Shown here: positions 1 to 64,000 of the stretch, piece by piece | How the letters are laid out: the number at the start of each line of letters is the position of its first letter | Position numbering within the stretch: the first letter of the stretch is position 1 | DNA from: a virus | Taxonomy: Duplodnaviria > Heunggongvirae > Uroviricota > Caudoviricetes | IMG/VR virus record: IMGVR_UViG_3300032293_000813 | Coordinates: 87,000-150,999 of that record | DNA: 64,000 bases | Strand: one strand, 5' to 3' | Notes under the pieces: model-generated | Seen by the model: only the letters and a program-made list of their open reading frames with translations | What the model was told of the DNA's origin: nothing | Databases searched by the model: none | Made by a program: the position numbers and the translations under genes

Positions 1-1106
1 AATTCTTTTTTAACGATATCACTCGAATATTTTGGGCCTAAATAAGGATTCGTATTATCGATTCTATGTGGAAGTGTACTATTATAATATGATATTAAAC
101 ATGCTCCAATTGAAGAACCTGCATCAGATGGTGCGTTTGGTATCCACACATTTTTAAATCCTGTCTTCTTTGAAATCTTTCCATTAGCAGTTCCGTTGTA
201 TGCACACCCTCCTCCTAATACTAAATTATCACATTTTGTTTTACGGTGTAAATCTTTTAATAAACGAAAAAAGTACATCTCATAAATGAATTGTACTGCC
301 GCTGCTAAATCCTTATGTTGCTGTGTAATCTCCTCCTCCGGTAAACGGGGTAGGATTCCTAAGTGATTTGATAACTCTGAAGTGAACATCACCTCATCAC
401 TTTTATCATATTGAAACATTTTCATATTCAATGTATATCCACCCTTCTTAGAAGGATAAATAATTTCTCTGAATTTATGTGAAAATGTTTTTGGGTTACC
501 GTAGGGTGCTAATCCCATTACTTTATATTCTCCTTCGTTAGGTTTGAATCCTAAGAACGCAGTAAATGTAGAATATAACATGCCTAATGAATGTGGAAAT
601 TTTGTAGTTTCTAATGTTTCCCAACTATTTCCATTTCCATATGCTAAAACTGTCGTATCCCATTCGCCAACTCCATCGATACTTAATATCGCCGCTTCTC
701 TATATGGAGAAGTTAAATATGAATAACCAATGTGTGAATCGTGATGTGGTGTGAATTTAATTTTAGCCTTTGAAAATAACCATTTTAATTTTCTCTTTAA
801 TTCAGTATATTGTTTAATTCCTTTAGCAGAGAATTTTAAAGCATCTTTTATTTGAAAATTCTTCAAACAAGTTGTTACAACTCTGTGTGTTTTAACCAAC
901 GGTTTCTCATAAAAACAAACCTCTTCAATATCTTCAAAACTAAATCCGGATTCTTCAATAATCCACTTAATTGATTTTTCTGGAAATGAACTATCATGCT
1001 TTATCCCACTAAATCTTTCCTCTTCTACTGCCAATACCACTTTTCCATCTTTGATTAAACATACCGATGAATCATGATAATAACAACTTATTCCTATTTG
1101 TATCAT
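1..1106 (-). CDS. NodU/CmcH-family O-carbamoyltransferase (3' end beyond window edge; start ATG at 1104-1106 overlaps the stop of the next gene)
   Basis: Minus-strand translation from 1106 gives MIQIGISCYYHDSSVCLIKDGKVVLAVEEERFSGIKHDSSFP..., the carbamoyltransferase N-terminal signature (ILGIS..HDS..L..DG.....EEERF.R.KH). The ORF is open to position 1, so the protein is truncated by the window and was absent from the ORF track. Confidence 0.8.
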   Translation of the reverse strand, partial: MIQIGISCYYHDSSVCLIKDGKVVLAVEEERFSGIKHDSSFPEKSIKWIIEESGFSFEDIEEVCFYEKPLVKTHRVVTTCLKNFQIKDALKFSAKGIKQYTELKRKLKWLFSKAKIKFTPHHDSHIGYSYLTSPYREAAILSIDGVGEWDTTVLAYGNGNSWETLETTKFPHSLGMLYSTFTAFLGFKPNEGEYKVMGLAPYGNPKTFSHKFREIIYPSKKGGYTLNMKMFQYDKSDEVMFTSELSNHLGILPRLPEEEITQQHKDLAAAVQFIYEMYFFRLLKDLHRKTKCDNLVLGGGCAYNGTANGKISKKTGFKNVWIPNAPSDAGSSIGACLISYYNSTLPHRIDNTNPYLGPKYSSDIVKKE

Positions 1107-1822
1107 TTGTAAAATGTGTCTTCTTCTATAGTGATATCACCTGTGTTGAGGTACTCCTCTAAGATTTTATCTTGATGTACTTTCATAGTTGAAATCACTT
1201 TTGTTATGTAATGTGTCTTATGCCCTGTCATTTCTCTTATTAACAGGTATAAACTTTTTTTGTTAAAATTTTCAATGTAATCAACTCTCCTAAACAATTC
1301 TAATATAGCATCTGCAATTTGTATATCTCTCTTTTTATCGAATACTACATTTAATTTAACATCCCAATATGATAACATAATGGTTCTAAACTCAACGTGA
1401 GTAGCATCGGTTTCAATTGCTAATGAATCTTCCGAAGGATTCCAACTTTCAGGCATTACAGACATCAATTCATTCTGTTTGTACCTTTTATAATTTGAAT
1501 TGTTTAATAGAATCAAGTGGTTTAATGCCATTCTAGTAAAGTAAGAGAACGCTTTACCTTTACCCTCCTGAAACATGTGGATTTTATAAATCATCTGAGA
1601 TACTACTTCTCTTTTTACATCCCCATGCCCATCATCAAAATAAGAAAACTTATAAGTATTCAAAACGTTTTCCGCTATTTTTTCAAACGGGTATTTAATT
1701 CTCTCTATATACAATGTATTTTTTTCTCTTTGGTTGTCGGATTTATTGTAAGCTATTATCGCTTGTTCCGTCTCCAAAGTGAAATACATTTTACTTTTAG
1801 GAGTTTTTGGTTTTCTAGGCAT
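1103..1822 (-). CDS. T4 gp55-like late-transcription sigma factor
   Basis: ETEQAIIAYN and FSYFTRMALNHLI align with T4 gp55 ELLQAIIDWK and AYITQACFNAFV (sigma region 2-like). The product is longer than T4 gp55. Confidence 0.55.
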   Translation of the reverse strand: MPRKPKTPKSKMYFTLETEQAIIAYNKSDNQREKNTLYIERIKYPFEKIAENVLNTYKFSYFDDGHGDVKREVVSQMIYKIHMFQEGKGKAFSYFTRMALNHLILLNNSNYKRYKQNELMSVMPESWNPSEDSLAIETDATHVEFRTIMLSYWDVKLNVVFDKKRDIQIADAILELFRRVDYIENFNKKSLYLLIREMTGHKTHYITKVISTMKVHQDKILEEYLNTGDITIEEDTFYK

Positions 1823-1823
1823 T

Positions 1824-2072
1824 TTATTCTATAATGTTTTTAAATTCTTCTATTTCGTTTTTAATTTCATCGAATGTAACACCAACTTCATCATCTTTCT
1901 CAAAGATTTGTTTAGCATCTATATCTCTAATGTTTTGCAATAGTTGATAATATGAATCTCTTCTATCAATTATAAATTGCTCATAAATTTCTAGTTTATC
2001 CAAAGCAGTTTTTAATGTGTAAAACAATACGCAAATTATTGCAATCAATAGCGTAATCAAAATGTATTCCAT
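1824..2072 (-). CDS. hypothetical small protein with N-terminal TM helix
   Basis: ORF tiled with neighbours; hydrophobic N-terminus. Confidence 0.4.
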   Translation of the reverse strand: MEYILITLLIAIICVLFYTLKTALDKLEIYEQFIIDRRDSYYQLLQNIRDIDAKQIFEKDDEVGVTFDEIKNEIEEFKNIIE

Positions 2073-2084
2073 AATTTTTTATTT

Positions 2085-2348
2085 TTAAGCTTCTCCTGGT
2101 TTACCGAAATGCATCATATACGAAGAATCATCTTTAGTATTGGTTTTTAATTCCGATGATATCCATTGTTCAACAATAGCCTTTTTACTATCTATCATTT
2201 CCTCCAATTCTTCTTTTGAAACCAATTCCTTTTCTATAATCAAATCTACCAATGAATACAATAGTATCTGTATTGATAACAATTGATTACTTTGTTCTAC
2301 TACTTTATCAGTTAAAACATTATTTAATTGTTTTTGAGTCATTTCCAT
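2085..2348 (-). CDS. hypothetical protein
   Basis: ORF in the minus-strand gene tiling. Confidence 0.4.
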   Translation of the reverse strand: MEMTQKQLNNVLTDKVVEQSNQLLSIQILLYSLVDLIIEKELVSKEELEEMIDSKKAIVEQWISSELKTNTKDDSSYMMHFGKPGEA

Positions 2349-2349
2349 A

Positions 2350-2901
2350 TTACATTAAAACGTACCCTCTATCAATATATTTAGAGATATTTTTGTATTT
2401 AATTTGCTCAATATTACCATCCGGGTCTTTAGCCATAACTATTTGGTTTCTTTCATATTGAATCTGCTTTCTAATCGGTTGATTTATATTTTTATCCGCA
2501 ATTGTTATACCATCTAATAGGTCAATCATTTGTTGTGCAAAAATACACTCATCTAAACCTTCTCTATCATTTTCCATATCACCTTTGAATACCACCAATC
2601 CCAAATTATCAGTCTGAACTTCAATTGAAAAAGCTCTAACTACAATTCTGTTTTTGCCATTGGTATCGAATTCAGACATTTCAGTAGATTGAAATGCATC
2701 GCTTGAATACTTTGTTATAATTGGATTGATTAAAAGAAGTGGAGTTTCTGTGTTAAGGTAAAATGCTCTGAATGGTAGATTAACACTTCTCGTACAAACC
2801 GCTGAAAGGTTTGTTTTATTAGCATAACGCTTTAATGTTTTTAATATCAATTCCTCATCTGATTTTGTAAAAGGAGTTGATTCAATTTTAGTTAATTTCA
2901 T
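2350..2901 (-). CDS. peptide deformylase-like protein with degenerate active site (likely inactive)
   Basis: NLSAVCTRS aligns with PDF motif 1 GIGLAATQ, LLLINP with LVLINP, and EGLDECIFAQQMIDLLDG with DGLLAICIQHEMDHLVG. The metal-binding Cys and both His plus the catalytic Glu are replaced. Confidence 0.45.
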   Translation of the reverse strand: MKLTKIESTPFTKSDEELILKTLKRYANKTNLSAVCTRSVNLPFRAFYLNTETPLLLINPIITKYSSDAFQSTEMSEFDTNGKNRIVVRAFSIEVQTDNLGLVVFKGDMENDREGLDECIFAQQMIDLLDGITIADKNINQPIRKQIQYERNQIVMAKDPDGNIEQIKYKNISKYIDRGYVLM

Positions 2902-3229
2902 ATTTTTTATTTAATATTATACAAAGATAATAAAACTTTTTGAAATTTACAAATAAATTAATATAGAATTTAAATTTTCCTGTGAGTAATCCAATAATTA
3001 ACTGCGTTTTGGTCGTTAATCCATTTATCTTTATCGTTCCAATCAAACTCAGGTCTAGCATAATACGGAAGTATATCTTTGACTACATATGCTCTATTTG
3101 GATGCGCAGTAACTTTATCAATCATCCCATCTCCATTGGTATCAATTCCATCAATAGAACCATCTCCATCTAAATCTATACCCCTTATACTAAAATCTTG
3201 AGTTAAATTATTTAAATCATAATTCTCTT

Positions 3230-4198
3230 CTACGACTTTTTTTTTAATTCTTCATCGGTTAGTATCACTTCATTTTTTTCCACATTTGTTGTAGTGGAAT
3301 TAATTTCGTTTTTTTTTATGTCCTCATTATATTGAGTAGCCGCATTGACTAATTGTTCATTTGGTTCTGTTGGATTCTCTATTTCATTAAAAAACACCTC
3401 AGCATCTTTATCCGATGCTAATATTGGTGTTTCTCCATACACTTCATATAAAGAAGGTACTTTTTCTTCCTCTCTTTTCATTACTAACCCGTTAAATGCG
3501 ATAATAAGAGCGATTGCGAGTGGGTCAAACACTATTACAATCAAAAATATGAAGAATTTTACTACATTTTTAAGTTCTATACCAAATGCTTCAGCCACAA
3601 ATCGGAATCCACCTATTTCTTTCTCTAAATCGATGTTAGCAATCTTAATTTTGTTGATTTCTTCAGTATTTTTAGCGTTATCTTCCTGCAATTTACTGAT
3701 TTTATCGTTTAATTTACCGATTTCTCTATCTCTATTATCTACGGAACGAAGTAATCTACTATTTACCTTACCACCATCCAAAATTTTACCTTGATTGGTG
3801 TTAGATTCGGTAATTTGGGTGGATAATTGGGTAATTTGAGTGGTGTTTTGGTCTATTTTCGTTTGCCACACCGCAACTTCCCTATCCACTTGTTGTAATT
3901 GTAAAGATTGTTGTTGGAATGCGTTAGAAAGGTAACCAAATATACCCGCAGAGGTGATTATCATCAGGATACCCACCGAAATGGTTAAATACCACTTATT
4001 GAACCCCTTAATATCATCCCAAGTCTGTTTTAGATAGGTTGCAGCCACTAATTTAGCGAATTCTAATGAACCAGCCATTACCATAACAGAAGTAGATGCC
4101 CCTGCAAAGAGAACACCTAATCCTGTTACGGAAAAGAATGCAGCACATCCTGCGATGATAACTGCTGATAATCCTACTAATGCTTTTAACCAATTCAT
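3230..4198 (-). CDS. membrane protein (2 N-terminal TM helices, coiled-coil, C-terminal TM)
   Basis: Hydrophobic stretches and heptad-like Q/L-rich middle region. Confidence 0.5.
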   Translation of the reverse strand: MNWLKALVGLSAVIIAGCAAFFSVTGLGVLFAGASTSVMVMAGSLEFAKLVAATYLKQTWDDIKGFNKWYLTISVGILMIITSAGIFGYLSNAFQQQSLQLQQVDREVAVWQTKIDQNTTQITQLSTQITESNTNQGKILDGGKVNSRLLRSVDNRDREIGKLNDKISKLQEDNAKNTEEINKIKIANIDLEKEIGGFRFVAEAFGIELKNVVKFFIFLIVIVFDPLAIALIIAFNGLVMKREEEKVPSLYEVYGETPILASDKDAEVFFNEIENPTEPNEQLVNAATQYNEDIKKNEINSTTTNVEKNEVILTDEELKKKS

Positions 4199-4199
4199 A

Positions 4200-4376
4200 T
4201 TACCCTAAAGTAACTAAGTCGTTGTTTGTATCTATTAAATTCTTAACCTCCTGTAATAGTCTAATCGCTTCTACGTTATTAGCCGGTCTATTACCATTCA
4301 TCATATCCAATACGATGCGGATTCTCTGTTTAACTGCATCGTTGTTATCGATGATTCTTTGTTGAAACTTTGCCAT
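4200..4376 (-). CDS. small hypothetical protein (58 aa; below ORF-track cutoff)
   Basis: Minus-strand ORF MAKFQQRIIDNNDAVKQRIRIVLDMMNGNRPANNVEAIRLLQEVKNLIDTNNDLVTLG fills the gap between two genes. Confidence 0.35.
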   Translation of the reverse strand: MAKFQQRIIDNNDAVKQRIRIVLDMMNGNRPANNVEAIRLLQEVKNLIDTNNDLVTLG

Positions 4377-4413
4377 AATTGTTTTGTTTGTTGTATATTA
4401 TAAATATATATTA

Positions 4414-4447
4414 AATAAAAAAGGAAGACTAGTATTTTAGTCTTCCT
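4414..4447 (-). terminator. rho-independent terminator downstream of the Hsp20 gene
   Basis: Minus strand reads GGAAGACTA-loop-TAGTCTTCC followed by TTTTTTATTT. Confidence 0.55.
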
Positions 4448-4472
4448 TACAAAGATAGGTATAATTTTTCAA

Positions 4473-4880
4473 TTAACCAACTTTAATCGTAACCTTTTTT
4501 GGTTTTGCTTCTTCCTTCTTAGGAATAGTTAGGTAAAGAACACCATTTAGGATTTTAGCTGAAGTTTTTGCTCCATCAAATTTATCTCCTACCGCAATTC
4601 TATCATTAATAGTAGAGATAAGTTCTTTTTCAACCTTTGATAATTCTCTTTCTACTGATTTTACAAAAATTGCATCTTCTTCCAATTCGATAGTAATATC
4701 ATCTTTACTATGACCTAAAACTGATAGAGCAATTATTGCTTCCTCTTCTGTAACATCAATTGATAATCTTGAGTTTTGATATGTTACAGCTGGCACAGGT
4801 AAAGTGAAAAATGAATCATTTAGAAACGAATCAAGCACCTTATCAAGTGTTGTGTAATTTTTTTTGTTTGTGTTGTACAT
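4473..4880 (-). CDS. small heat-shock protein, Hsp20/alpha-crystallin family
   Basis: Alpha-crystallin domain signature (SIDVTEEE..., GVLYLTIPK) and ~135 aa size. Confidence 0.8.
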   Translation of the reverse strand: MYNTNKKNYTTLDKVLDSFLNDSFFTLPVPAVTYQNSRLSIDVTEEEAIIALSVLGHSKDDITIELEEDAIFVKSVERELSKVEKELISTINDRIAVGDKFDGAKTSAKILNGVLYLTIPKKEEAKPKKVTIKVG

Positions 4881-4974
4881 AATATTTTTGTTTAGTTTAT
4901 ACTATATAAACAATTACCATACCACCGAAGTGATATGGTAAAAGTGTCAGTATAAGTGTGAAAAAGTGTCAGTA

Positions 4975-6324
4975 TTATGCTGCAACCATTCCTAATTTAA
5001 GTAATCCAAAATATTCCTCCTTAATACTATCCCAATAAGATTGACCAGCTTCTTTTGTTTCAGGAAATCTACCTTGCTTATAATCAAGAATAAATTTCAT
5101 TTCTAACCATCCTAAAAATCTAGTAAAGTTATCAGAAATAATTTGATTGGTATTAAGTAAGATTCTTACATCTACTATAATGTCTCTCATAATTGTTCCT
5201 GATAGTTTTCTATCATCCGAAGTTAAGTTGGTCATTAATTGCAATATCGGTTTGATTTGAGAATCATATTCACTTTGAGTAATTCTGTAATCGCCATCCT
5301 TTACTTTTTTCATATCATCAAACGCTAAAGAGTCTGTATGGCAGAATAAGTAAATTGGATTTGCTTCTCCCCAACCTTGTTTTTTAGCTATATTCATAGC
5401 TTCTAAAATTTTACCATAGGTGTAAACACCTTTGGTATCATTAAGCATTTCTAAGTTACCCTTATGAGATGTAATGTAATTTTTTAATTTCCAACTCTGA
5501 TATGTTGTATTAGTAGTAATCAGTATTTTATGTAACAAATCTATGTTATCAGAATTAACCCATGGTACATTTACACATGCTATATCAGGTACACTATAAC
5601 CCTTTTCTATAAGGTCTTTTAGTGAAAAAAATCTAGTGTGACCCTCAAAAATCATATAAAATTCTTCACTAAACCATTGTTCTTTTGTAATACCATTTGG
5701 TATCTTAGTCTGTTCCTCCCACATCTTTATCTTTGTATCGGGTCCAACTGGCACAACATTAAGTTGAGTAAAAAATCCGTTTTTGTTAATTGAAGCCTTA
5801 ATAGTAGGAATGTTTTTAACATTCAAATCTCTATTATTTGGATGAGGTACAATTCTCTCAAAAGGAATACTCATTGGTATTGCCATTTTTACAGTCTTAT
5901 TAGGATTCAATATCACACTTTCGTTAATAATAAATGAATCACATGCAGACTGTCCTTCGAATACAATCACACCATGTTCTCTTAAATCTTTTACGTTTTT
6001 AGAGTGTTTCTTTGTATTAGGTTGCCACTCACACATTATAACCATTCTGATTTCCATAGGTTGCAATGTTTCATACAACTTAAGAATTTTGGTTACCTCT
6101 GCAGAGTTGATAAAGGTTTTTGCCTCAATCCAATTTCCTTTATATTGGTAATCGGCAATTCGGTCGGATAGACCATCATTAATTGTGTAAAATACAGGAG
6201 GAATTCCTGCTTCTTCAAACTTCTCAGCTATGTAATTCTGCCACTCATCACCATGGGTGTAACGGGCCTTCATCACTTCGCTGGACAACTTCTCGGCTAA
6301 AACGCCACTTGTTGATTTTTCCAT
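4975..6324 (-). CDS. ParB/sulfiredoxin-like nuclease domain protein
   Basis: IVPHPNNRDLNVKNIPTIKASINKNGFFTQLNVVPV ... YMIFEGHTRFFSL fits the ParB N-terminal domain pattern (HPxNxR..L..SI...G...V...Y.I.G.HR). Confidence 0.5.
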   Translation of the reverse strand: MEKSTSGVLAEKLSSEVMKARYTHGDEWQNYIAEKFEEAGIPPVFYTINDGLSDRIADYQYKGNWIEAKTFINSAEVTKILKLYETLQPMEIRMVIMCEWQPNTKKHSKNVKDLREHGVIVFEGQSACDSFIINESVILNPNKTVKMAIPMSIPFERIVPHPNNRDLNVKNIPTIKASINKNGFFTQLNVVPVGPDTKIKMWEEQTKIPNGITKEQWFSEEFYMIFEGHTRFFSLKDLIEKGYSVPDIACVNVPWVNSDNIDLLHKILITTNTTYQSWKLKNYITSHKGNLEMLNDTKGVYTYGKILEAMNIAKKQGWGEANPIYLFCHTDSLAFDDMKKVKDGDYRITQSEYDSQIKPILQLMTNLTSDDRKLSGTIMRDIIVDVRILLNTNQIISDNFTRFLGWLEMKFILDYKQGRFPETKEAGQSYWDSIKEEYFGLLKLGMVAA

Positions 6325-6429
6325 CGTTATGTGTTTTTATTTTAGTGAAACTTTAGATTAGGTGTTCACAATAACCTTTATTTTTACTTCGTAAAGATAC
6401 GATAAATCTCTGAATCTACCAACTTTAGT

Positions 6430-7089
6430 TTAAAATAAATCTCCTTTCAATCCCTGCTGTCTTTCAATAACAGTACTCATATGGTCTGCCCAATGCAGGA
6501 TATACTGAATAGTGTAGCGAAGATACTTAGAAGTGTCATATACTTTGTAATACTTCTCATTGTCTTCATCGTAAACACCATCTGTTAATTTAATACCAAA
6601 CCATTCTTTATCTGATAAACTGATACCGTATTGATTCATAGTAAAGAATCCTCTATCTGTAATAGCCATAAAAGGAACTTCTTCATTTCTTTTATAGTAT
6701 TCACCTCTGTTCTTAATGTGCCAATCTGAATCATTCTTAACATAGTGTAAGAAACCTTTAGTGCCTAGTTTACCCAAATCATGATGTAAAGCTGAGAAGA
6801 TTAATTCTTCATCTGTGAAATCAATAGTACCTCCACATTCAATAAAAAGATTCTTCATCTTTAAAGAATGCTTACAAACATTAAAAATATGGTCAATGTA
6901 ACCACCTTCATAAGCGTAATGAAAGTTTTTATTACCACTCGCAGGTGATAACATTAAATTAGGACCTAATTCGTCCATTGAGTACATTTTTAAAAGTTTT
7001 TCCTTCCTTTCTCCTGTGATGTACTTGTCTACAATTCCTAAGAATTTCTTGTAGTTAGTTTCTAGCTCTTGATTCGTGTAACTTTTCAT
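6430..7089 (-). CDS. HD-domain phosphohydrolase
   Basis: H...ALHHDLGK motif. Confidence 0.6.
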   Translation of the reverse strand: MKSYTNQELETNYKKFLGIVDKYITGERKEKLLKMYSMDELGPNLMLSPASGNKNFHYAYEGGYIDHIFNVCKHSLKMKNLFIECGGTIDFTDEELIFSALHHDLGKLGTKGFLHYVKNDSDWHIKNRGEYYKRNEEVPFMAITDRGFFTMNQYGISLSDKEWFGIKLTDGVYDEDNEKYYKVYDTSKYLRYTIQYILHWADHMSTVIERQQGLKGDLF

Positions 7090-7223
7090 TTTCTTTCTTT
7101 TTTTTTCTTTGTTTTAAGTTTTATTTTTTTAAGCTTTTCTTTTGTCTGTCCTGGTATTATGATACTATAAAAAGATACCACAAATATACAAAAAATTTTT
7201 CAATTTTCCAACTTTTACCCAAT

Positions 7224-7547
7224 TTATTTTTCGGTTGGGAATATGGTAAGTTTTGTGAGTACATAATACAGCATATCAACTTCCTCTACTGAGGTACAAA
7301 ATCCTAACCCACCACTATCAAATAATTCCACTATATACTCCCCCTCATCTAACCCAATCTCTTTCCATTCATTATTGTACGAAGAAATTAAACACATACA
7401 ATTCGGGTCTACGGAATTCTTTGGTAGACGTAGTATATAATTGTAGAATCCACTACCATCTTCATCCAATACCTTTTCAAATCCTAACTCTTCTAATTTT
7501 TCGTCCGTAATAGGAGTTAATTCCAATTCTATTTTAGATTGCTTCAT
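7224..7547 (-). CDS. hypothetical protein
   Basis: ORF tiling. Confidence 0.4.
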   Translation of the reverse strand: MKQSKIELELTPITDEKLEELGFEKVLDEDGSGFYNYILRLPKNSVDPNCMCLISSYNNEWKEIGLDEGEYIVELFDSGGLGFCTSVEEVDMLYYVLTKLTIFPTEK

Positions 7548-8087
7548 TTATTCCAATACAATTTTTTTAATTATAAATAACTTAGAGTTATAATTACTCG
7601 CTTTAATAACCAACGTATCCCCCTTCATATTATAAATAGGTGCAATCATAGTGTTTATTTCTCCATTGTCTCCACTATAAGAGGATGAATTGATTGTTGG
7701 TACTAATTCATCTTTGGAGGCAATTAAAGGTGGCAGCTGAACGATTTGGTACTGACCTGTGAAGTAATTGATATACGTCTTTGTAATTGTAGCAACGGTA
7801 TCATTTCTTCTTAATATCCAATACAAATTACTCTCCCATTCTACCTTTTCAGCGGGGTATGGTTCTTTACCGTTTACTAATATCCTTCCGTTTACTCTAT
7901 GTACGGTTTGATTTTTAGTTTTATCTAATTTAAGATGATAATAACCATTCGCATCTTTAGGAAGTGAACCTATTCCATTTTGATTCATTACACCATTTAT
8001 TTCTAATGTGTATGTTTTCGTAGGAATTGGCATTTCTACTTCCTTCGTACATCCGAATAAAAATAATATAGGTATTAAACGTTTCAT
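7548..8087 (-). CDS. lipoprotein
   Basis: Signal peptide with lipobox MKRLIPILFLFGC. Confidence 0.5.
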   Translation of the reverse strand: MKRLIPILFLFGCTKEVEMPIPTKTYTLEINGVMNQNGIGSLPKDANGYYHLKLDKTKNQTVHRVNGRILVNGKEPYPAEKVEWESNLYWILRRNDTVATITKTYINYFTGQYQIVQLPPLIASKDELVPTINSSSYSGDNGEINTMIAPIYNMKGDTLVIKASNYNSKLFIIKKIVLE

Positions 8088-8470
8088 TACAAACCCACTT
8101 TAGCAAATCGTTCTGAATCGAATCCCGCATCTCTCGCAACGTCAACCGCTAATGCTCTAGGTACTTCCGGAGTTCCTTTAGAGTTGTTATTGATTAAGAT
8201 TCTCTCATCTCTTCCGATTCCCATTACCAACTGATGATAAAGAATACCCGCAGTTAACATTTGTTGTTTAGTAACCTCTCTCAACTCCTCTGGTCTCGCA
8301 GTAGTTAAAACAATGTAGTGTCCGGCGTTCATCCATTCGGTCATCTTTTCTTTAACTCCCGGTAGAACATTTACTACATTGGGGTTTAAATCATCAAAGT
8401 TTACTTGTTCAATTAGTGTACCATCGATATCACTAAAAATTGTTTTAAATCCTTTTTCTCTTACACTCAT
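8087..8470 (-). CDS. HAD-superfamily phosphatase-like protein
   Basis: N-terminal FSDIDGTL (HAD motif I DxDGT). Confidence 0.5.
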   Translation of the reverse strand: MSVREKGFKTIFSDIDGTLIEQVNFDDLNPNVVNVLPGVKEKMTEWMNAGHYIVLTTARPEELREVTKQQMLTAGILYHQLVMGIGRDERILINNNSKGTPEVPRALAVDVARDAGFDSERFAKVGL

Positions 8471-8499
8471 CTTATCTTTGTTTATTTTATTATCTTATT

Positions 8500-8847
8500 T
8501 TATAAATATTCAGGTCCATATGCACTATAACGAGCAGTTCCATCCATAATGTTTCCCCTCGCATGCTTTGCTGGTGATTTCCAACTCGCTGGTTTTAACA
8601 AATCACCTTTCTTAATCGGTGCTCCTTTTAAATCACCATCAACTCTACTGATAAATCCCCAACACGAAGTTCCATCCCATAAACGAATGAACTTATTACC
8701 AATTTCAACGGTCAAATCGGTTTTACCCCACATATGACTCATATCTTTGTAACGTTCTTTACGAAGTTCATTTACCTTTGAAATGAAGTTTTTTACTATT
8801 GGATTTGTTTCCAAATAATTGATAGCCTTTTCGTTTGTTGTTCTCAT
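8500..8847 (-). CDS. hypothetical protein
   Basis: ORF tiling; promoter cassette immediately upstream. Confidence 0.4.
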   Translation of the reverse strand: MRTTNEKAINYLETNPIVKNFISKVNELRKERYKDMSHMWGKTDLTVEIGNKFIRLWDGTSCWGFISRVDGDLKGAPIKKGDLLKPASWKSPAKHARGNIMDGTARYSAYGPEYL

Positions 8848-8860
8848 AGTGTTTATCTCT

Positions 8861-8966
8861 TAGTACATAGTAAAGGTACTAAATCGGTATCATATATCCA
8901 AGCATTTAATCAATTATTTTTAGGAAAATTGAAATATTTTTCATTGGCTATCAATGAGTTATGTAA
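8861..8966 (-). promoter_or_regulatory. intergenic promoter cassette, copy 1 (blocks A/B/C)
   Basis: Plus-strand tacatagtaaaggtac (A), catatatccaagcatttaatcaattattttt (B) and ctatcaatgagttatgtaa (C), 15 nt upstream of the minus-strand start codon. Confidence 0.55.
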
Positions 8967-9006
8967 TAAAAAACCCCTAATATGTAAAACATTAGAGGTC
9001 AATTAC

Positions 9007-9786
9007 TTACATAAGGAACTCAATTTCCCTACTAACAAAATCATAGTTGAATTTGATAGGGTCTTGAATTGCTTCATACCTTAAATTACAAGTACTACCA
9101 TTAAAGGTATAGATATCACCCCATTCATCTTTATAAGGTATAGTTCCCCACCCATATCCTTCGTGAATGTGTCCGGAAAAGTGTAAATGAGGCTTAACTT
9201 CGTGCAATCTATGATACAAATCAGCACATCCTACATTTTCGTTTGTATTAGATGTTCTATCATTATATCCGTAAATAGGAGAGTGAGTAATTACTATATC
9301 GGTATCCAATGGTATTTGATTCCATATTTGAGCCGCGTCATACCCTCTATCTACATTAAATCCCCATCCATATCCGAATGTAGGTGAATAGGGTGAACCC
9401 CATATATTCAATCCTTCTATCTTAACTGAGGTATTTTCTAAATAGTAAACTCCGTTTGGTAGATTGTTTAGAGTATCCTCTAACCATTGAGGTTTACCTT
9501 CCGAACACGATGTATCATAATCGTTTATACCCCTACCTTCGAAGTGTGCCAACTTATTCCTCAATAGTATTTCCCTATCAAATGACATATCGTGATTACC
9601 TGCTATGAATATTTTATGCGTGTAATCTTGCTTACCAAACCATTTGATAAAATCAGTTACCTCATGCTTCCTACCCAAAGATGTAATATCACCACTATGA
9701 ATAAGAATATGCCCACCTGGTAATTTACCATTAAGTTGATTATGCTTATTATGGGTGTCCGATATTGTAGTAATATTATATTTCAT
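9007..9786 (-). CDS. calcineurin-like metallophosphoesterase
   Basis: HSGDITSLG, GNHD and GHIHEGYG motifs. Confidence 0.8.
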   Translation of the reverse strand: MKYNITTISDTHNKHNQLNGKLPGGHILIHSGDITSLGRKHEVTDFIKWFGKQDYTHKIFIAGNHDMSFDREILLRNKLAHFEGRGINDYDTSCSEGKPQWLEDTLNNLPNGVYYLENTSVKIEGLNIWGSPYSPTFGYGWGFNVDRGYDAAQIWNQIPLDTDIVITHSPIYGYNDRTSNTNENVGCADLYHRLHEVKPHLHFSGHIHEGYGWGTIPYKDEWGDIYTFNGSTCNLRYEAIQDPIKFNYDFVSREIEFLM

Positions 9787-9812
9787 AACTCAAATATACG
9801 AAAAAAAACTGA

Positions 9813-10496
9813 TTAAACCAAATATTGTATATTATGTTTCATAGTTTCATACTGAACATTGAAAAGAAGTGCAAACCTATTAACATCCTCCTTCACCTCG
9901 CTGACCATATGAAACGGGTCTGATTCGCCACTAAAATTAAGGAATAATATATCAGCAAAGGTTGGAACTATTTCTTCATCTTCAACTACAAATAATCCCC
10001 CATATTCTTTCTTGTATTCTTTGTTCAAATATATCAATATATTAGCAGGTTTCCTGTGAGGGAATTCTTCATACCCATCTGGTTTACCATCTCTATGACC
10101 ATTTAATCCACCTCCTTTAATATAGAGTGTTAATAATGGCTTTCCTATAAATAATGTGTGTCTTTTTTGACATTCGTTTTTGAATAATTCAAATGATTTA
10201 TTCAATATCCAATTATGTAGTTTTGGGTAATCACTCCATTCTAATTCTCCACCATTTAAACACAGTTGACCTATTATGGAATCAGGCATAGATTCATATC
10301 TCTCCGCAATCATATTCATAAAAGATTTAGCTTTATCATGTGATTCATGCACCTCCATCATCCCGAACTCACCTGGACCTCTATGAATTGTTTTAGTGTA
10401 TTTTTGCAAATCAGTTGATATCTGATATATCTTATCTAATTCTTCTTTTAAATGATTTATATCATATAAGTTCTCTTTGTAGTATGCACCTTCCAT
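9813..10496 (-). CDS. putative 2OG-Fe(II) oxygenase-like protein
   Basis: NGHRDG (HxD) ... FHMVSEV ... NRFAL arrangement; weak. Confidence 0.35.
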   Translation of the reverse strand: MEGAYYKENLYDINHLKEELDKIYQISTDLQKYTKTIHRGPGEFGMMEVHESHDKAKSFMNMIAERYESMPDSIIGQLCLNGGELEWSDYPKLHNWILNKSFELFKNECQKRHTLFIGKPLLTLYIKGGGLNGHRDGKPDGYEEFPHRKPANILIYLNKEYKKEYGGLFVVEDEEIVPTFADILFLNFSGESDPFHMVSEVKEDVNRFALLFNVQYETMKHNIQYLV

Positions 10497-10552
10497 AATT
10501 TTGTATTTATGTTATAATTATACATATAATCGTTTTATTAAAATGTTTTGAT

Positions 10553-11515
10553 ATGAAAAAAACCTTCACTATAGATTTCGGTAAATTTGATGAGAATCGA
10601 TTAGTTTCCGAATATTCATTAGATTTCGAAGTACAAGAAAATCCCATAGCCGAATTGTGGTATGATATGTTAAATGGTTTATTGAAAGATGAAACATGGA
10701 AACTAGAAACCCGTTGGGGAGCATTTAAACTACCAACTCGTCATCCTAAGATATTAGTAGATAAACTAAAAAGATGTGTAGAAACGATTAACAACTCTGA
10801 TTGGTTTGAATATCATATTATCGAATCTGATATGATTACGGAAGATTATCCAATGGAGGTTCATAATATTATTCACCATCATTTCGAAACACTAATTGGA
10901 CAAGTGTGGAGGCCATCGGAATATTGGAATAGAATATGTGAAAGACAAGATTGGGCTCTTATAAATGCAGTTAGAGGATTGAATGACCTTTCACATGAAA
11001 TCGAAGAGTGGAATATGAGAGGAGATGCTACAATCTATACTACTTTTATGAATGGCGTTTCTCCAATACAAAAAGTAGAACTCCCAAAAGAAGCGGATGA
11101 ATGGTTTACATTGGATGGTGCATTTGGTAGAGGTTATTTACACTATGCACAATTAGGTAAGACGTGGCAAGAAGTGTGTATCGATGATGATGACCAAATA
11201 GAACCAGGTAATATTTCCGAACACCGTTTACTTAGTGGAGAGTTTGATTTACAATTCTCTTTATTTGATAGAACTCACGAAGGTATGATTGAATCTTTTG
11301 GTATGAGAGATAAACTCGCTAAATTTGAAAAAACACCTGAAGATAAAAGTCTGAGATTAGGATATTGTCCTGTATTTGATATAAAGGGACAGGATAAGTT
11401 TAGTACGTTAGATAAAGAAAATATAATTGATGGGGTTAGAAATCATCCCCAAATCATACGAATGAAAATAGAAAATACGGGTCGAGCATTTACTCCATAC
11501 TACGACCCATACTAA
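10553..11515 (+). CDS. hypothetical protein (only plus-strand gene in the first 56 kb)
   Basis: 320-aa ORF in the intergenic space between minus-strand genes. Confidence 0.5.
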   Translation: MKKTFTIDFGKFDENRLVSEYSLDFEVQENPIAELWYDMLNGLLKDETWKLETRWGAFKLPTRHPKILVDKLKRCVETINNSDWFEYHIIESDMITEDYPMEVHNIIHHHFETLIGQVWRPSEYWNRICERQDWALINAVRGLNDLSHEIEEWNMRGDATIYTTFMNGVSPIQKVELPKEADEWFTLDGAFGRGYLHYAQLGKTWQEVCIDDDDQIEPGNISEHRLLSGEFDLQFSLFDRTHEGMIESFGMRDKLAKFEKTPEDKSLRLGYCPVFDIKGQDKFSTLDKENIIDGVRNHPQIIRMKIENTGRAFTPYYDPY

Positions 11516-12179
11516 TTAACTTTTCCGCTAAAACTTTATTACCTTCTTCTGAAAGATGTAAATCTTCTTTTGAGTAAGTTAAGTTATTTTTCTTAGCCCA
11601 ATTAAGACAAGATAATTCATTCCCAAATCTAATAAAATTAATTTTGTTAAACATAGGAGTGGATTTGTACCAGGTATCAAAGTATATGAATATTATTTTA
11701 GAACCCATCTTTTCTACACTACTTTGAATATTATATAAAGAATAGAGTAATTTGTTATACTCATAATCATCATTATACATATACGTCTGATAATCTCTAA
11801 ATAATTGTATTTTCTTTTCGTAAAATTCAATAGATGAGTAATCATTCTTATCAAACATAATTTTAAAATTAGAAACAACTTCATTTCCTATATCAGGATT
11901 GATTAAATTCTGTAATGATATTAAGTTTCTAAATTTAGAATCATAATAAGAATATCTGGTTAAGAATGTAGGTTGAAATAAAATTAGTGAATTCTTTAAT
12001 TCATATTGGTGGTATCTCTTATTGAATTCATGTATAATAGATTCATTTGAATTACCAGGAATAGAATGATTCTGATACTGAACTCCATAATCGTTTGCTA
12101 CTAAATCAACAAATCCTTTGGTAAAATCCTGTCTCCAACAGGAAAAAGAACAACCAAAGGATATAATGCTATTTATCAT
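11490..12179 (-). CDS. SGNH/GDSL-hydrolase-like paralog 1 (GCS variant)
   Basis: N-terminal ISFGCSFSCW resembles SGNH block I and matches three other paralogs in the window. Confidence 0.4.
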   Translation of the reverse strand: MINSIISFGCSFSCWRQDFTKGFVDLVANDYGVQYQNHSIPGNSNESIIHEFNKRYHQYELKNSLILFQPTFLTRYSYYDSKFRNLISLQNLINPDIGNEVVSNFKIMFDKNDYSSIEFYEKKIQLFRDYQTYMYNDDYEYNKLLYSLYNIQSSVEKMGSKIIFIYFDTWYKSTPMFNKINFIRFGNELSCLNWAKKNNLTYSKEDLHLSEEGNKVLAEKLISMGRSME

Positions 12180-12188
12180 AATTAATAT

Positions 12189-12557
12189 TGGTGGAGGTGG
12201 AGGGAGTCGAACCCTCGTCCAAATACGGATTTAATAAACCTCATTCACAAGCTTAGTTAGTTTTTCTTAACTAACAAAATAGATAAAGATTTATACATTC
12301 GTTATCATTAATGTTCCAATTCGATTTCGGGTTCAATTGGTCTCCACCTGAGTTCACATTCTATTTTAAGTCCCACGATGTGTGCGGGAGGGATTAGGCT
12401 GCTATAGCGTAATCAGCACCAACGAATGCCATAGCATCTTCGAAGGTCATTGTAGATAATTCTACGTCGTTTATTGTTCGATAGGTATTTAAGGATTTCC
12501 ATCTAACCCTGCTTGCAACTTACCAACTCATCGTACCTGTCAAAACCAGGCACCCCC
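12189..12557 (-). ncRNA. ssrA: tmRNA (SsrA), one-piece, ~369 nt
   Basis: The 5' end GGGGGUGCCUGGUUUUGACAGG resembles E. coli GGGGCUGAUUCUGGAUUCGACGGG. The 3' end GGACGAGGGUUCGACUCCCUCCACCUCCACCA resembles E. coli GGACGCGGGUUCAACUCCCGCCAGCUCCACCA; the acceptor stem pairs GGGGGUG with CACCUCC. An internal tag frame ends ...GGU GCU GAU UAC GCU AUA GCA GCC UAA (GADYAIAA*). Confidence 0.8.
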
Positions 12558-12559
12558 AA

Positions 12560-14140
12560 TTATTTTTTGTAGAATATAAATATCGGTTCATATTTGTAGA
12601 ACTGACCACCTATCTTCATACTATTTTTAACACCACTTAAATCAACTCCCGTCATAGGAGACATCGTCATTCGGATTTTACCTTGATACTCCATACCTAA
12701 TTCGGTTAGTATATCAATTGAATCCTGTTCCAATGGATAGAAACTTTTTCCTATCTTAATATCAGCAATGTTCCATAATATATATCTATCATTTCTTAAA
12801 TACTCAAATGCAGTTACCAAAGTAGGTCGTAAAAATCCATCTCTCCAACTTTCGTAGTTACCAAATTTCTTAAATGATTGTGTTTCATCATCAGAATATC
12901 TTTCTCTATCAAAGTAAGGAGGAGAAGTAAATATAAAATCTAATTGACCTTTATACTTTTGGAATCCTTCTTCTTCACTAATAATCTCTGAACCTGTTCT
13001 ATAAATCTCATAGGTATTTTTATGCCCCCAAAATGGATTACATGCTCCAGGTATTTTAGAGTTAAAGAATTCTGCTAAGTATTCATATCTACTCTTACCA
13101 ATTTCAGGAATATAATTTTCTGTATTTGGGTCATTACCAATGTAGTGAATATTTCTATCATCAACCGATAATGCACCTAATATTCTACCTCCCCAACCAG
13201 AAGATGGGTCATAGATATTAATTTGTTTTTGTTCTTTAATGTGGTTTGTATATTTCTGATACAAATACTTTGCAGTTAGTGGTGGAAAGTTTACAGCTGC
13301 TTGTGTGCCCATTCCAATTCTAAATGCCGCAGTTGCCTCAGGAAAAATAGTTTGACCTAATGGATACCACTTTAATTGAATAGGTTGTTTTTCCAATTCA
13401 GTTAACGCATCAATATCTTCTCCCCAATTAGCAGTTTTAAGTGATGAAATATGTTTATACTGAATCACACCTGCTTTATATAATTCCTTCACCTCTTCCG
13501 CAGTAATTGGCAGAGATGGAATCCTACTATCAGTTTGTGCTAAACAGAAATCATGCCCATCCCATACATCACCATTCATCCATTTCTCAATCCATTCTTT
13601 ACCACTTGCCAAATGCGTATTGTGATGTTCTTTATTATCCTTCTCCAATGTTTTAGAGAAACGATACATAGCATCTTGTCGTGTCAATCTCCTCATTTGT
13701 TTTGCAAACTCAGGAAGAAATTCATCGTTACAAAATATATCGTAGATAGATGGTTTTGGTTTATCATAAGAAGAACCACCGATTCCCGTCTTATACATCG
13801 CGGGAAAGAATTGATTTACAGGTGTTGCGAATTTATTAAAATTAAAAATTACATCATTACCCTCATCATCTTTCTCCTCAAACTTTTCCACCTTATAGGT
13901 TTGTAGTTTAGAAAATTGGTCTATAATCTCAGCCTCCGAAGAACCGATACGTGGAGGTGCTCCTGTTTTGTTCCACTCATCTACTACGGTCTTACGGAAC
14001 ATAGCAACCCACTCTTCAAATTCGGTAAGTGTCATCTTAAGAACATCCTCATATTTTAAGTTAATATGGGGTTCGTTAAAATAATCACACTTTTCGTAAA
14101 AATATTTCTTATCTGACATTATATGTTTATTAGAAATCAA
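12560..14140 (-). CDS. DNA amino-methyltransferase (N6-adenine or N4-cytosine) with large N-terminal domain
   Basis: Motif I YDPSSGWGGR followed by motif IV IFTSPPYF. Confidence 0.7.
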   Translation of the reverse strand: MISNKHIMSDKKYFYEKCDYFNEPHINLKYEDVLKMTLTEFEEWVAMFRKTVVDEWNKTGAPPRIGSSEAEIIDQFSKLQTYKVEKFEEKDDEGNDVIFNFNKFATPVNQFFPAMYKTGIGGSSYDKPKPSIYDIFCNDEFLPEFAKQMRRLTRQDAMYRFSKTLEKDNKEHHNTHLASGKEWIEKWMNGDVWDGHDFCLAQTDSRIPSLPITAEEVKELYKAGVIQYKHISSLKTANWGEDIDALTELEKQPIQLKWYPLGQTIFPEATAAFRIGMGTQAAVNFPPLTAKYLYQKYTNHIKEQKQINIYDPSSGWGGRILGALSVDDRNIHYIGNDPNTENYIPEIGKSRYEYLAEFFNSKIPGACNPFWGHKNTYEIYRTGSEIISEEEGFQKYKGQLDFIFTSPPYFDRERYSDDETQSFKKFGNYESWRDGFLRPTLVTAFEYLRNDRYILWNIADIKIGKSFYPLEQDSIDILTELGMEYQGKIRMTMSPMTGVDLSGVKNSMKIGGQFYKYEPIFIFYKK

Positions 14141-14173
14141 AGATACGAAAAATAATCCACATATCCAAATAAA

Positions 14174-15202
14174 TTATTCTCTAATTGTATCCAACGTTAC
14201 ACAATGAGGCCCACCACTAAAGGTTCTAGCATGTCTCATACGGACGGGTATAGAATCTACCCCATACTTCTTTAATTCTTTCATAAGAGGTATCTGTCGT
14301 TCCTCTACTATCATCGTATTCTCATCATAAGAAAGAGTGTTCATTCCCAACCAGGGTGATGCTTCTGCCCAATGTTCTAAACAATTTGTTTCCACCATCT
14401 CAGGAGAGTATATAACCTCCCACGATTGAAAGATTTTAGGTAGGTTGGTATGATTTACCCTTTTAGGATTAACTAAGACCAGTCCCTCTCTAATGAGTAC
14501 AAAAGTGGTATCTATATGGATGAATGCATATACATCTTCTATAGGATGTACATTATACTTTTCTTTCATATTTTCATCCAACCATTTTTGAAGATATTCG
14601 GCTCCTGCTCTGTTGCCGGTATTAGATATTAGGAATAGAATATCGTTATTACACTTAAGAATATTAGCCGCATCAAATACAGGCTCATCATTTCTTAATG
14701 TAGGGCCTGGTAACAATCCCCTATCATATATCGAATCTAATAATTTTGGTTTAGGAAAATCTACCCAATGTGATTCATCGAATAGATGTTTAAATGCTCT
14801 CGTTTCATTTTGTCGTTGGCGGAGAGCCATAGGAGTAGCAATAACTTTATCTTCTATAACTAACATAGAATCTCTAGGGCAGTATCCGTAGTAACCATCT
14901 ACTTCCCAATTTTCAGTTGAATAGGTTTCACTCCAATCGATTAAAGCAGGCCTGTGAACTTTAACACCTAACCCTTCTAATGTTTTACTTAAATTGTTTA
15001 GGTCTTCCGTAGTTTCTTCAATCATCCAATTAGGATAAGTTCCATATGGTATCTTACGAAATTGGTCATCTGTGTAATTAGCGTAATCAATCGTATGTAA
15101 TGATTTATCTCTTATAGTAGGAATCTGAGCAAATTCAGGTCTTCCTACGATTATCTCTTTTAGTTTCCCCCACTCATTTCTTATATAAGGTTTAATCTTC
15201 AT
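14174..15202 (-). CDS. L-arginine:glycine amidinotransferase (AGAT/CyrA/SxtG family)
   Basis: Collinear with human AGAT: [20 protein letters not shown] vs [29 protein letters not shown]...CPRDSMLVI...[36 protein letters not shown]; C-terminal catalytic SGGPHCVT vs GGGFHCWT. Confidence 0.85.
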   Translation of the reverse strand: [342 protein letters not shown]

Positions 15203-15212
15203 AAAAATTTAT

Positions 15213-15782
15213 TTAATCTATAAACGCTGCATTTGCATCTCTATTAGAAAGAATAGGAGTTTGAGTAGGCCAATCTATTTTTAATTTCGGGTCATCCCAT
15301 CTAGCCGTCTTTTGTTTAGTGTCATCATTATATTCACCTTCATACGCCATTTTGTATGTGAAAAGAGAATCATCGGTTAGCACATAGTGACCATTAGCAA
15401 ACATCGGAGGACAGAGTATCTGTATTTGAGTTTGAGGAGACATAATAAATGTTTCAGATTTTAAATATGTTTCCGATTCAGGTCTCATATCAACTAACAC
15501 CGTATATAGTGAACCCAATGGACAACTTAATAGCTTCCACGTCTTATTATCGTAATGCAATCCTCTCAATACTCCTTTATAGGATTGTGAAAATCTATCA
15601 TGTTTAAACTCTAAATCAGTTGGTAATACCTTTGGGAAATAGTCCGTATGAAATGTAGTCCATATTGAGCCCCTAAATTCATGATAAACTGAATTGGATA
15701 TAATTTTTACATCCGTTAAAACTTTACCACTATTGACATGAAATTCATCCCAATTTTGATTTTTGTAAAATAACTTTTCCAT
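15213..15782 (-). CDS. RmlC-like cupin (dTDP-4-dehydrorhamnose 3,5-epimerase family)
   Basis: GVLRGLHYD, KLLSCPLGSLYTVLVDMRPESETY, FANGHYVL, RWDDPKLKIDWP and LSNRDANA align with RmlC motifs. Confidence 0.8.
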   Translation of the reverse strand: MEKLFYKNQNWDEFHVNSGKVLTDVKIISNSVYHEFRGSIWTTFHTDYFPKVLPTDLEFKHDRFSQSYKGVLRGLHYDNKTWKLLSCPLGSLYTVLVDMRPESETYLKSETFIMSPQTQIQILCPPMFANGHYVLTDDSLFTYKMAYEGEYNDDTKQKTARWDDPKLKIDWPTQTPILSNRDANAAFID

Positions 15783-16423
15783 TATATTAAATTTTGTTTG
15801 TTTTTATTAATTCTAATTTTCCTATATGGCGATAACACATATTCTTCATAGTGAACATCACTCATCTCCATACCTAAATATTTAAATAAATCTCTAATGT
15901 TAGATTTATCATGTTCTACAAATATATCTTCATAGTAGAATATAGGAAATTTTTTATCATATGATATCTTATGAAGAATTTCACTTGATTCCATATACCT
16001 ACTAAACATTGTTTTAATGTAAGATGGTTCTATTTTATCAACATCGTAAATCTTAGGAGTATGCCACCCAATACCTCTTTCCCTCATAGATGTTTCATTG
16101 ATAGCAAAACTTTCCGATTGAGCAAGTTTATCCTTCCTATCCAATATAATTATTTTATCAAAAAAAGTGTAACACCAATCGAGATATTCATATACATTCT
16201 TAAATGAATCAATCGGATAATCATCTATACCAATTAAAAATAAATTTTTAATTAATATGTTTTCTACATTTAAAATAGAATCTATTTTCTTTAGATATTG
16301 ATTGAATTCGTAATTGAATGGCTCTATAAGAGTTGTATGATTAGATAATTTTATATGAGAATCTATCAATTTAACCAATGAAGTAGAACCACTTCTAGGT
16401 GTAGCTAATATTAATATTCTCAT
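15782..16423 (-). CDS. Stf0-like sulfotransferase
   Basis: ILILATPRSGSTSLVKLIDSH matches the Stf0 5'-PSB PAPS-binding loop (ILASQRSGSTLLVESL). Confidence 0.65.
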   Translation of the reverse strand: MRILILATPRSGSTSLVKLIDSHIKLSNHTTLIEPFNYEFNQYLKKIDSILNVENILIKNLFLIGIDDYPIDSFKNVYEYLDWCYTFFDKIIILDRKDKLAQSESFAINETSMRERGIGWHTPKIYDVDKIEPSYIKTMFSRYMESSEILHKISYDKKFPIFYYEDIFVEHDKSNIRDLFKYLGMEMSDVHYEEYVLSPYRKIRINKNKQNLI

Positions 16424-16489
16424 AAAATATATTCGAATGTTATAACCATAGTAACAAATATAATAAAAATTTGTTACATTACCAAATGA

Positions 16490-17035
16490 TTATAATAAAT
16501 TAATCCTTTTGATATGTGGTTCGCTAATAAATATTGTTAATGATTTCCTACTTCCCTTTATAATAGGAGTAACCTCGTGTGGCACTTTTACTCCAAATGT
16601 ATAAGTGTACCCGATTGTTCTGGGTATCAATTCTTTCACATCATTTCTATAAACATACATATCCCCACCTTCGTAATCAAACTCATTGGAAAGTTGTACA
16701 CAAACCGTCATATATCTTCTAGGTGTCGGAGTCGGCGGTTCATCTATGTGTTTCATAAAAAAATCACCAATTTCATATTTCCTAAATACGGCGTGTGGAT
16801 GATTTATTAACTCAAACCCCAAATGTAGAGAGCTAATCCATTGTGATAGTTTTATAAAAACCCAATCAATATCTTCATCCCAATTTAATTCACTACTTTG
16901 CATTTTACATCCGATATCATTCCATTTACCATCCATAAAAACTGGATATAATGTATCAGATGTTTCCCCCATATGAACCAGCAAAGACCGAATTTCATCC
17001 GAAGAAAACAAATTAGTATGTGCTATATGATTCAC
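16490..17035 (-). CDS. 2OG-Fe(II) oxygenase
   Basis: HIDE (HxD) ... PHEVTP (His) ... RKSLTIF (RxS). Confidence 0.55.
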   Translation of the reverse strand: MNHIAHTNLFSSDEIRSLLVHMGETSDTLYPVFMDGKWNDIGCKMQSSELNWDEDIDWVFIKLSQWISSLHLGFELINHPHAVFRKYEIGDFFMKHIDEPPTPTPRRYMTVCVQLSNEFDYEGGDMYVYRNDVKELIPRTIGYTYTFGVKVPHEVTPIIKGSRKSLTIFISEPHIKRINLL

Positions 17036-17201
17036 TATCTAATATAAAGTATCTATGATAAATGTTTAGCTTTAATTCTATCTACTACCTCCTTCATTGC
17101 CAAAGATGTTTTAGTTTTCAATTCGGGTGTAATAGGGGCAATTACAACTTTAATTACAGTCTGCGGTCTTTCAATTTTATTTATAATCATTTTTATATTA
17201 T

Positions 17202-18686
17202 TTAAGCTTTTGCAAATCTTTCTATACACGCGGGGCACCACGATGAATAACACCAGTCTCCACAATAACTCCATGGACACCAACATGGGTTATGCATTAC
17301 CCCAAAATCACCTGTACCCAAATCAACTAAAAATAAATCCGATGGCTCGAAATCTAAAGCATATACCATCATTTTAGCATGCTCCATTTCTAATGATGCA
17401 ATTTCTAATGTAGTTAATTCTGATGTTGTGGAATCTGTTATTACTATTTTATCCCCCACATACATTTTATTTAATATCTCAAATCTAGTTGCAGAAGAAC
17501 CTGATTCTTCAATATAATATGTACATGCAGGTGAATCTATCCAATTTCTACCATCTGTTAATGTAACTCTGATAAACATAGTATCAACTGATGCAGAAGT
17601 TACAAAATTCAAACTAGAACTAGTCTGAGTTAAAGTTTGGTTAGATTGTTGTAAATTACTTTCCCAACCTAACACATCCAATTTACCTTCTTCAAAATTA
17701 CCACCATGATTACCATTAAAATCAACGAAATCAATAGAACGGATATAGCTACCTAATTGTATAGTGTCAGCCCTTTGCAAAGAACCGGTATAATCTATAA
17801 TCATTGAATCCTCGTCCGTATGATATTCGTGCTTTACATCATCTATTCTTTTTGTAATATATTTGTATCTACTTTTCTGGTCAAGTTTAGTTGAACCACT
17901 TATAAATTCAGTTGCGAAATTAGAAAGGGGTACAATGGTGGATTGTTTATATCCACCCATATTAATAACATCTAGAGTAGGACCGTATAATATATCAATA
18001 TTTCTTATTATAGAATACCTATCCTCTACCAAATTATCCTCAGAATATACAAATTCTTGCACTAAATAATTAGTGGGTAAATTACCTTTTATATTATCCA
18101 ACTCTGACTGATTACTCAATGTATGAAGTTCTGGATATAAAACTTTATCGTATTCAGGATATCTAGCTTTTATCAAAAGATTTGGGTTCGAAGTAGAGGT
18201 ATAATCTACTGAATCCAATGTATCTAAATTTACTTCAGCAGTTTCAAAAAATGTTTTTGGGATATACTCAGAAGTATGCATTAAATTAAAAAACTCAAAT
18301 TTATCAGCGCAATATGTTTCATCTACCAATGCAGTTGTATCATATGATTGTCTTAATATAAATTTAGTAGGAGAATCTTCTATATAAGGTACAGTGATTG
18401 AACCCAATGGAACAATATATTCGGCGAATGTAATATTACTTCCCGAACATCTTTCTTCTAAAATTTGTTTAAATCTATATGGTTCATATAAAGGTGTAAA
18501 CGCATCTGTTTCTGTCCAAATATAGTGAAATTCCGTAACTCCACTTGAACTCAGCATATTAAATAAACTATCATAATCTAGTATATCTGCCCCCTGATTA
18601 TAAATCGTTGTATTGGTATTAATTTCTAAAAACTTGACATCTCCATTATATTCTAATAAATCACTGCCAATTATTACTCCTTTCAT
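17202..18686 (-). CDS. hypothetical 494-aa protein with Cys/Trp-rich C-terminal tail
   Basis: C-terminus HNPCWCPWSYCGDWCYSSWCPACIERFAKA; no confident family. Confidence 0.5.
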   Translation of the reverse strand: MKGVIIGSDLLEYNGDVKFLEINTNTTIYNQGADILDYDSLFNMLSSSGVTEFHYIWTETDAFTPLYEPYRFKQILEERCSGSNITFAEYIVPLGSITVPYIEDSPTKFILRQSYDTTALVDETYCADKFEFFNLMHTSEYIPKTFFETAEVNLDTLDSVDYTSTSNPNLLIKARYPEYDKVLYPELHTLSNQSELDNIKGNLPTNYLVQEFVYSEDNLVEDRYSIIRNIDILYGPTLDVINMGGYKQSTIVPLSNFATEFISGSTKLDQKSRYKYITKRIDDVKHEYHTDEDSMIIDYTGSLQRADTIQLGSYIRSIDFVDFNGNHGGNFEEGKLDVLGWESNLQQSNQTLTQTSSSLNFVTSASVDTMFIRVTLTDGRNWIDSPACTYYIEESGSSATRFEILNKMYVGDKIVITDSTTSELTTLEIASLEMEHAKMMVYALDFEPSDLFLVDLGTGDFGVMHNPCWCPWSYCGDWCYSSWCPACIERFAKA

Positions 18687-18722
18687 ATAGTATTCTGTTA
18701 ATTTAGTATAAATATCCGTTTT

Positions 18723-19013
18723 TTATATTATAGTATCCTTAGATTTCTTAATTAATCGTTCCATATATTTAGAATCAATATCCTCCCACTTCTCCATTGG
18801 ACATGGGTTAAACATAGGAGAGAATACCTTTTTACCTAATGGACACCCACACAACTTACACACCGTAGACCATTTAATTCCCCTAAGTGTCTCCTTTCTG
18901 TGTTCACATGATTTGCATATTTCCAACCTATCCTTTGCCATAGATTTCTGAGATTCCGATGGATTTTTAGAAATTACCCAAGCTTCAAATATTTCTTTAT
19001 AGTTTGGTATCAT
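18723..19013 (-). CDS. Cys-rich putative zinc-binding protein
   Basis: CKSCEH...CKLCGC...NPCP. Confidence 0.4.
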   Translation of the reverse strand: MIPNYKEIFEAWVISKNPSESQKSMAKDRLEICKSCEHRKETLRGIKWSTVCKLCGCPLGKKVFSPMFNPCPMEKWEDIDSKYMERLIKKSKDTII

Positions 19014-19747
19014 ATTATCGATTTATTACTTTTTGGGGATTCATAATATTCGTATATAGAATCATACCTTAGCATAAATTCACTATCCAATTGTATAGCC
19101 GTTTTCACAAATGAACTAGAATTTACATGCTTTAATTTGAATTCAACATTAGTAATATTAGATACCCATTCTTCTAATTTATACATCTCATTGATATTAA
19201 ACCAAATAATATTTTTATGGTGGATATGCCAATGTGAAAGCGGGGTGATTAAAATATCAATTATATTATTAATATATCGATATGATGCATCATATCTTAA
19301 CTCCGGTATTATGTTAAATAAATATTCGTTTATGATGTGGTGTCTATTTTTATTTGTCATAATATCATCTGTATTAAAAAAGAATAATTCATCTAATGTA
19401 AAATTAGAAAATTTATATGATAATTCCCTTGCACCAATTCTTTCTAAATCAAATATAATATGCTTGTATAGTGAATAAAATCTTTCATATTTATTACGTT
19501 TTACCGCTATAATAGGTAAATCGTAACCAAATTTATTTTGTAATTCGGATAGAGGTGAATGCCCATGCTCTATAAAATTCATTATATCCGATTCATCTAT
19601 GGAATTAAAATCTATCTTAGAATTATCAAAATCAGCTTTAGTATCTAAATTTTTTACAGTTAGACCATTTATTATACATGAATAATGAAATGAAGTAGAA
19701 CCACAACGTGGTAATGAAATATATAGAAATTTATTATCTACTAACAT
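19010..19747 (-). CDS. putative sulfotransferase (Sulfotransfer_2-like)
   Basis: N-terminal FLYISLPRCGSTSF resembles the carbohydrate-sulfotransferase PAPS loop (hIhIPKtGGTs). Confidence 0.45.
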   Translation of the reverse strand: MLVDNKFLYISLPRCGSTSFHYSCIINGLTVKNLDTKADFDNSKIDFNSIDESDIMNFIEHGHSPLSELQNKFGYDLPIIAVKRNKYERFYSLYKHIIFDLERIGARELSYKFSNFTLDELFFFNTDDIMTNKNRHHIINEYLFNIIPELRYDASYRYINNIIDILITPLSHWHIHHKNIIWFNINEMYKLEEWVSNITNVEFKLKHVNSSSFVKTAIQLDSEFMLRYDSIYEYYESPKSNKSII

Positions 19748-20394
19748 TATACCAAACTTTTTTCTTTTTTAATTAACTCAAATCCAACATTGCCCGCCAA
19801 CACAACTCTATCTATTGTAGAATTGGGTGCATTATTTGGAGAGTGCGGCATCCACCCCTCCATCACTACTAAATCATCTTCCTCTGGTCTTATCCAATAT
19901 TCTGTATTATCCTTTCCTTTGAAGTATAGTACACCATCTTCACCATCCATTACATCGGGCATCTGTATATAATAAACATATGTGTAATCCGGAACAAATG
20001 ATTTTGTTTTTTTATTAATTTCTGTATGAGTATGGTATTTTTGCTTTTTATCGTAAAAGTTTTCTTGCACCGGCTCCTTTGAGCGAACAACATTCACCCA
20101 CGCATCCGTATTAACTTTATTAAATTCTTTATTAAATTGTTGTAGGTATATATCCTTACATATATCAATACCATACTGACAAACCTCATCTAATTTATTT
20201 TCTACGGTAAAAGTTCCGTTGAAATCTATATTGTTATTCCATTCTTTTTTATAACCAAACCCATCTGTATGAACTATTTCTTTTAGGGATTCTATTAAAG
20301 TATTAGCTTCGATTAAAATCATATCTCTATGTGATGATAGATTTAATTTACCTTTCCATATAAATGTATTATCATCAAAATAAATCTTTTCCAT
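19747..20394 (-). CDS. hypothetical protein, possibly cupin/2OG-oxygenase-like
   Basis: YHTHTE ... MPHSP ... RVVLAG spacing; weak. Confidence 0.3.
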   Translation of the reverse strand: MEKIYFDDNTFIWKGKLNLSSHRDMILIEANTLIESLKEIVHTDGFGYKKEWNNNIDFNGTFTVENKLDEVCQYGIDICKDIYLQQFNKEFNKVNTDAWVNVVRSKEPVQENFYDKKQKYHTHTEINKKTKSFVPDYTYVYYIQMPDVMDGEDGVLYFKGKDNTEYWIRPEEDDLVVMEGWMPHSPNNAPNSTIDRVVLAGNVGFELIKKEKSLV

Positions 20395-20395
20395 A

Positions 20396-21643
20396 CTATA
20401 TTAATTCTTTTATTGAAACTTTTTTATTTTTCTTAAAAATCATCTGATAGTTGTAAACAAAAAAAGTTAATTCAGTTTCCTCTACTTCTTTTAAATCAAA
20501 TATTTTTAATAATTCAGCATTCGTTTTTGGTATAATATTATTATTATCGTCTAATATTAATTTTAATTTTTCTGGTATTGGCATTTCATATGATGCTTTC
20601 CAAAACGGAGTATCAAATCTTTCAGCTAAATAGTGATATCTAACGAACATCATGTTTTGCTCATTGATACTAGAGCAGGTATCATTAAATCTATCTCTAA
20701 GTGATACATCAAACTTAGCACTTATTAATCTCTTTAGTTGCATTATAGTTGACATCAATGAGGTAGCTTCCAACGGTTCTATGAATCCATATGATAGCCC
20801 AATTGCAACACTATTACCTATCCAACTTCTTTTATGTGTACCTGGCTTAAAATCAAATACTTTTTGTATAGTAATTTCTTTACCTATGTAATCTTCCACT
20901 TCTTTCTTAGCTTCTTCAACCGTAATAAATTCTGAATTAAATGTATATCCACATCCCCATCTATGTTGCAATGGTATCTGCCACATCCAACCTGAATCCA
21001 TTGAAATCATATTAGTGTGGGTTACATCTCCTATTGCATATTGATTTTCTTGTGGTAAAAAATATGCCATAGCTCTATTCAATAAAAGATATTTAGAATA
21101 ATCAATCCATTCATCATTGTGAACCTTACCTATAATAACTCTAGCAAAACCACTGCAATCAAATACAAAATCTATACCCTTAATATCAATTCCTTCCTTA
21201 AGTGAAATGGAATGGATATCCTCACCTGTTTTATCTACCACATCGACCTCACCTTCAATCCACTTAACACCTCTTGATAATGATACTTCTTTTAAGTATT
21301 CCGCTACCATTCTTGCATCAAAATGATATGCGTAATTTTGTTTAAACGCATTTGGTTTCGGTCCTGTAAAAAGATGCGATGAACTTTTCCCATCACCTGT
21401 CCAATTTGATAGTGTTAACCCTAATTTACTTGTGCAACCTGTTCTTTTAAAAAAATCATTTTGGTTTATTTCCAATAAAGATAAAAACGCACCAAAGTTA
21501 GGAGTAGCTCCTTCTCCTGCTCCTAATATTCCTATCTTAGAACTTTCTATTAAAGTAACAGATGCATCTTTCCAAAATTTATTAACAGATAGGGCGGTTA
21601 GCCACCCCGCAGTTCCGCCTCCAATAACAATTACATTTTTCAT
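20396..21643 (-). CDS. flavin-dependent halogenase (tryptophan-halogenase family)
   Basis: N-terminal VIVIGGGTAGW FAD motif plus WMWQIP (WxWxIP) motif. Confidence 0.7.
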   Translation of the reverse strand: MKNVIVIGGGTAGWLTALSVNKFWKDASVTLIESSKIGILGAGEGATPNFGAFLSLLEINQNDFFKRTGCTSKLGLTLSNWTGDGKSSSHLFTGPKPNAFKQNYAYHFDARMVAEYLKEVSLSRGVKWIEGEVDVVDKTGEDIHSISLKEGIDIKGIDFVFDCSGFARVIIGKVHNDEWIDYSKYLLLNRAMAYFLPQENQYAIGDVTHTNMISMDSGWMWQIPLQHRWGCGYTFNSEFITVEEAKKEVEDYIGKEITIQKVFDFKPGTHKRSWIGNSVAIGLSYGFIEPLEATSLMSTIMQLKRLISAKFDVSLRDRFNDTCSSINEQNMMFVRYHYLAERFDTPFWKASYEMPIPEKLKLILDDNNNIIPKTNAELLKIFDLKEVEETELTFFVYNYQMIFKKNKKVSIKELI

Positions 21644-22209
21644 ATTAAACTAACTTTTTTAATTGATGATGGCCAAACATTCAACGAATATCTTAGACCA
21701 GATTCTATAGTATCAACCGAATGTGTTATATTAGAATCAAACATAAACACACTTCCCATTTCCTTTGGTACTGAATACTCTACTTTATTTATATTGTATT
21801 TAACCAACCCTCCTTCATAATTATCATTTAACTGAATAATAAGTGTTGTGGTTGCTCCGTTTATTATCTCATGCTTATCTTCATGCCAATCTAAAAAATC
21901 TCCATCGGAATAACGATTAAATGAATACTTTTGAATAGAAGTATATGTTACACCATTGAATGGGTTTAACTCATTTGAAATTAATAAAATTTTATCCGAT
22001 ATATTCTTTATTCGAGAATCGGATAATACATCTCCTATAAAATAACCACCCATTCTTTTATTACCATTGTATTCAATATCCTCTTCCATTACCACACCAT
22101 TTAGAATTTTGGATGATTTCATTTGTTGCAATCCATTATCCTCGCCATATGAAATAATAAAATCACACTCTTCTTTACTTAAAAAGTTTTGAATAAATTT
22201 GTAAAACAT
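21640..22209 (-). CDS. 2OG-Fe(II) oxygenase
   Basis: WHEDKH (HxD) ... ITHSV ... RYSL (RxS). Confidence 0.55.
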   Translation of the reverse strand: MFYKFIQNFLSKEECDFIISYGEDNGLQQMKSSKILNGVVMEEDIEYNGNKRMGGYFIGDVLSDSRIKNISDKILLISNELNPFNGVTYTSIQKYSFNRYSDGDFLDWHEDKHEIINGATTTLIIQLNDNYEGGLVKYNINKVEYSVPKEMGSVFMFDSNITHSVDTIESGLRYSLNVWPSSIKKVSLI

Positions 22210-22421
22210 TATTTATTTTTTAATCCGTATTTAATCCACTTATACCAAACTCTTTCATGTAGATAATACTGAATGGGTTTATAAATCAATTCTGCTACTC
22301 CAAATGCCGCTCCAACTTTAATTGAACCACTTACCCACCACATTATACCAAACCCAATTAAGGTAGATATAATACGGTATGAAATAGTTTTAGCTATATG
22401 TCGTTTACGTTGTACTATCAT
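22209..22421 (-). CDS. small membrane protein (2 TM)
   Basis: Hydrophobic 70-aa ORF. Confidence 0.4.
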   Translation of the reverse strand: MIVQRKRHIAKTISYRIISTLIGFGIMWWVSGSIKVGAAFGVAELIYKPIQYYLHERVWYKWIKYGLKNK

Positions 22422-23026
22422 ATTAAACCTTTTATGTTTTTATTTTTTAAAAATTCAGTACCATTAAAAGTAGTATATTTTAATTCGTAGTTATATCTAA
22501 ATGATGTGTTTTTACTATATGGCAAGGATTCAATTTCACCTTCAGTTAACTCATGTCTATATGAGTTAAATCGTGTATCTAATGTGCGTAAAGCAAAAAA
22601 TGAAACTATAGTACCATTCTTACAATTAGGTTTTATGCAATCTAAAAATTTAGGAATATTTTTATCATGATGAGTATCATGTAAAACACCATCAAATTGT
22701 TTGTTTAGCATAGGTATGATATTAATCCAATCACCTAATATCACTTCAGTATTTGGTTTACCTTTAGCCCATACAAGCGCATGCTTATATATTTCAGGGT
22801 GAACCTCTATAATCGTATGAGATTTTACGGCTGGATTTGATTGAATAGCATCTGCCGATATATGCATACCAAATCCGATTTCTAAAATATCACCACCATT
22901 CATAGTGGCAATTTCAGCTAATTTATCCATCAAAGATTTTTCACCTCTGTGCATAACATAGTCACCTTTTAATCCATCTATTCTGATTTCATCTGATGAT
23001 AATATTAATTTTTCTGTTCCGTTCAT
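22418..23026 (-). CDS. guanidinoacetate N-methyltransferase-like (GAMT/RMT2 family) SAM methyltransferase
   Basis: VMHRGE...GGDILEIGFGMHISADAIQ...HTIIEVHPEIYKHAL...FDGVLHDTHH aligns with rat GAMT VMERWE...GGRVLEVGFGMAIAASRVQ...HWIIECNDGVFQRLQ...FDGILYDTYP. Confidence 0.75.
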   Translation of the reverse strand: MNGTEKLILSSDEIRIDGLKGDYVMHRGEKSLMDKLAEIATMNGGDILEIGFGMHISADAIQSNPAVKSHTIIEVHPEIYKHALVWAKGKPNTEVILGDWINIIPMLNKQFDGVLHDTHHDKNIPKFLDCIKPNCKNGTIVSFFALRTLDTRFNSYRHELTEGEIESLPYSKNTSFRYNYELKYTTFNGTEFLKNKNIKGLI

Positions 23027-23403
23027 TACCCTTTGGTTTCATCATAGGTAATAGTTCCATCTGATGTCATATGACCTGTTCTGATAGCAGTTCCACTAAT
23101 TGTTGCAATATCCGTTGGTGGCTCGTGATAGATTACATCGTAACCAACACCTCTACCATAATTTACCGATTCAATATCAGGAATAATAGATAACAAAATT
23201 TTATCAATCTTATCTAAAAAGAATTTTTCATTTGATAACTCCTTTAGAATTTGTTGTGCAGTTTTAGGATTGTTTTCATCCTGCTGAACATCTCTGATTG
23301 CTACCCAAACATTTTTACCTTTATTTAATTGTTGGTTTATTAACCATTCATGCCCTTTGTGCCAATTTTGCCATCTTCCGATGTACATTGCATATTTTTT
23401 CAT
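23026..23403 (-). CDS. NadM-like nucleotidyltransferase (archaeal-type NMN adenylyltransferase family)
   Basis: YIGRWQNWHKGHEWL vs NadM IIGRFQPFHKGHLEV, and ISGTAIR vs YSGTEIR. Confidence 0.55.
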   Translation of the reverse strand: MKKYAMYIGRWQNWHKGHEWLINQQLNKGKNVWVAIRDVQQDENNPKTAQQILKELSNEKFFLDKIDKILLSIIPDIESVNYGRGVGYDVIYHEPPTDIATISGTAIRTGHMTSDGTITYDETKG

Positions 23404-23843
23404 AAATCTAATTTTTGTAATAATTTTCTATATGATTGAAATTCGTTATCAATTGTTGTATCACAATCTATAAAATTTTCAATCGGTGGTTGGTATCCTT
23501 CCACAAAGAAATTCTCTCTACCTCTTTCCTCCGTTGTATGAACATATACTTCTTTGATGTTATCGTCTCCTATCAATTGTTTAAAAGAATCTCGTTGGTC
23601 TTTATATGGAGAAACTAATGATACTAATGCAAGACCTCCTTTATTATGTATGAAGTGTGCAAGATGTTGTGCCAATTCTACATTCTTTCTACGACCTATT
23701 TCTGAATAATCCTTATTGTTAAATATTTCTCTTATATCATCACCATCTACAATAGTAGGGTGGAGAGAATGAAGATGAGTATATAACATCTTTACTAAAG
23801 TTGTCTTACCTGCACCTGGCTGACCTGTTAACCAATAAATCAT
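23400..23843 (-). CDS. cysC: adenylylsulfate (APS) kinase, PAPS-forming
   Basis: WLTGQPGAGKTTL, DGDDIREIFN and VSLVSPYKDQRD match CysC WFTGLSGSGKST, LDGDNVRHGL and ISPHRAER. Confidence 0.8.
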   Translation of the reverse strand: MIYWLTGQPGAGKTTLVKMLYTHLHSLHPTIVDGDDIREIFNNKDYSEIGRRKNVELAQHLAHFIHNKGGLALVSLVSPYKDQRDSFKQLIGDDNIKEVYVHTTEERGRENFFVEGYQPPIENFIDCDTTIDNEFQSYRKLLQKLDL

Positions 23844-24961
23844 TTGTATATATATTTTACTATTTTATTACTTTGATTACGTTGTAAAATGCTGTATTCC
23901 ATAACATTGTGCATATACTCTTTCAGATACGTTCGTTGTACATCATTATACCATTCGATATCATTATTTAGTATAGTTTCCAAATGATTCATAAATTCTT
24001 CTCCTTCTCCAAAAAAATATATAGGAGAGTTAAATGTAAATCCCATCTTTTCTAATGCATACTTAACTTCTTTTTTTCCATAATATACAAAAGGATTTCC
24101 GGATTTTAGAGCCTTGTGTATCTTCTCAGATAGGTATAATCCATTCATTTTTAATAGATGATGAGTCTCCGTTATTATTTCAAAAAAGGATTCAAAATAT
24201 ATTCTATAATTCATAGGAACTGTACCAATATGATTAATACCTAATATTTTCTTTTTCTGTTGTTCTACTTCACTAATCTTAGATAATCCAGGATATGTAT
24301 CATAGTACATAGGATATTTAATGCCATGCGCTTCACATTCTTTTAAAAACCATTCCTCTGATTCTATGCCGAAGTGTGCTTCATTAAAATCTATTAAATT
24401 AAAAGATATATTACCTTCCGATTGTTTATTATTTTTATGAATTAATTTAAGTATATCAAATCTAATAGGAGAGAAGTGATTGTTAAGAAACATAAATTTT
24501 TTCTTTATTGTCCCCAAATCTGCACGCTTAATTATATCTAATGCATGTACGAATTCCGTTTCACAATTTTCCGTTACCCATTGATTGGGGTTATAAAAAA
24601 TAAAATCATCTTTACCTAAATAATTTATATCATTAGTTAACCAAATTAAGCGTTTGTTATGAAGAAGGGTTTTGTAAAAATTTATAATATTATTTGTAAT
24701 CTTACTTTCTTCTATAGCAAAGTTTATCACAAATCTTATTTCAGAATTAAAATCATATACAGATTCTATATTATCTCTTAGCCTATTAACCCATATTTGA
24801 TTAGTATAATCAAACGAATCCATAGACTTACTGATTTCTATTAATTTTACGTTTTTGTCAAATGCAGTATTGGTGCTAAATCCTCTTGGTAAATAAAATA
24901 CCAATCCACCATCTCTGATTTCAGATTCTCCGTTATTAAATATGTGTAAAGCTCGTAACAT
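23840..24961 (-). CDS. hypothetical protein
   Basis: 373-aa ORF between the APS kinase and an SGNH paralog. Confidence 0.45.
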   Translation of the reverse strand: MLRALHIFNNGESEIRDGGLVFYLPRGFSTNTAFDKNVKLIEISKSMDSFDYTNQIWVNRLRDNIESVYDFNSEIRFVINFAIEESKITNNIINFYKTLLHNKRLIWLTNDINYLGKDDFIFYNPNQWVTENCETEFVHALDIIKRADLGTIKKKFMFLNNHFSPIRFDILKLIHKNNKQSEGNISFNLIDFNEAHFGIESEEWFLKECEAHGIKYPMYYDTYPGLSKISEVEQQKKKILGINHIGTVPMNYRIYFESFFEIITETHHLLKMNGLYLSEKIHKALKSGNPFVYYGKKEVKYALEKMGFTFNSPIYFFGEGEEFMNHLETILNNDIEWYNDVQRTYLKEYMHNVMEYSILQRNQSNKIVKYIYK

Positions 24962-25839
24962 TATATTATTCCTTTTTCTATCATATTTAAAATAGATTCT
25001 CCAAAATATTCATGTCCTTCTAAACTATAGTGTAAGTTTTCAATACCTACATCTTTTAATGTATAAGTGTTCTCTTCTATACGTTTGGTATCATTCATAG
25101 GCAATACATTATTAAGTATCTTATCATATCCAAACTCCATACTATTTGCCATTCGATGTGCGATAGAGTAAGAATCAAACCTATTCATTTGCATTAATTG
25201 ATTATATGCCATTAGATTATTTAAGTTTTCATATTGAACTAAATAATCAGTCATTACAAAATTGGTGAAGTATGAAAAGAATGTATGAAATTTTTCCGAA
25301 TCAACTGGTATATCATTGTGCTTAAGCCAATCCTCTACTATATTAACCTGATTCATACCTGGATTAAGAGAATGTACTAAAGCCTTATAAGTCATATCCG
25401 CTCTATATGAACCACTCCATTGTGTTATACATAGAGGATTCTTATAATTTTTTAAAAGTGATTTATCGTACTTCTTAAAAATTCTTTTATTAGGTTCTAA
25501 AAATACCCAATTATCTTCTCCAACTTTATAATCGTATATGAAATAAGGATTAACTTTGGGTTCAATGCCTGATAGATAATACCATCTACGCAGAATAGAT
25601 TTATTAGATGAACCACTCTTAGATATATTTAAAAGTGGAACACCTAATAATTCTGCTATTCTTAATCCCCAACTAAAAGACCTGTCTAAGAATACCTCAT
25701 TATTAGAATGGTTTTTTAATTCCAACCAATAATCGTAATACTTACATTCTTCTTTGTATGTATCAAATTGCCTATATAACCCATTACCTTCGGAAAACGA
25801 ATCTCCGTTAATAATTACTAAATCATAATTCATGTTCAA
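24961..25839 (-). CDS. SGNH/GDSL hydrolase paralog 2
   Basis: N-terminal VIINGDSFSEGNGL (GDS block I). Confidence 0.55.
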   Translation of the reverse strand: MNMNYDLVIINGDSFSEGNGLYRQFDTYKEECKYYDYWLELKNHSNNEVFLDRSFSWGLRIAELLGVPLLNISKSGSSNKSILRRWYYLSGIEPKVNPYFIYDYKVGEDNWVFLEPNKRIFKKYDKSLLKNYKNPLCITQWSGSYRADMTYKALVHSLNPGMNQVNIVEDWLKHNDIPVDSEKFHTFFSYFTNFVMTDYLVQYENLNNLMAYNQLMQMNRFDSYSIAHRMANSMEFGYDKILNNVLPMNDTKRIEENTYTLKDVGIENLHYSLEGHEYFGESILNMIEKGII

Positions 25840-26251
25840 AATTTATCTTAACCCACTTCTCTCTACTATCTAATTCAAAAGAAGCTATATATTTTTGTTT
25901 CCACGCATTTGGTGGTATAAGAGAAAGAAAAACAGATTCATCTTCCCTCATATAAAGATGATACTTCTCACCCATTACAGGTTGAAAATTGAATTGAGCG
26001 GTATAAACTAACTCATTCCAATTGTATTCATCAATTAGGTTTTGTGCTTCTGCTTTTATTTCTTCGTAGCGAGATTTAAAGTGATGGTTAACTCTAACTA
26101 CCCCTCTCGATTTCCATCCAGAAACATCCTCTAATTTAATAGCGGGAGCTCCGTGATTACTACCATAAGTTAATTCTCTCTGATAGTAACCACGTTCTTC
26201 ATCCCATACTATTAAATCCGGTTTATCCTTTTTCTTTTTTTTCAATGTCAT
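25823..26251 (-). CDS. hypothetical protein
   Basis: ORF tiling. Confidence 0.4.
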   Translation of the reverse strand: MTLKKKKKDKPDLIVWDEERGYYQRELTYGSNHGAPAIKLEDVSGWKSRGVVRVNHHFKSRYEEIKAEAQNLIDEYNWNELVYTAQFNFQPVMGEKYHLYMREDESVFLSLIPPNAWKQKYIASFELDSREKWVKINFEHEL

Positions 26252-26660
26252 ACTTTAAAAGACAGGATAAATGGTCAACTCCTACTAAATAATCGGATTC
26301 AACTTCAAAAGTATTCTCACCACAATAAGAACATTTCCAACCATCAGTTTCTTTAACTTCGGCTTCATAACTTCCACCCATATCATGTAAGGTTTCAGTT
26401 TTGAATTGTTTCTTAGTGATTACTTCTCTTTTCTTTTCACCAATCTTCCTTCTATATATAGTACCACCATTATCAGGTGATTCATATATAAAAGTTTCAT
26501 TACCATCTAATAATAATTGTTTTTCTATAAAAGAAGCAACATCTTCTTCTTTGGTAATCTTTCCAATAGCATCTATAATATCAAATAAAGATTTATCTGT
26601 TTTTAAATGTAATACAGAGAGTTCACCACTTTTTTCAATTGTAATCTTAATTTCTTCCAT
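26223..26660 (-). CDS. hypothetical protein with CxxC...H..C element
   Basis: ORF tiling. Confidence 0.4.
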   Translation of the reverse strand: MEEIKITIEKSGELSVLHLKTDKSLFDIIDAIGKITKEEDVASFIEKQLLLDGNETFIYESPDNGGTIYRRKIGEKKREVITKKQFKTETLHDMGGSYEAEVKETDGWKCSYCGENTFEVESDYLVGVDHLSCLLKYDIEKKEKG

Positions 26661-26664
26661 TTTT

Positions 26665-27516
26665 TTATTCGGTTTCTACAAAGGTATAAAAACTTTTTGA
26701 ATTTTCCAAATCTGGTTGTGTTTTACTTTCACCTAATCTTATTTCTTCTTCCAAATCATATCTTTCCAATAATCTCTTTACGATACCACTCCTTACGCAA
26801 TCCTCTTTTGAGAACTCTACTTGATATACACCCTCTACCCCCATAAAACGATTCCATATATCATAGAACCCACTCTTTTGATATGCAGGTACTCCATTAG
26901 CTCTAAATTTATCACATTGGGAAAGGTCTCCACATATTACCATCTTACTATCATCTGATATACGCGTTACGAGTGTTTTTAACTGAGCTGGAGAGGCGTT
27001 CTGCGACTCGTCCATAAAGATGTATGTATTGTTAAAGTTCATCCCTCTAAGGAAGTTTAAAACCTTAAATTCTAACTTACCCAACTCAATCAAACGAGTG
27101 GTTTCTTTTTCTCCTATAATTTTGTGAAGTATTCCTATTGAGGATTCGTTGTGATAAGCTATCTTCTCCATCAAATCACCAGGAAGGTGACCTAACTTAT
27201 CTTCGTTACCAACATCGACCGTTGGATTTATAATAACCATTTTATATATTCCGCTATTTCTTTGGTATAATAACTCTATACCTTTTTGTATTCCGATGAA
27301 TGTTTTACCTGCCCCTGCCAATGCATGAGCCATAACTATATTATTTTTGTGTGATTCGATTGCCTTATACAATCTCTTTTGGTTTCTTGTTTTAAATTCT
27401 ATTGGTGTTATTAATTTCGGTATCCCTCCTACTTTGTTTTCTACAATTTCTCCAATTGTGTTTGTAACTTCAGTTTCTCCAACTTTCTTTGTAATCCTTT
27501 TAGATACTTTACCCAT
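26665..27516 (-). CDS. phoH: PhoH-like ATPase
   Basis: Walker A GAGKTF; GHLPGDLMEKI; IFMDESQN; VICGDLSQCD. Confidence 0.85.
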   Translation of the reverse strand: MGKVSKRITKKVGETEVTNTIGEIVENKVGGIPKLITPIEFKTRNQKRLYKAIESHKNNIVMAHALAGAGKTFIGIQKGIELLYQRNSGIYKMVIINPTVDVGNEDKLGHLPGDLMEKIAYHNESSIGILHKIIGEKETTRLIELGKLEFKVLNFLRGMNFNNTYIFMDESQNASPAQLKTLVTRISDDSKMVICGDLSQCDKFRANGVPAYQKSGFYDIWNRFMGVEGVYQVEFSKEDCVRSGIVKRLLERYDLEEEIRLGESKTQPDLENSKSFYTFVETE

Positions 27517-27549
27517 AAATTTAATGTTAGGTTATTGCTCTCTCATAAC

Positions 27550-27921
27550 TTAACCAATCTTCATAAGAATTAATTTCTCTTTATTACTAACTCTAGAAGA
27601 TGGTTTTTTAGTTTTTATCTTCTGTATTAGATTTCTAATCTCAACGCATTGTTCATATTCTTCTTTATTTTGAAAATATATCATGCACATAGATAGAACT
27701 TCTGCATATTCATCTCTAGAAATTACAATCATAGTACGAGAGTAATCATCTATAGTGATACATAGTTCTTTTAAATTCCTTGCGGAAGCAGTCTTAATTT
27801 GTTTGAAAAAAGTTTGATAAATAATATCGCCCTTATGCTTTAGATGACCTGAAAAACCATCTTCCCCCTCTACATCCTTTAAATAATTTTTCCAATTTAA
27901 ACGATAGTATATTCTCTTCAT
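27550..27921 (-). CDS. hypothetical protein
   Basis: ORF tiling. Confidence 0.4.
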   Translation of the reverse strand: MKRIYYRLNWKNYLKDVEGEDGFSGHLKHKGDIIYQTFFKQIKTASARNLKELCITIDDYSRTMIVISRDEYAEVLSMCMIYFQNKEEYEQCVEIRNLIQKIKTKKPSSRVSNKEKLILMKIG

Positions 27922-27977
27922 ATCGATTGGGTTTATATCAATAAGTATTAAAAACTTTTTTTACTAACCATTTTTTA

Positions 27978-29954
27978 TTAACTCATTCTAACATCCGAAA
28001 GTGATATCCACCCCTGAGTAACCGCTCCTCTGGTATTAGTAAACGTAAGATACCCAAAATTATTTTCAATTTTAGTAAACGTACCGGATTCACCCTTAGT
28101 AATATATGCAGCCCTTTTAGAAGAAGAGTTTGAACTTGAATGGAAAAATGCCTTACCAGTTTGAACTACAAACGGGCCACTAGTTTTATTAGCCGAAGTT
28201 ATTGTAGGCCTAGCTGCTAATATTCTTTCTATAGGTGGAGGTTGTATAGAAGTTAACGACTTTAATTGTATTGGAACTATTTTAATATTTTTATTATTCT
28301 GAAGTCTTTCCTCTGCTCTTATTTGTGCTGCTGCAAAATCAGCCGCCAATTTAGCGGCAAGTGCAGTTTCCGCTGCAATTTTAGCTTCTTTCTCATTCAT
28401 TGCATAAAACGGTCCGACTCCTTTTGGAACATTTATATCAAAGTTTGTATTAACTACTTTTTGTCCAATTGAATTAATTGCCTCTAATCCACCAGTTATA
28501 CCATCTAATGCATCCAATGGGTTAGCCCAATTTATATTTTTAAAGGATGGGACTTGTAAATTAGATAATCCAGGTAAAGCAGTTGATACCAATGAACCGA
28601 ATGATAATCCTCCACTTAATCCTCCACCCTTTGCCGATACTTTAGCCACAAACCCGGCGGCTTTAGTTAATCCCTTTGGTATTTTTGGAAGTGTATCCAA
28701 TTTAGATGAAACTTTATCTAATCCACCTTGAATCTTACCTAATGTTCCACCAACACTGAGTTTAGTTTTAGTATCCTTATCACGTCTTTTAAGTTTTTCT
28801 TTGAGTTTAGCAACCCCTGTGATAATCTTAGATTTTTCTCGTGTAAAGAATGATTTGAATGAACCTTTCTTAGGAAGAGATTTATTAACCAATGATTTTA
28901 AATCAGCAACTTTACCATTTATATAATCCTTAGTTAACATACCTTTCACATCATTAAATTTACCCTGTAAATCTTTAGCTGTATCAGATAGGTTTTTGAT
29001 AGCACCTGACGCATTTTGGAATCTACTCTTTATCTGCCCTGCGGTAGCTAATGCTAAATTTGCATATGCAACCCCACTACCTATTGTTCCTAATAAGTTT
29101 TGTAATCTTGTTATCTTGTTAGGGTCTTTTGAGTATGTAGCTTTTTGTGTCGGTGCTTCCGTAGCTTCGTTAGAATCTCCTTCTAAATCAAATACAGTTT
29201 TAACACCAGCAGGGATACCATATGAGTAATCTAAAATAAATGTTGGCTTCGAATCACCATCTAACCACTTCAGCATAAAATCTGGAGTTAACGTCCATTT
29301 TAATCTACCATTATCAGTAGTTAATCCTTTTGTTTGAGATAAATACTTGTCTACAAATTCACCCCAATTAAAATTTATATAAGCAAAGTTTCCATTATCC
29401 TTATCTAAATCGTATAAAACTTTATCTAAATTATTTTGATATGCCGTTAATAAGTTATCAAACGTAAATTTACTAACATATCGCAATCCATTGGATGGAG
29501 TATGGTTATCTATAACTGCTACATATGGGAAATATGTATCCTCTACAACTACTATATTACCGAAATCATTATCAACGGGAATAGTTACAAAATTTATTTT
29601 ACTATAATATCCAAATAGAGTTACATTTTCTTTTTCACCGGTAGTAGCACCTTTACCAATCCCAATTTCAACGGGTTGAATCGGGTCTATCTTAGGTTCA
29701 ACTTTTGGCTCTTTTATTGGAAATCGCTTAACAGGCTCTTCTTTTATAGGTTCACCAATTGGATTAGCGCCTGTAAACTTACCTAATGATTTTACATCTT
29801 TTCGACCGGCTGCAAAAAGCGCAGGTACTGCTAATAAACTAAGACCACCGGTAAAAGGGGCTGCGATAACCGCACCAATTCCAACTATTAGTTTACCTAC
29901 GGTTGATTTTACAACCTTCTTAAATGCGTTACCTATACTTTTGAAAAATCCCAT
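27978..29954 (-). CDS. large membrane-anchored protein with Gly/Lys-rich repeats and SH3b-like C-terminus
   Basis: N-terminal TM; KGGGLSGGLSFG repeats; C-terminal ...GYLTFTNTRGAVTQGWISLSDV resembles bacterial SH3. Confidence 0.45.
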   Translation of the reverse strand: MGFFKSIGNAFKKVVKSTVGKLIVGIGAVIAAPFTGGLSLLAVPALFAAGRKDVKSLGKFTGANPIGEPIKEEPVKRFPIKEPKVEPKIDPIQPVEIGIGKGATTGEKENVTLFGYYSKINFVTIPVDNDFGNIVVVEDTYFPYVAVIDNHTPSNGLRYVSKFTFDNLLTAYQNNLDKVLYDLDKDNGNFAYINFNWGEFVDKYLSQTKGLTTDNGRLKWTLTPDFMLKWLDGDSKPTFILDYSYGIPAGVKTVFDLEGDSNEATEAPTQKATYSKDPNKITRLQNLLGTIGSGVAYANLALATAGQIKSRFQNASGAIKNLSDTAKDLQGKFNDVKGMLTKDYINGKVADLKSLVNKSLPKKGSFKSFFTREKSKIITGVAKLKEKLKRRDKDTKTKLSVGGTLGKIQGGLDKVSSKLDTLPKIPKGLTKAAGFVAKVSAKGGGLSGGLSFGSLVSTALPGLSNLQVPSFKNINWANPLDALDGITGGLEAINSIGQKVVNTNFDINVPKGVGPFYAMNEKEAKIAAETALAAKLAADFAAAQIRAEERLQNNKNIKIVPIQLKSLTSIQPPPIERILAARPTITSANKTSGPFVVQTGKAFFHSSSNSSSKRAAYITKGESGTFTKIENNFGYLTFTNTRGAVTQGWISLSDVRMS

Positions 29955-29996
29955 ACTGAATAAACTATATTACGATAATAAATATCGAAAATAAGA

Positions 29997-30857
29997 TTAT
30001 ATGGGTTGTATGATATGTGAGTAGCTTAAATCTACTTCTAAGAACTGAACCAACTCTTTTGCATACTTTTGATGACCGAATACTCCAGGATGCACATCAT
30101 CTATATCGATTTCATCCTTAATACACCCATTAACCTTCTGAGCGTATTCATAGGGTGCTCCAAATGGAACTAAGTGTTCTGTAAACATCGGCTGAGGAAA
30201 TTGAATCAGATTGTAATCCAAATCTCGTGTAATATAGAATCTAACCCCATTTAGCTTCAAAAAGGAGAGGAAATTAAGGAGTTTAAGGTTAAGTGATTGG
30301 ATTATACTCTTAGGTTCTAATATCGAATCCTTGATACCTTGAAACGAATGACGGAAGTAGTTGTTATCATCGTTATGTGTACGGAACGCATAATCCCTAC
30401 ATACGAACCAATCCTCTATATCATTATCGTTCCCTATAGTGTAATTGAATAAAAGGTAATCCTTATACTTCTTTGAATAGAACTCTAAGCGAGAGTAATC
30501 GGGTACCTCTAAGAATACTATCATATCCTTTCTACTATCCCAATTATCCGTAACGAATCTAAATGTTTTACGAATCAACCTCTCTATACCACCGCCACTC
30601 TTTGAATCGTTTACCGTTTTGATACCTGTCATTTCGGAGAAGACGGCAGGATAAGCCATATCTAATCGTGTCTTCCAATAAGGAATTCCATGCTTCTCTT
30701 TATATTTTTTAAGAACATCTCGTCTACCATCTGTAAGAGGAGGCTCAACTCCGTTAGAATCTCTTTCATTCCAATCTACATCATTTTCAGTTTCCAATCC
30801 ACCACCTTGCGTAAACGAGCATCCATTGAAGTATGCTAACTTTATATCTCTTAACAT
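29997..30857 (-). CDS. SGNH-hydrolase-like paralog 3 (GCS variant)
   Basis: N-terminal LAYFNGCSFTQGGGL. Confidence 0.45.
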   Translation of the reverse strand: MLRDIKLAYFNGCSFTQGGGLETENDVDWNERDSNGVEPPLTDGRRDVLKKYKEKHGIPYWKTRLDMAYPAVFSEMTGIKTVNDSKSGGGIERLIRKTFRFVTDNWDSRKDMIVFLEVPDYSRLEFYSKKYKDYLLFNYTIGNDNDIEDWFVCRDYAFRTHNDDNNYFRHSFQGIKDSILEPKSIIQSLNLKLLNFLSFLKLNGVRFYITRDLDYNLIQFPQPMFTEHLVPFGAPYEYAQKVNGCIKDEIDIDDVHPGVFGHQKYAKELVQFLEVDLSYSHIIQPI

Positions 30858-30859
30858 TA

Positions 30860-31264
30860 TTATTTTTTTGTTCTTCTACTTTTTTGTTTGGATTCCCCAC
30901 CTATGTTAGTGAATAAACTAATTAATTCCATCTCTTTATGGTTTAATCCCTTTGTAATACCATCGGATAGAGTATATACCAATTCACCTTTAGGGTTAAC
31001 TGCCATTCTTAGTAAATCCTTTTCACACATCTGATTGATAGTTTCTGCGATACCATCAGATGATACTACCCTAACAAGTATAATAAATTCTTCTGAACTT
31101 AGATTCATATCATCTGTCTGTTCCCATTTTCTTTGCATTGCCACCTGTAATCTATATTTGAAAACATCTACATCTACAAATGGGTAATCTCCAAAAAAAT
31201 TAGTTTGATTTAGGATATCAACTATCTCATCGGATTTTTCTATAATCTCTGTTAGTATATTCAT
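30860..31264 (-). CDS. hypothetical protein
   Basis: ORF tiling. Confidence 0.4.
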   Translation of the reverse strand: MNILTEIIEKSDEIVDILNQTNFFGDYPFVDVDVFKYRLQVAMQRKWEQTDDMNLSSEEFIILVRVVSSDGIAETINQMCEKDLLRMAVNPKGELVYTLSDGITKGLNHKEMELISLFTNIGGESKQKSRRTKK

Positions 31265-31461
31265 AAATTGATGTTTAGGTTCTCCATAGATTTCTCTAAT
31301 TGGATAACATACGCTTCGAATTCAGGTGAGCGATAGTATTCCTCTATTGCTTCCTCTAGTTCTTTTACTTCACTTTCTAATACTTCTATATCTTTTTCCA
31401 TACCTATAAATATACAAATAAAAATAGTGGTGACATTTCTACCACCACTACAAATATACAA
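31261..31461 (-). CDS. hypothetical small protein
   Basis: ORF tiling. Confidence 0.3.
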   Translation of the reverse strand: MYICSGGRNVTTIFICIFIGMEKDIEVLESEVKELEEAIEEYYRSPEFEAYVIQLEKSMENLNINL

Positions 31462-31484
31462 ATAATATTTTACTTTTACAAATC

Positions 31485-32507
31485 CTATTGAATATTCTTA
31501 AACATCTGAGGTACTGTGCCATAAACTGGCAACTTACCATCCCATTTGTTAATATACTCTAATTGTAATAACAATGGTGTTAGGGTTTGCTGTTTCATTC
31601 TATTAGCCTCAGCCTCAGCTTTTGCTGATGTCAACATAGCTTGTGCATTACCTTCTGCCGTTGCTACCTTAATCTTTGCCTGTGCTTCAGCAGTTTTAAC
31701 TTCATTCTCTGCTCTTAATGCGGATTGAACTGCGTTATTTTTAGCTTCAATTGATTTCTTAAAGGTTTCAGGATAAATCAAATTAGATGTGAACTGATTG
31801 ATAATAAATCCTTCTTTTAATAACTGACCATCCAACAATCTACGAACTTCTACTTCGAATATTGCTCTATTACTAATCAATTCATCGGCAGTATATTTGT
31901 TAGTTGCTAATCGGAATGCATCATACACTGCGGTCTTTAAGAACCCCTCCTCTATATCACCCAACGGTCTACGATATTTAGCGAAGATAGCGGGTACTTT
32001 ATCTCTCTGTACTGAATAGTTCATAATAGGTGATACACTAAACTCCGAACCATCTTTACTATTCACAATGAATGAGTTATCTCCATCTTCCGTTTTTCTA
32101 TACTCTTTGTGTTGAATATATGTAGGGAACTCATAAATCTTAGTTGTAATTGGGTTGTAGAATACCATACCGGTAACTGCTACTACATCATCTACTCCTT
32201 TATTATCACCATACAGGTTTACTTTAACACCAACGTGTCCTGCATCTACTCTTTCACACGAATTGAATAATACTACTAATAGGATAAATCCTATGATACT
32301 TGCTCCGATTGCTTTAATCATTTTTTTAATTTTTAATTGTTTATTTAATTTTAATTTTGTTCTTTCTTCTTCAATTTCTCTTTGCCTTTGTGCATACCTT
32401 TCTTCAAATGATTCCATATTACTTTGTTTTAGGTTTGCGTTTTTGCTTAACGGGTTCAATTGGTTTACTTTCTTCCACCAATTCCTCTGAACTTCTAGCA
32501 TATTCAT
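31485..32507 (-). CDS. SPFH/band-7 (HflK/prohibitin-like) membrane protein
   Basis: TM segment then AGHVGVKV...SPFH core, and Ala/Glu-rich coiled-coil tail TAEAQAKIKVATAEGNAQAM. Confidence 0.7.
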   Translation of the reverse strand: MNMLEVQRNWWKKVNQLNPLSKNANLKQSNMESFEERYAQRQREIEEERTKLKLNKQLKIKKMIKAIGASIIGFILLVVLFNSCERVDAGHVGVKVNLYGDNKGVDDVVAVTGMVFYNPITTKIYEFPTYIQHKEYRKTEDGDNSFIVNSKDGSEFSVSPIMNYSVQRDKVPAIFAKYRRPLGDIEEGFLKTAVYDAFRLATNKYTADELISNRAIFEVEVRRLLDGQLLKEGFIINQFTSNLIYPETFKKSIEAKNNAVQSALRAENEVKTAEAQAKIKVATAEGNAQAMLTSAKAEAEANRMKQQTLTPLLLQLEYINKWDGKLPVYGTVPQMFKNIQ

Positions 32508-32673
32508 ATAATGCTAATCCACCCCAAACAATTAGTAACAATAATCCGATACCAGCTAAGATGTTTAGCAACGTATTGGCGGTTGTTAGGCCTGGGTAGA
32601 TTGCGAATGTTACAATTAAGAAAATTGTAATTGCATTGAAGATTTGAGTTTTGTACTTTTTTAATTTATCCAT
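32419..32673 (-). CDS. small membrane protein
   Basis: 2 TM, basic C-terminus; overlaps the start of the SPFH ORF so one of the starts may be wrong. Confidence 0.35.
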   Translation of the reverse strand: MDKLKKYKTQIFNAITIFLIVTFAIYPGLTTANTLLNILAGIGLLLLIVWGGLALYEYARSSEELVEESKPIEPVKQKRKPKTK

Positions 32674-32680
32674 TTTATTT

Positions 32681-33187
32681 TTATTTTGTTTTATTTATAT
32701 AACCAATTCCACCTTGCACTCCGGCAAATTTACCATACTTTTCTAATGCCTGTTTGCGAGTGATGATATTAGCGTTTCTATGATATATGGCGTATTCCCA
32801 TTCTTTTTCAGGTCTATAACCAGGACCTTTCCACTCCGAATGAATCAACCTGTCATACTTAACAATCTCACCCATAGTTGCCTCTAAAACATATTCTTCG
32901 GATGTTTCAATCATCATCATACCTTCGAATATTTTATCATCAGCTGGTTTATTGTAAGTAACCGTATAACCTGCCTCCTTAGAAGTTTCTAAATCATCTA
33001 AACTTCTTGCACTAATTTCTAACACCACTTCAGTTGAAATAGGTTTTTTGGATATGATAGCTTTAGAATATACTTCTTCTAATTTAGCTATATTAGCCGC
33101 GCCATACTTCTTTAATGCTTGAGTAGGAGTATCAAACAAATCTGTGCAGGGTTTATCACCCTTAAGATATACTTTGTACATTTTCAT
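32681..33187 (-). CDS. hypothetical protein
   Basis: ORF tiling. Confidence 0.4.
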   Translation of the reverse strand: MKMYKVYLKGDKPCTDLFDTPTQALKKYGAANIAKLEEVYSKAIISKKPISTEVVLEISARSLDDLETSKEAGYTVTYNKPADDKIFEGMMMIETSEEYVLEATMGEIVKYDRLIHSEWKGPGYRPEKEWEYAIYHRNANIITRKQALEKYGKFAGVQGGIGYINKTK

Positions 33188-33204
33188 AACTTATCGTTTA
33201 GGGT

Positions 33205-33657
33205 TTACCAAGATGAAGAATAATAATAAGAAGAATCACTTTCATCCGCTAATGCTTCTTTAAGAATCTCAATTGTATTATCGATATCTTTAAAATACCA
33301 CTCATCATATTCGGTATTACCAAAAAAGAATCCACTTGTTGAAGGTAATAAAGTATCTGCTTGTTCGTGATTTAAATTAACTGCAATACATACTTCCAAT
33401 AACTTTTCTAAGTCATCTGTGCTCACATAATAATCTCCACAATTATCTACACCATTCTGTACATTATCTACAAACCAACGATGAATTTGATTAGCCTTAC
33501 GCCAATAACCTGCTTCCTCAATTATGTACTTAACCTTTTTAGGGTCGATGTTTGTAGGGTTACCTGCTTTGGTTACCGTTACTTCATAGTTGTTATCACC
33601 ATTATGTTCCCAATGTTTAACATAAGTGTGCTTGTTCAAATACATGTCTAATCCCAT
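33205..33657 (-). CDS. hypothetical protein
   Basis: ORF tiling. Confidence 0.4.
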   Translation of the reverse strand: MGLDMYLNKHTYVKHWEHNGDNNYEVTVTKAGNPTNIDPKKVKYIIEEAGYWRKANQIHRWFVDNVQNGVDNCGDYYVSTDDLEKLLEVCIAVNLNHEQADTLLPSTSGFFFGNTEYDEWYFKDIDNTIEILKEALADESDSSYYYSSSW

Positions 33658-33675
33658 AGTTTTATATTTTAAATT

Positions 33676-34050
33676 TTAGTAAATAATATGAATTGGTTCT
33701 TTAATCTTTACACGTCCACCATTCTTTTTGCCCCAACCTTGATTCGGGTCACTCTCACTTCGAGTCGTTGGAATAGTACCGGTGAAATACTGCTCTAAGA
33801 TAACGGCAATTCCATCACCTTCATTCTTAGTAAACATCAAATCACATACCTTACCCCATTCTAAACTCCACTCAAATGAATCATCATAAGTAGAATCTTT
33901 AAACACTCTACCATAAGAATCATAATGCCCACGCATCTCTTCAATTACTTTACCATCTTTCAATAGGTACATTCTACAAGCATCTCCATTAAATGAAGAT
34001 GAAGCAACTGGCAAACCACTCTCTTTACAAATGAAACTGAAACATCCCAT
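33676..34050 (-). CDS. hypothetical protein
   Basis: ORF tiling; partial promoter cassette upstream (34083-34150). Confidence 0.4.
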   Translation of the reverse strand: MGCFSFICKESGLPVASSSFNGDACRMYLLKDGKVIEEMRGHYDSYGRVFKDSTYDDSFEWSLEWGKVCDLMFTKNEGDGIAVILEQYFTGTIPTTRSESDPNQGWGKKNGGRVKIKEPIHIIY

Positions 34051-34141
34051 AATTTTAAATTTTAAGTTTTATATTTAATTTTTATTACATAGTAAATATA
34101 CGAAATCTCGGTGATATAACCAAATATTATTTCGTTTATTT

Positions 34142-34534
34142 TTAATCATATTCTTGTATATCGTAGTAGTGAATCGTTGGATAAACTTCCACAATCTGAG
34201 CCTTTCTATCCTTAAGTTGTTTAAGGTGAATATAGTACTCCTCTTCCGATTTAATAGGGTAATCATGCCACCCACCATCTTTATTGGCAACTTTAATTCG
34301 AACTATTTTAAACTCATCGATATAGCCGGTTCGTTCTGCCTTTTCATAATCATCAACTGTCTTAAAGGTAAAATCAAATACCTCTGTAGATTTTACGGCT
34401 TTCACATACCGATACATGCTATTGAACATTTTCCAAGCTTCATCTTCTGATTCAGCTGAAATAGTAACCCACTCCTGGTCGAAATCACCATAGGAAGGGA
34501 TAAACCCATAGAACTCAAACTCAAACTTTTTCAT
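34142..34534 (-). CDS. hypothetical protein
   Basis: ORF tiling. Confidence 0.4.
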   Translation of the reverse strand: MKKFEFEFYGFIPSYGDFDQEWVTISAESEDEAWKMFNSMYRYVKAVKSTEVFDFTFKTVDDYEKAERTGYIDEFKIVRIKVANKDGGWHDYPIKSEEEYYIHLKQLKDRKAQIVEVYPTIHYYDIQEYD

Positions 34535-34552
34535 AACTTTATATTTTAAATT

Positions 34553-34918
34553 TTAAGATAAATCACTAAATAATACACCCCTAAATCCACCCTTCTCAGC
34601 CTCTTCAATACCTTCCCACTTAAAGAAAGATTCACGAGGTTTCTCATAAAGATACACATTGAAGTTTCTACAAAACCCCAACAGCTTTTGTGTTTCCCAC
34701 TCATAACTCATACTCCATGCTTCTTTGCCGAATGTGAAGTAAATCCAATCCATTACATCACAAATATTCAACATCGGAAATTCATTTTCCAATTCAGCAA
34801 TCGTTCGGTTTCTACCTTCTAATAACATATCCATATTGTTTGATTCTTTTATAAGTTCTTCGAGTTCTTCGATTTTCTCCGCCATCACTTCACAATCATA
34901 ATAATCATAGTAGTTCAT
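34553..34918 (-). CDS. hypothetical protein
   Basis: ORF tiling. Confidence 0.4.
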   Translation of the reverse strand: MNYYDYYDCEVMAEKIEELEELIKESNNMDMLLEGRNRTIAELENEFPMLNICDVMDWIYFTFGKEAWSMSYEWETQKLLGFCRNFNVYLYEKPRESFFKWEGIEEAEKGGFRGVLFSDLS

Positions 34919-34942
34919 ATACTTAATTTTTATAGGTTAGAA

Positions 34943-35302
34943 TTAAAGTCCCTGCTCTCTTCGTAAATCATATTCTTCTTTTTCAAACTCCGAATATTCC
35001 ACCACCTTTAAATAAGGTTTGAAAGCAGTTTCGTAGTACCCTCTAAGGTTACCATAATTAATCATCGAATCGATGAAGTTCTTACGAACGAAAGTCATAT
35101 CTGAACTACCAAACCCCTGGTCTTCAGGCCAATCCGAATAATCGGAAGCAACATCTTCTAAGGAGTTAAATACTGCATCGGAATAGGTGATAACCCTTCC
35201 GGTAAATGTACCCACTACGGGGAAAGCGTTTCGAACGATATCATACCCTTCGATTAAGGAAGAATGTTCGTGGACTTTAGCTAGATTGAATGGTAAACTC
35301 AT
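34943..35302 (-). CDS. hypothetical protein
   Basis: ORF tiling; promoter cassette 17 nt upstream. Confidence 0.4.
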   Translation of the reverse strand: MSLPFNLAKVHEHSSLIEGYDIVRNAFPVVGTFTGRVITYSDAVFNSLEDVASDYSDWPEDQGFGSSDMTFVRKNFIDSMINYGNLRGYYETAFKPYLKVVEYSEFEKEEYDLRREQGL

Positions 35303-35313
35303 AATGTATCTCT

Positions 35314-35420
35314 TTTAGTACATAGTAAAGATACCAAATGAGCATGATATATCCAAGCAATTTACCAATTATTTTTGGAAATATTGAAAAATTTTTGATT
35401 GATTATCAACGAGTTATAAC
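35314..35420 (-). promoter_or_regulatory. intergenic promoter cassette, copy (blocks A/B/C)
   Basis: agtacatagtaaagatacc / atatatccaagcaatttaccaattattttt / gattatcaacgagttataac. Confidence 0.55.
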
Positions 35421-35427
35421 TGGTTGA

Positions 35428-35880
35428 TTATGAACGATTTACCTTACCCTTAATATCGTTCCAGCATTTAGAATTGTAGATTTTTTCTGATGCATAAGCC
35501 TCCACTTCAAATGGATGCTTCTTATACGAACCCTTAAACTTATTATATTTGGTACGACAGGGTTGCAATTGATGAGTCCATTCGTGTACCATTGTATCTA
35601 TTAACTCCCTAACATCTATTAGGTTTTTATAATATATACAAATTTCATTATCTATCTCATCGTAATCCCCGCAAAGTTGTCCATCGTCTATCATTGCGGA
35701 CAAATAGAAGACAGGTTTATATCCTTTCCTATTGTTAACCCCCATATTTCTTTTACACCAATTGAATACCATTGAAGCGATTCTATTCGTCTCCCTTCTA
35801 CCAATATCCTTTATCAGTGTCTTAAGATAAATTTTCATCTTAGGTGGTTTTGTATAAATAGTTTCTATAACTGCTTGCAT
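35428..35880 (-). CDS. HExxH zincin-like putative metallopeptidase (paralog of 40964 and 41538)
   Basis: MVHEWTHQ motif; shared upstream IYLKTLIKDI-type segment with the other two. Confidence 0.45.
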   Translation of the reverse strand: MQAVIETIYTKPPKMKIYLKTLIKDIGRRETNRIASMVFNWCKRNMGVNNRKGYKPVFYLSAMIDDGQLCGDYDEIDNEICIYYKNLIDVRELIDTMVHEWTHQLQPCRTKYNKFKGSYKKHPFEVEAYASEKIYNSKCWNDIKGKVNRS

Positions 35881-35896
35881 AAACGATTTCTTTAGA

Positions 35897-35930
35897 AAAT
35901 AAAAAAGGATGGCCTCCTCGTTGCCATCCT
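35897..35930 (-). terminator. rho-independent terminator
   Basis: Minus strand GGATGGC-loop-GCCATCC followed by TTTTTTATTTT. Confidence 0.55.
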
Positions 35931-36018
35931 CACTATGTAGGGTACTTTTAGTTGTAATAAAAGAGTAAAAGAGAGATTGAGGATGTAACCCTACTCGTAA
36001 CCTTTATTATATAAACGA

Positions 36019-36183
36019 TTACTTAGTTGCAGTAGTATCAGCTGCTACTGATGTAGAATCAGTTGTAGTTGCAGTTGAATCTACAGCTACTGCCGTTGAA
36101 TCTGTAGTTGCTTCTGTTGATGTACCTTTGCCACCACATGCAGTCAAAGCTGCGATTGCGAAAATTGCGATTACTTTTTTCAT
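36019..36183 (-). CDS. small secreted lipoprotein (54 aa), Thr/Ser/Ala-rich
   Basis: MKKVIAIFAIAALTACGGKG... signal peptide plus lipobox; not in ORF track (<60 aa). Confidence 0.45.
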   Translation of the reverse strand: MKKVIAIFAIAALTACGGKGTSTEATTDSTAVAVDSTATTTDSTSVAADTTATK

Positions 36184-36301
36184 TTGTTTTTGTTTTTTGT
36201 TTTAATTTAAATTTATATAACTGTTTATAAGTTTTGTAGTAAAAGAAGGGGAAACCAGAGGTAAACCCCTTCTTAGTAATAAGTATGAGAACTTAAATGG
36301 A

Positions 36302-36481
36302 TTATGCCATTAATTCAGCTCTCACCGCTTTAGCCTTCTTCAAAGAACTAGCGTATTGAGATAATACTTCACCATTGAATCCAACTCTTACTCTGTAGTT
36401 TACAGTTCCAGATGGAGTTGTAATCTTTTGGATGTTAGAAGATACTGTCTCGTACATTGTTGCTTTTGACTTCTTAGCCAT
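36302..36481 (-). CDS. small basic protein (59 aa), possible AP2/integrase-arm-like DNA-binding fold
   Basis: GTVNYRVRVGFNGEVLSQYASSLKKAKAVRAEL fits the G.W..rv..g....LG.f.t.eeA pattern loosely; a hairpin terminator follows. Confidence 0.3.
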   Translation of the reverse strand: MAKKSKATMYETVSSNIQKITTPSGTVNYRVRVGFNGEVLSQYASSLKKAKAVRAELMA

Positions 36482-36631
36482 AATAATTGTTTCAGTTTGA
36501 TTATTCCTACTGATGGAGGTTTTTGTTTAAGAGAACTTTATAATAGGGGTCTCTCTGATTTAATCCCTTTCTTTTTACTTCGTAAAGATACGAAAATTAT
36601 TTCAATCTACCAAGTCTTTTTTGGTTTATTT

Positions 36632-37219
36632 TTAAATTAATTGTAAAGCCTTACTGATAGTACTTTCTGAATAACCATATCCCTTAGCTTTCTCAATCGC
36701 TTTCTCCACCGATAACACTCCAAACACATACTCACCGGCGATTAAACCTTTGATGGTTTTGATTGCCGAAGGCCAACTTCCGTGAGGAGCTTTGTTTTCA
36801 ACATGTAAATACTTTGTACCGAAATCCAACTTAGTACCATTATCCGATTTGCCAGGCTCACCATACTCATATGATTCACTCCAACCATCGTAACGTCCAC
36901 CACACATTTGTCTAATGAATGAATTGATTTCTTTCCACTCTTTAGATTCTACATCCATATCAGAACCATCGGGATTACATACATAAACACTAGCCGAATT
37001 ACCATTTGCGAAAGTTTCAGATGAACCCCATACTAATAAGTGTGGGTACTTAGCTTTCATAAATTGTTTAGCTATTACGGGACACTCTTTACGTCCGATA
37101 GAGATATATGGGTTGTCTAATTTCTTTCCCCAATAATCGGTAGTTCTTAAACACTCAGCGGGTAGTTCAAAATTCATACCACACCATTCGAATTTCATTT
37201 TGTTTTTGTTAGTTTTCAT
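36632..37219 (-). CDS. hypothetical protein
   Basis: ORF tiling; promoter cassette upstream. Confidence 0.4.
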   Translation of the reverse strand: MKTNKNKMKFEWCGMNFELPAECLRTTDYWGKKLDNPYISIGRKECPVIAKQFMKAKYPHLLVWGSSETFANGNSASVYVCNPDGSDMDVESKEWKEINSFIRQMCGGRYDGWSESYEYGEPGKSDNGTKLDFGTKYLHVENKAPHGSWPSAIKTIKGLIAGEYVFGVLSVEKAIEKAKGYGYSESTISKALQLI

Positions 37220-37228
37220 ATCTTTTAT

Positions 37229-37315
37229 CTTTTATTACATAGTAAATATACAAATAATTGCTGAGACCACCAAGCTTTTTAGTGGGTTTTTTCAATTATT
37301 TTTTGAAATAATGTT
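37229..37315 (-). promoter_or_regulatory. intergenic promoter cassette copy (blocks A/B)
   Basis: ttacatagtaaatatacaaa ... ccaccaagcttttt...caattatttttt. Confidence 0.45.
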
Positions 37316-37410
37316 GGTAGATTGTCTTACCGAACACATATCCAATAATGGAAACTCCACTAAGGATGATAAACTCTAAAACTGAAATTGATTCGTTGTA
37401 CATATCTTAT

Positions 37411-37508
37411 CTTTTGTTACATAGTAAAGATACGAAAAAGGCGGGAACTGGCAAGCTTTTACCCAATTATTTTTAAAAATTCTTGATTGAGTATCAATGA
37501 GTTATGTA
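37411..37508 (-). promoter_or_regulatory. intergenic promoter cassette copy (blocks A/B/C, near-consensus)
   Basis: cttttgttacatagtaaagatacgaaaaag / ggcaagcttttacccaattattttt / cttgattgagtatcaatgagttatgta. Confidence 0.55.
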
Positions 37509-37531
37509 TATAGAAAATACATATATGTATA

Positions 37532-38899
37532 TCACTCATTATTAGATATATAGAAAAATGTAGGATACTTAGGAGATACTATTTTTTGACGAATCCTCTC
37601 ACTGGATAAACCGAAATAATCTGCCGCTTCTTTGAGTGAGTAAAATTGTATTCCATTACATTCTATGATAGGTATTTCACATCGTATATCACAATCTTTT
37701 AAACTATTTTCATTTTCATCATAGCTTACATCGGTTACAGGTGTAGCTAATTTAATCCAATGAGAATATATTTGAGAATTAGAAGATATTCTATTTCGTA
37801 TCTCGGATTCATCCAACCCAACATATTTTGCAATATGAACCGCTGATTCAAACAGATACCCATCTATACTATATTTTAAAATTGGTTTAGTTTCCTTTCC
37901 TATTATTTGCCAATCTTTGTATTTTATTTTATGAGAAAGGCATCGTCTTTCTACTTCAGATGCTACTAACTCATTTGGATTAAGTGAGATTGCTACTTCT
38001 CTGAATGATTTGTATTGTTTCCCATCAACCACACATTTGTAAGTCCCATCCCATTCAATATCCTCTGTTGCTAAATCGGGGTTTCCTTTTACGAATACTA
38101 ATACGTTTTGGTGAACCGATGCTACCTTACGATTGCGATTGAAATATGTATCCACAACTCTTCCGGCTTGATGTTGTGCGTTAAACAAAATCATATCGTT
38201 ATAGAAATTTAACCCAGCTTTCTCGCACGCTTGTATAGTTTTGTTTACTAACCCTCTATACTTTCCTATTTTATAATCTCCGGTCTTTGATACCTCTCTT
38301 ACTTCGGATACAACTACTATAAAAAATCTATTGTTCTTTAACTTTTGTGCCGATTTATCTAATATACGAAAATAAGTTTCATCAAATTCACTATCATCCA
38401 TATTTGATAAATCTCTATCGGAATCCGAATATTTTTCTAAACTATAATAAGGTGGACAAGTAAATACCAAATCATACTCTCCAGTTATTTCCGTATTGAT
38501 TGTATCTAATACTTCATCACTATCACCCACCATCCAATTTGGTTTGGTTGATTGCTTTTGGTTTTCTTCTATTTGTAATTTGGAAAGGTCTATTCCATCG
38601 TATTGATATCCCATTTCAGTTGCCACAATACCCCTAACACTCCCACCAGCAAATGGGTCTAATATCATTCCACCTTTAGGTGTGAACCATTGATACATAT
38701 GCTCACAAAGGGTTGCATCGAATATTGAAACAGATATTTCATCAGTATCCCAAAATTTACTTTTTGATACAGTATCTTCTCTACCGAGCTCAGATGTAAT
38801 ATTGTAAGTTTTAATCCAATACCGTTTACGGTCTTGCCATTCTTTAGTTCTTGTATCTAATATGGAGAATGGTTTTATCATATAAATGTAAAGATACAA
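37532..38899 (-). CDS. DNA amino-methyltransferase with C-terminal NUMOD1-like DNA-binding repeats
   Basis: Motif I DPFAGGSVRG then motif IV VFTCPPYY. Two C-terminal repeats I(D/N)G..F.S...A.Y.GL.ES.IR..I. Confidence 0.7.
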   Translation of the reverse strand: MYLYIYMIKPFSILDTRTKEWQDRKRYWIKTYNITSELGREDTVSKSKFWDTDEISVSIFDATLCEHMYQWFTPKGGMILDPFAGGSVRGIVATEMGYQYDGIDLSKLQIEENQKQSTKPNWMVGDSDEVLDTINTEITGEYDLVFTCPPYYSLEKYSDSDRDLSNMDDSEFDETYFRILDKSAQKLKNNRFFIVVVSEVREVSKTGDYKIGKYRGLVNKTIQACEKAGLNFYNDMILFNAQHQAGRVVDTYFNRNRKVASVHQNVLVFVKGNPDLATEDIEWDGTYKCVVDGKQYKSFREVAISLNPNELVASEVERRCLSHKIKYKDWQIIGKETKPILKYSIDGYLFESAVHIAKYVGLDESEIRNRISSNSQIYSHWIKLATPVTDVSYDENENSLKDCDIRCEIPIIECNGIQFYSLKEAADYFGLSSERIRQKIVSPKYPTFFYISNNE

Positions 38900-38951
38900 A
38901 AAAAGTTTGGAATTTCCAAACTTTCTTACAATTATATTTTATATTAATTGA

Positions 38952-39890
38952 TTAAAAATCCAATTCGGTGTCAGTATCTAAATTCATTACATACTTTTCT
39001 TCTATATCGGATAGATTTCTTCTGAATCCTTTCAAAGTTTCAGTTCCTTTTTTTAATTGAGTTAATAACGCTTCTTTTTTATTCAAATCCTTTTCTGTAA
39101 AGTATTTCTGTGATAATTCTTTTTGTGCATCTTCTAATTCTCTAACTTTTTTAGAAACGGCTAAAAACTTAACATACATCTTATTTATACCAACTTCGTT
39201 TACGGATTCGCCAAACTCACCTCTACCATCTTTTTCTGCTGCTCTCATTGCACCACCACTATTTCTCATTTCAGGAGAGGAGTTTTTAAGATATCGAATA
39301 ACTTCAATTTGTTTTGCTAATAAAACTTTATATAATTTAACATATTCTTCTTTAGAAACTAACTCATTTTTTAATAAGAATAATATAAGTGCCGGTTGTT
39401 TACCTCTAGTCTTTACATCAGATTGAGTAGTACCATTTAATTTAGCTAAATCATTTGCACTTCTTACTCTATATTCATGTTTATTACCTACTATCTTAGT
39501 TACAGGAGTTTGTGCATAAGCCATAGCTAACTCTAAAATTTCAGTAGGTGTCATATTTTTATCGGTATATTGTTTTTTACCTAAATCATATGTGGCTTCG
39601 TTTACCGATTCTTTTATAGGATTCATCTTCTCATCCGATACCCAATATGCAGTACCGCCACCGATTGAATGTTGGAACATCTTTTCCATTTTCTCAGCGT
39701 ATTTCTTAGCATCATTATATGAATTAAATACTTTTGGTTTATCGGTTGAACTAAATGATTTTTGGTCAAATTCCTTTTCCAACCCCTTACCCTGTCCCCT
39801 ACCTCTATTGTAGGTTACATAGTATTTCCTTTCGTTTAATGCATCTTTTAATCTCATAGGTATAAATATTAATTTATTTTGGTTTCCCAT
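38952..39890 (-). CDS. hypothetical protein
   Basis: ORF tiling. Confidence 0.4.
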   Translation of the reverse strand: MGNQNKLIFIPMRLKDALNERKYYVTYNRGRGQGKGLEKEFDQKSFSSTDKPKVFNSYNDAKKYAEKMEKMFQHSIGGGTAYWVSDEKMNPIKESVNEATYDLGKKQYTDKNMTPTEILELAMAYAQTPVTKIVGNKHEYRVRSANDLAKLNGTTQSDVKTRGKQPALILFLLKNELVSKEEYVKLYKVLLAKQIEVIRYLKNSSPEMRNSGGAMRAAEKDGRGEFGESVNEVGINKMYVKFLAVSKKVRELEDAQKELSQKYFTEKDLNKKEALLTQLKKGTETLKGFRRNLSDIEEKYVMNLDTDTELDF

Positions 39891-40422
39891 AAATCCTCTT
39901 TACAATTCTCTTATTAACCTTAGATAACTTACGAGTATAATACCCATCTCCTATGAATTCGGGATTCTTATCACTTCCCAATATATCTATTATCTTCTTT
40001 TCATCCCTAACAACAGGTGCTCCTGATGATTTCATAATATCCTCCATCTTCAAACTAGCCTCAATGAACCACCCATTTGTATTACACAATTGGATAACTT
40101 TTTTAACTACATCTGATTTTGCACTCTTCTTATTGTTAGTACCTAATAGGGCAATCTTATTACCGAATCTAGTTGGTTTGTATATGATAAAAGCATCTGG
40201 CTTCTTATCCGAATCCACATCTTTCAATGCAGTTGCTTTGTATTTGGATTGGAGTTCGGAAGCAGAATTAGCTGATAAATCCATACCTGCATTTAAGTAG
40301 GTAGTTTTATACATATCCCATATCTCTTCTATACCTTCATCATCTATTGATTTTAAATCTAAGGTTACCCACTTATTAGGTGGTATCTCTAACTCATTTA
40401 ATATTTCAGTTAATCTTATCAT
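39874..40422 (-). CDS. putative packaged internal protein A (N-terminal MIRLTEILNE; paralog of 40419..40967)
   Basis: Shared N-terminal decapeptide and C-terminal ...GDGYYTRK...GKPK similarity to the next gene. Confidence 0.5.
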   Translation of the reverse strand: MIRLTEILNELEIPPNKWVTLDLKSIDDEGIEEIWDMYKTTYLNAGMDLSANSASELQSKYKATALKDVDSDKKPDAFIIYKPTRFGNKIALLGTNNKKSAKSDVVKKVIQLCNTNGWFIEASLKMEDIMKSSGAPVVRDEKKIIDILGSDKNPEFIGDGYYTRKLSKVNKRIVKRIYGKPK

Positions 40423-40967
40423 CGTGGTTTTCCAAACATCATTTTAGTGTGAATAGTTCCTGCAATTTTTCTATCATATGAACCATCACCATTCCATTTA
40501 AGTTCTTTGCCCTTTAATGCTCTACGAACGGCATCTTCATCGTTAACAGGTACTAACCCCTTAGCCATAAATATATCTCTCATCTTACCGGAAACCTCTA
40601 CATAATATCCACCCTTCTTTAACTTATCCACCTGATGATTCACCGCTGCCGATTTACCTGCCGAAGAACCATCGTGCCCTAATGCAACAAATTTCTTACC
40701 AGCGGTTTTATACTTAGCTATTGTAACCGCATCTATCTCATCATCACCATCTACATCTATTACATCAAAGAAATCACCCTCATCAGGAAGGTCTTCTTTA
40801 TCTTTCACATTAGAATGACCACCTATGGGTGCATAAGCAGTTGAAATCAAATCAAATATTATTCTCTTAAAACGAGATAGTTCGGAACGCAGAATTGGAG
40901 TCCACGTATTTTGTGGTATCTCAAATCGTTTGTCTGTTTCTTTAAGTAAATCTTTTAATCGTATCAC
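40419..40967 (-). CDS. putative packaged internal protein B (MIRLKDLLKE)
   Basis: Tandem paralog of the previous gene; C-terminus ...GDGSYDRK...FGKPR. Confidence 0.5.
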   Translation of the reverse strand: MIRLKDLLKETDKRFEIPQNTWTPILRSELSRFKRIIFDLISTAYAPIGGHSNVKDKEDLPDEGDFFDVIDVDGDDEIDAVTIAKYKTAGKKFVALGHDGSSAGKSAAVNHQVDKLKKGGYYVEVSGKMRDIFMAKGLVPVNDEDAVRRALKGKELKWNGDGSYDRKIAGTIHTKMMFGKPR

Positions 40968-41533
40968 AATGTAATTTTTTTATCTATATCGTATTTTTCA
41001 TAAAAGTTATTAAGAATGTTTACTAAATCATCTACCATTCTTTTATGTTTCTTTTGAGAATCAATATCTCCATCTGCGAAATCCGTCTTTGTTAATATAG
41101 TAGATATTATCTCTCTAGCACGCATACCTTGTACTGAAAACTTTTCATTCATTTCTTTATTTTCTTTCCATAATAAATTAGAAAATTTTGAATACATATA
41201 TTTTTCAACCAATTTGTTTTCTAATTTTTTAAACTTAGCAGATTGGTCTCTTTTACCTATATAAGCATCCTTTTCAGTTTCTAATTTTATCTGATGTGTT
41301 ATCTCGTGTATAACGGCATATTCCGGGTCTTCCATTCTGTTTACATTAAATGAAATGTAAAGAGCTTTCATTGTTTTAGGATTGAACGTTATTGCAGCAC
41401 CACCCTTACCAATATTATTAAATTTTACAGGCAGAGGTGTTATTTTTAAATCCTTGCACAATGCTTCATAATACACTTTTATATTAGCAGGATTGCGAAC
41501 ACCTTCGGATAATATATCGCTTAACTTTATCAT
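40964..41533 (-). CDS. HExxH zincin-like protein C with MIKLSDILSE N-terminus (ORF extends to 41551; internal ATG preferred)
   Basis: IHEITHQ motif; using the internal Met leaves a 4-nt gap to the upstream gene and restores the family N-terminal motif. Confidence 0.45.
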   Translation of the reverse strand: MIKLSDILSEGVRNPANIKVYYEALCKDLKITPLPVKFNNIGKGGAAITFNPKTMKALYISFNVNRMEDPEYAVIHEITHQIKLETEKDAYIGKRDQSAKFKKLENKLVEKYMYSKFSNLLWKENKEMNEKFSVQGMRAREIISTILTKTDFADGDIDSQKKHKRMVDDLVNILNNFYEKYDIDKKITL

Positions 41534-41537
41534 ATTA

Positions 41538-42074
41538 TTAAATATTATCAATTATATAATCTAACGTATCATCCTTACCTTTTAAATCTTTCCAATGTTT
41601 GGAGTTAATAAACATAGGATATAAACCTGTCATATTAGTATCAGCTTCCATTTCCCACGGTAGGTTTCTATATGCGGAAATATCTGATTTCATTAATTTA
41701 CCATACTCCTTTGCATCGATATACTCCTTACCTTTCCATAGGATAGAAGTATAATCTTTGTTTGGTAATAACTCACCTTTGGATACCTGCTTAACGTGAG
41801 TTAATTCGTGTATCATAGATTGGATAATTCTTTTATATGATTGGTTAGGATTAAAGTGTAAATAGAATTTATTATTATCTACAGAGTTTGAGTTCAATGA
41901 TATATCACCAATCATACCTGCTTTATCTTTTTTCTTTACTATAATCTTAGCTTTAAACTTATACTTATCCATCATAAAAGAAACAACCGATTTAACCATT
42001 AAGGCTTCATATGGTTTCAATTTTAATGATGTTCCAAATAGGTCTTCCGATAGTATATCTCTTAACTTAATCAT
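41538..42074 (-). CDS. HExxH zincin-like protein D with MIKLRDILSE N-terminus (ORF extends to 42164; internal ATG preferred)
   Basis: MIHELTHVKQ; the internal Met start abuts the stop of the upstream gene at 42076. Confidence 0.45.
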   Translation of the reverse strand: MIKLRDILSEDLFGTSLKLKPYEALMVKSVVSFMMDKYKFKAKIIVKKKDKAGMIGDISLNSNSVDNNKFYLHFNPNQSYKRIIQSMIHELTHVKQVSKGELLPNKDYTSILWKGKEYIDAKEYGKLMKSDISAYRNLPWEMEADTNMTGLYPMFINSKHWKDLKGKDDTLDYIIDNI

Positions 42075-42075
42075 A

Positions 42076-43134
42076 TTACCATTTTTTGCAACTCCAATAT
42101 CTAGCTTTTGTTCTAGGTCCTGGTTCATCACAATTGTGTCTAGCTCTAAATGCTTTTCTCGCATCCGGATTCGATTTTCTTATTCTCATTGTTTCCTCAC
42201 CTGCCGCAGCCGCCGAAGTACCACCGTGTCCAAAGTTTACCTTAACAACATTGCCGGCAGGATTCTTTACATATACTTTAAACTTCTTAACATCACCTTG
42301 CATTGGTTTACCTAACTTAACTTCTCTACCCTGATACTCTGCTTCGTTTATCTCCGTAGTATATCCTTTTAAGAAATTAATAAAATCTTCTTCATCTTCA
42401 TCCTCTACATCTAACTCATCGTAATCATCTGTATTATCGTGTCCACATTTATGACAAAGATATGGGTCTTTACCACCATCGGATAAATCCCATTCCCATC
42501 CACACTCTGCACATTCTACTGATTGAGTTTCATTTTCATTAACAGGCACACAATTAGGAACTTGTCTATCTCCTTTCTTTTTCATACCAACTTGCTTATA
42601 TCCATCCCAACAAGCCTCATCTAATGCATTAGGTTCACCTTCATTAGCTACTTTCCAACCACCACCTTTACCTTTATAGTTTTTAGCCGCCCATCCGTTT
42701 GCATATGCAGATGGATATACATCGAATTTCTTTTTAGCCGCTGCTATAGATGCTGCCCATTTTGCTGGGTCAGTTGGAACATTCTTTTCTAAAAATAGAT
42801 TTAACTTCTCTTCTAAATTCATACTTTCATTTTTATCAACTCCAGTTTTTACAAATACAGGAGTTTGACCTTTCTTTTGCTCTCCGCCCTTTTTAGCATC
42901 ACCTGCTTTTGTTTGAGCAGTTTGTTTTCTTTTTACAAAGGATGCTCTACCATCTTTACCTAACTTAGCCGCTTTATCATTTGATAAACACGCTACATAT
43001 GATGAACCTTCCTCACTATCCCCACACTTACCAACCTTCTCTCCTTTGGAATTATACCTATCCCATCCACCGGTTGGACCTTTACCGAACCACTTACGAA
43101 GGTCTTCTGACAATATGGATGTTATTCTAATCAT
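42076..43134 (-). CDS. putative packaged internal protein E (MIRITSILSE), Lys/Gly-rich with Cys cluster and acidic stretch
   Basis: Shared N-terminal motif; VECAECGWEWD...CHKCGHDN Cys cluster; DEDEED acidic run. Confidence 0.45.
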   Translation of the reverse strand: MIRITSILSEDLRKWFGKGPTGGWDRYNSKGEKVGKCGDSEEGSSYVACLSNDKAAKLGKDGRASFVKRKQTAQTKAGDAKKGGEQKKGQTPVFVKTGVDKNESMNLEEKLNLFLEKNVPTDPAKWAASIAAAKKKFDVYPSAYANGWAAKNYKGKGGGWKVANEGEPNALDEACWDGYKQVGMKKKGDRQVPNCVPVNENETQSVECAECGWEWDLSDGGKDPYLCHKCGHDNTDDYDELDVEDEDEEDFINFLKGYTTEINEAEYQGREVKLGKPMQGDVKKFKVYVKNPAGNVVKVNFGHGGTSAAAAGEETMRIRKSNPDARKAFRARHNCDEPGPRTKARYWSCKKW

Positions 43135-43466
43135 TATAATTTAGCTATTAATGATTCATAATCTAACTCAATTGTAAACTGGTATGAACCCTGCTTATGT
43201 CTCGCATAGAAATCTAAACCGGTCTTCTTTTTTACATATTTGATAATCTCATCATATACTTCATTCACACTATACTTTTCTACCTTAGCCAAATCACCGA
43301 TAGTAGCAGGTAATAATAGTATTGTATCCGATTTAGGTGAAGTTACTATAAAGTTTGCTTTGAAGAACTCTAATTTCTTAGCTTCCGTAATTGGGGCAAC
43401 CTTAGATGGTTGTGTATTGATAACTGGTATAGAAACCACATTTGATACAATATCTTTTAATCTCAT
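43134..43466 (-). CDS. hypothetical protein (N-terminus MRLKDIVSN loosely related to the motif)
   Basis: ORF tiling. Confidence 0.4.
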   Translation of the reverse strand: MRLKDIVSNVVSIPVINTQPSKVAPITEAKKLEFFKANFIVTSPKSDTILLLPATIGDLAKVEKYSVNEVYDEIIKYVKKKTGLDFYARHKQGSYQFTIELDYESLIAKL

Positions 43467-43500
43467 AGTATTTTTCTTATATACATAAATATTAGGTTTT

Positions 43501-43528
43501 AAATAAAAAAGGGAGTATCAACTCCCCT
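43501..43528 (-). terminator. rho-independent terminator
   Basis: Minus strand GGGGAGT-TGAT-ACTCCC followed by TTTTTTATTT, immediately after the stop of 43528..43956. Confidence 0.6.
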
Positions 43529-43956
43529 TATATAATCTTATCTAATGTTTCTAAAAATTGCGGATTACCTATAGTATATAACTTACCCTCAACCTCATAT
43601 ATTATGTTTTTCCCATTACCTAACGCCCACCTCAATACCCAATTCAATACAACCGAATCCATTTTTTTACTATGTTCCATTACATCATAATAGGAAAGGG
43701 TATCATCGGTTGGATGCTTCTTATGTGAAATGACAACATTTGATAGAGTTGGTTTCATCCAATCCGGTATATCTTCATTCATCAACCATTCACAATTGTA
43801 GGAACGACAAGGATGTTGGGGTCTATTATCATATATAGTACACCCACATTTAGTATCATAGTGAGTACATTTAATACCATTACCCATAGGTACTCCAAAG
43901 ATTTCTGCTTTGAATCTACCATCACAACATTTGCCACATTCACCACACTCTCTCAT
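43528..43956 (-). CDS. Cys-rich protein (putative metal-binding)
   Basis: MRECGECGKCCDG...CTHYDTKCGC...CRSYNC. Confidence 0.4.
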   Translation of the reverse strand: MRECGECGKCCDGRFKAEIFGVPMGNGIKCTHYDTKCGCTIYDNRPQHPCRSYNCEWLMNEDIPDWMKPTLSNVVISHKKHPTDDTLSYYDVMEHSKKMDSVVLNWVLRWALGNGKNIIYEVEGKLYTIGNPQFLETLDKII

Positions 43957-45173
43957 TATCTAAATCCTATTGTTGATTTGCCTTTCTCCTCACTCTTATA
44001 CTCAGCCTCATTCACATTATAAATCTCTGTAAGTGTCATTGGTTTGGTTGCATCGTATGGAATCTTTAAGTGATTCAATACGGCATTAGAATCCTCAATT
44101 GATAACTTACCAAACTCATGCTCTGCAATCAATCTACCCTTTCTCAATAACGCCTCATCAATCTTTCTCTTATCCATATTGAATGTTGCCACAATCTGAA
44201 TGTTTAAGATATCGGAAAGGATACCATCTGTTAAGTTAAGAATGTTTGATACACCAACTGAGCCACCTGTATTTCTATCTGTGATTACTCTTTCCGCATC
44301 TTCGATGAAAAGAATAGAGTTGGCATTTTGAATTAAGAAAGGTGTCATCTCTGGTGAAGTAATGAAATCAGCTAAGTGAGGTGGAATGAATAACACTCTC
44401 TTACCTTTAATCTTAGAAGCCAAATACTTTAAGTAGTGAGTCTTTCCTGTTCCAGGAGTTCCATGCAATAGAACCAACCCCTTACCTTTCTTTTTGTTTA
44501 ATGTAGTTAGAATTTTATCATGCACTTTAGTAAAATCTTTACCATAGTTCAACTCAATATTCATTTGTTGTCTAGGTAATTCGAATGATTGAGTATCATA
44601 TCCATTTCTACTTGCTATAACTAATGAAACATTATTCGATTCCTCTCTTTGTTTTCTTGCAATACTCTTTACCCTTTCAACAATTGTATTATAAATTGTT
44701 TCTACAACGTTTGAATAAATTCTAATAGTTGCTATATCTCTAGCGTTACGAATTAGCTTCCCATTAAGTGGCATATATGTAACGTTCATTAACAATACAC
44801 CTCCATCGTTTTTCATCTCATACCATCGTGATGCACTATGTGAACCATTAACGTAATATTCACGCGAATGAATTTGTTTTAAGTTACAGTCATCTATAAA
44901 CGAAATGATATCTGAATTAGTAAATCTGTATTGGTCGGAAAGATTAAAGAAGTGAGTATAATGTTTACCTGTCACTTCTAATCCATATGAACCAATTGGA
45001 AAATCATCTGCATCAGTAGGTCTATATGGTATCAACGATGGTATCGAATCACCTCTATGAGAAGAATCTGCCATCATCTCTTTAATCATAGCAACATCAG
45101 CCTCACTCATCTCTTTTGGTTCTAAAAGTTTATCTCTTAACTGATTCTTAAATTTCCTAATGTTATCGCTCAT
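43956..45173 (-). CDS. AAA+ ATPase
   Basis: Walker A LLHGTPGTGKT, Walker B ILFIEDAE, arginine finger/sensor region ...LLRKGRL. Confidence 0.8.
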   Translation of the reverse strand: MSDNIRKFKNQLRDKLLEPKEMSEADVAMIKEMMADSSHRGDSIPSLIPYRPTDADDFPIGSYGLEVTGKHYTHFFNLSDQYRFTNSDIISFIDDCNLKQIHSREYYVNGSHSASRWYEMKNDGGVLLMNVTYMPLNGKLIRNARDIATIRIYSNVVETIYNTIVERVKSIARKQREESNNVSLVIASRNGYDTQSFELPRQQMNIELNYGKDFTKVHDKILTTLNKKKGKGLVLLHGTPGTGKTHYLKYLASKIKGKRVLFIPPHLADFITSPEMTPFLIQNANSILFIEDAERVITDRNTGGSVGVSNILNLTDGILSDILNIQIVATFNMDKRKIDEALLRKGRLIAEHEFGKLSIEDSNAVLNHLKIPYDATKPMTLTEIYNVNEAEYKSEEKGKSTIGFR

Positions 45174-45413
45174 ATTATTTTATTTTGATAATAATTTTAA
45201 AAATATTCTAATCAATCCTAATACTAATACATAGTATAAGCCAATTACTATTATTTCTACTGCTTTCATATTATTTTGCTTTAGCTTTCTTTCTGTTTGC
45301 AATATCTCTTAAATGTTGTATATGTTTTCTTTGTACAAAAATCATATAATACCAATTTATACCATTTATTATTAATGTAATTCCCAATACCCAATAAAAC
45401 GGATGTTCCATAA

Positions 45414-46139
45414 TTAGATAAACGTTTTCTGTTTATGTTTTAATATATGTTCTAATTTATATTTCTCATTTGGTCCAGATAAATGTTTCTTAGATATAAA
45501 TTTATGATATGATATAAAACTTATTTTATTTACCATACAGTACATTGAAAAGAAATATGTACATAAACTCATCTCTACACATTCATCAACTCTATTAAAA
45601 TAAACACCTTCTATATTTTCTTTATAGAACTGTTTTAGTTTATTATATTCGGAATAAAAATCTTTTATAAATCTATTATTATTCACCGTTATTAATCCTA
45701 AATTGAAATATCCTAATTTAGATTGCCAATATGGTATTATCTTTTCAACACCATTACTCTCCAATACTTTATTATACTTTTCATAGAATGCATTCTTATA
45801 GTGTTTCTTATATGCCTCAACCACTATATCGGATTCAAATGATGGTAATGCCTGATATAAAAATAAATCTCCATCTATTAAAGTAAATGGTTCGGTTTCA
45901 TTCACCATCACATAGAACTTTATATCATCTAAAAAATAATATTCAAAATCATCAGGCAATACTACAACCTCATCTACTAATCCTTCAAAGAAATCTTTAG
46001 AACTCTTATCTGTGTACGCACGAGTAAAATGATTTTGTTTACCTAACTCTATTGAAGTTTTATATAAAGATAGAATATCCTCATCTTTAATTTGTTTACT
46101 CCTATTCAACTTAGATGAGTATGTCCAAATCAGTTTCAT
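45414..46139 (-). CDS. hypothetical protein
   Basis: ORF tiling. Confidence 0.4.
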   Translation of the reverse strand: MKLIWTYSSKLNRSKQIKDEDILSLYKTSIELGKQNHFTRAYTDKSSKDFFEGLVDEVVVLPDDFEYYFLDDIKFYVMVNETEPFTLIDGDLFLYQALPSFESDIVVEAYKKHYKNAFYEKYNKVLESNGVEKIIPYWQSKLGYFNLGLITVNNNRFIKDFYSEYNKLKQFYKENIEGVYFNRVDECVEMSLCTYFFSMYCMVNKISFISYHKFISKKHLSGPNEKYKLEHILKHKQKTFI

Positions 46140-46375
46140 TTTTGTTTAGGGGTTTCTTTGATTACATTTACAGTATCTCTACCTAATGTTATAGTACCTA
46201 ATCTATATTCTATTATTCGTGTTTGTATTTCAACTCCTATATCTCTTGTTCTACGATACTTATCCCACTCATATATCGTACCCATACAGAATATAAACAT
46301 ACTATATCCTACTACAAATAATATCAATCCTATTAATTCTATTCTGTTTGATATCCAATTCTTTATTTTATTCAT
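46136..46375 (-). CDS. small membrane protein
   Basis: ORF tiling; TM helix. Confidence 0.35.
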   Translation of the reverse strand: MNKIKNWISNRIELIGLILFVVGYSMFIFCMGTIYEWDKYRRTRDIGVEIQTRIIEYRLGTITLGRDTVNVIKETPKQK

Positions 46376-46380
46376 AACTT

Positions 46381-46725
46381 TTATTTAATTGAATTTATTA
46401 ATTCCAAAAGGATATATGATAATTTATATCCTGCAAACGCACCTAACGCAGATGGATAAGGAAACACTATAAGTTTTCCGAAATCAGTTATATATTTAGG
46501 TCTATTTACTATCTTTCCCATAAATGTATAATATGTAATATATCCTACTAATACTGCTATATCCGTTCTGGTAGCAATGAATACTACTAATGTAGCACCT
46601 AAAAATCCAAATATAAAGTTATCTCTCACACCTTCCCAAACTTCTTTAGGTGAGGCATCTTTCCACTCTTTAATTATTTTTTGTAGCTGAGCCTTCTGTC
46701 TTCTCATAACTTTAATTTGATTCAA
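46381..46725 (-). CDS. membrane protein
   Basis: Two or more hydrophobic helices. Confidence 0.4.
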   Translation of the reverse strand: MNQIKVMRRQKAQLQKIIKEWKDASPKEVWEGVRDNFIFGFLGATLVVFIATRTDIAVLVGYITYYTFMGKIVNRPKYITDFGKLIVFPYPSALGAFAGYKLSYILLELINSIK

Positions 46726-46951
46726 TTCTAATTGTTATACCAGCATTACCTGCTGATATGAAATATTTATTATATCGGTTATCATTAATGAATCCATAAT
46801 TTTTGAATCTAAATATAACAACTTGCTTACCTTCTAAGATTGCCCATATTGCATTATCGGCATAATCGATGGATGGTTGTGTTATAAATCCCATCTTCCA
46901 ACTTTCCCTAAATTCGGGTTCCAATTCTTCCGGTGAAATATTAATTATCAT
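46712..46951 (-). CDS. hypothetical small protein
   Basis: ORF tiling. Confidence 0.35.
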   Translation of the reverse strand: MIINISPEELEPEFRESWKMGFITQPSIDYADNAIWAILEGKQVVIFRFKNYGFINDNRYNKYFISAGNAGITIRIESN

Positions 46952-46952
46952 A

Positions 46953-47138
46953 TTACGATTCTATTACAGCTTCAGGAATGTGTCTACAAAACCATATCCA
47001 CTCTTGTTGTTTTAATGCAATATCACACATCCAAAAATCTTTCAATGCAGTAGCATCTTTAACTTGCTCCACTTTTATTTTACGATATACCCAATAAAGT
47101 TCTCCATTAAATTCAACCAATTGTTTATTTAGTATCAT
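46953..47138 (-). CDS. hypothetical small protein
   Basis: ORF tiling. Confidence 0.3.
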   Translation of the reverse strand: MILNKQLVEFNGELYWVYRKIKVEQVKDATALKDFWMCDIALKQQEWIWFCRHIPEAVIES

Positions 47139-47139
47139 T

Positions 47140-47673
47140 TTATAAATCGTTTATTGCATCTGTTAATGCCTTTTTAAAATCTTTAGAAATACTATCTTGC
47201 TCTTTTATTGCTTTGATTAACTCTTCCATCATCTTACCATAATCAATTGTAGTGTGTGTAGTTCCACTATTCGTTACGGTGTTTATTATACCACTACTTC
47301 CTCCGTTTACTCTCTTTGATACATTAGTGAATAAACTATTCTTTCTTCTCACATCTAATACCTCATCAACTAAAACTTCAAATATTTGTCGGAAAGATGA
47401 TACAGATGAAATCATATCTTTGCTAACTTCTTTACGGGCACTAAACCTATCTTCATCCCATAATAATATATGAAAGTTAGTATCCGTAACTGCTTTCCAT
47501 TTATGACCAGGCCCTAATACATTCAATTCCCATTTTGGTTTATGTGATTGGTTTAAATCTAATACATCTGCCATATACTTTGTTTCATATGAATTATGTA
47601 TTGGATTAACAATAGAAAATCCTTTGTAGGTAACCCCACTTATCTTTTCCCAACCTTTTATTTTGATATCCAT
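47140..47673 (-). CDS. hypothetical protein
   Basis: ORF tiling. Confidence 0.4.
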   Translation of the reverse strand: MDIKIKGWEKISGVTYKGFSIVNPIHNSYETKYMADVLDLNQSHKPKWELNVLGPGHKWKAVTDTNFHILLWDEDRFSARKEVSKDMISSVSSFRQIFEVLVDEVLDVRRKNSLFTNVSKRVNGGSSGIINTVTNSGTTHTTIDYGKMMEELIKAIKEQDSISKDFKKALTDAINDL

Positions 47674-47800
47674 TTTCTTAATTTATTATTGAAATACCAA
47701 AATGGAAATCTTACACCAAAATAAATTCCCACACCTAATGTCGCGAGTAACAAAATTGGGAGAAGAATTATAGATATCAATATATCACTAATCCGTTTCA

Positions 47801-48067
47801 TTAGATAGAATTATATATTCCTATTGCTCCTACTATTAACCAAAATGTATTCATTATGATGTATGGTTTGTTATCTCTTTCCCATGCACAATAAGTAAGT
47901 ATTATCGCATCGATAGTATTCCATACCCACATCCAAAAGAATGGAGTATCCTTTCCCATTACGGATAACATACCAAATGCAGCAATTCTCATTACCACAC
48001 CTACACCTTCCATAAGTTCTAATACTTTATCTGATTTGATTAACTTACCCTTTGTTTGTTGTTTCAT
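47801..48067 (-). CDS. small membrane protein (2-3 TM)
   Basis: Hydrophobic ORF. Confidence 0.4.
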   Translation of the reverse strand: MKQQTKGKLIKSDKVLELMEGVGVVMRIAAFGMLSVMGKDTPFFWMWVWNTIDAIILTYCAWERDNKPYIIMNTFWLIVGAIGIYNSI

Positions 48068-48187
48068 TACTTATTCTTTTTCCATTTTTATAAACCCACA
48101 ATTCATCTACCCCATCTTTGGTTACGATGATTGTAATTATTTCGTCTTTAACAAAACGGTAACGTATCCATCCCCATATCTTTTTTA

Positions 48188-48526
48188 TTATTTCCATAAA
48201 ATTTGAATTCCTAATATTGTTGCCGCTAATAATAAACAGATTAATGTTTTAGTAGTTAGTGGTTCTTTAAACATTAACATACTCAATGTTACAAATACAA
48301 CTATACCAATCCCAAACCCAATCAATCGTGAAGGCCATAGTTGTCCATCGAAGTGATTAACAAACCCTTCAACCGATTTAATATAAAACCATCCGGCAGG
48401 AATAGAACTTAACAGAATTATAATTGGATATTTCTCATACCAACCAAATTTTACACTACCCTGCAATTGTAGGAAAGAAAATATCTGACCTAACACTCCG
48501 AAGAAAAACCCTTTTAATAAATCCAT
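48188..48526 (-). CDS. membrane protein (3 TM)
   Basis: Hydrophobic ORF; degenerate promoter motif gtaaagatacgaaaaaaaa upstream (48531-48550). Confidence 0.4.
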   Translation of the reverse strand: MDLLKGFFFGVLGQIFSFLQLQGSVKFGWYEKYPIIILLSSIPAGWFYIKSVEGFVNHFDGQLWPSRLIGFGIGIVVFVTLSMLMFKEPLTTKTLICLLLAATILGIQILWK

Positions 48527-48565
48527 AGTTTGTAAAGATACGAAAAAAAATTGATATTAACAAAT

Positions 48566-48787
48566 CTAATTCAAGCAGATTTCTCCGAACTTAGATTCAA
48601 ATCCAATCTTTGTTACCATCGCAGTTGTCTGTTCCCATAGTGGTTCAACATCATCGAACTCACCCATATCATGTCGTTGCATAGAATAGAATAGTGCAAC
48701 TTTAAATGCATCGTATCGGTCTAATCCTTTACTCATACACATCTTTACTACCTCATCTAATTCTTCCTGCAGTTGTTCTTTATCCAT
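48566..48787 (-). CDS. hypothetical small protein
   Basis: ORF tiling. Confidence 0.35.
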   Translation of the reverse strand: MDKEQLQEELDEVVKMCMSKGLDRYDAFKVALFYSMQRHDMGEFDDVEPLWEQTTAMVTKIGFESKFGEICLN

Positions 48788-48798
48788 AACAATAAATA

Positions 48799-49227
48799 TT
48801 AATATTCTTTAACTACCCAATTAGATGGATTAGCTAATCTAACTTCGTACTTACCGATATCATTCTTAATTAAATACCTTTTAGTATTACGATTCTTATA
48901 AGGTATCAATAAGTTTTTCAAACAATAAGCGAAAGTATTAGAACCATTAAGGGATTTGTAATATTCTTGCATATCTTTGTGAGTTACTGAACCTCTAATT
49001 CCTACATAATCTAAAACTGATTGAGCAGTACCTTCACCTCTAAAGTTAGGTTTGCTTGAATTCATTGCGTTATGCAATTGGATTAAGTTCAATAGATATC
49101 CAGCCCTATCGGCTATCTTATCTATCTCAGCCTCTGTACGGTTGGCAATCCATCTATCACTATTAAACAATTCATTCAATCCGATTTCAACAGTCTTAAG
49201 TTGTTCTGGTGTTAAATCTAATTTCAT
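48799..49227 (-). CDS. hypothetical protein
   Basis: ORF tiling. Confidence 0.4.
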   Translation of the reverse strand: MKLDLTPEQLKTVEIGLNELFNSDRWIANRTEAEIDKIADRAGYLLNLIQLHNAMNSSKPNFRGEGTAQSVLDYVGIRGSVTHKDMQEYYKSLNGSNTFAYCLKNLLIPYKNRNTKRYLIKNDIGKYEVRLANPSNWVVKEY

Positions 49228-49237
49228 ATTTTATATT

Positions 49238-49471
49238 TTATTTATTAACAATTTCAATTTCTTCAACAAATGAACCATCTTCAAATCGATACATTCTACT
49301 TAACTCAATGATTTCGATTACACATCTACCTTCATCGGAATCTAAAATGTTTTCACACTCATCCCAAACCCAAGGGATATCTTTACCATCTAACATACCA
49401 CAAAATTCACTTGCGGTTAAAGAATGGGCTTCATACTCTAAAAATTCTAATAACTCTTTTACCTTACTCAT
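49238..49471 (-). CDS. hypothetical small acidic protein
   Basis: ORF tiling. Confidence 0.35.
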   Translation of the reverse strand: MSKVKELLEFLEYEAHSLTASEFCGMLDGKDIPWVWDECENILDSDEGRCVIEIIELSRMYRFEDGSFVEEIEIVNK

Positions 49472-49482
49472 AATTTTATATT

Positions 49483-49683
49483 TTATTCGTTTATAAATTT
49501 ACCATCCACAAAACATATATTGGTATCATCTTCCAATAGGATGTTATAATACCCATCGTTGAAATTGGTCAAACATACATCCAACCATTCAAAGTTGATG
49601 TTATTCTCTTCCAACCACTTATCAAATGTAACAGCATCCATTCCGTTACTATTAGCTTTCTTAAGAATTTCTGAAGTTTTCAT
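49483..49683 (-). CDS. hypothetical small protein
   Basis: ORF tiling. Confidence 0.35.
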   Translation of the reverse strand: MKTSEILKKANSNGMDAVTFDKWLEENNINFEWLDVCLTNFNDGYYNILLEDDTNICFVDGKFINE

Positions 49684-49796
49684 ATTACTTAATGTTTAAA
49701 AGGTTACGGAAATAATTTGAAAGGATTTCAAATAATGAAGGTTCTTCCATCATTATCACATCAACATAGGCTTTAATACATCTACTCATTTTGTTT

Positions 49797-49897
49797 ATCT
49801 TTTGTTACATAGTAAAGATACGAAAAAGCGTGGAACTAGCAAGCATTTAACCAATTATTTTAAAAAAAGTTTATTGAGAATCAATGAGTTATAAGTC
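49797..49897 (-). promoter_or_regulatory. intergenic promoter cassette copy (blocks A/B/C, near-consensus)
   Basis: tttgttacatagtaaagatacgaaaaag / ctagcaagcatttaaccaattatttt / ttattgagaatcaatgagttataag. Confidence 0.55.
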
Positions 49898-49909
49898 GTT
49901 GATAACCAA

Positions 49910-50218
49910 CTACTTAAGAGTTAACATATCTCCAATCGTTTGTGCTATGTGGGATGGGCCTTTTTTCAACTCCCAAACACCCAATAACCTTCTAATTGGT
50001 ATTCCACCTCCTAAGTCATCACTCCAAAACCATAATTCATAAAGGGCAGTATCACCTTCACCGATTGGAGTTCGTTCTATATTAACCTGAATAGTTTTCC
50101 TTCTATTATATTTGTACAATTGTATTAGGTAAGTGGTATTCAATGTTTCCACTTTACCAACTCTCCATTCACCCGCATCCATTTTGTAAAGTTTGGATAT
50201 GTTCTCTATGGTTAACAT
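49910..50218 (-). CDS. tandem small-paralog family member 1 (MLTIENI...)
   Basis: Shared N-terminal M(L/I)TIKNY-type motif with downstream neighbours. Confidence 0.45.
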   Translation of the reverse strand: MLTIENISKLYKMDAGEWRVGKVETLNTTYLIQLYKYNRRKTIQVNIERTPIGEGDTALYELWFWSDDLGGGIPIRRLLGVWELKKGPSHIAQTIGDMLTLK

Positions 50219-50511
50219 TAGTATATTAGATTTTCAATGGCGGAACAAAATGAATCCATATCGGAAATTTGTGCTTTGTTTAATAGAACGTATGAAGAAC
50301 CGTATTCCAATTTATACATCCCTACTTTGACACGATTAGGATAACGGTGCAACTTTACATCTCTTTTATGAGAACCCAACATATCATTTATAAAGATACG
50401 ATAGACGGCACGGTCGGTAACCATATTGGCGATAATGAAATCCAAACCGATTGTACGGCCGGAAAGCTTATCCATATTTTCTATTGTTAATAATCCATGC
50501 GTTCTATTCAT
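50218..50511 (-). CDS. tandem small-paralog family member 2 (..LLTIENM..)
   Basis: Motif at residues 7-13; ATGA start/stop overlap with member 1. Confidence 0.4.
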   Translation of the reverse strand: MNRTHGLLTIENMDKLSGRTIGLDFIIANMVTDRAVYRIFINDMLGSHKRDVKLHRYPNRVKVGMYKLEYGSSYVLLNKAQISDMDSFCSAIENLIY

Positions 50512-50578
50512 ATATTCAGTTTTCTTTTATTATACTCCCACCGGTCCTAAAACCCGTCCACTAAGATTTTTTGATACA

Positions 50579-50911
50579 TTAAACATCCCATACCTGTCTC
50601 CCATAGATACACACTAACTCACCAAATATCCTCATCTCGTCCATTTCGGAAAACAAAATCTGCAAAGGTTGATGACCTCCATGTGGATTATGAACGGGCT
50701 CTAACCTATACCACCGCCCATCTATACTATCGGTATGAGTTTCCTTCCACAACATAAGAGCAAGAAAATCCTTTGTCTCACCACTCTCCTTCAACTCCAT
50801 CATAAAGTGGTAATATGCTCCCCTCTCCGTTACATCGTTGATAATAATATAGTATCCACCACTTTGTAGCCCAAACCCAACAAGCTTTTTATAGTTTTGA
50901 ATCCTTAACAT
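50579..50911 (-). CDS. tandem small-paralog family member 3 (MLRIQNY)
   Basis: N-terminal motif. Confidence 0.4.
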   Translation of the reverse strand: MLRIQNYKKLVGFGLQSGGYYIIINDVTERGAYYHFMMELKESGETKDFLALMLWKETHTDSIDGRWYRLEPVHNPHGGHQPLQILFSEMDEMRIFGELVCIYGRQVWDV

Positions 50912-51231
50912 TACGCTATACTATCTTTATGATTCTCCAATGTACTCTCAACTAATTCGTAAAGAAGAACGGAATGGAGGATATCCTTTGGTTGTAACAT
51001 ATAAATACACCTCCAACTCGCACCCACTTGGAACACTTCACATTTATACACCTTACCCACTAACCCATCCGATAATATCCTCTCTATTCGGCAAGTTACG
51101 GGTTGCTTATCTCCAATACGTTGCTCAAAGACGAATACATAATAATCCGCCCCTTCGAACGCCTTTGCCAAATCCCATCCGTATATAACGCCGGAAGTGA
51201 GGTCTTTATCATATCGTTTGATTGTTAACAT
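50911..51231 (-). CDS. tandem small-paralog family member 4 (MLTIKRY)
   Basis: N-terminal motif. Confidence 0.45.
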   Translation of the reverse strand: MLTIKRYDKDLTSGVIYGWDLAKAFEGADYYVFVFEQRIGDKQPVTCRIERILSDGLVGKVYKCEVFQVGASWRCIYMLQPKDILHSVLLYELVESTLENHKDSIA

Positions 51232-51593
51232 ACACGGTCTAATTGGCGGATAAGTGAATAAATGAATACGTTAGGCGAAACGAAATCATTGTAATGGAAA
51301 TAAAAAGAGTTCTCCTTCATAGACGGACCATAAAGATTCATCCTATAGTGGTCGTGGTCGTTATACATAGGTAGAGTATGTAGATAAGAAGAATACTCTG
51401 TTCCCCCATAGTTAAACCCTATACGATACTGAGGTTCTGATACACTATCCTCTAAGTAAGTATCTACCCATAGGAACTCAATCGTATTACTATATGGATG
51501 TGCACGGACACCTAAGTCGTGTATCCCCATTAGTTTATCCTTTATATTCTTTATCTGTAGTACCTTACCACTCTGTATATACTTAATACTCAT
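51225..51593 (-). CDS. hypothetical protein in paralog array (MSIKYIQSG...IKNIKDK)
   Basis: Weak motif similarity. Confidence 0.35.
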   Translation of the reverse strand: MSIKYIQSGKVLQIKNIKDKLMGIHDLGVRAHPYSNTIEFLWVDTYLEDSVSEPQYRIGFNYGGTEYSSYLHTLPMYNDHDHYRMNLYGPSMKENSFYFHYNDFVSPNVFIYSLIRQLDRVC

Positions 51594-51605
51594 AACATTG
51601 TTGAT

Positions 51606-51938
51606 TTACCCGCAACTATTTTCTAATACCTTTAACATCTCTCTTTCTATAAACCACTTATCCTTAATCTCATCCTTAGTAAGATGGCTATGAGAGAACC
51701 CACCACCCTCGCCAGGAGATTTTAATTGTTGCGATTGTATTCGGTAGAGTATCGGTTCTTCGCTCCGCCTATCTCTACTTATGGCAACATCGAACATAGG
51801 ATAGTTCCACCCACTTATACTCTCAAATCGGAATGTGTACCAATCTTCTAACTCCTCCGTATGTTTGCATTGATATAACTTCCCCTTAATAGAGAAAACA
51901 AAATCAATCCAAATGTTATGGTTCTTAATCGTTATCAT
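51606..51938 (-). CDS. tandem small-paralog family member (MITIKNH)
   Basis: N-terminal motif. Confidence 0.45.
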   Translation of the reverse strand: MITIKNHNIWIDFVFSIKGKLYQCKHTEELEDWYTFRFESISGWNYPMFDVAISRDRRSEEPILYRIQSQQLKSPGEGGGFSHSHLTKDEIKDKWFIEREMLKVLENSCG

Positions 51939-52255
51939 TATCTATAAGGTTTATATGATTCCATTATCTTAACACACTTTTCTATCCACTCCCAATGATA
52001 CTCTAATACCAAACGATTAACTACTCCACTCCATAGAGGTTGTGTACCTGGTGTAGTAGTGAACATCATCATAGGTAGTTCCCCTTTAGCGTTCTCAAAC
52101 TTCCTACCTAAAAAGATTTGGTATTGATGTCTTCCCTTCGAACCTATATCCGTCCAAAGGAAAACGTAATTATCCCCAATCTCCATAACGGAATCCAATT
52201 GCCATCCTAAGAAATGAGCACCCTCTCCTAATTTATAGTTCTTAATTGTTATCAT
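51938..52255 (-). CDS. tandem small-paralog family member (MITIKNY)
   Basis: N-terminal motif. Confidence 0.45.
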   Translation of the reverse strand: MITIKNYKLGEGAHFLGWQLDSVMEIGDNYVFLWTDIGSKGRHQYQIFLGRKFENAKGELPMMMFTTTPGTQPLWSGVVNRLVLEYHWEWIEKCVKIMESYKPYR

Positions 52256-52256
52256 A

Positions 52257-52556
52257 CTAAAATGGATTATCTCTTAATACACCTTCTAATTGCCCTACCA
52301 TATTGTCTTTATCCGCAATCCAATTAGCAGTTACCGATACCTTTATATCTCTACCATTCAATAGAATATCATAGATGGGAGACCCTTCGTAATCCTTAAA
52401 TGATTCCCTTCTCAACCCAATAAGGCAAGTAAATCCCCCTTCGTTTATTATTTGTATATCGTAGAACCTATCATACTCACTCACCTGTTGAATATGGTAT
52501 CTTCCTCCTAAGAACTCCGTTTGTAATAACTTTTGGTATCCTTTAATTGTTAGCAT
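52257..52556 (-). CDS. tandem small-paralog family member (MLTIKGY; ORF extends to 52586 but the internal Met restores the family N-terminus)
   Basis: Internal start at residue 11 gives MLTIKGYQKL. Confidence 0.4.
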   Translation of the reverse strand: MLTIKGYQKLLQTEFLGGRYHIQQVSEYDRFYDIQIINEGGFTCLIGLRRESFKDYEGSPIYDILLNGRDIKVSVTANWIADKDNMVGQLEGVLRDNPF

Positions 52557-52818
52557 CGGTATAAGTTTCGTTATAGTATGCCTCAATATCTTCCCTACCT
52601 ACATTATGTGTACATCCAAATGCAAAATCTATTGTCTGATTCTTCTCCATCTCTAAGTAGTTCCTCTTAAACATCTCCCAATGAATTGAATCGGTTTGTA
52701 AATCCTTCATCAACTCTATTCGTTGGAGGGCTAGTGTAAGTGCTGTTTTCATATTATAAATTAAATTTTTTAAATCTCCAATCTCCTGCCTCCCCATCAA
52801 AACCACCTCTATCCGCAA
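52543..52818 (-). CDS. hypothetical small protein (overlaps both neighbours; real start probably internal)
   Basis: ORF overlaps its neighbours by 14-65 nt. Confidence 0.25.
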   Translation of the reverse strand: MRIEVVLMGRQEIGDLKNLIYNMKTALTLALQRIELMKDLQTDSIHWEMFKRNYLEMEKNQTIDFAFGCTHNVGREDIEAYYNETYTDANN

Positions 52819-53122
52819 TATCTAATATGTTCTCTAAGAATTGGGTAAAGTTATCCAATGAAATCATATCTTGCGTAGTTACTCCCATAGGATATGATTT
52901 TTGCTTAGTCCAATCGTATATCCATAGTTGATATCGGTAATTAAGTCCTTTACTCCTAATCTCTATAGCCTCTCTTACGATATCCATTCGGTATTGGTTC
53001 TTAGATGTATTCAATTTTATCACATATAGTTCGGTTAAGGTATCCATACCATCAATTCTAAATCTATCTGATACCACTTTGGTAGCCATTGAATAAAATC
53101 CTTTTATATCTAATCGTTTCAT
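52754..53122 (-). CDS. hypothetical protein in paralog array (MKRLDIKGFY)
   Basis: Weak motif similarity. Confidence 0.35.
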   Translation of the reverse strand: MKRLDIKGFYSMATKVVSDRFRIDGMDTLTELYVIKLNTSKNQYRMDIVREAIEIRSKGLNYRYQLWIYDWTKQKSYPMGVTTQDMISLDNFTQFLENILDIADRGGFDGEAGDWRFKKFNL

Positions 53123-53127
53123 ATAGT

Positions 53128-53445
53128 TTATCGTTTATCTTTGAAGTATCTTTTAATTACTGAGTATAATTGGTATCGGAACTCTTCAGCTCCTCTTTTT
53201 AAGTTACTATAACTGAGGGTATGTTGTACATATACTCCATCTACTTTAATCTGCAATGAACCATTCTGATTAGGTTCTTTAATTAAGTGAACCTTTATAA
53301 CCTCACCCCAACCTCCAATTACATATTCGAATTCGTAAGCCCCTTCCCAATTAATAGATGTTACACAATGTGCCAATACTGAACCATCGGATTTAACTAT
53401 ATCTCCTTTTATCTTATCGTGTCCGTTTATGTTGATATACTTCAT
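53128..53445 (-). CDS. hypothetical protein in paralog array (MKYININGHD)
   Basis: Weak motif similarity. Confidence 0.35.
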   Translation of the reverse strand: MKYININGHDKIKGDIVKSDGSVLAHCVTSINWEGAYEFEYVIGGWGEVIKVHLIKEPNQNGSLQIKVDGVYVQHTLSYSNLKRGAEEFRYQLYSVIKRYFKDKR

Positions 53446-53712
53446 TCTATTGATTGATTACCGAAGATACAAAAAATGCCCCATATAACCAAATTTTTTT
53501 TAGTGAAATTTTCCCATTGGTGGGTTTATATATATTTTTTCTCACGGAGGTAAAAGTCATCCCAAATATGCAAGTGTACCCCTGCCACCTCTAAGCCATT
53601 CATAATCAACGAGTTACATAGAACCTAAAGGGATATGGTGGCCTCCTCTCACGCTACAGTGCATAAAATGTGGATAACTTGTCTACAATTGTGAATTCGT
53701 TTCTCACCCTAT

Positions 53713-53737
53713 GTTGTTACATAATGTTACATATGTG
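53713..53737. repeat. tandem TGTTACATA repeats
   Basis: gttgttacataatgttacatatgtg; the same core occurs in block A of the promoter cassette and in the 57111-57140 array. Confidence 0.5.
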
Positions 53738-53740
53738 AAT

Positions 53741-54055
53741 TTAGCTCTTAATACCCCATAGGAGAATTTGTTCCATTGCCCTGTTCTTTGGAGGGGTGGG
53801 TATATAAGAGGATGATACACCTAGCGCTGAAGCCCATTCATTAAAGGGTACTTGCTCTATAGGTACTACACTCTTACTTACTACTGCTCCATTAGGTAAC
53901 TTATGTGCTACCTCATATAGTATCTCTATACTGTTACTATGGTTACTCTCTCTACTACTGTTAATGTTACTCATATAGTTTGTTTTAACTGAATTATTTT
54001 TTGTTTCCGCCAAGCACCTCTTTTGCCCATAGGTAGTAGTAGCGGGGTATAGCAA
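53741..54055 (-). CDS. hypothetical protein
   Basis: ORF tiling. Confidence 0.35.
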   Translation of the reverse strand: MLYPATTTYGQKRCLAETKNNSVKTNYMSNINSSRESNHSNSIEILYEVAHKLPNGAVVSKSVVPIEQVPFNEWASALGVSSSYIPTPPKNRAMEQILLWGIKS

Positions 54056-54197
54056 AGGTTAGGGTTATATAGAGGAGTACTGTCTCCCCAAAGTTTAACC
54101 TCTTCCCCATAGCCTTCAATTGTCTATGTGTGGACCGAATTGGGAAAAAAAGTAAAATCCACCATACCCATAGGGCGATTAAAAAGTTACTACTCAT
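53994..54197 (-). CDS. small membrane protein
   Basis: Hydrophobic ORF; overlaps the previous ORF so one of the starts is uncertain. Confidence 0.3.
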   Translation of the reverse strand: MSSNFLIALWVWWILLFFPIRSTHRQLKAMGKRLNFGETVLLYITLTFAIPRYYYLWAKEVLGGNKK

Positions 54198-54200
54198 ATC

Positions 54201-54641
54201 TTATTTGTTATTAATGAATGCTTTACAGCTATGGAACTTAGTGTTCATAGCCTTCCATATATTCCAATCAATCATCTTAGGGAAAGCCCCATGCATATCA
54301 CCTACTGTCAAACTCTCTAATAGGTTCTTCTCTATACTATGCCATTTACCACCCTTAGTAGTTAGAATGTGAAACCAATAAGATTTTCCTCCAATCATTC
54401 TCTCCATCTCTACTACAGTGGTGTTCTTACTTAGGTAGTATGGCAAGTTCTCTATTGTACACTCTACATCACCAATGACGGGGAAGCCGGCTCTTGCCTT
54501 AGCAGTATATCTGAATCGGTACTCTGTTCCCAACTCTGTTAGATTACTTACTCCCACTCGGTTACCATTAATGTTGATAGTACCATAGAATACATTTCCA
54601 CCCATTGAATCTGTGTTAATTTTAATTAAAGGATTGTTCAT
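54201..54641 (-). CDS. hypothetical protein (N-terminus ..LIKINTD..)
   Basis: ORF tiling. Confidence 0.4.
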   Translation of the reverse strand: MNNPLIKINTDSMGGNVFYGTININGNRVGVSNLTELGTEYRFRYTAKARAGFPVIGDVECTIENLPYYLSKNTTVVEMERMIGGKSYWFHILTTKGGKWHSIEKNLLESLTVGDMHGAFPKMIDWNIWKAMNTKFHSCKAFINNK

Positions 54642-54774
54642 ATTATGAAGGTTTATTTACGATTTCAGTACGAGGTAGGGGTTCGATTTCAATTGGGGTA
54701 ACCCTCATTCTACACTCGTGACCGGTGTACATAAGGAAGGTAATAAGGGAAACCAATTGTATCTTTCTCAAACT

Positions 54775-54830
54775 CATATAGTAAAGGTAGGGCTTTCAGC
54801 TCATATATCCAAGCATTTCCCCAACTATTT
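54775..54830 (-). promoter_or_regulatory. partial promoter cassette (blocks A'/B)
   Basis: atagtaaaggtagg...catatatccaagcatttccccaactattttt. Confidence 0.4.
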
Positions 54831-54841
54831 TTAAACTATTT

Positions 54842-55108
54842 TTAGTGTTCAATCATCGAAATCGGAACATTGTATGAACCGAACCCACCTACTATACCCA
54901 ATGTGGCCTTAGTTCGGTTTATCCTATTGACTACCAACTCCTTACCGGCTAACTTAGGGTGATTTACTTTAACTACCATACCTACTGATAAAGCCCTCTT
55001 CTTATAGGAAGTTTCAGTAGCTCTTTTAAACTTAATCATATTAACTACAGCTTCGTTTAGGGAACGTAGTTCTGATAGGGACAGGGAGGATAATTGTGAA
55101 ATGTTCAT
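54842..55108 (-). CDS. hypothetical small protein
   Basis: ORF tiling. Confidence 0.35.
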   Translation of the reverse strand: MNISQLSSLSLSELRSLNEAVVNMIKFKRATETSYKKRALSVGMVVKVNHPKLAGKELVVNRINRTKATLGIVGGFGSYNVPISMIEH

Positions 55109-55119
55109 ATTAAAGGGGT

Positions 55120-55359
55120 TTATTTGTTTTTAAAAATTGATTCAATAGAGGTAGGAGAGTAATCAGGTAGCTTTAACCAATTAACTAAGTCACATACGGT
55201 GGTGTAACGTAAATTCGTCCAATTGGTTACCTCTCTCATTTCCGTTAACATACTACCAATGGTGTTTGGGAAAGAAGGTTCGGTGCTTAGTAGATACTCC
55301 AAATGATTTGAATTCAGTCGGTAGTATAGGGAATGTGGGTTGTATTTCATATCTCTCAT
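55120..55359 (-). CDS. hypothetical small protein
   Basis: ORF tiling. Confidence 0.35.
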   Translation of the reverse strand: MRDMKYNPHSLYYRLNSNHLEYLLSTEPSFPNTIGSMLTEMREVTNWTNLRYTTVCDLVNWLKLPDYSPTSIESIFKNK

Positions 55360-55364
55360 TGTTT

Positions 55365-55466
55365 ATATAATAAAGATAGGTAATAGGGACCATATATCCA
55401 AGCATTTACCGAATTATTTTCTGTTTCCGTGAAAATAATCTGTCTGAGTATCAACGACTTATAACG
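55365..55466 (-). promoter_or_regulatory. promoter cassette copy (blocks A'/B/C)
   Basis: ataaagataggtaa / catatatccaagcatttaccgaattatttt / gagtatcaacgacttataac. Confidence 0.5.
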
Positions 55467-55483
55467 GATTGGCTGATAGAGGG

Positions 55484-55732
55484 TTAGTAACTTATCTCAA
55501 TAGGTGAACCATTGTATGAGTAACCACATCTGTATCCATAATCAGGTAGGGTGATGTGGTATATACCTTCGTTTAGATTCGTAGGGGATACTACCAATGG
55601 CTCGATTCGGATGCCGGCTAGTTCACAATACGCTTCGAACTCAGTAGGTTTCATACCAGGTCCACCTTCGACAATTTCACATAGGTTCATTAGGGATTTA
55701 ATACGGCTCATAGTAGCGGGGCTAATATTCAT
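55484..55732 (-). CDS. hypothetical small protein
   Basis: Last minus-strand gene before the strand switch. Confidence 0.35.
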   Translation of the reverse strand: MNISPATMSRIKSLMNLCEIVEGGPGMKPTEFEAYCELAGIRIEPLVVSPTNLNEGIYHITLPDYGYRCGYSYNGSPIEISY

Positions 55733-55775
55733 AGGGTTAGGGGTTAAGGGGTTTAAATTTTTTTTCTCTCTCTCA

Positions 55776-55857
55776 TTACTTAGTAAACATACGAATAAGG
55801 ATTGATATACACAAATTTATTTGAAATTAATCTCCCTCAGTATCAACGAGTTATAAG
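55776..55857 (-). promoter_or_regulatory. diverged promoter cassette copy (blocks A''/C)
   Basis: ttacttagtaaacatacgaataagg ... cagtatcaacgagttataagg. Confidence 0.4.
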
Positions 55858-56006
55858 GTATTGGTTCTCAACGAGTTAGGGACCGGCTGTCTCTCTATCT
55901 ATTCCCGCCCTACCACCCTATAAAGATACGGCTTTCCGTCCACAAAGTCAAGCAAAATCCGATTTATTTTTCCACAAGTTATCCACATTGACGGAGTAGA
56001 CGATAT

Positions 56007-56102
56007 GAGACGGTGTTACACAGCCCTCCAAATCGGAAGATGATGTCAGACTATATCAGACGGTATCACACAGTATCCCAAATAGGGGACTGGTTTACAC
56101 AG
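56007..56102. repeat. iteron-like direct repeats in the divergent intergenic region
   Basis: gagacggtgttacacag (56007-56023), cagacggtatcacacag (56057-56073), gactggtttacacag (56088-56102). Confidence 0.5.
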
Positions 56103-56232
56103 CATTAGACTTGTCGACCATGCTAACAGAACTTCTTGCCCTATCGCAAGGTTATGATAATCAATCAGTTATGCTTCACTACAAATTGCCCTATGTAATA
56201 AATCGTAGGAAAAAGAAAAAATAATTGTTAAA

Positions 56233-56532
56233 ATGCTTGGATATATCGATACTAAGCCCTATCTTTACTATATAAACGATAAACATATGAATAGAACCGA
56301 CAGTAAGTTAATAGAACTAAACGAAGTAGTGGGTACGGAAGTATCAGAAAACTTCTCTCCTACCCTCAGAGCTAAACTGATTCACGTAGATGAGTATCAC
56401 GGAACTTGTCTTATGGAGGTAGTTCCCTCTCCCTATGTATCTATGGTGCAAGGTGGTTCACTAAATAATGATAGAGTTGGTGAAAGGTATCACGCTCCTG
56501 TCTATCGTATTCACAATGCTTATTTCTTTTAA
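56233..56532 (+). CDS. hypothetical protein (first gene of plus-strand mini-operon)
   Basis: ORF; strand switch. Confidence 0.45.
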   Translation: MLGYIDTKPYLYYINDKHMNRTDSKLIELNEVVGTEVSENFSPTLRAKLIHVDEYHGTCLMEVVPSPYVSMVQGGSLNNDRVGERYHAPVYRIHNAYFF

Positions 56533-56544
56533 ACCAAATAAAAA

Positions 56545-56775
56545 ATGAAAAAATACAGAAACTACAAAGTTGAATCAGCTCCCTCTCCCACATTCCCATC
56601 TATGGTCTCAGTTACCCTTAAGAGTGGTGGTATTAAAAAATTCGTAACACCTGAAAAGGCTGAGTTGTGGATTGAAGAACAAATCGCTCTGAAGGCAATC
56701 AATGGTGGTGCTAAACAGGCCAAAGCAGACCTAATGGATATGGGGTTATTACCATTTGAATTTAAAACCGCATAG
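56545..56775 (+). CDS. hypothetical small protein
   Basis: ORF, 12 nt after the previous one. Confidence 0.45.
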   Translation: MKKYRNYKVESAPSPTFPSMVSVTLKSGGIKKFVTPEKAELWIEEQIALKAINGGAKQAKADLMDMGLLPFEFKTA

Positions 56776-56778
56776 AGT

Positions 56779-57108
56779 ATGGACGGAAACAAAAAAGAAT
56801 TTATAGAACTTTCAGAAGCAGAATTATTCCAACTGCCTGAAGCCGAGTTCTTTGCTTACTTAGATGCCAAAGCCGCTCACTTAAAACAATTCACCGTCCC
56901 ATTAGGGGAGTATCACACTAAACAATTCCTCTCTCAGACAGTTGGTGATAAGTTAACTACCAAAGAATTAAAACGGGCTAAAGAGATTGGTAAGGTAGGT
57001 GATATAGAACGCTCTGATAACATTCGTAAGGCAGTAGAGAAATTAGACCTTAAGCCTGTAGACCTCGGAGTTAAAGTTAAAAAGCGTGGTGGTGGTTGGG
57101 TAGATTAG
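56779..57108 (+). CDS. hypothetical protein
   Basis: ORF, 3 nt after the previous one. Confidence 0.45.
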   Translation: MDGNKKEFIELSEAELFQLPEAEFFAYLDAKAAHLKQFTVPLGEYHTKQFLSQTVGDKLTTKELKRAKEIGKVGDIERSDNIRKAVEKLDLKPVDLGVKVKKRGGGWVD

Positions 57109-57110
57109 AC

Positions 57111-57173
57111 GTTTACATTTGTTACATATTGTTACATATCTGTCCACATTTGTAAACTATTTATCCACATTTT
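57111..57173. repeat. tandem GTTACAT(A/T) and TCCACATTT repeats
   Basis: gtttacatttgttacatattgttacatatctgtccacatttgtaaactatttatccacatttt; further ccacttt x3 at 57228-57265. Confidence 0.5.
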
Positions 57174-57628
57174 CCCATAGGGTCGTGTGTAAAAAAAATT
57201 TGTTTATGTGCGAGTATGTATGTATATCCACTTTTTCCCACTTTCCTCCACTTTTTCACCTTAGTTATAGAAATAAGAAATTACCACTTAAGTGTATAAT
57301 TCAGAATATTACACGCTAAGACCACTTAGGTAGTATCGATATATTAGGTGTATAAAAGGAATATATTCTGCTCAATCCGTACTCTCACCGAATAATTTTC
57401 TGTTCATTGTGGCTTATACCGAAATTATCTATTCCATCTCCATCCCTTTCTCTTACCTCTTAATAGAAGGTAAAGAGACCCTATTGTGAATACCCCTAAA
57501 AATAGTGGTACATTGTGTAATACCATAGCGAGTGTACATAGTAATATCACTCCTATAAAACTTAATCCTTGCTCCATATCCGTTGTTTGTTTTAACCTCC
57601 GTATATATATCGATTGTGTTAAAAAAAG

Positions 57629-58165
57629 TTATTTTATGTAATCATCAGCTATAGCGTATAACTCCCTAACAAAATCCTTTCGGTTACGAAATCCCTCTTT
57701 ATGGGTACGATATTCTATAGTGGCCTTACCATATTCTCTTAAATCAATCCGTATCTTAGAATCCTCTAATGGTACTCTATAGATTGTGGCTTCAATTGGT
57801 ACGTTGGGTCTACTATTGGTATGGAACTCTATTATATAGTAGGACTCATTATGGAGGGTATCCGTTATAGTACCCCATTTGTAACCTCCCTCTATCTTAT
57901 GTAATCCATCTATAGTAAGTTTGGGTACTTTGGGTTGCGGGGTTTCATCACTACTACTATCTATCCTATACGTCTTATCTATACTATCAGTACTATCTAC
58001 TATATCCATACTATCATCATCATAGGTACTCCATAGTTTTTTTAACTCTTCTAATGTAGTATCCATAGTAGGGTCTAATCTATCCTTTCTATTACCTATA
58101 CCTAATATACTCAGTACACTCTTATACTTACTATACTCTGTATCTATACTATCTTTCTCTTCCAT
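57629..58165 (-). CDS. hypothetical protein
   Basis: ORF. Confidence 0.4.
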   Translation of the reverse strand: MEEKDSIDTEYSKYKSVLSILGIGNRKDRLDPTMDTTLEELKKLWSTYDDDSMDIVDSTDSIDKTYRIDSSSDETPQPKVPKLTIDGLHKIEGGYKWGTITDTLHNESYYIIEFHTNSRPNVPIEATIYRVPLEDSKIRIDLREYGKATIEYRTHKEGFRNRKDFVRELYAIADDYIK

Positions 58166-58255
58166 ACTATACTATGTCTTTTTTACTGAATTATTTTTAG
58201 TGTCCGCGAACGAAGTGAGTATGCCGCAATGGTGGTGATTTGGGTTATCCCCCCA

Positions 58256-58600
58256 TTATATCCATCCCCTTTCGGTTAGTACGTTCATAAACCTGTCCAA
58301 CAGCTCTGCGGGGTTTTCTAATGTTTGAGACCCTATCCACACCTTACCATTCTCACTCTTATCACCCTCATTATTGCTTACCTCTACTATCACACACTCT
58401 TCATCATCAATCTCTCTATGTACTATAACTGCTCCTAAACTCCCTATCCGTATGGCATAGAAACTCTCTCCCTCCATTGTATCCGCTCTATCTACCCCTA
58501 CTCCTATCTTATCCCAATTCGCTATGGTTAATCTCCTACTGCTACCAATAGAGCCGCTAGGGTTATTAGTACCCATAGTGCTAAGTTTCGTTTTTCCCAT
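58256..58600 (-). CDS. hypothetical protein
   Basis: ORF. Confidence 0.4.
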   Translation of the reverse strand: MGKTKLSTMGTNNPSGSIGSSRRLTIANWDKIGVGVDRADTMEGESFYAIRIGSLGAVIVHREIDDEECVIVEVSNNEGDKSENGKVWIGSQTLENPAELLDRFMNVLTERGWI

Positions 58601-58607
58601 TTACTCA

Positions 58608-59261
58608 TTATATTAATTCTCCTTTTAATCTCTTATCGAAATACTCCGCCATTGCCTTATGACCGGCAAATGAGTAGTGTGAATCATCTATAGGAGAGAC
58701 GTGTCTTATTTTCTCTATGTTCCTACTTACTTCATCGTGGATATACCATTGGATTACTTCTATTCCCCTACGTTGGAGTGTTTCTTTTAAAAAACTGAAT
58801 CTCTTAACCATCCTTTCTTTCCATAGTGGATGCTCTCCAAATCTTAACTGATACTCTACTATGATATTCCTATCCTCTATACTCATTGTGTTCACTCCTG
58901 TCACTGCTCCCATTACTTCTCCTCCCACTTCTAATATACTAAGTAGTGGTAACCATCTATCTCCTACGGGTATATCTCTTCTACCCCATATAGTTGCACC
59001 AATTATTACTATATCACCACTCTTTATATTTTTATTGTTGTCCAACACCGAATCAAATATGTACTCATTACTAGCTCCACACAATCCTAAGTTTCTAGTC
59101 TTCATTCCCTTCCACTCACCTAACCACTCTAACCATATCTTATCCCCCTCTCTTTTATACTCATTGTAGTATTCGAGTAACGGTCCATCGGGTCTACATC
59201 CGTGTCCAAAGGTTAAACTATCTCCAAATCCCCATATTGTACTCATGCTCATAACTATCAA
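58608..59261 (-). CDS. SGNH/GDSL hydrolase paralog 4
   Basis: N-terminal TIWGFGDSLTFGHGC. Confidence 0.5.
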   Translation of the reverse strand: MIVMSMSTIWGFGDSLTFGHGCRPDGPLLEYYNEYKREGDKIWLEWLGEWKGMKTRNLGLCGASNEYIFDSVLDNNKNIKSGDIVIIGATIWGRRDIPVGDRWLPLLSILEVGGEVMGAVTGVNTMSIEDRNIIVEYQLRFGEHPLWKERMVKRFSFLKETLQRRGIEVIQWYIHDEVSRNIEKIRHVSPIDDSHYSFAGHKAMAEYFDKRLKGELI

Positions 59262-59357
59262 TAAATCTTATCTCCAAAATTTTTTTCCGGCGAAGGACAA
59301 AGGGAAACGATATACCCCCAACCCCCGCCCCTTCGGTTTATCCTATTGGGTTAGTTA

Positions 59358-59627
59358 TCATATACCCTCATCCGGATACCAACCATACTCATCCTTATCT
59401 ATACTCTTAGATTTGGGTTTTCTTCTATGCTTAATGAACCAATAGGTATGAATACATAGTACACACGCATTAACTAATATAGTAGGCCCTGCCCATATCC
59501 CTATACCATATATTATCCATACTATACTACCTATAGAGTTTACTACCCTTAGTTTGAACATATCCTCTATGGTGAACGATATGAGTATTAATGCTGTCCC
59601 AATATATCCTATTATGTCTATTATCAT
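59358..59627 (-). CDS. small membrane protein (3 TM)
   Basis: Hydrophobic ORF. Confidence 0.4.
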   Translation of the reverse strand: MIIDIIGYIGTALILISFTIEDMFKLRVVNSIGSIVWIIYGIGIWAGPTILVNACVLCIHTYWFIKHRRKPKSKSIDKDEYGWYPDEGI

Positions 59628-59631
59628 TATA

Positions 59632-59952
59632 TTATTGTGTTAAACATTTCCAGCATAATCCATCCTCTCCCAAAAGATTAGAACACTTCGGGCATATATC
59701 ATTCCTATAAGATTCTAAGCTAGGTAACCCACTATACTCACATAGTAGATTCTTATCCAACGATTGAATATAAGTAGTTCCATCTTCTAATGGAAATGTT
59801 TTAATTAATTCTTGCTCTCTATTCACCCTAATCTTCGTTATGTGGCTTACCATTCGTATAATGCCATGCCGAACCACTTGGATATGCGTATGTGGTTGAT
59901 GTACTTCCAAACCCAAATGGTGGATTAGCAATTGTAATTGAACCACCCACAT
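59632..59952 (-). CDS. hypothetical protein with C-terminal CPKC...CWKC (overlaps next ORF; start uncertain)
   Basis: ORF; 125-nt overlap with 59828..60214. Confidence 0.3.
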   Translation of the reverse strand: MWVVQLQLLIHHLGLEVHQPHTHIQVVRHGIIRMVSHITKIRVNREQELIKTFPLEDGTTYIQSLDKNLLCEYSGLPSLESYRNDICPKCSNLLGEDGLCWKCLTQ

Positions 59953-60214
59953 TAGGTGTTGTTGTTATTGTTGTCCCAGATGAACCACTACCACAATTTA
60001 TTTGATATGGGTTATATGGGTTATATGGTTGGATAAATGGTAATGTTTGTATTGGTGCAGTATTAGGAACTCCAAATGGAAATCCTATTGGTTCTTCATC
60101 CTTAACCTCTGCTAATTTATCTTTTAACACATCCCATTGTTTTGGAGTGATGTTAAATTCATGTACTCCGTCTGTAAATCCTTTTAACCAAAGGACAAAT
60201 TCTTTTGATGTCAT
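59828..60214 (-). CDS. hypothetical protein with Gly/Ser/Thr/Pro-rich low-complexity C-terminus
   Basis: ORF. Confidence 0.4.
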   Translation of the reverse strand: MTSKEFVLWLKGFTDGVHEFNITPKQWDVLKDKLAEVKDEEPIGFPFGVPNTAPIQTLPFIQPYNPYNPYQINCGSGSSGTTITTTPNVGGSITIANPPFGFGSTSTTYAYPSGSAWHYTNGKPHNED

Positions 60215-60220
60215 ATTGTT

Positions 60221-60580
60221 TTATTTAATTATTCCGTGTTGTGTCGGTTTTCCATTTTCATCAACCGCTACGAATACTATCTTATCTATTCTGATAATAG
60301 TTTTCTTTGTATCCTTGTTCCGCACTTCACATGCTATCGTTACCGATGTGTTACCAAATTGTACTAACTCACATCCCATCTCTACGATATCACCCAACTT
60401 AGCAGATGAAACGAAGTTCACCTCACTCATTGCTTTAGTAACTATACTTCGGGTACCCAATTGACATATACAAAAGATTGCCGCTTCCTCATCAATCCAT
60501 TTCAATACCTGTCCACCGAATAGAGTTCCCCTCGCATTAAGGTCTTCGTATTTGATTAGTTTGCGTGTTCTGAAATTCAT
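60221..60580 (-). CDS. hotdog-fold acyl-CoA thioesterase (YciA/4HBT-like)
   Basis: LNARGTLFGGQVLKWIDEEAAIFC matches the YciA signature. Confidence 0.6.
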   Translation of the reverse strand: MNFRTRKLIKYEDLNARGTLFGGQVLKWIDEEAAIFCICQLGTRSIVTKAMSEVNFVSSAKLGDIVEMGCELVQFGNTSVTIACEVRNKDTKKTIIRIDKIVFVAVDENGKPTQHGIIK

Positions 60581-60581
60581 A

Positions 60582-60833
60582 CTATACTACTGAATACTCT
60601 TTTACCTTTGTAATATTAAAGCTTCTCCATCCACCTTTCTCCAAATCGAATACGGTGATGTTATCAGATGTGTTACCACCTGCTGATTCTGTCTTAGGAT
60701 GATTCTCTTCTGGAATTAAATCCATCCACTTAGTACATTTCATTACTCTATCTGTGCCATCCGCCTTTGTGAATGTTACACTTACAGGTCCGGCTACTAA
60801 CAATTCAATTAGTTCTGTTTTATTGATTTCCAT
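60582..60833 (-). CDS. hypothetical small protein
   Basis: ORF tiling. Confidence 0.35.
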   Translation of the reverse strand: MEINKTELIELLVAGPVSVTFTKADGTDRVMKCTKWMDLIPEENHPKTESAGGNTSDNITVFDLEKGGWRSFNITKVKEYSVV

Positions 60834-60835
60834 AA

Positions 60836-61111
60836 TTATTTATTTTCTTTTTTATTAGTTACATTATTTTGTTCTCTCATTATATCCATCATTACTTCAA
60901 AAACTGGAATTTGGTAATGTGCCGCTGCCTTATCTATTTCTTCTTTCGGAAATGATTTAGCAAATATATCTTCATCATTGTAGTCCACCAACCAATAATC
61001 ATCAGCTTCGTCAGGATGTACATCTATATATGCCTCTATCTCTCTGATAACGCCTTCTGCATCTTCAGGTGATAATTCATGTGGTATAAACCATTTTTGT
61101 TGCTCTTCCAT
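60836..61111 (-). CDS. hypothetical small acidic protein
   Basis: ORF tiling. Confidence 0.35.
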   Translation of the reverse strand: MEEQQKWFIPHELSPEDAEGVIREIEAYIDVHPDEADDYWLVDYNDEDIFAKSFPKEEIDKAAAHYQIPVFEVMMDIMREQNNVTNKKENK

Positions 61112-61119
61112 ATTATGTT

Positions 61120-61557
61120 TTATTTTATAATTGAAATTGAATTTATTGTATCCATTGGTCGGATAGCATCAATCACATCTAATCCTTCAATAACTTTACC
61201 GAAGCAGGTATGATTACCATCTAAGTGTGCAGTACCCGCTCTACTATGACAGATAAAGAATTGAGAACCTCCGGTGTTTCGACCAGCGTGTGCCATACTT
61301 AACACACCTCTATCATGAAACTGATTTGGCGCTGATACCTCACATTGAATTGTATAACCAGGCCCACCTGTTCCGTTTTTATTTGGGCATCCACCCTGAA
61401 TTACAAAGTTAGGTAATACTCTATGGAAATTTAATCCATCGTAAAATCCTTCTCCGATTAATTTTTTAAAGTTATTAACTGTGTTTGGTGTTTGAGTATC
61501 ATATAACTCTGCAATCATCACACCTTTCGCGGTGTCTATTTGTACTTTTGTTGCCAT
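61120..61557 (-). CDS. cyclophilin-type peptidyl-prolyl cis-trans isomerase
   Basis: FHRVLPNFVIQGG, GGSQFFI and HLDGNHTCFGKV cyclophilin motifs. Confidence 0.9.
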   Translation of the reverse strand: MATKVQIDTAKGVMIAELYDTQTPNTVNNFKKLIGEGFYDGLNFHRVLPNFVIQGGCPNKNGTGGPGYTIQCEVSAPNQFHDRGVLSMAHAGRNTGGSQFFICHSRAGTAHLDGNHTCFGKVIEGLDVIDAIRPMDTINSISIIK

Positions 61558-61573
61558 ATTATTGTTTTTTATT

Positions 61574-61843
61574 TTATACTACTTCAACGGTTAGGTCATT
61601 ATCTATTAACCTCTCCGCCATTTTAATCATTTCATCCAATCCACCACTCTTCACTTTACACTTACCACTATTATGTACTATCATTGCACATTGTTCTGCC
61701 TGATGAGATGAATGACCACATATTCCAACTAAACATGCTATCACATGCTGAAATGAATTAACCTCATCATTGTATAATATTAATACAGAGATATCAGTTT
61801 CTTTTTCTTTAGTTTCTACCTTATCTTTTAAATCAGTCTGCAT
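61574..61843 (-). CDS. clpS: ClpS-like ATP-dependent Clp protease adaptor
   Basis: VLILYNDEVNSFQHVIACLVGICGHSSHQAEQCAMIVHNSGKCKV aligns with ClpS [42 protein letters not shown]. Confidence 0.65.
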   Translation of the reverse strand: MQTDLKDKVETKEKETDISVLILYNDEVNSFQHVIACLVGICGHSSHQAEQCAMIVHNSGKCKVKSGGLDEMIKMAERLIDNDLTVEVV

Positions 61844-62045
61844 TTGTTCTGTTTATATGTTTTATATGCTCATCAGCCGCATCACATTTTGCCTTATACA
61901 TCTTTCGAATTATACTACCCAATTCCGAATCTGTTATATTCGTATCTATTATAATCTCTTTACGAACCGTCAATGTTTCTTTTGATTCAGAAGCCATTTC
62001 TATCATTTGTTTCTGATAGATTTTGGTGTAATCGATTTTAGTCAT
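61833..62045 (-). CDS. hypothetical small protein
   Basis: ORF tiling. Confidence 0.35.
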   Translation of the reverse strand: MTKIDYTKIYQKQMIEMASESKETLTVRKEIIIDTNITDSELGSIIRKMYKAKCDAADEHIKHINRTNAD

Positions 62046-62210
62046 TTATGATGCTTTATGTGCTGTTAAAAAATAATGTTCTCTTGCATTATTCAATCTC
62101 TCAATAAATCTTCTGTTTTCTATTTTGGTTGTATCCCACATTGTAGATACTTTTAATTCTTTTGCCCACTCATTGAATGTAATCTCAAATCTACTTTTTT
62201 CCTTTTTCAT
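62046..62210 (-). CDS. hypothetical small protein (54 aa; below ORF-track cutoff)
   Basis: MKKEKSRFEITFNEWAKELKVSTMWDTTKIENRRFIERLNNAREHYFLTAHKAS fills the gap exactly between neighbours. Confidence 0.35.
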   Translation of the reverse strand: MKKEKSRFEITFNEWAKELKVSTMWDTTKIENRRFIERLNNAREHYFLTAHKAS

Positions 62211-62213
62211 ATT

Positions 62214-63107
62214 CTATTTGTTTATAAATGGTAAAATTGCTAATTCTTTTCCTTTTGCTTCAACCATAACATCTAAATCTAATCCATAGGTGTTTGGTAG
62301 TGAGTTAATATAGATTGAATGAGCTTGTGGCTTTTCCTTTGGATTGTTTTCGTGCAATGCTTTTGATTCAGAGTAATGAACTTCTTGCTTAATCCCTTCC
62401 GGCCAAGTTGTAGCTGCTAATTTAAGTGCTTGCTCTTCGGATAAATCACCGGTACAAAATTGATGATGGTGGTAATCGAATACAATAGGTATGCCTGTAT
62501 TTTGATGGATATAGATAAGGTCTTTAACTGAATACATAGATGCCTTATCATCGTTCTCCACCGTCAAACGTTTGCTTACCGATGGTGATAATCTTTTAAA
62601 ATTTTTGATAAATCTATCCATAGCAGATGCTTTATCTCCATACACACCATTACAATGAATATTGATATTGTTAAATCGTGTCTTAGATAACCCCATCATA
62701 TCGAATATCTTACCATGCAATTCTAAATCAGCAATTGCGTTCTTAACTACTTCCTCATTAGGAGAAGTTAATACAACAAATGGACCAGGATGTGAATTAA
62801 CTCTCATATTCCAAAACTTAGCAAAATCACCTGCTTTCTTTAATTCACTCTTAATCTCTTTGTAATCTTTCAATTGAGTCAAATCAATATGGTCTCCCCA
62901 CGGAACAATAGTAGATGATAATCTAAAAAGGGATATACCATTCATTCTATTCCACTCTAATATCTTAATGATATCTTTAGCGTTCAATAGAGCAAGTTCT
63001 GATACATAATCTAAACCCTTTGATTCAAAAGTACGCTTAACCATTGCTCGGTTAGTAGTTACCTTCTTACCCATACTCATATTGATACAAGCGTAGCCTA
63101 AATTCAT
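62214..63107 (-). CDS. uvdE: UV DNA damage endonuclease (UvdE/UvsE family)
   Basis: LFRLSSTIVP, SHPGPFVVLTSPNEEVVKNAIADL, INIHCNGVYGDKASA, LTVENDDK, IVFDYHHH and VMVEAKGKE align with B. subtilis UvsE. Confidence 0.85.
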   Translation of the reverse strand: MNLGYACINMSMGKKVTTNRAMVKRTFESKGLDYVSELALLNAKDIIKILEWNRMNGISLFRLSSTIVPWGDHIDLTQLKDYKEIKSELKKAGDFAKFWNMRVNSHPGPFVVLTSPNEEVVKNAIADLELHGKIFDMMGLSKTRFNNINIHCNGVYGDKASAMDRFIKNFKRLSPSVSKRLTVENDDKASMYSVKDLIYIHQNTGIPIVFDYHHHQFCTGDLSEEQALKLAATTWPEGIKQEVHYSESKALHENNPKEKPQAHSIYINSLPNTYGLDLDVMVEAKGKELAILPFINK

Positions 63108-63469
63108 ATTAACTCTTTTACGTTTACTAATATACCCAATGAGGTATTGTTATCTCCACCTTTAACTCCCATTCTAGCCTTACCACTTCTAACTAATTCT
63201 TTTAGCTTCCGCTTAAGTTCCTCTTTCGCTATGATAATTGCTCGGTGTTCACTTACCTTATACACCCAATAATCTGCTTCGGATGTTCGGATGCCTGATT
63301 TCTTACCTCTACTCTCATACTCAATATAGACATTACCTGTCTGTTCGGTTAATCTATCTGTTTTAACCTCAACCTTAGAATTAGTAACTATATTGTGAAA
63401 CCAGCTCTCACCTTCCACAACACCAAACTCTAAATCATATCTGAAGTCTGAATTGAATTCCATATACAA
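63104..63469 (-). CDS. hypothetical protein
   Basis: ORF tiling. Confidence 0.4.
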   Translation of the reverse strand: MYMEFNSDFRYDLEFGVVEGESWFHNIVTNSKVEVKTDRLTEQTGNVYIEYESRGKKSGIRTSEADYWVYKVSEHRAIIIAKEELKRKLKELVRSGKARMGVKGGDNNTSLGILVNVKELI

Positions 63470-63498
63470 ATATACGAAAATATACCCACATTTCCAAA

Positions 63499-63528
63499 TA
63501 AAAAACCCTCAATTTTTAGGTTGAGGGT
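63499..63528 (-). terminator. rho-independent terminator after groEL
   Basis: Minus strand CCCTCAAC-loop-TTGAGGG followed by TTTTTTATTT. Confidence 0.55.
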
Positions 63529-63537
63529 CTTAATTTA

Positions 63538-64000
63538 TTACATTCCAAATCCACCTCCAGGAGGCATCATTGGTGTATCCTTCTCTTCTTTCTTCACACC
63601 GATAACACACTCAGTTGTTAACAATAGAGATGCAATACTTGCTGCGTTCTCTAAAGCCAAACGGGTTACCTTAGTTGGGTCAATGATTCCGGCAAAAACC
63701 ATATCAACATACTCTTCAGTTCTTGCATTGTAACCATAGTTGCCTACACTACCCTTAACCTCATTGATTACTACTTCAGCAGAACCTCCACCATTTTGAA
63801 CAATAGTTCTTAGAGGTGCTTCTAATGCCTTCTTAATAATCTGAACACCGGTAATGTAATCAGTATCTTGTCCGGTTAAATCTATCTTAGTTATATCTTC
63901 TAATGCAGTTAGTGCTCTGATTAAAGCTACTCCACCACCAGGAACAATACCTTCAGCTACCGCTGCTCTTGTTGCGTGTAATGCATCATCTACTCTATCC
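63538..64000 (-). CDS. groEL: chaperonin GroEL, C-terminal part (5' end beyond window edge)
   Basis: Minus-strand translation ends ...[25 protein letters not shown] with upstream [28 protein letters not shown], the canonical GroEL C-terminal region with a Gly/Met tail. Confidence 0.9.

Follow-up and report, generated by a model that had tools for sequence, protein, structure and literature searches.

A cassette of ~100 bp was found to be repeated before many small genes of a large uncultivated phage, and we put at roughly 0.65 the probability that it is a portable unit combining a promoter for the host sigma factor (blocks B and A), an optional upstream palindrome (block C) and points of crossover. 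Ten long copies were located in the window, the whole 64,000-nucleotide stretch analysed, including a plus-strand copy at 56.2 kb that was absent from the list of an earlier first-pass annotation. The interpretation offered there, a promoter family built of three blocks, was supported in part.

Copies of the cassette and their arrangement

All nine copies of the earlier list were recovered at the positions given there, each on the minus strand as claimed, whereas the tenth (~56157-56289) lies on the plus strand and precedes the only rightward genes of the region. The description of three blocks per copy stood for B and A, present in all nine, but block C was found in six (8861, 35314, 37411, 49797, 55365 and 55776), copies 34083, 37229 and 54775 consisting of B and A only. 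The long copies, named by position, and the related shorter elements are as follows.

8845..8962, minus strand: copy 8861; -33 TTG 8899-8901, -7 box TACCTTTA 8871-8878, predicted +1 ~8866; block C 8944-8962 (dyad at -83); ATG 8845-8847 of a 115-aa gene (8500-8847); upstream, at ~8966-9000, a GC-rich terminator hairpin separate from block C
34048..34145, minus strand: copy 34083, blocks B and A without C; -33 TTG 34121-34123, -7 box TATATTTA 34093-34100, predicted +1 ~34088; ATG 34048-34050 (124-aa gene)
35300..35442, minus strand: copy 35314; -33 TTG 35354-35356, -7 box TATCTTTA 35326-35333, predicted +1 ~35321; block C units 35399-35417 (dyad -83) and 35424-35442 (-108), including palindrome TCAACCAGTTATAACTCGTTGA; ATG 35300-35302 (119-aa gene)
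37217..37295, minus strand: copy 37229, blocks B and A only; -33 TTG 37271-37273, -7 box TATATTTA 37243-37250, predicted +1 ~37238; ATG 37217-37219 (195-aa gene)
37401..37505, minus strand: copy 37411; -33 TTG 37452-37454, 19-nt spacer, -7 box TATCTTTA 37425-37432, predicted +1 ~37420; block C 37487-37505 (dyad -72); ATG 37401-37403 (35-aa ORF)
49787..49902, minus strand: copy 49797; -33 TTG 49840-49842, 19-nt spacer, -7 box 49813-49820, predicted +1 ~49808; block C 49874-49892 (dyad -71), palindrome TCAATGAGTTATAAGTCGTTGA at 49881-49902; ATG 49787-49789 (34-aa ORF, then gene 49483-49683)
54775..54835, minus strand: copy 54775, blocks B and A only; -33 TTG 54810-54812, -7 box TACCTTTA 54782-54789, predicted +1 54777; ATG 54775-54777 (44-aa ORF); left edge of a 589-bp module missing from relative L150
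55357..55462, minus strand: copy 55365; -33 TTG 55399-55401, -7 box TATCTTTA 55371-55378, predicted +1 ~55366; block C 55444-55462 (dyad -83); ATG 55357-55359 (79-aa gene); right edge of the same module
55730..55879, minus strand: copy 55776; -33 TTG 55812-55814, -7 box TATGTTTA 55784-55791, predicted +1 ~55779; block C units 55836-55854 (dyad -62) and 55861-55879 (-87); ATG 55730-55732 of the first long ORF (82 aa)
56157..56289, plus strand: tenth copy; A-tract plus -33 at 56215-56239, -7 box TATCTTTA 56260-56267, predicted +1 ~56272; block-C-like sequence ATAATCAATCAGTTA 56157-56171; ATG 56287-56289, heading rightward genes 56287-57108
53455..53620, minus strand: degenerate (relic) cassette, TTTGG-N-TATCTTCG ahead of gene 53128-53445; block C half-site TCAACGAGTTA at 53606-53616
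36583-36613, minus strand: short promoter TTGGTAGATTGAAATAATTTTCGTATCTTTA (36583..36642 with its upstream A-tract)
2922..63497, minus strand: other short promoters, TTG-N20-TAnnTTT(G/A), with -7 boxes at 2922, 4450, 6392, 7181, 9791, 14138, 16455, 26679, 31451, 38889, 48533, 55921 and 63467

With up to three mismatches allowed, blocks C, B and A gave 3, 5 and 2 matches, against 0.00 expected from shuffles for each, and the block-A core TAAAGATACGAAAA gave 17 against 2.4 expected. Identity between copies reached 0.88 over -60..+12 and fell to background (~0.57) on both flanks. Every copy is co-oriented with the gene downstream and runs up to its start codon, although the distance from -7 box to ATG ranges from 4 to ~50 nt, not the 15-25 nt previously proposed for block A. 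The TTG-N19 spacing (TTG to the TA of the -7 box) applies to copies 37411 and 49797 only, being 20 nt in most. Among the shorter copies that had been reported, those at 6392, 14138, 36583, 38889, 48533 and 63467 fit TTG-N20-TAnnTTTR, and only that at 53455 is degenerate. The divergent control region at 55.8-56.2 kb holds a group of block C half-sites.

A discrete, multi-copy unit could also be a selfish miniature mobile element of MITE or REP type, intergenic by chance and without regulatory role, and block C is itself multi-copy in some bacterial genomes (~20 contigs of one Microscillaceae MAG). This reading is extremely improbable, given that each copy points the same way as a gene and stops at its start codon, that conservation falls precisely on the promoter boxes, that reading the copies by eye revealed neither terminal inverted repeats nor target-site duplications, and that homologous genes in distant phages keep the same promoter type.

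The predicted promoter core

The proposed match to the Bacteroidetes sigmaA -33/-7 consensus was borne out by geometry, orientation and position. TTG-N19/20-TAnnTTT(A/G) occurred 26 times against 4.4 +/- 2.3 in shuffles, with 25 of the 26 matches co-oriented with genes, and short promoters of this geometry number ~15 besides the long copies. When spacers of 18-21 nt were allowed, 23 of 37 sites fell within non-coding DNA, which makes up 13.5% of the window, while E. coli-type -35/-10 pairs showed no enrichment (20 vs 20.8 expected). In an alignment of 11 copies the invariant elements were TTG, TA..TTT and the A-tract. The geometry fits the published description of Flavobacterium johnsoniae promoters, with T-12, A-11, T-8, T-7 and T-6 and a start 4-5 nt past the box (PMC6847099). 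At three promoters, among them the short ones at 9786 and 63463, no more than 1 nt separates the predicted +1 from the ATG, and at two more (48526 and 38881) +1 precedes the ATG by 2-3 nt. The predicted +1 of copy 54775 is itself the first base of the start codon, which would leave the 44-aa ORF without a leader.

SD-like 4-mers were seen ahead of only 5% of genes (background 9%), and the leaders are rich in A at -13..-11 and -3. Together with the promoter boxes, this points to a host with Bacteroidota-type transcription and translation.

The long copies carry a composite consisting of an A-tract at -54..-45, GCTTGGATATAT around -33, TAyCTTTA and CTATGTAA at the predicted start site. This motif was found in 35 viral contigs, with no match among 185,579 cellular species genomes (596 Gb). 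In 55 non-redundant copies from many phages the A-tract, TTGG, taTaTca, tttTtCg and gTAA were all conserved, suggesting constraint beyond recent copying, and the same promoter type heads homologous genes in distant phages. Judged by these sequence features, blocks B and A are a predicted Bacteroidota sigma-A-type promoter in an extended, phage-specific form.

One position departs from the host pattern: -5, a nearly invariant G in host promoters (PMC6847099), is A in all the long cassettes, which could therefore require a phage-supplied factor or a different sigma factor. The long cassettes might accordingly form a temporal class dependent on a MotA/AsiA-like appropriator or activator, or a phage sigma, reading GCTTGGATATAT and TAnnTTTA-CTATGTAA. 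The restriction of the extended motif to viral contigs, its retention in distant phages that share the downstream genes too, and the coexistence in the window of two -7 box dialects (TTTG and TTTAC), as temporal classes would show, are consistent with this. We consider it rather unlikely, however: the -33 TTG and -7 TA..TTT stand at canonical host spacing, a census of 101 ORFs of the window, which covers part of the genome, gave no sigma, MotA or AsiA family among the matches listed (25 of 28 families), and T4 early promoters carry extra consensus yet use unmodified host polymerase (PMC2988021). The likeness of ATGCTT to a T4 MotA box, suggested in the first-pass annotation, did not hold. The MotA box takes the place of the -35 element and is separated by 12 +/- 1 bp from the -10 (PMC2988021). 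The cassettes share with it no more than the string (A/T)(A/T)(A/T)TGCTT: TGCTT ends in the canonical -33 TTG, which is kept and not replaced, and the downstream box is 20 bp away.

We therefore favour a promoter used by the host enzyme, as outlined here from its predicted parts. In this large phage, probably of lytic type, blocks B and A would act as a very strong promoter for host RNA polymerase with its primary sigma factor, probably at early times. The A-tract at -54..-45 would serve as an UP element, followed by an extended -33 region, (A)TGCTTGGATATAT, a spacer of 19-20 nt ending in TTTTCG, the -7 box and the initiation region, with transcription presumably starting 4 nt past the box and giving a short, A-rich leader lacking a Shine-Dalgarno sequence, or none.

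The block C palindrome

Block C is the palindrome TAA-N4-TTGAT-W-ATCAA-N4-TTA. Presented earlier as a cassette component, it does occur in 6 of 10 long copies, but it is an optional, independent unit and not part of the promoter proper, being missing from the other four and from all 'group II' phages. Its 21-mer was found at 93 genomic loci (~80% in Bacteroidota, 91 intergenic), in genomes that include unrelated ones of 28-68% GC, and some bacteria carry several copies.

Block C could be the stem-loop or terminator half of a classical PeSL (promoter-early stem-loop), conserved just by cassette copying: it is palindromic, lies directly 3' of upstream stop codons (e.g. 35428), and the full 27-nt palindrome in other phages and genomes sometimes precedes a T-run or follows a tRNA gene. 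Yet folding of the copies in the window is weak (-4 to -7 kcal/mol), in four of six no better than in shuffles, and at copy 8861 the strong GC-rich hairpin with a U-run that precedes block C is predicted to do the terminating; block C was accordingly rejected as a terminator here. In genomic copies the half not constrained by the search read ATCAA, four uninformative bases and TTA (WATCAA-N4-TTR); pairing is not maintained at those four bases, so it is not the hairpin that has been conserved. Copying within one phage cannot account for an identical 21-mer in unrelated genomes, and this explanation appears quite improbable.

An operator through which a phage-encoded global regulator switches the cassette genes off or on jointly was weighed as well. 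KorB/ParB-type repressors of plasmid RK2 act in this way, from palindromes whose distance to the many promoters they serve varies. Block C units lie upstream of many promoters, at variable distances in distant relatives, their half-sites are clustered in the divergent control region, and a weak ParB-like match (E = 4e-4) was obtained for a 449-aa protein of the window. Nevertheless, no candidate regulator was found within the window, and the same sequence is spread over the chromosomes of many Bacteroidota beside ordinary genes, which suggests that the factor belongs to the host and not to the phage; we assign the operator, too, a low probability.

The dyad is centred at -83 in three copies, at -71/-72 in two and at -62 in one, and close relatives are similar. 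These positions (-62, -72, -83) lie on one helical face, although the phasing could reflect descent, as many of the copies are orthologous or duplicated. The more distant relatives have block C 90-190 nt upstream, in no fixed phase, and in cellular genomes it has no preferred distance to -7 boxes. The unit fits the IHF-type consensus WATCAA-N4-TTR, a Proteobacteria-derived consensus that may not hold for Bacteroidota. Bacteroidota possess classical HU/IHF proteins, one of them a CTnDOT host factor (PMC5499826); no HU/IHF gene lies within the window. The likeliest partner of block C is a DNA-bending architectural protein of HU/IHF type. With its one to three 12-mers, TCAAYGAGTTAT, which alternate in orientation, this upstream module would place that protein on one face of the helix and so boost or modulate the promoter.

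Recombination among related phages

The suggestion that the repeats seed recombination, as PeSLs do, gained support from two gene indels in close relatives with crossovers inside the promoter core. Two copies that lie 589 bp apart in the window correspond to a single chimeric cassette in L150, its crossover located in the -7 box/initiation core. In L246 and L249 a 203-aa gene is inserted at the short promoter 36583, between two copies of its 31-nt UP/-33 segment, which is thereby duplicated on both sides. Cassette-headed genes are reordered in the more distant L046, L079 and L147. With ~70-100 bp in common, the cassettes would also serve as homologous crossover points at which small gene modules may be gained, lost and reshuffled.

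Comparison with known systems

IHF assists phage promoters such as lambda pL and Mu Pe. Like these, the cassettes have a WATCAA-N4-TTR match (consensus WATCAANNNNTTR) ~60-90 bp upstream of a strong (here predicted) phage promoter with an UP-like tract, phased by whole helical turns. Unlike IHF sites, block C, a putative site only, is symmetric, with two half-sites around TTGAT-W-ATCAA, and often arrayed.

With Bacteroidota sigma-A (sigma-ABfr) promoters, TTTG/TAnnTTTG (PMC6847099, PMC2483708), the cassettes share TTG and TA..TTT 19-21 nt apart, a position upstream of genes and starts predicted 4-5 nt past the box. They differ in the A at -5, a much stronger -33 region and ~40 further conserved positions, the full motif being absent from cellular genomes. 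The T4 early 'uber' UP/-35/TGn/-10 promoters, believed to win out over those of the host right after infection (Hinton 2010, PMC2988021), similarly match host sigma elements and add conserved positions and UP-like A-tracts, but for another sigma factor and other boxes, and without the departure from host consensus at -5.

The cassettes also resemble the PeSLs of T4-type myoviruses (Arbiol et al. 2010, PMC2839356; Comeau et al. 2014, PMC4122927), a comparison that rests on the cassettes and not on assignment to T4-like phages, the window holding no structural genes. The promoter grammar of this phage is instead Bacteroidota -33/-7 with no Shine-Dalgarno sequence, and in place of a GC-rich terminator hairpin block C is an AT-rich, sequence-conserved, weakly folding palindrome, found also in chromosomes of the host phylum. 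In both, a composite unit of ~100 bp is repeated in the intergenic DNA of an accessory, ORFan-rich region, with a palindromic element upstream, an AT-rich tract and a strong host-type promoter (predicted here) ending at the start of a small gene; similarity is limited to the unit, and related phages show indels and reshuffling with crossovers within it. The indels at promoter cores and the gene reordering suggest that these cassettes are the Bacteroidota-phage counterpart of the T4-type PeSL.

Architecture of the cassette family

The ~100 bp intergenic cassette noticed in the first-pass annotation was examined for copy number, block content and flanking likeness. Its three blocks recurred in the window at up to three mismatches (three matches for block C, five for block B and two for block A, against 0.00 expected), and the block-A core was found 17 times against 2.4 expected. 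Nine copies had been described as carrying all three blocks; their recurrence was confirmed, but block C was missing from those at 34083, 37229 and 54775. When the copies were read on the coding strand and aligned, the order of the unit was block C, ~20 nt, AAAAATAATTGG..AAATGCTTGGATATAT, ~13 nt, TAyCTTTACTATGTAAy, an A-rich leader and the ATG. A tenth copy was located on the plus strand (~56157-56289), where it heads the sole rightward genes of that region. Identity between copies was up to 0.88 over positions -60 to +12 and at background level in both flanks, the likeness being limited to the cassette itself. The products of the cassette-headed genes are 34-195 aa long and functionally unassigned; for them Pfam and PHROGs yielded only families of unknown function.

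Promoter geometry and translation signals

Bacteroidota transcription and translation signals depart from the E. coli paradigm, and the first-pass annotation had assigned the cassette to the Bacteroidetes sigmaA -33/-7 type. This assignment held: the -33 TTG stands at the proper spacing (20 nt to the -7 box in most copies, 19 nt in two), and TTG-N20-TAnnTTTR occurred 26 times in the window versus 4.4 +/- 2.3 in shuffled sequence, with 25 of the 26 sites oriented as the local genes. When spacers of 18-21 nt were allowed, 23 of 37 sites fell in non-coding DNA, which makes up 13.5% of the window; E. coli-type -35/-10 pairs were not enriched in the window (20 versus 20.8 expected). The invariant columns of the 11-copy alignment were TTG, TA..TTT and the A-tract, and the -7 element (T-12, A-11, T-8, T-7, T-6) was present in all 11 aligned copies and in all 26 TTG-N20-TAnnTTTR sites. 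On this geometry, blocks B and A together are a predicted promoter of Bacteroidota type. The shorter block-A copies reported ahead of other genes turned out to be ordinary members of the same -33/-7 class. Two promoters (6392-6422 and 36583-36613) shared a common extended variant, TTGGTAGATT..TTTCGTATCTTTACGAAGTAAAAA.AAAGG, and form a second small sub-family whose leaders are long (60-100 nt).

In Flavobacterium johnsoniae promoters, the bases T-12, A-11, T-8, T-7, T-6 and G-5 hardly vary, and transcription begins 4-5 nt past the -7 box (PMC6847099). By that rule, the predicted +1 coincided with the A of the ATG, or missed it by no more than 1 nt, at 9786, 54777 and 63463, and stood 2-3 nt ahead of the ATG at two further promoters. 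This agreement supports the Bacteroidota assignment, gives indirect support to starts at that distance by the host holoenzyme, and implies that such mRNAs would be leaderless. The start codons concerned are the following:

9784-9798: start codon 4-8 nt past the -7 box
38879-38896: start codon 4-8 nt past the -7 box
48524-48540: start codon 4-8 nt past the -7 box
54775-54789: start codon 4-8 nt past the -7 box
63461-63474: start codon 4-8 nt past the -7 box

The arrangement predicts that mRNAs from these five start codons are leaderless or nearly so; in F. johnsoniae, the leader exceeds 10 nt in 87% of predicted transcripts. Across the window, SD-like 4-mers preceded 5% of the genes, below the 9% background, and leaders were A-rich at -13 to -11 and at -3. 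Judged by these features, the translation signals of the phage are of the Bacteroidota type (compare PMC6847099).

A phage-specific promoter dialect

Several features set the long cassettes apart as a dialect: position -5 is A, the predicted start site reads CTATGTAA, GCTTGGATATAT is strong around -33, and an A-tract spans -54 to -45. Position -5 was A in 10/10 long cassettes, in place of the host-type G, and the 23 gene-linked window promoters of TTG/TAnnTTT geometry had A in 14 cases and G in nine. The composite GCTTGGATATAT-N12-14-TAnnTTTAYTAT was found at 35 IMG/VR loci and had no match in the genomes of 185,579 cellular species. The viral loci fell into two groups, namely close and moderately close relatives that retain the entire cassette, and many more distant phages that keep the core, lack block C and often carry behind the motif a gene homologous to a cassette-headed gene of the window. 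In 55 non-redundant copies, the A-tract, TTGG, taTaTca, tttTtCg and gTAA were conserved although the search had not fixed them, which argues that these features are under selection and are not merely the trace of recent copying. The dialect parallels the T4 early promoters, whose consensus likewise extends beyond the host elements and which are still read by the host polymerase (PMC2988021).

A resemblance of the ATGCTT element to the T4 MotA box had also been proposed. The MotA box is centred at -30, in the place of the -35 element, with 12 +/- 1 bp between it and the -10 (PMC2988021), whereas the TGCTT of the cassette, at -38 to -34, runs into a retained -33 TTG located 20 bp from the -7 box; the MotA reading was thus ruled out by geometry. 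Over the 64 kb of the window, part of a genome of 99 kb or more, MotA, AsiA and sigma factors were absent from the 25 listed of 28 Pfam families found among 101 ORFs.

No close cultured phage was recovered when 16 kb of the window (megablast) and the cassettes (blastn) were searched against 50,697 phage records, the only match being a 31-nt look-alike in the uncultured crAss-like phage cr108_1. This unannotated, intergenic 31-mer (MT774385.1, 36263-36293) was 93.5% identical to the -33 to -7 core of the more distant, core-only phages, so that the same promoter dialect may reach crAss-like phages.

Block C in phages and cellular genomes

Block C is a unit in its own right, a palindrome of the form TAA-N4-TTGAT-W-ATCAA-N4-TTA. 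Its half-site TCAAYGAGTTA occurred 15 times in the window against 3.6 expected, in alternating orientation and with pairs such as TCAACCAGTTATAACTCGTTGA (35406-35427) and TCAATGAGTTATAAGTCGTTGA (49881-49902). The full form, ATAACTCATTGAT-A-ATCAATGAGTTAT, was seen in other viral contigs, often as tandem arrays; the block C 27-mer is ATAACTCATTGATAATCAATGAGTTAT. The exact 21-mer TTATAACTCRTTGATANTCAA was found at 93 loci of cellular genomes, ~80% of them from Bacteroidota of several orders, the PVC group and other phyla contributing a few. These genomes ranged from 28 to 68% GC and the flanks of the loci were unrelated; 91/93 loci were intergenic, next to ordinary, unrelated genes. Genes flanking block C arrays in genomes included those for an MFS transporter, NrdD, a glyoxalase and an amylase. 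In gut Bacteroidales contigs (L154, L207, L215, L219, L227 and L240), block C is the centre of a composite chromosomal element: three to five tandem 8-9-mers stand to one side of it and recur as reverse complements on the opposite side. These repeats vary by locus (GTTGGCACA, TGTGACAT, GGCAAAAT), the block C centre is identical, and there is no adjoining Rep gene.

Several roles for block C were considered. In the half left unconstrained by the search, genomic and viral copies read ATCAA, four uninformative bases and then TTA, which indicates that a hairpin is not the conserved feature. Block C segments of the window folded weakly (-4 to -7 kcal/mol, in most cases not better than shuffled sequence), and folding gave no GC-rich stem with a U-run that would make block C a terminator in this phage. 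The copy at 8861 has a separate GC-rich hairpin with a U-run (~8966-9000, -19.5 kcal/mol, z = -4.1), and the predicted terminator there is that hairpin. A known RNA was discarded as well, as the only Rfam match in the window was a tmRNA and none overlapped block C in 15 genomic loci. A mobile-element end was unsupported, the 45 proteins flanking genomic copies having no common family; a replicon-origin centre was rejected, no Rep gene being found beside the short-tandem-repeat arrays around the genomic copies. A search of the literature by sequence string returned nothing relevant to blocks A or C.

Measured against the -7 box, three copies have the block C dyad at -83, two have it at -71/-72 and one has it at -62, positions which correspond to one helical face and with which close relatives agree; in distant relatives, block C arrays lie 90-190 nt upstream. 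Cellular genomes had block C at no preferred distance from -7 boxes, and this flat distribution left a class-I-type activator site in hosts unsupported.

Block C matches the IHF-type consensus WATCAANNNNTTR (WATCAA-N4-TTR), to which the sequence preference of Bacteroidota HU/IHF need not conform. A signature search detected no HU/IHF gene in the window. Bacteroidota encode HU/IHF-type proteins, one of which is the CTnDOT host factor (PMC5499826). The leading explanation, which we infer and do not present as a result, is that block C would be the site of an architectural protein. We know of no cis-element for a conserved architectural DNA-binding protein, such as an HU/IHF-type host factor, in Bacteroidota. 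It is a tentative proposal, to which we give roughly three chances in ten, that this protein is pan-Bacteroidota (e.g., a classical HU/IHF-type protein) and that phages have built near-consensus copies of its site, helically phased, into portable cassettes. If so, the window would be the first sequence handle on the regulon of an architectural factor, in hosts and phages.

Genome context and recombination at cassettes

Nearly all genes of the window are on the minus strand (32.8% GC). Its accessory genes are of kinds usual in large environmental phages. They encode PhoH, UvdE, an SPFH protein, an amidinotransferase, a tryptophan-halogenase-like protein, a PPIase, ClpS, Hsp20, a deformylase-like protein and four 2OG-Fe(II) oxygenases, and the set also includes the following:

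12189-12557, minus strand: tmRNA, full-length (Rfam RF00023, 105 bits, E = 4.8e-40)
37532-38881, minus strand: N6/N4 DNA methyltransferase fused to I-TevI-type and NUMOD1 DNA-binding modules (Pfam)
63538-64000, running off the right end, minus strand: C-terminal part of GroEL/Cpn60 (Pfam PF00118, E = 5.5e-25)

The GroEL/Cpn60 gene indicates that the phage carries its own chaperonin. The tmRNA tag peptide given by ARAGORN is unusually long and ends in GADYAIAA, and the gene is conserved in relatives (e.g., the contig L046). A long run of overlapping genes with few promoters (14174-15202, 20396-21643 and the 17-31 kb operon) encodes an amidinotransferase (39% identity to a gene of a Synechococcus phage), a tryptophan-halogenase-like flavoenzyme, a dTDP-sugar epimerase, an APS kinase and a sulfotransferase. 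This set of enzymes suggests that the phage carries a pathway to modify small molecules or sugars.

A divergent control region (55806-56232, with 53667-53682 and 57161-57169) has three ~22-nt direct repeats, ATATSAGACGGTRTYACACAGY, at 56003, 56053 and 56082, and a perfect 16-nt inverted pair, AATGTGGATAACTTGT / ACAAGTTATCCACATT, which contains the DnaA-box sequence TTATCCACA. The three exact TTATCCACA copies of the window all lie within 53.7-57.2 kb, and at one mismatch DnaA boxes were not enriched in the window (33 versus 28.9). Block C adjoins TTATCCACA in other phages too (L075, L123 and L142). The region may be a replication origin or a control region.

Positions 24943-36882 matched a stretch of an ENA metagenome scaffold of 99 kb at 100% identity, and several contigs of 22-122 kb were 88-97% identical to the window. 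Within the cassette region, close relatives are distinguished by small-gene indels. The close relative L150 aligned to 54196-54831 and then straight to 55365-55988, the two alignments overlapping in L150, and a three-way alignment revealed a single chimeric cassette in place of the window's two. The chimera matched the copy at 55365 in block C, block B and the -7 box, and from CTATATGAG on it matched the sequence downstream of the copy at 54775; in the window these two direct copies are 589 bp apart, with two ORFans between them. The related contigs L246 and L249 have TTTAAAAAATAAACCAAAAAAGACTTGGTAG twice, and between the two lies a gene for a 203-aa protein that has a -7 variant of its own; this 31-mer corresponds to the UP/-33 portion of the 36583-36613 promoter. 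The suggestion that the cassette may seed recombination was therefore borne out by the chimeric cassette of L150 and by the L246 insertion bounded by a duplicated UP/-33 segment. Homologues of cassette-headed genes whose window counterparts are scattered over 8-49 kb were adjacent in L046, L079 and L147, and every one of them was preceded by a separate block C array and promoter. Judging from these alignments, the cassettes are recombination points.

Another indel of a small gene, again with a short direct repeat in intergenic DNA at its borders, was observed at 34528-34556, where a 28-nt segment of the window aligned twice in L246-L249, on either side of a 70-aa ORF missing from the window. 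In the close relatives L029 and L246-L249, different genes occupy the place of segment 37508-39830.

Comparison with T4-type PeSLs

The analogy with the promoter-early stem-loops (PeSLs) of T4 held in part. Like a PeSL, the cassette is a ~100-bp repeated intergenic composite that joins an AT-rich upstream tract to a predicted promoter of host type and stops where a gene begins; it is preferentially associated with ORFans in a variable region, and recombination between copies gives indels or replacements, the reshuffling behaviour described for PeSLs (PMC2839356, PMC4122927). The stable stem-loop serving as terminator or attenuator had no counterpart, block C folding at -4 to -7 kcal/mol: where PeSLs have a GC-rich terminator stem-loop, the cassette has an AT-rich, sequence-conserved palindrome common to chromosomes of the host phylum, and its promoter grammar is different. 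Taken on its sequence evidence, this is a real family of portable predicted-promoter cassettes, a functional counterpart of the T4-type PeSLs in a phage whose host has Bacteroidota-type signals.

To our knowledge, promoters of Bacteroidota phages are almost uncharacterised, and the cassette provides an information-rich consensus for putatively strong ones that could serve genetic tools. It also provides a conserved intergenic palindrome common to phages and host chromosomes, for which a binding factor can be sought directly. The cassette is further evidence that modular shuffling via regulatory cassettes, as known for PeSLs, is not confined to T4-type phages of Proteobacteria.

Follow-up and report, generated by a model that had tools for sequence, protein, structure and literature searches.

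The window, as we call the whole 64,000-nucleotide (64-kb) stretch of viral DNA analysed here, carries a complete tmRNA (ssrA) gene, and the account of it in which we place considerable confidence is that a functional, one-piece, phage-resident tmRNA performs ordinary trans-translation with host factors in a jumbo phage that probably infects members of the Bacteroidota. The gene is 369 nt long, has its 3' CCA encoded, and occupies positions 12189-12557 on the minus strand, where it is tightly packed between phage ORFs. Across a family of related viral copies, the stems of the RNA vary in sequence through changes on both strands, and the tag that the RNA encodes keeps its reading frame and most of its residues.

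Identification and structure of the tmRNA

The initial annotation, made from the sequence alone, had proposed a complete tmRNA at this site and had suggested that ARAGORN and the Rfam tmRNA model be run on it. Both searches bear the proposal out. ARAGORN found exactly one RNA gene across the 64-kb window, a tmRNA at 12189-12557 (-) with the tag DVELSTMTFEDAMAFVGADYAIAA*, and cmscan placed RF00023 on the same interval with 105.1 bits (E = 4.8e-40), which covers the full model (1-374 of 374) and is more than twice the gathering score of 47 bits. No other Rfam family reached its gathering threshold anywhere in the 64-kb window, and a glutamine riboswitch was likewise not found there at that threshold. 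The two tRNA-like end sequences quoted in the annotation are present in the window, as is the ending GADYAIAA-UAA; the minus strand is an addition, the annotation having given none. The gene does not have the permuted order in which the acceptor 3' half lies upstream of the coding part, and its alignment to RF00023 is colinear from 1 to 374.

A window coordinate is obtained by subtracting the RNA position from 12558, and all features given here lie on the minus strand. The 5' strand of the acceptor stem, GGGGGUG (RNA 1-7; 12551-12557), pairs at 7/7 positions with its partner at 12193-12199, including G3:U70. The 3' strand, CACCUCC (RNA 359-365), which was assigned by direct pairing, is followed by the ACCA tail (RNA 366-369), and together they span 12189-12199. 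The T-arm, GAGGG-UUCGACU-CCCUC (RNA 342-358; 12200-12216), has a stem (342-346/354-358) with 5/5 positions paired. Helix 2a (RNA 19-26/331-338) and helix 2d (RNA 41-47/306-312) are paired at 8/8 and 7/7 positions, and directly after helix 2d comes the pseudoknot PK1 (RNA 48-78; 12480-12510), in which both stem 1 (48-51/63-66; 4/4) and stem 2 (55-59/74-78; 5/5) are fully formed. ARAGORN places the tag frame at 12394-12468, beginning with the resume codon GAC at 12466-12468 (nt 90 of the RNA) and running through 24 codons to the stop UAA at 12394-12396. The sequence AACAAUAAAC stands directly before the resume codon and puts a U at -5 and an A at -4, where E. coli tmRNA has U85 and A86.

Beyond the tag, direct pairing gives PK2 (RNA 170-203; 12355-12388) two stems, CCCGC/GUGGG (170-174/182-186) and CACAU/AUGUG (176-180/199-203), and a compensated variant, UUCAU/AUGAA, occurs in the relatives L006 and L016. 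PK3 (RNA 210-242; 12316-12348) consists of the hairpin CCAAUU/AAUUGG (218-223/237-242), again found by direct pairing, together with a weak 3-bp stem that the loop sequence ACC can form with the upstream GGU (210-212); in relatives the whole hairpin stem is exchanged for GUGAUU/AAUCAC. PK4 (RNA 244-276; 12282-12314), with ACAUU/AAUGU (244-248/259-263) and GAUAA/UUAUC (252-256/272-276), was assigned by inspection only. A terminal hairpin, GUUAG/CUAAC (RNA 283-302; 12256-12275; stem 283-287/298-302), precedes the 3' strand of helix 2 by direct pairing and has the compensated variants GUUUG/CAAAC and GUCAG/CUGAC. The folding suggested in the annotation was thus achieved in part: PK1 is fully paired and the resume codon is placed at GAC, whereas PK2-PK4 were drawn by inspection, in a region where the Rfam posterior probabilities are low and which MAFFT was unable to align across the family.

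Relatives of the tmRNA and selection on RNA structure

Most of the family was gathered by searching for the tag core DAMAFVGAD with a degenerate pattern. This core occurs on at least 59 IMG/VR viral contigs, which reach 288 kb, and on at least 120 metagenome contigs; among the metagenome matches listed, all have a GC content of 27-40% and none is longer than 188 kb. The ORF that precedes the tmRNA, which encodes a protein of 519 aa, has 22 relatives in IMG/VR (74-98% identity), most of them with a tmRNA immediately downstream. Alleles share from 96% down to ~39% identity with the window copy. The 3' CCA is encoded by 18 of 39 family alleles, and the remainder would need a CCA-adding enzyme. 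On many family contigs the tmRNA lies within or beside an array of 15-25 tRNAs. ARAGORN found no tRNA gene in the 64 kb of the window, but the same allele type adjoins a tRNA array in L031 and L032 (contigs of 229-237 kb), and the position of the tmRNA therefore varies.

Pairing was counted in an alignment of 39 alleles over 23 pairs belonging to the acceptor stem, the T-arm, helix 2a and a hairpin at the end of the tag. In these 23 pairs, 93.5% of the cells are paired, compared with 41-56% when the 3' partners are slid by one to three columns. Both sides have changed in 16 of the 23, and the observed covariation was reached by none of 500 shuffles. The acceptor stem is 100% paired across the 39 alleles with both-side changes in three of its seven pairs; G1-C, G2-C, G3:U and G4-C show no variation in the alignment, and G3:U70, the alanine identity element, is invariant (39/39 sequences). 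All T-arm cells (100%) are likewise paired over the 39 alleles, and four of the five T-arm pairs covary. The third helix of the count is a small covarying hairpin that overlaps the last codons of the tag.

Since MAFFT aligns PK1 and helix 2d incorrectly from one subtype to another, PK1 was assessed with an anchor-based pseudoknot finder. PK1 follows a helix 2d with 7/7 pairs in every subtype, and an equivalent pseudoknot was present in 24/24 distinct PK1 regions. Stem 1 occurs in at least nine variants (AGGG.., CGGG.., AGGGA, AGGAA, AGUGG, AGGCA, AGACA, AGUGAG, AGAGG, AGAGUU), and stem 2 in at least seven sequence variants, which are compensated. It is these compensated variants that make the argument for PK1, the individual z-scores being modest (1.3-4.3). 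Judged by its paired and covarying positions, the RNA of the family is maintained by selection as a functioning tmRNA.

The alleles are also mosaic. Modules comprising the type of tRNA-like domain, the type of PK1, the N-terminus of the tag, PK2, and PK3-4 occur in combinations that are incompatible with one another. Between the tag N-terminus and PK2 there are five four-combination incompatibilities, and there are none between the two halves (5' and 3') that pair with each other to form the tRNA-like domain. This pattern indicates that the alleles evolve as mosaics through recombination among phage copies.

Selection on the tag peptide

The 40 alleles with 24-codon tags comprise 28 distinct coding sequences and 16 peptides; 5 sites vary at the first codon position, 8 at the second and 21 at the third. 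The tag frame is intact in all alleles, lacks an AUG start and ends in A-[V/I/L]-A-A. Tag length in the family is 24-26 aa. The resume codon, preceded by the context AAUAAAC/U, always begins with G; the window has GAC (Asp), and relatives have a codon for Ala or Gly. By the NG86 method, dN/dS for the tag is 0.24 overall, 0.28 when only alleles reached through the flanking gene are used, and 0.45 over the 15 tag codons outside the search pattern. For codons 11-19 it is 0.03, a value partly ascertained by the search pattern: most members were gathered with a pattern that fixes DAMAFVGAD, so the conservation of those nine residues is in part built in. The allele set derived from the flanking gene nevertheless shows the same tag conservation as the pattern-derived set, and E3, S5, T8 and F/W9 are nearly invariant although they lie outside the pattern. 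The codon periodicity and the low dN/dS imply that the tag is translated and that its sequence matters; by these measures the peptide is under purifying selection.

Phage tags in the family end in GADYA[VLI]AA or, in one subtype, in GADEYALAA. The initial annotation had regarded the AIAA of the window tag as a departure from the canonical ALAA that might alter recognition by ClpXP or SspB, a suggestion that the family does not support. Among the 28 distinct coding sequences the residue at -3 is V in 23, I in four and L in one, and AVAA is the dominant ending among the metagenome matches listed. Because the -3 residue toggles between V, I and L, with AVAA dominant, AIAA amounts to neutral aliphatic variation, and on these counts the window has a minor conservative allele with no functional departure. 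[quoted passage not shown] In the phage tag, what resembles a host-type degron thus follows a conserved extension of ~16 aa that is peculiar to the phage clade.

Transcription, carrier and host

The upstream 519-aa ORF (12560-14119, minus strand; start ATG at 14119) has a C-terminus with a weak PHROG match to methyltransferases and stops 2 nt before the 5' end of the tmRNA. The downstream ORF of 229 aa (11490-12179, minus strand; function unassigned) begins with an ATG 9 nt past the CCA. A scan for sigma-70 promoters and terminators around the gene found no terminator of its own nearby and no convincing promoter; sigma-70-like sites numbered 9, compared with 15.6 in shuffles, and were not enriched. 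A weak sigma-70 site at 12600-12573 (-), just upstream of the tmRNA, was not relied on. A promoter-like site of the Bacteroidota type, TTTG-N20-TATCTTTG, lies at 14138-14169 on the minus strand, 18 nt upstream of the ATG of the 519-aa ORF (consensus from PMC6847099), and is a candidate promoter for a unit made up of the 519-aa ORF, the tmRNA and the 229-aa ORF. The layout suggests that the tmRNA is probably co-transcribed with the 519-aa ORF. In many relatives the tmRNA forms a transcription unit of its own, marked by a conserved upstream motif TTTGGAA-N~20-TATATTTG, by a leader that is also conserved, GTTCTTTAA(A/C)ATAT, and, on the downstream side, by a hairpin-T terminator.

The elements TTTG and TANNTTTG make up the -33/-7 consensus of the primary sigma factor of Bacteroidota (PMC6847099, PMC9723704). 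The combined motif occurs 10 times in the window against an expectation of 2.7 +/- 1.6, a count reached in none of 100 shuffles; eight of the 10 occurrences are on the coding strand, and most are just upstream of ORFs. Enrichment is confined to the combined motif. The -7 box alone (TAHHTTTG) has no strand bias in this AT-rich DNA (33 vs 44). A Shine-Dalgarno-like 4-mer precedes 4 of 78 ORFs compared with a background of 18%, and position -3 shows an enrichment of A (48 of 78 ORFs). A scarcity of Shine-Dalgarno sites and an A at -3 are traits of translation initiation in Bacteroidota (PMC6847099). Promoters of the Bacteroidota type together with the missing Shine-Dalgarno sites therefore suggest a host in this phylum, an assignment that we regard as reasonably likely.

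Nearly all ORFs of the window are on the same strand, and its GC content is ~32%. Pfam and PHROGs identified PhoH, Hsp20, several 2OG-Fe(II) oxygenases, a Trp halogenase, endonuclease V, UvdE, and a fusion protein that joins a methyltransferase to an I-TevI DNA-binding domain, along with many PHROG families of unassigned function; a cyclophilin is also among the genes. The same searches revealed no cellular housekeeping gene in the window. The 64 kb contain no structural hallmark gene, so the assignment to a phage rests on gene content and on the relatives in IMG/VR. The best phage matches of the Trp halogenase are in Pelagibacter phage HTVC008M and T4-like cyanophages, that of the amidinotransferase is in the jumbo Synechococcus phage S-SCSM2R, and that of UvdE is in a 642-kb uncultured phage from the work reported in PMC7162821. 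The exact window proteins occur only in metagenome assemblies, on contigs of up to 164 kb, with members of their clusters on a 293-kb contig. A blastn search (word size 11) with the tmRNA region found no match among 50,697 deposited phage records, and with it no cultured relative with this tmRNA; 24 kb of the window gave no megablast match to the same records. The carrier appears to be an uncultivated, low-GC aquatic jumbo phage, where 'aquatic' is suggested by contig names (TARA, GOS (AACY), 'marine metagenome') and by the relatives of its auxiliary genes.

Discussion

What does a phage of this kind do with a tmRNA? The mechanism that we favor begins with a single transcript of the 519-aa ORF, the tmRNA and the 229-aa ORF, from which host tRNA-processing enzymes would excise the tmRNA. 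Host alanyl-tRNA synthetase would then charge it through the invariant G3:U70, and the charged RNA, together with host SmpB and EF-Tu, would gain access to ribosomes that stall during infection on mRNAs which are broken or lack a stop codon. The ribosome would then switch to the tag frame at GAC (nt 90) and add an Ala and a 24-residue acidic-hydrophobic tag with the end YA[I/V/L]AA to the stalled product, and the host-type degron end would send the tagged product to ClpXP-like proteases, leaving ribosomes freed and amino acids recycled. The analysis itself shows that the gene is a tmRNA gene resident in a phage, how its RNA is built, and that it is conserved with selection on its peptide; charging, reliance on the SmpB of the host, proteolysis of tagged products and any gain for the phage are steps that we infer. 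The tmRNA is probably part of a toolkit with which the phage maintains translation: copies in relatives lie in or beside near-complete tRNA arrays. Deployed with the phage tRNA set, it would help to sustain a supply of ribosomes when mRNAs are lost to destruction or cleavage in the course of infection.

Several other explanations of the gene were considered. The notion that it is a software false positive or a decaying pseudogene draws on the disagreement of the callers over the relatives L029 and L030, whose tmRNAs ARAGORN misses and Rfam detects at 78.7 bits, and on the low Rfam posterior probabilities over PK2-PK4. For the window copy, however, two independent methods concur at a score more than twice the gathering threshold, the family shows strong covariation, and every allele examined has an intact coding frame; the agreement of ARAGORN and Rfam, the selection on the tag frame and the covariation of the tRNA-like domain already refute this notion, to which we assign practically no weight. 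It is hardly more credible that the gene is a fragment of a host ssrA or the remnant of an integration site, left by imprecise prophage excision or forming an attP/attB core. Although integration at tmRNA genes is common and prophages do contain pieces of such genes (PMC9004378), the gene in the window is complete rather than a 3' fragment, and it is separated from the phage ORFs on its two sides by gaps of only 2 nt and 9 nt. A Pfam scan of the 84 window ORFs found no integrase or recombinase family, which agrees with the annotation in this respect, and the 3' end of the tmRNA has no duplicate elsewhere in the window, even with up to three mismatches allowed. A search for att-like repeats flanking the tmRNA returned only short, low-identity AT-rich matches. 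In viral contigs the gene has diversified widely, down to 39-55% identity with compensated stems. A search of 185,579 species genomes with the tag-core pattern, which detects only tmRNAs encoding DAMAFVGAD, found no cellular tmRNA with this core; its four matches are all in protein-coding DNA of ~70% GC without a tmRNA and were dismissed as chance. The annotation had held that the gene is phage-encoded and not a host attB remnant or captured fragment, and had named identity to a host ssrA with an adjacent att duplication as the finding that would overturn this view. Instead, the search recovered no cellular tag-core tmRNA and the window has no att-like duplicate, while the gene is full-length and present on many viral contigs. 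Completeness, the absence of integrase and att sequences, and diversification among viruses effectively refute a host origin of this kind.

A very unlikely alternative is that the RNA is a decoy that titrates host SmpB, EF-Tu or AlaRS and shuts down trans-translation, delivering no tag. In structure, no part of the RNA is better conserved than the tRNA-like domain, and an inhibitory role has been proposed for a tmRNA-like gene of mycobacteriophage DS6A that consists of the tRNA-like domain only (PMC4131195). In addition, a Pfam scan of the window found no phage SmpB, and a phmmer search of limited sensitivity with an E. coli SmpB query gave no hit better than E = 2.6 in the 1.73 Mb of DNA that surrounds the family tmRNAs. 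A decoy would need neither a full-length gene nor the PK1, resume-codon context and intact frame that every allele has, and the codon periodicity and low dN/dS point to a tag that is translated. Rather unlikely, too, is the possibility that tagging is customised, in that the N-terminal part of the tag, ~16 residues with the pattern xxELSxxTFEDAMAFV, serves as a phage-specific handle such as an adaptor site. Such a handle could time or select degradation, or could mark the products of cleaved host mRNAs. This reading elaborates the one that we favor and is compatible with it. It would account for a tag of 24-26 aa where that of Bacteroides has 9 aa, for N-terminal and central residues that are kept through many synonymous changes, with E3, S5, T8 and F/W9 nearly invariant, and for a tag core that the pattern search met in no cellular tmRNA; the proteostasis genes of the window (ClpS, cyclophilin and Hsp20) also fit with it. 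On the other hand, no candidate adaptor was identified, ClpS reads N-degrons and not C-terminal tags and is encoded 49 kb away, and some bacteria have long tags with no known special role. Constraint at the RNA level may also explain part of the conservation, as the covarying hairpin overlaps the last tag codons. In its boldest form the proposal is that the phage has re-engineered the trans-translation tag, combining a Bacteroidota-like degron with a recognition module, and that recombination of alleles reflects an arms race over ribosome rescue, which we consider doubtful. If it were true, the extension would recruit an adaptor or protease or otherwise give the products of stalled ribosomes a distinct fate.

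Among known systems, one of the closest is bacterial one-piece SsrA (RF00023; E. coli and Bacteroides). The window tmRNA shares with it the acceptor stem with G3:U70, the T-arm, helix 2, PK1, the G-initial resume codon and the tag ORF, and candidates for PK2-PK4 can be drawn by inspection. It differs in being phage-encoded with no smpB nearby, in the length of the tag (24-26 aa in the family, compared with 9-11) and in the acidic-hydrophobic tag extension, which is absent from the cellular genomes searched. The initial annotation was right to describe phage tmRNAs as known but rare: one survey counted 402 carriers among 18,146 phage genomes, or 2.3% of cultured phage genomes (PMC9004378). Documented examples include those of Bxz1-group mycobacteriophages and Bacillus phage G (PMC4131195, PMC12484599). 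Huge phages carry tmRNAs, and some carry SmpB as well (Al-Shayeb et al. 2020, PMC7162821), unlike the window and the family DNA in which SmpB was sought; the tmRNAs of huge phages have been interpreted as serving translation maintenance or interception (PMC7162821). The window family shares with these huge and jumbo phages (PMC7162821; for phage G, PMC12484599 and PMC4131195) the one-piece form, large tRNA sets and genomes of >200 kb. The window tag keeps the canonical A-[LVI]-A-A end, which is missing from that of phage G, AKLNITNNELQVA. Mycobacteriophages of cluster C1 (Bxz1, Catera, Rizal and others; PMC4131195, PMC9583779) are lytic myoviruses with ~30 tRNAs and a one-piece tmRNA, from which that of the window differs in probable host phylum, base composition and tag, with no sequence similarity detected by blastn. 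OM43 phage Melnitz, the pelagimyophages and some cyanophages (PMC9004378) resemble the carrier in their aquatic setting and T4-like auxiliary genes, and like them the carrier is lytic-looking, with no integrase found in the window. Their tmRNAs, in contrast to the colinear one-piece RNA of the window, are circularly permuted two-piece molecules, sometimes accompanied by a glutamine riboswitch. In the survey, almost all tmRNAs of aquatic phages were two-piece, and 2.5% of the one-piece phage tmRNAs were marine (PMC9004378).

An apparently abundant aquatic clade with one-piece tmRNAs thus fills a gap where aquatic phage tmRNAs seemed to be nearly all two-piece. What the family adds is this one-piece form in aquatic phages, a conserved tag that is long and yet closes with a canonical degron, and alleles that evolve as mosaics. 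To our knowledge, phage tmRNAs are listed in annotation tables, and none has a demonstrated function. The family makes an unusually good comparative set: its environmental alleles number over 100, their RNA covaries strongly, and the long tag is clearly under purifying selection. These comparisons indicate that the RNA works as a genuine tmRNA in the phage and is no relic. The probable Bacteroidota host and the degron-like end of the tag make experiments in Flavobacterium or Bacteroides feasible. Such a system would allow one to ask what leads large lytic phages to spend resources on rescuing ribosomes, the cleavage of mRNA or tRNA during host takeover or host defence being one conceivable reason.

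The initial annotation had also pointed to a ClpS homolog in the window in connection with the tag. The homolog is present, at 61574-61843 on the minus strand (PF02617, E = 2.5e-15), but nothing in the analysis ties it to the tmRNA, and a functional tmRNA-ClpS module was rejected, given the 49 kb between the two genes and no sign of their co-location. ClpS is an N-degron adaptor for ClpAP. The gene adjoins those for the cyclophilin, a thioesterase and UvdE, and it is conserved in the clade, its cluster having 137 members at 90% identity on contigs of up to 173 kb.

Results and discussion

The tmRNA (ssrA) is a stand-alone unit in many relatives (loci L029, L036, L042, L047, L068, L073 and L088, among others). 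Comparison of the gene's flanks in these relatives, over 75 nt on the upstream side and 45 nt on the downstream side, revealed that stand-alone tmRNAs have a conserved promoter-like motif upstream, a conserved leader, GTTCTTTAA(A/C)ATAT, that touches the mature 5' end, and, downstream, a strong hairpin-T terminator. In the window lineage, by contrast, promoter-like motif, leader and terminator have all been lost, and the tmRNA (12189-12557, minus strand) is squeezed between a 519-aa ORF (12560-14119, minus) and a 229-aa ORF (11490-12179, minus). In loci L001-L003, an additional 227 bp separate the upstream ORF from the tmRNA. The only convincing plus-strand genes in the window are those at 10553-11515 and 56233-57108, the remainder being on the minus strand, and there are two local reversals of GC skew, one at 10-12 kb and the other at 54-58 kb. 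Since the 10553-11515 gene converges on the 229-aa ORF, the tmRNA transcription unit probably ends at this point.

Alignment A5 (39 alleles; loci L001-L089) revealed that the tmRNA alleles are mosaics, with incompatible combinations among the tRNA-like domain, PK1, the tag N-terminus, PK2 and PK3-4. Such combinations imply intragenic recombination among the alleles. Within the tRNA-like domain, the 5' and 3' halves, which pair with each other, are always inherited together. The 3' CCA is encoded in only 18 of the 39 alleles, and the others have CTA, CAA or similar past the discriminator base. Since these alleles do not encode CCA, their maturation would have to depend on a CCA-adding enzyme.

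The Bacteroidota-type promoter motif TTTG-N17-21-TANNTTTG is enriched in the window (10 sites versus 2.7 expected), and the sites are mostly on the coding strand a short distance 5' of ORFs. Motif matches on the minus strand include 2922-2953, 9791-9822, 14138-14169, 16455-16486, 26679-26710, 31451-31482 and 63467-63498. Shine-Dalgarno motifs are nearly absent from ORF starts (4/78), and A is over-represented at position -3. Taken together, these features suggest a host within the Bacteroidota.

Directly upstream of the tmRNA operon is a sugar- or metabolite-modification cluster (14174-16423, minus) in which an amidinotransferase, whose best match is in Synechococcus phage S-SCSM2R, is accompanied by a dTDP-4-dehydrorhamnose 3,5-epimerase and a sulfotransferase-like ORF. 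Elsewhere within 1-37 kb, the window also encodes an APS kinase and, at 20396-21643, a tryptophan halogenase. A 455-aa ORF (37532-38899, minus) joins an N6/N4 DNA methylase to an I-TevI-type DNA-binding domain. Two PHROG families, phrog_12517 and phrog_498, are common to this ORF and to the C-terminal region of the 519-aa ORF preceding the tmRNA.

A tandem array of about ten small ORFs (97-122 aa; 49910-53445, minus), together with further members at 54201-54641 and 58256-58600 (both minus), forms a very diverged paralog set (~20% identity) that has no Pfam match but has a common N-terminal motif, M-L/I-T-I-K/E-N-x-D-K-L. Proteostasis and repair genes are clustered at 60221-63107 (minus): a 4HBT thioesterase (60221-60580), a cyclophilin-type prolyl isomerase (61120-61557), the ClpS adaptor (61574-61843) and the UV-damage endonuclease UvdE (62214-63107), with Hsp20 located apart (4473-4880). 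A phage ClpS that is conserved clade-wide is unusual in its own right.

Follow-up and report, generated by a model that had tools for sequence, protein, structure and literature searches.

We tentatively interpret the genes at positions 14174-24961 of the window, the entire 64,000-nucleotide stretch of phage DNA analyzed here, as a tailoring module that is conserved in a lineage of uncultured freshwater jumbo phages, accompanied by an accessory sugar branch and operating by the mechanism proposed below. The region is not a single guanidino-metabolite pathway. Judging from the enzyme classes encoded, this toolkit would chemically modify a protein or glycoprotein, and its most likely target is the Cys-rich C-terminal tail of a neighboring, putatively self-cleaving protein of 494 amino acids (o494).

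The gene calls of the region are confirmed. Every gene is located on the minus strand, as are the genes for the carbamoyltransferase and for the 526-aa and 292-aa proteins described below, and the genes are tightly packed or overlap. Uncultured freshwater phages carry the same block on more than 100 contigs of up to 333 kb (metagenomic and IMG/VR viral contigs), and thus the arrangement is not due to chance. This agrees with the original prediction of a viral, co-oriented block, which proves to be conserved as well. The core includes an APS kinase, a 125-aa NMNAT-like nucleotidyltransferase, several prolyl-hydroxylase-type 2OG oxygenases, a flavin halogenase and a sulfotransferase-like protein, together with DUF2061, a 96-aa zinc-ribbon protein and o494. 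These genes recur together although the core proteins are only 25-65% identical between phages. Either o494 or the GAMT-like gene served as bait for most of the related loci, and therefore part of this co-occurrence is true by construction. Additional enzymes differ between relatives and include GAMT-like methyltransferases, radical SAM enzymes, a second sulfotransferase, more 2OG oxygenases and members of unknown families.

The tailoring enzymes of the core and those plugged into the block all end in the same short tail, composed of basic residues followed by [S/T]-L-I, which is found at the C-terminus of at least 11 unrelated enzyme families. In the window, the tail is present in 9 of 16 ORFs of the island versus 5 of 80 ORFs elsewhere (p = 1.2e-5). 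Its distribution across families is bimodal, with either about 0% or 74-100% of the members carrying it. The tail codons vary synonymously (Ser is encoded by both AGY and TCN, and the Leu and Ile codons also vary), which indicates that selection acts on the tail peptide. Homologs from Kyanoviridae (cyanophages) lack the tail, as do bacterial homologs of the GAMT-like family, within which the tail is found together with the o494 core. The tail might dock every tailoring enzyme onto one common partner.

Two 2OG-Fe(II) oxygenases exceed the Pfam cut-off for 2OG-FeII_Oxy_3. The first (16490-17035, 32 bits) is prolyl-hydroxylase-like, carries the tail (..HIKRINLL) and likely starts at the ATG at 16972 (the L002 gene call is 160 aa). 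The second (21640-22209, 43 bits, ..SIKKVSLI) overlaps the start of the halogenase gene. Two weaker oxygenases had also been predicted. A divergent, oxygenase-like core protein of 215 aa (19747-20394) scores 23 bits, under the cut-off, and ends in ..IKKEKSLV, a tail shared by 52 of 53 family members that encode its Ser by both AGY and TCN codons. A further oxygenase (28 bits) is located outside the region at 9813-10496. The flavin-dependent, tryptophan-type halogenase (20396-21643) was correctly recognized, with a Trp_halogenase score of 310 bits, the GxGxxG and WxWxIP motifs and the catalytic Lys. It ends in ..KVSIKELI (tail in 49 of 50 family members) and is 36% identical to PrnA of Pelagibacter phage HTVC008M, which carries the same overlapping oxygenase and halogenase pair. 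The halogenase homologs of HTVC008M and S-SCSM2R have no tail. This gene pair also occurs in phages that lack o494, which we count against the module interpretation.

The APS kinase homolog (23400-23843, 147 aa) is a core protein with a shortened lid, and its predicted identity is supported by a Pfam APS_kinase score of 68 bits and by 22 PDB matches, all of which are APS kinases. A minimal, NMNAT/NadM-like HxGH nucleotidyltransferase of 125 aa (23026-23403) adjoins it in nearly all relatives and is separated from it by one 2OG oxygenase gene in the remaining few. The profile of this protein matches NMN adenylyltransferases (E 5e-5), and its HxGH and ISxTxIR motifs are invariant. We infer that the nucleotidyltransferase makes an adenylylated substrate for the APS kinase. 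Together, the two enzymes could provide the sulfotransferases with their donor, either PAPS or a similar 3'-phospho-adenylyl compound. The two sulfotransferases originally predicted are only probable. A 213-aa protein (15782-16423) has a PRSGST motif and ends in ..NKNKQNLI (tail in 48 of 57 family members), its Sulfotransfer_3 and Sulfotransfer_1 scores of 22 and 19 bits are both under the cut-offs, and the best PDB matches of its profile are the CurM sulfotransferase and NodH (E about 0.1). A 245-aa core protein (19010-19747) has no Pfam or PDB match. Its family has invariant PRCGST (P13-R14-x-x-S17-T18) and R84...S92 motifs similar to the 5'-PSB and 3'-PB motifs, and all 67 members have the tail (..PKSNKSII in the window).

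Further genes lie in the block or beside it. The DUF2061 gene (22209-22421, 58 bits) codes for a small predicted membrane protein of the core and lacks the tail. The Cys-rich, zinc-ribbon-like protein o96 (18723-19013, 96 aa), which has weak Zn_ribbon and DUF6171 matches, is present in nearly all related loci, and the tail (..KKSKDTII) is found in 58 of 58 members. A conserved 45-aa ORF (17053-17190) directly follows the o494 gene, and both close (45 aa) and distant (36-47 aa) relatives have an ORF there. Just beyond the range originally described, a 292-aa protein (24961-25839, ..NMIEKGII) has an N-terminal GDSxSxG motif and no match in Pfam, NCBIfam or PDB, and might be an SGNH-type esterase or acyltransferase.

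The o494 gene (17202-18686), the common C-terminal tail and the GT-B glycosyltransferase gene at 23840-24961 were missing from the original prediction. The o494 protein is composed of an N-terminal domain with invariant residues D9, E21, N23, R113, D123 and K176, what appears to be a Hint-like domain that ends at an invariant H465-N466, and a C-terminal peptide. This peptide, the last 28 residues, contains six Cys and is rich in Trp and Tyr (PCWCPWSYCGDWCYSSWCPACIERFAKA). The protein has 658 homologs at 60-87% identity, on contigs of up to 333 kb, and 317 cluster representatives. In longer homologs, the His-Asn is directly followed by canonical Hint or intein domains, and four homologs carry Peptidase_S74. 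Positions 344-453 of the profile match Hedgehog and intein Hint structures (E about 1e-5). A narrow family profile matched no Hint structure, the direct Hint signal of o494 from the window is weak (6.9 bits), and its AF2 model is poor. Neither the N-terminal Hint nucleophile nor the TxxH motif can be recognized, and therefore cleavage of o494 is a conjecture in which the Hint-like domain may free the peptide by Asn cyclization at the invariant His-Asn.

P4H-type 2OG oxygenases, halogenases, radical SAM enzymes and RMT2/GAMT-like methyltransferases are typical of peptide and protein tailoring. Thus, the common target might be a protein, and the leading candidate is the six-Cys peptide, which makes o494 a candidate substrate or hub of the module. 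A point against this reading is that the peptide shows conservation and not hypervariability in the lineage, which would suit a structural zinc or disulfide knob as well as a released peptide.

Modification of the o494 peptide is suggested by the distribution of the accessory GAMT/RMT2-like guanidino-N-methyltransferase (22418-23026, 202 aa, ..NKNIKGLI). This assignment holds, with a match to PDB GAMT (56 bits, E 3e-14) that covers just the N-terminal 100 residues, a precomputed PF27704 match that agrees, and equivalents of E45 and D134. The family is almost exclusively viral, and GAMT of viruses is already listed among auxiliary metabolic genes (PMC11360552). The o494 peptide contains Arg in 17 of 22 loci with the GAMT-like gene versus 0 of 17 without (p = 5e-7, ignoring kinship, with 4-6 exceptions and with absence judged within 8-10 kb only), and Arg is the top residue among the 20. 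In the clade with more than 50% identity, the counts are 7 of 11 versus 0 of 17, and sister peptides read ..CGNCARNPIK with the gene and ..CPNCIVNPIK where its slot is empty. Covariation of the halogenase with Trp is confounded by clade. The Arg pattern suggests that the GAMT-like enzyme may methylate an Arg of the o494 peptide. The Arg covariation and the common tail are new observations.

The amidinotransferase gene (14174-15202), an accessory gene without the tail, was predicted to be AGAT-like. An L-arginine amidinotransferase is supported (Pfam ADI, 30.9 bits; Cys-His-Asp triad kept, including Cys334), but its best solved relative is the StrB1 inosamine-phosphate amidinotransferase (PDB 1bwd; 283 bits, E 3e-83) versus 175 bits for SxtG and 154 bits for AGAT. 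It has the length of StrB1 and lacks the extra residues of AGAT. A two-step creatine pathway is rejected, since the two genes are distributed independently: of 43 viral loci anchored on GAMT, a single one has an amidinotransferase gene within 10 kb, the 7 bacterial GAMT-like loci have none, and close relatives keep the amidinotransferase gene with the GAMT slot cleanly empty. The GAMT-like gene instead goes with the o494 core. A pathway of the saxitoxin or cylindrospermopsin type is likewise rejected, because it resembles the region in enzyme classes only and, as was predicted, no PKS or NRPS gene is found in the 64-kb window or in related loci with listed Pfam calls. The lack of such a scaffold leaves the substrate not obvious. 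Overall, the original interpretation is partly supported: the enzyme identities stand and these pathway readings do not. The oxygenase and halogenase pair, GAMT and the amidinotransferase were already known from phages.

The amidinotransferase might belong to sugar metabolism. An amidinotransferase is already known from a cyanophage (PMC12801897). Genes for sugar dehydratases, sugar aminotransferases, UDP-sugar dehydrogenases and glycosyltransferases surround the gene in other viral lineages and in cyanophage S-SCSM2R. The predicted RmlC-like cupin (15213-15782) is a dTDP-sugar 3,5-epimerase homolog (dTDP_sugar_isom, 132 bits) with the catalytic His, Lys, Tyr and Asp positions, and adjoins the amidinotransferase wherever a related locus includes the two genes. 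With one exception, the related loci with an amidinotransferase gene also encode a 526-aa protein (12560-14140) with a C-terminal, DNA-methylase-like SPPY amino-methyltransferase motif and weak N6_N4_Mtase and PHROG DNA methyltransferase matches. This protein is 90-98% identical where the amidinotransferase is 85-97% identical and the core genes are about 45-60% identical. The GT-B fold glycosyltransferase (o373, 373 aa, 23840-24961) is replaced in distant relatives by GT25, GT2 and GT7C genes, and GT25, GT2, GT4 and GT9 genes adjoin the core in relatives. The predicted NodU/CmcH-type carbamoyltransferase (1-1106; Carbam_trans_N, 226 bits) is truncated by the edge of the window, which includes its N-terminal part. 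Its gene belongs to the conserved neighborhood, directly adjoining the core in distant relatives, and 0 of 12 members have the tail.

The GT-B fold, the glycosyltransferase genes beside the core and the amino-sugar context of the amidinotransferase homologs point to a sugar branch, in which the amidinotransferase, epimerase and glycosyltransferase might provide a guanidino or deoxy sugar and attach it. A carbamoyl group might come from the upstream carbamoyltransferase, as suggested by the analogy with NodU. The o494 peptide itself would be hydroxylated, halogenated and sulfated, with Arg methylation where the GAMT-like gene is present. Thus, with the sugar branch and carbamoylation acting on the same target, the product of these phages could be a decorated glycopeptide or glycoprotein.

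The island occupies positions 14174-25839 of the minus strand, which carries almost all genes in the window (~31% G+C), and consists of 18 densely packed or overlapping ORFs. Profile and structure-sequence searches uphold most of the enzyme assignments made in the original prediction. The amidinotransferase (14174-15202; this and all other island genes are on the minus strand) has StrB1 as its best solved relative (283 bits), followed by SxtG (175 bits) and AGAT (154 bits), and it keeps the Cys-His-Asp triad. An RmlC-like epimerase (15213-15782) scores 132 bits. The Trp-type flavin halogenase (20396-21643; 310 bits) is a member of the flavin-dependent tryptophan halogenases by profile and by motifs, the latter including GGGTAG (GxGxxG), GWMWQIP (WxWxIP), and the catalytic Lys in CTSKLGL. 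Two 2OG-Fe(II) oxygenases, at 16490-17035 (32 bits) and 21640-22209 (43 bits), score over the Pfam cut-off, and a weak 2OG-like protein (19747-20394; 23 bits) falls under it. A further 2OG oxygenase at 9813-10496 lies outside the range of the original prediction. The 2OG oxygenases are of the prolyl-hydroxylase-like PF13640 type, with the HxD/E and distal His residues of the iron triad readable in their sequences. The GAMT-like methyltransferase (22418-23026) has a precomputed PF27704 match and a PDB match to GAMT (E 3e-14), and the carbamoyltransferase of the NodU/CmcH type (1-1106) falls in the Carbam_trans_N family. The APS kinase homolog (23400-23843; Pfam 68 bits) matches APS kinases exclusively in the PDB and carries the P-loop, DGD, and SP-Y-x-x-R motifs of CysC. 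Because its lid segment is shortened, this homolog could take a different substrate.

The two proteins predicted to be sulfotransferases are only probable members of that class. The 213-aa protein scores below Pfam cut-offs, with the CurM sulfotransferase and NodH among its best weak PDB matches (E ~0.1), and the 245-aa protein is recognized by motifs alone, PRCGST and R84...S92, which resemble 5'-PSB and 3'-PB elements. Profile searches against the PDB gave no match for the 245-aa protein, for a 373-aa glycosyltransferase (23840-24961) whose two Rossmann domains define a GT-B fold, or for a 292-aa protein with a GDSxSxG motif (24961-25839). Similarly, an NCBIfam search of ORFs without a family name returned nothing beyond an NMNAT-like match, which belongs to a 125-aa nucleotidyltransferase with an HxGH motif (23026-23403). 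Adjacency would suggest that this 125-aa protein is an ATP sulfurylase, but no profile match supports such an assignment. The nucleotidyltransferase was not named in the original prediction, nor were a 494-aa protein at the center of the island (17202-18686; called o494 below), a 96-aa zinc-ribbon-like protein (18723-19013), or a DUF2061 membrane protein (22209-22421), for which a literature search was uninformative.

The same island is found on freshwater metagenome contigs of up to 99 kb, and o494 has 658 homologs at 60-87% identity, some of which reside on IMG/VR viral contigs of 278-333 kb. A tblastn search with o494 of 50,697 GenBank phage records gave no match, and neither did megablast of a 10.8-kb region against GenBank phages. 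The closest cultured relatives of single enzymes are from Kyanoviridae: the halogenase is 36% identical to its homolog in Pelagibacter phage HTVC008M, and the amidinotransferase is 39% identical to its homolog in Synechococcus phage S-SCSM2R. The window also encodes PhoH, HSP20 (4473-4880, minus strand), a divergent peptide deformylase (2350-2901, minus strand), a UvdE UV endonuclease (62214-63107, minus strand; 230 bits), and a full-length tmRNA. We conclude that this DNA is the accessory arm of a freshwater bacteriophage that is uncultured and probably of jumbo size. Because PHROGs searches with large ORFs elsewhere in the window revealed no structural hallmark, the viral nature of the DNA is based on IMG/VR membership, gene content (PhoH, HSP20, deformylase, and tmRNA), and contig sizes.

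Several other features of the window are of interest. Its 64 kb hold no structural or replication hallmark gene, and its other recognizable products include an SPFH/Band_7 protein (31485-32507, minus strand) and an AAA ATPase (43956-45173, minus strand). The tmRNA (12189-12557, minus strand) is located directly downstream of a 526-aa methylase-like gene. Its tag peptide as given by ARAGORN ends in ..ADYAIAA, and it matches Rfam model RF00023 at 105 bits over model positions 1-374. Such a phage-borne tmRNA might aid host assignment.

Searches of ~120 related loci with the window proteins separate a conserved core from accessory genes. The core includes the APS kinase, the 125-aa nucleotidyltransferase, and DUF2061, with the carbamoyltransferase nearby; a 2OG oxygenase, the halogenase, the weak 2OG-like protein, and another 2OG oxygenase; and the 245-aa sulfotransferase-like protein, the 96-aa protein, o494, and a conserved ORF of ~45 aa. 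The order of these genes is kept down to 25-30% o494 identity. The ~45-aa ORF (17053-17190, minus strand), which is directly downstream of the o494 gene, retains its position in relatives whose core proteins are only ~28-60% identical. Distant relatives carry GT25, GT2, and GT7C glycosyltransferases in place of the GT-B gene of the window, and very large fibre-like proteins come after this position. GT4 and GT9 genes and a UDP-sugar dehydrogenase also adjoin the core in relatives.

Many of the island proteins share a C-terminal tail, composed of a Lys-rich stretch, a polar residue, and then two aliphatic residues at the very C-terminus. This ending is present in 9 of the 16 island ORFs of at least 60 aa, compared with 5 of 80 elsewhere in the window (p = 1.2e-5), and its expected frequency by chance from composition is 1.6% per ORF. 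The window examples are ..NKNKQNLI, ..HIKRINLL, ..KKSKDTII, ..PKSNKSII, ..IKKEKSLV, ..KVSIKELI, ..SIKKVSLI, ..NKNIKGLI, and ..NMIEKGII. Across at least 11 unrelated enzyme families, the consensus is a Lys-rich stretch, then [S/T/N/K], L/I, and a terminal I/L. Tailed ORFs outside the island include those at 36632-37219, 45414-46139 (DUF6734-like), 58608-59261, and 63104-63469.

When all related loci are considered, tail presence is bimodal by family. The tail is carried by 136 of 145 2OG oxygenases, 49 of 50 halogenases, 52 of 53 weak 2OG-like proteins, 48 of 57 of the 213-aa sulfotransferases, 10 of 12 GAMT-like proteins, and every example of the 245-aa sulfotransferase-like protein (67/67) and the 96-aa protein (58/58). 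It also appears in four unnamed families (74-93% of members) and in two radical SAM proteins checked individually. The opposite pattern is seen for o494 (0/64), DUF2061 (0/36), the nucleotidyltransferase (0/33), the carbamoyltransferase (0/12), and the APS kinase (1/27), and the tail is likewise missing from the amidinotransferase, the RmlC-like protein, the SPPY methylase, most glycosyltransferases, HSP20, and the deformylase. Among GAMT homologs, the tail tracks the o494 core and is absent from bacterial and distant viral homologs. The HTVC008M and S-SCSM2R homologs of the island enzymes do not have it.

AGY and TCN codons both encode the Ser residue preceding the aliphatic pair, codon choice for Leu and Ile is also variable, and the tail is kept before intergenic gaps. 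These characteristics indicate that selection acts on the tail peptide and not on the DNA, and they led us to reject a DNA-level origin such as overlap with the ribosome binding site of the next gene or a recombination cassette. In our interpretation, the tail serves in docking or targeting and would functionally link the enzymes that carry it.

An exhaustive profile search defined the o494 family by 317 cluster representatives. Across 40 diverse members, a His-Asn pair is almost invariant, and longer members have one or two canonical Hint/intein domains right after it (e.g. HN followed by CFVAGTKITL). Four longer members have a Peptidase_S74 intramolecular-chaperone domain. Positions 344-453 of a profile built from diverse members, a region ending at the His-Asn pair, match Hint structures from Hedgehog and intein proteins (E ~1e-5), and a narrow family profile had no match in the PDB. 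Because the direct Hint signal on the o494 protein of the window is weak (6.9 bits), with no evident N-terminal nucleophile or TxxH motif, the Hint domain is a probable assignment and not a proven one. An AF2 model from 31 close homologs was too poor for use (pLDDT 45).

In the lineage of the window, the peptide following His-Asn conforms to x-C-W-C-P-W-x-[YF]-C-G-x-[WY]-C-x3-[WY]-C-x2-C, and it is succeeded by a variable Gly/Pro-rich end that usually closes in K-[LIV]. The peptide remains Cys-rich in more distant members, where its sequence differs. Family members P0310-P0458 have up to three Hint units, with an internal Hint-like unit and then one or two canonical Hint/intein-like units in tandem past the first His-Asn; others in this set have hypervariable Cys-rich peptides in place of the extra Hint domains. 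A similar arrangement is known from polymorphic toxins with a pre-toxin Hint domain.

The GAMT-like protein offers a possible link between an enzyme of the island and this peptide. Its membership in the PF27704 family is supported by the profile, by SAM motif I within a retained SAM core, and by acidic residues E29 and D117, which align with the guanidino-binding acids E45 and D134 of rat GAMT. Residues 20-119 alone align to GAMT, and the C-terminal (carboxylate-binding) half is unalignable. The family is almost wholly viral, with 7 weak matches in 185,579 species genomes.

We compared distinct post-His-Asn peptides according to the presence of the GAMT-like gene, with absence judged locally in flanks of at least 8 kb. 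Among all o494 homologs, Arg is present in 17 of 22 peptides that occur with a GAMT-like gene and in 0 of 17 that occur without one (Fisher p 5e-7, not phylogenetically corrected). For homologs of >50% identity, the corresponding values are 7/11 and 0/17 (Fisher p 2.8e-4, likewise not phylogenetically corrected). Arg has the strongest GAMT association among the 20 residues, with His next (1e-3), and it is the sole residue bearing the group that GAMT/RMT2-type enzymes methylate. The covarying Arg is located in a Gly-rich stretch past the last Cys (GGGR.., GGGGRE.., ..IERFAKA), and sister phages differ at their peptide ends: ..CGNCARNPIK is found with GAMT, and ..CPNCIVNPIK with an empty slot. 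Four GAMT-bearing clades do not have the Arg, and their GAMT genes are divergent (43-49% identity). Because the gene covaries with an Arg in a neighboring protein, the substrate of its product is predicted to be a peptide, as for Rmt2, rather than a creatine precursor. An apparent covariation between the halogenase and Trp count is confounded by clade and was not relied on.

Given these findings, we tentatively favor a model in which the island is a protein or glycoprotein tailoring module, although we consider this somewhat short of an even chance. The kinase and nucleotidyltransferase would supply a PAPS-like donor, as suggested by their adjacency and by the PSB/PB motifs found in the transferases. 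All of the tailed enzymes (hydroxylases, halogenase, sulfotransferases, and the GAMT-like protein) would act on one macromolecular target, for which the leading candidate is the Cys-rich tail of o494, perhaps released by the Hint-like domain. The amidinotransferase, epimerase, GT-B glycosyltransferase, and carbamoyltransferase would add a modified sugar.

A more specific proposal, which we regard as possible but doubtful, is that the island is a peptide factory. A six-Cys, Trp/Tyr-rich peptide would be released from o494 by the Hint domain and modified by swappable, unrelated enzymes docked via the shared tail, including 2OG hydroxylases, the halogenase, sulfotransferases using a phage-made PAPS-like donor, radical SAM enzymes, and a GAMT-like Arg methyltransferase. 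Like RiPP clusters and pre-toxin Hint proteins, the island encodes a larger protein that ends in a Cys-rich peptide, and as in RiPP clusters this gene is grouped with hydroxylases, a halogenase, radical SAM enzymes, methyltransferases, and sulfotransferases. Also, as in polymorphic toxins, the probable Hint domain is positioned to free the C-terminal part, with cleavage being putative here. Unlike RiPP systems, there is no recognizable leader peptide or RRE domain, the candidate precursor is ~494 aa with a conserved enzyme-like N-domain, the recognition-like tail is on the enzymes and not on the substrate, and the peptide is conserved within the lineage. Support for membership in a RiPP-like class is indirect and comes from the Arg-GAMT covariation and the enzyme classes present.

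An alternative that we judge to be unlikely is that the island tailors only a glycan, such as a virion or host-envelope polysaccharide or lipo-oligosaccharide, to which o494 would be unrelated. Sulfate, carbamoyl, guanidino, N-methyl, and hydroxyl groups might be added in the manner that NodH, NodPQ, NodU, and NodS decorate Nod factors. The GT-B glycosyltransferase and RmlC-like epimerase of the island, the NodU-type carbamoyltransferase, the NodH match of the 213-aa sulfotransferase, and the varied glycosyltransferases and UDP-sugar dehydrogenase adjoining the core in relatives are all consistent with this view. Nod-factor genes likewise combine PAPS supply and sulfotransfer (NodH, NodPQ), carbamoylation (NodU), and N-methylation (NodS) in a glycosyltransferase setting. 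However, this homology is at the general family level only, no chitin-oligosaccharide synthase is found here, and the 2OG oxygenases, halogenase, and Hint protein have no Nod counterpart.

The amidinotransferase branch adds to the evidence for a sugar component. The enzyme aligns with StrB1 over residues 7-341, with C334 and the His and Asp residues of its triad matching StrB1 C332, H227, and D179. Full-length homology and the triad place it in the family that includes AGAT, StrB1, SxtG, and CyrA, for which arginine is the presumed amidino donor. Identification as AGAT itself, the glycine-specific enzyme of the first creatine step, was rejected on the basis of the higher StrB1 score and of alignment length, as its 334 aligned residues equal the 334 of StrB1 and do not include the extra residues among the 346 of AGAT. 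In contrast to StrB1, SxtG, and CyrA, which belong to aminocyclitol or PKS clusters, this gene resides in a phage island beside an RmlC-like epimerase, its invariable neighbor in this lineage. In five other viral lineages, homologs at 35-52% identity are flanked by genes for NAD-dependent sugar epimerase/dehydratases, UDP-glucose/GDP-mannose dehydrogenases, a DegT-type sugar aminotransferase, GT2 and GT8 glycosyltransferases, radical SAM enzymes, and an asparagine-synthase-type amidotransferase. The S-SCSM2R gene is likewise found among four glycosyltransferases and a DegT/AHBA-type aminotransferase. Thus, the best-supported interpretation is that the acceptor is an amino sugar or cyclitol-like compound rather than glycine. 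A role in antibiotic synthesis has been discussed for a cyanophage 'inosamine amidinotransferase' (PMC12801897). Proteomics of purified S-SCSM2R virions detected another amidinotransferase (ORF266) together with a 2OG oxygenase (ORF269) (PMC12801897), which hints that such enzymes can be virion-associated.

The amidinotransferase, the RmlC-like gene, and the 526-aa SPPY methylase-like gene form an accessory trio that travels together. The last of these (12560-14140, minus strand) is one of two DNA-methyltransferase-like genes in the window, the other being at 37532-38899 (minus strand). It has an SPPY motif and a 300-aa N-terminal domain, occurs with the amidinotransferase in all but one carrier locus, and is conserved to the same degree (90%, versus ~60% for the core). 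Its product may methylate DNA or may instead belong to the amidino branch.

Although a sugar component is plausible, tailoring of a glycan alone leaves major features unexplained. It would be unusual for glycan tailoring to involve 2OG oxygenases of the prolyl-hydroxylase type, a Trp-type halogenase, radical SAM enzymes, and a GAMT/RMT2-like protein. Furthermore, the shared tail and the Arg-GAMT covariation have no explanation in such a scheme, and the tail is missing from most glycosyltransferases, the epimerase, and the carbamoyltransferase.

Less likely still is the absence of any shared product, with the island being a hyperplastic region that gathers independent auxiliary metabolic genes, each having its own host target, by analogy with T4-like cyanophages and pelagiphages. 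The amidinotransferase, GAMT, second sulfotransferase, and extra 2OG genes are patchily distributed, and each enzyme class is found singly in other phages. The whole window is co-oriented, so co-orientation alone is no evidence of an operon, and a promoter/terminator scan was uninformative because sites were no commoner than in shuffled sequence. Kyanoviridae islands (HTVC008M, P-SSM2, and S-SCSM2R) share multiple 2OG genes, the overlapping 2OG and tryptophan-halogenase pair, the carbamoyltransferase, PhoH, HSP20, and peptide deformylase, and S-SCSM2R has a StrB1-like amidinotransferase among glycosyltransferases. However, there is no DNA similarity to these phages, their homologs are without the tail, and the 494-aa Hint protein, the 96-aa protein, and the kinase and nucleotidyltransferase pair are specific to the lineage described here. 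The preservation of core gene order at 25-30% o494 identity, the family-specific tail that ties enzymes together, the coherent donor/transferase set formed by the nucleotidyltransferase, kinase, and sulfotransferases, and the single substrate indicated by the Arg-GAMT covariation all argue against the absence of a shared product.

The original prediction raised the possibility that AGAT and GAMT homologs make a guanidino product or creatine from arginine, which would then be sulfated, hydroxylated, halogenated, and carbamoylated. The intact triad and SxtG resemblance of the amidinotransferase, the guanidino-binding acids of the GAMT-like enzyme, and the presence in one window of an APS kinase, sulfotransferases, 2OG oxygenases, and a carbamoyltransferase are compatible with this pathway, but we now consider it very unlikely. 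Among 43 viral loci that are anchored on the GAMT-like gene and span at least 12 kb, a single one has an amidinotransferase within 10 kb of this gene, whereas 22 have an o494 homolog, 19 have DUF2061, 18 have the nucleotidyltransferase, and 17 have the kinase. Sister phages of the window keep the amidinotransferase and have a cleanly empty GAMT slot, with a gap of 3 nt between the nucleotidyltransferase and DUF2061 genes. An amidinotransferase is also missing beside bacterial GAMT-like genes (0/7 loci) and near three tandem GAMT paralogs on a 237-kb contig. Thus, the GAMT-like gene is an accessory separate from the amidinotransferase trio, and the creatine reading falls because the two genes are distributed independently. 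In addition, the tail is present on the GAMT-like protein, as on the halogenase and hydroxylases, but not on the amidinotransferase, which is nearer to StrB1. The suggested kinship with saxitoxin and cylindrospermopsin clusters also fails, since no PKS/NRPS scaffold enzyme (SxtA, CyrB-F) is present: PKS/NRPS domains were found neither in the scanned window ORFs nor in the Pfam calls listed for related loci.

Viral GAMT has been catalogued as a creatine auxiliary metabolic gene with a predicted role (Tian et al. 2024, PMC11360552). The protein described here shares with GAMT, Rmt2, and those viral proteins the SAM-binding core, the two guanidino-holding acids, and membership in a virus-enriched family. 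It differs from GAMT in that the N-terminal half alone aligns, the gene is not paired with an amidinotransferase, and a lineage-specific tail is present. The three tandem GAMT-like paralogs of the 237-kb contig (locus L008, positions 10001-11874; JGI Ga0620987_00428) are 205, 204, and 204 aa long and all tailed. Their neighbors are a radical SAM enzyme of the B12-binding type and a 499-aa divergent homolog of o494 that ends in ..CCWGLCSW.

Proteins that bind sliding clamps (T4 gp45, bacterial beta clamps) are recruited via short shared C-terminal tails. DNA hypermodification, in which the tail would be such a docking peptide and the kinase, nucleotidyltransferase, and transferases would activate and decorate a hydroxymethyl base after replication, fits this precedent and the DNA-methylase-like gene adjoining the amidinotransferase, but it is highly improbable given that the 2OG enzymes are of the prolyl-hydroxylase and not the TET/JBP or AlkB type, that base hydroxymethylase, DpdA, and aGPT-Pplase-type genes are not seen in the window, that the tail is without the aromatic residues typical of clamp-binding motifs, and that the Arg-GAMT covariation is left unexplained.

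The 2OG and halogenase pair and the carbamoyltransferase are already known in phages, specifically in Kyanoviridae, and a viral halogenase, VirX1, reportedly has iodinase activity in vitro. We found no published description of the conserved module around the Hint protein, the shared tail, or the Arg-GAMT covariation. The island is a variant of the phage auxiliary/tailoring islands, and it might prove categorically new if the release and modification of an o494-derived peptide were confirmed. The hundreds of 2OG oxygenases, halogenases, and other 'metabolic' genes in abundant aquatic phages are usually read as boosters of host metabolism. For one lineage, this island offers a testable alternative wherein the enzymes jointly act on a phage-encoded protein or glycoprotein, with the tail serving as a handle on a common partner and the Arg-GAMT covariation naming a candidate substrate residue. 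If the more specific peptide-factory proposal is true, the viral 'GAMT/creatine' auxiliary gene would be reassigned to peptide arginine methylation, and phages would possess a RiPP-like system whose recognition tag is on the enzymes and not on the substrate. Should a Hint-released and heavily modified peptide prove real, phages would join the sources of ribosomal natural products and provide a new mode of tailoring-enzyme recruitment.
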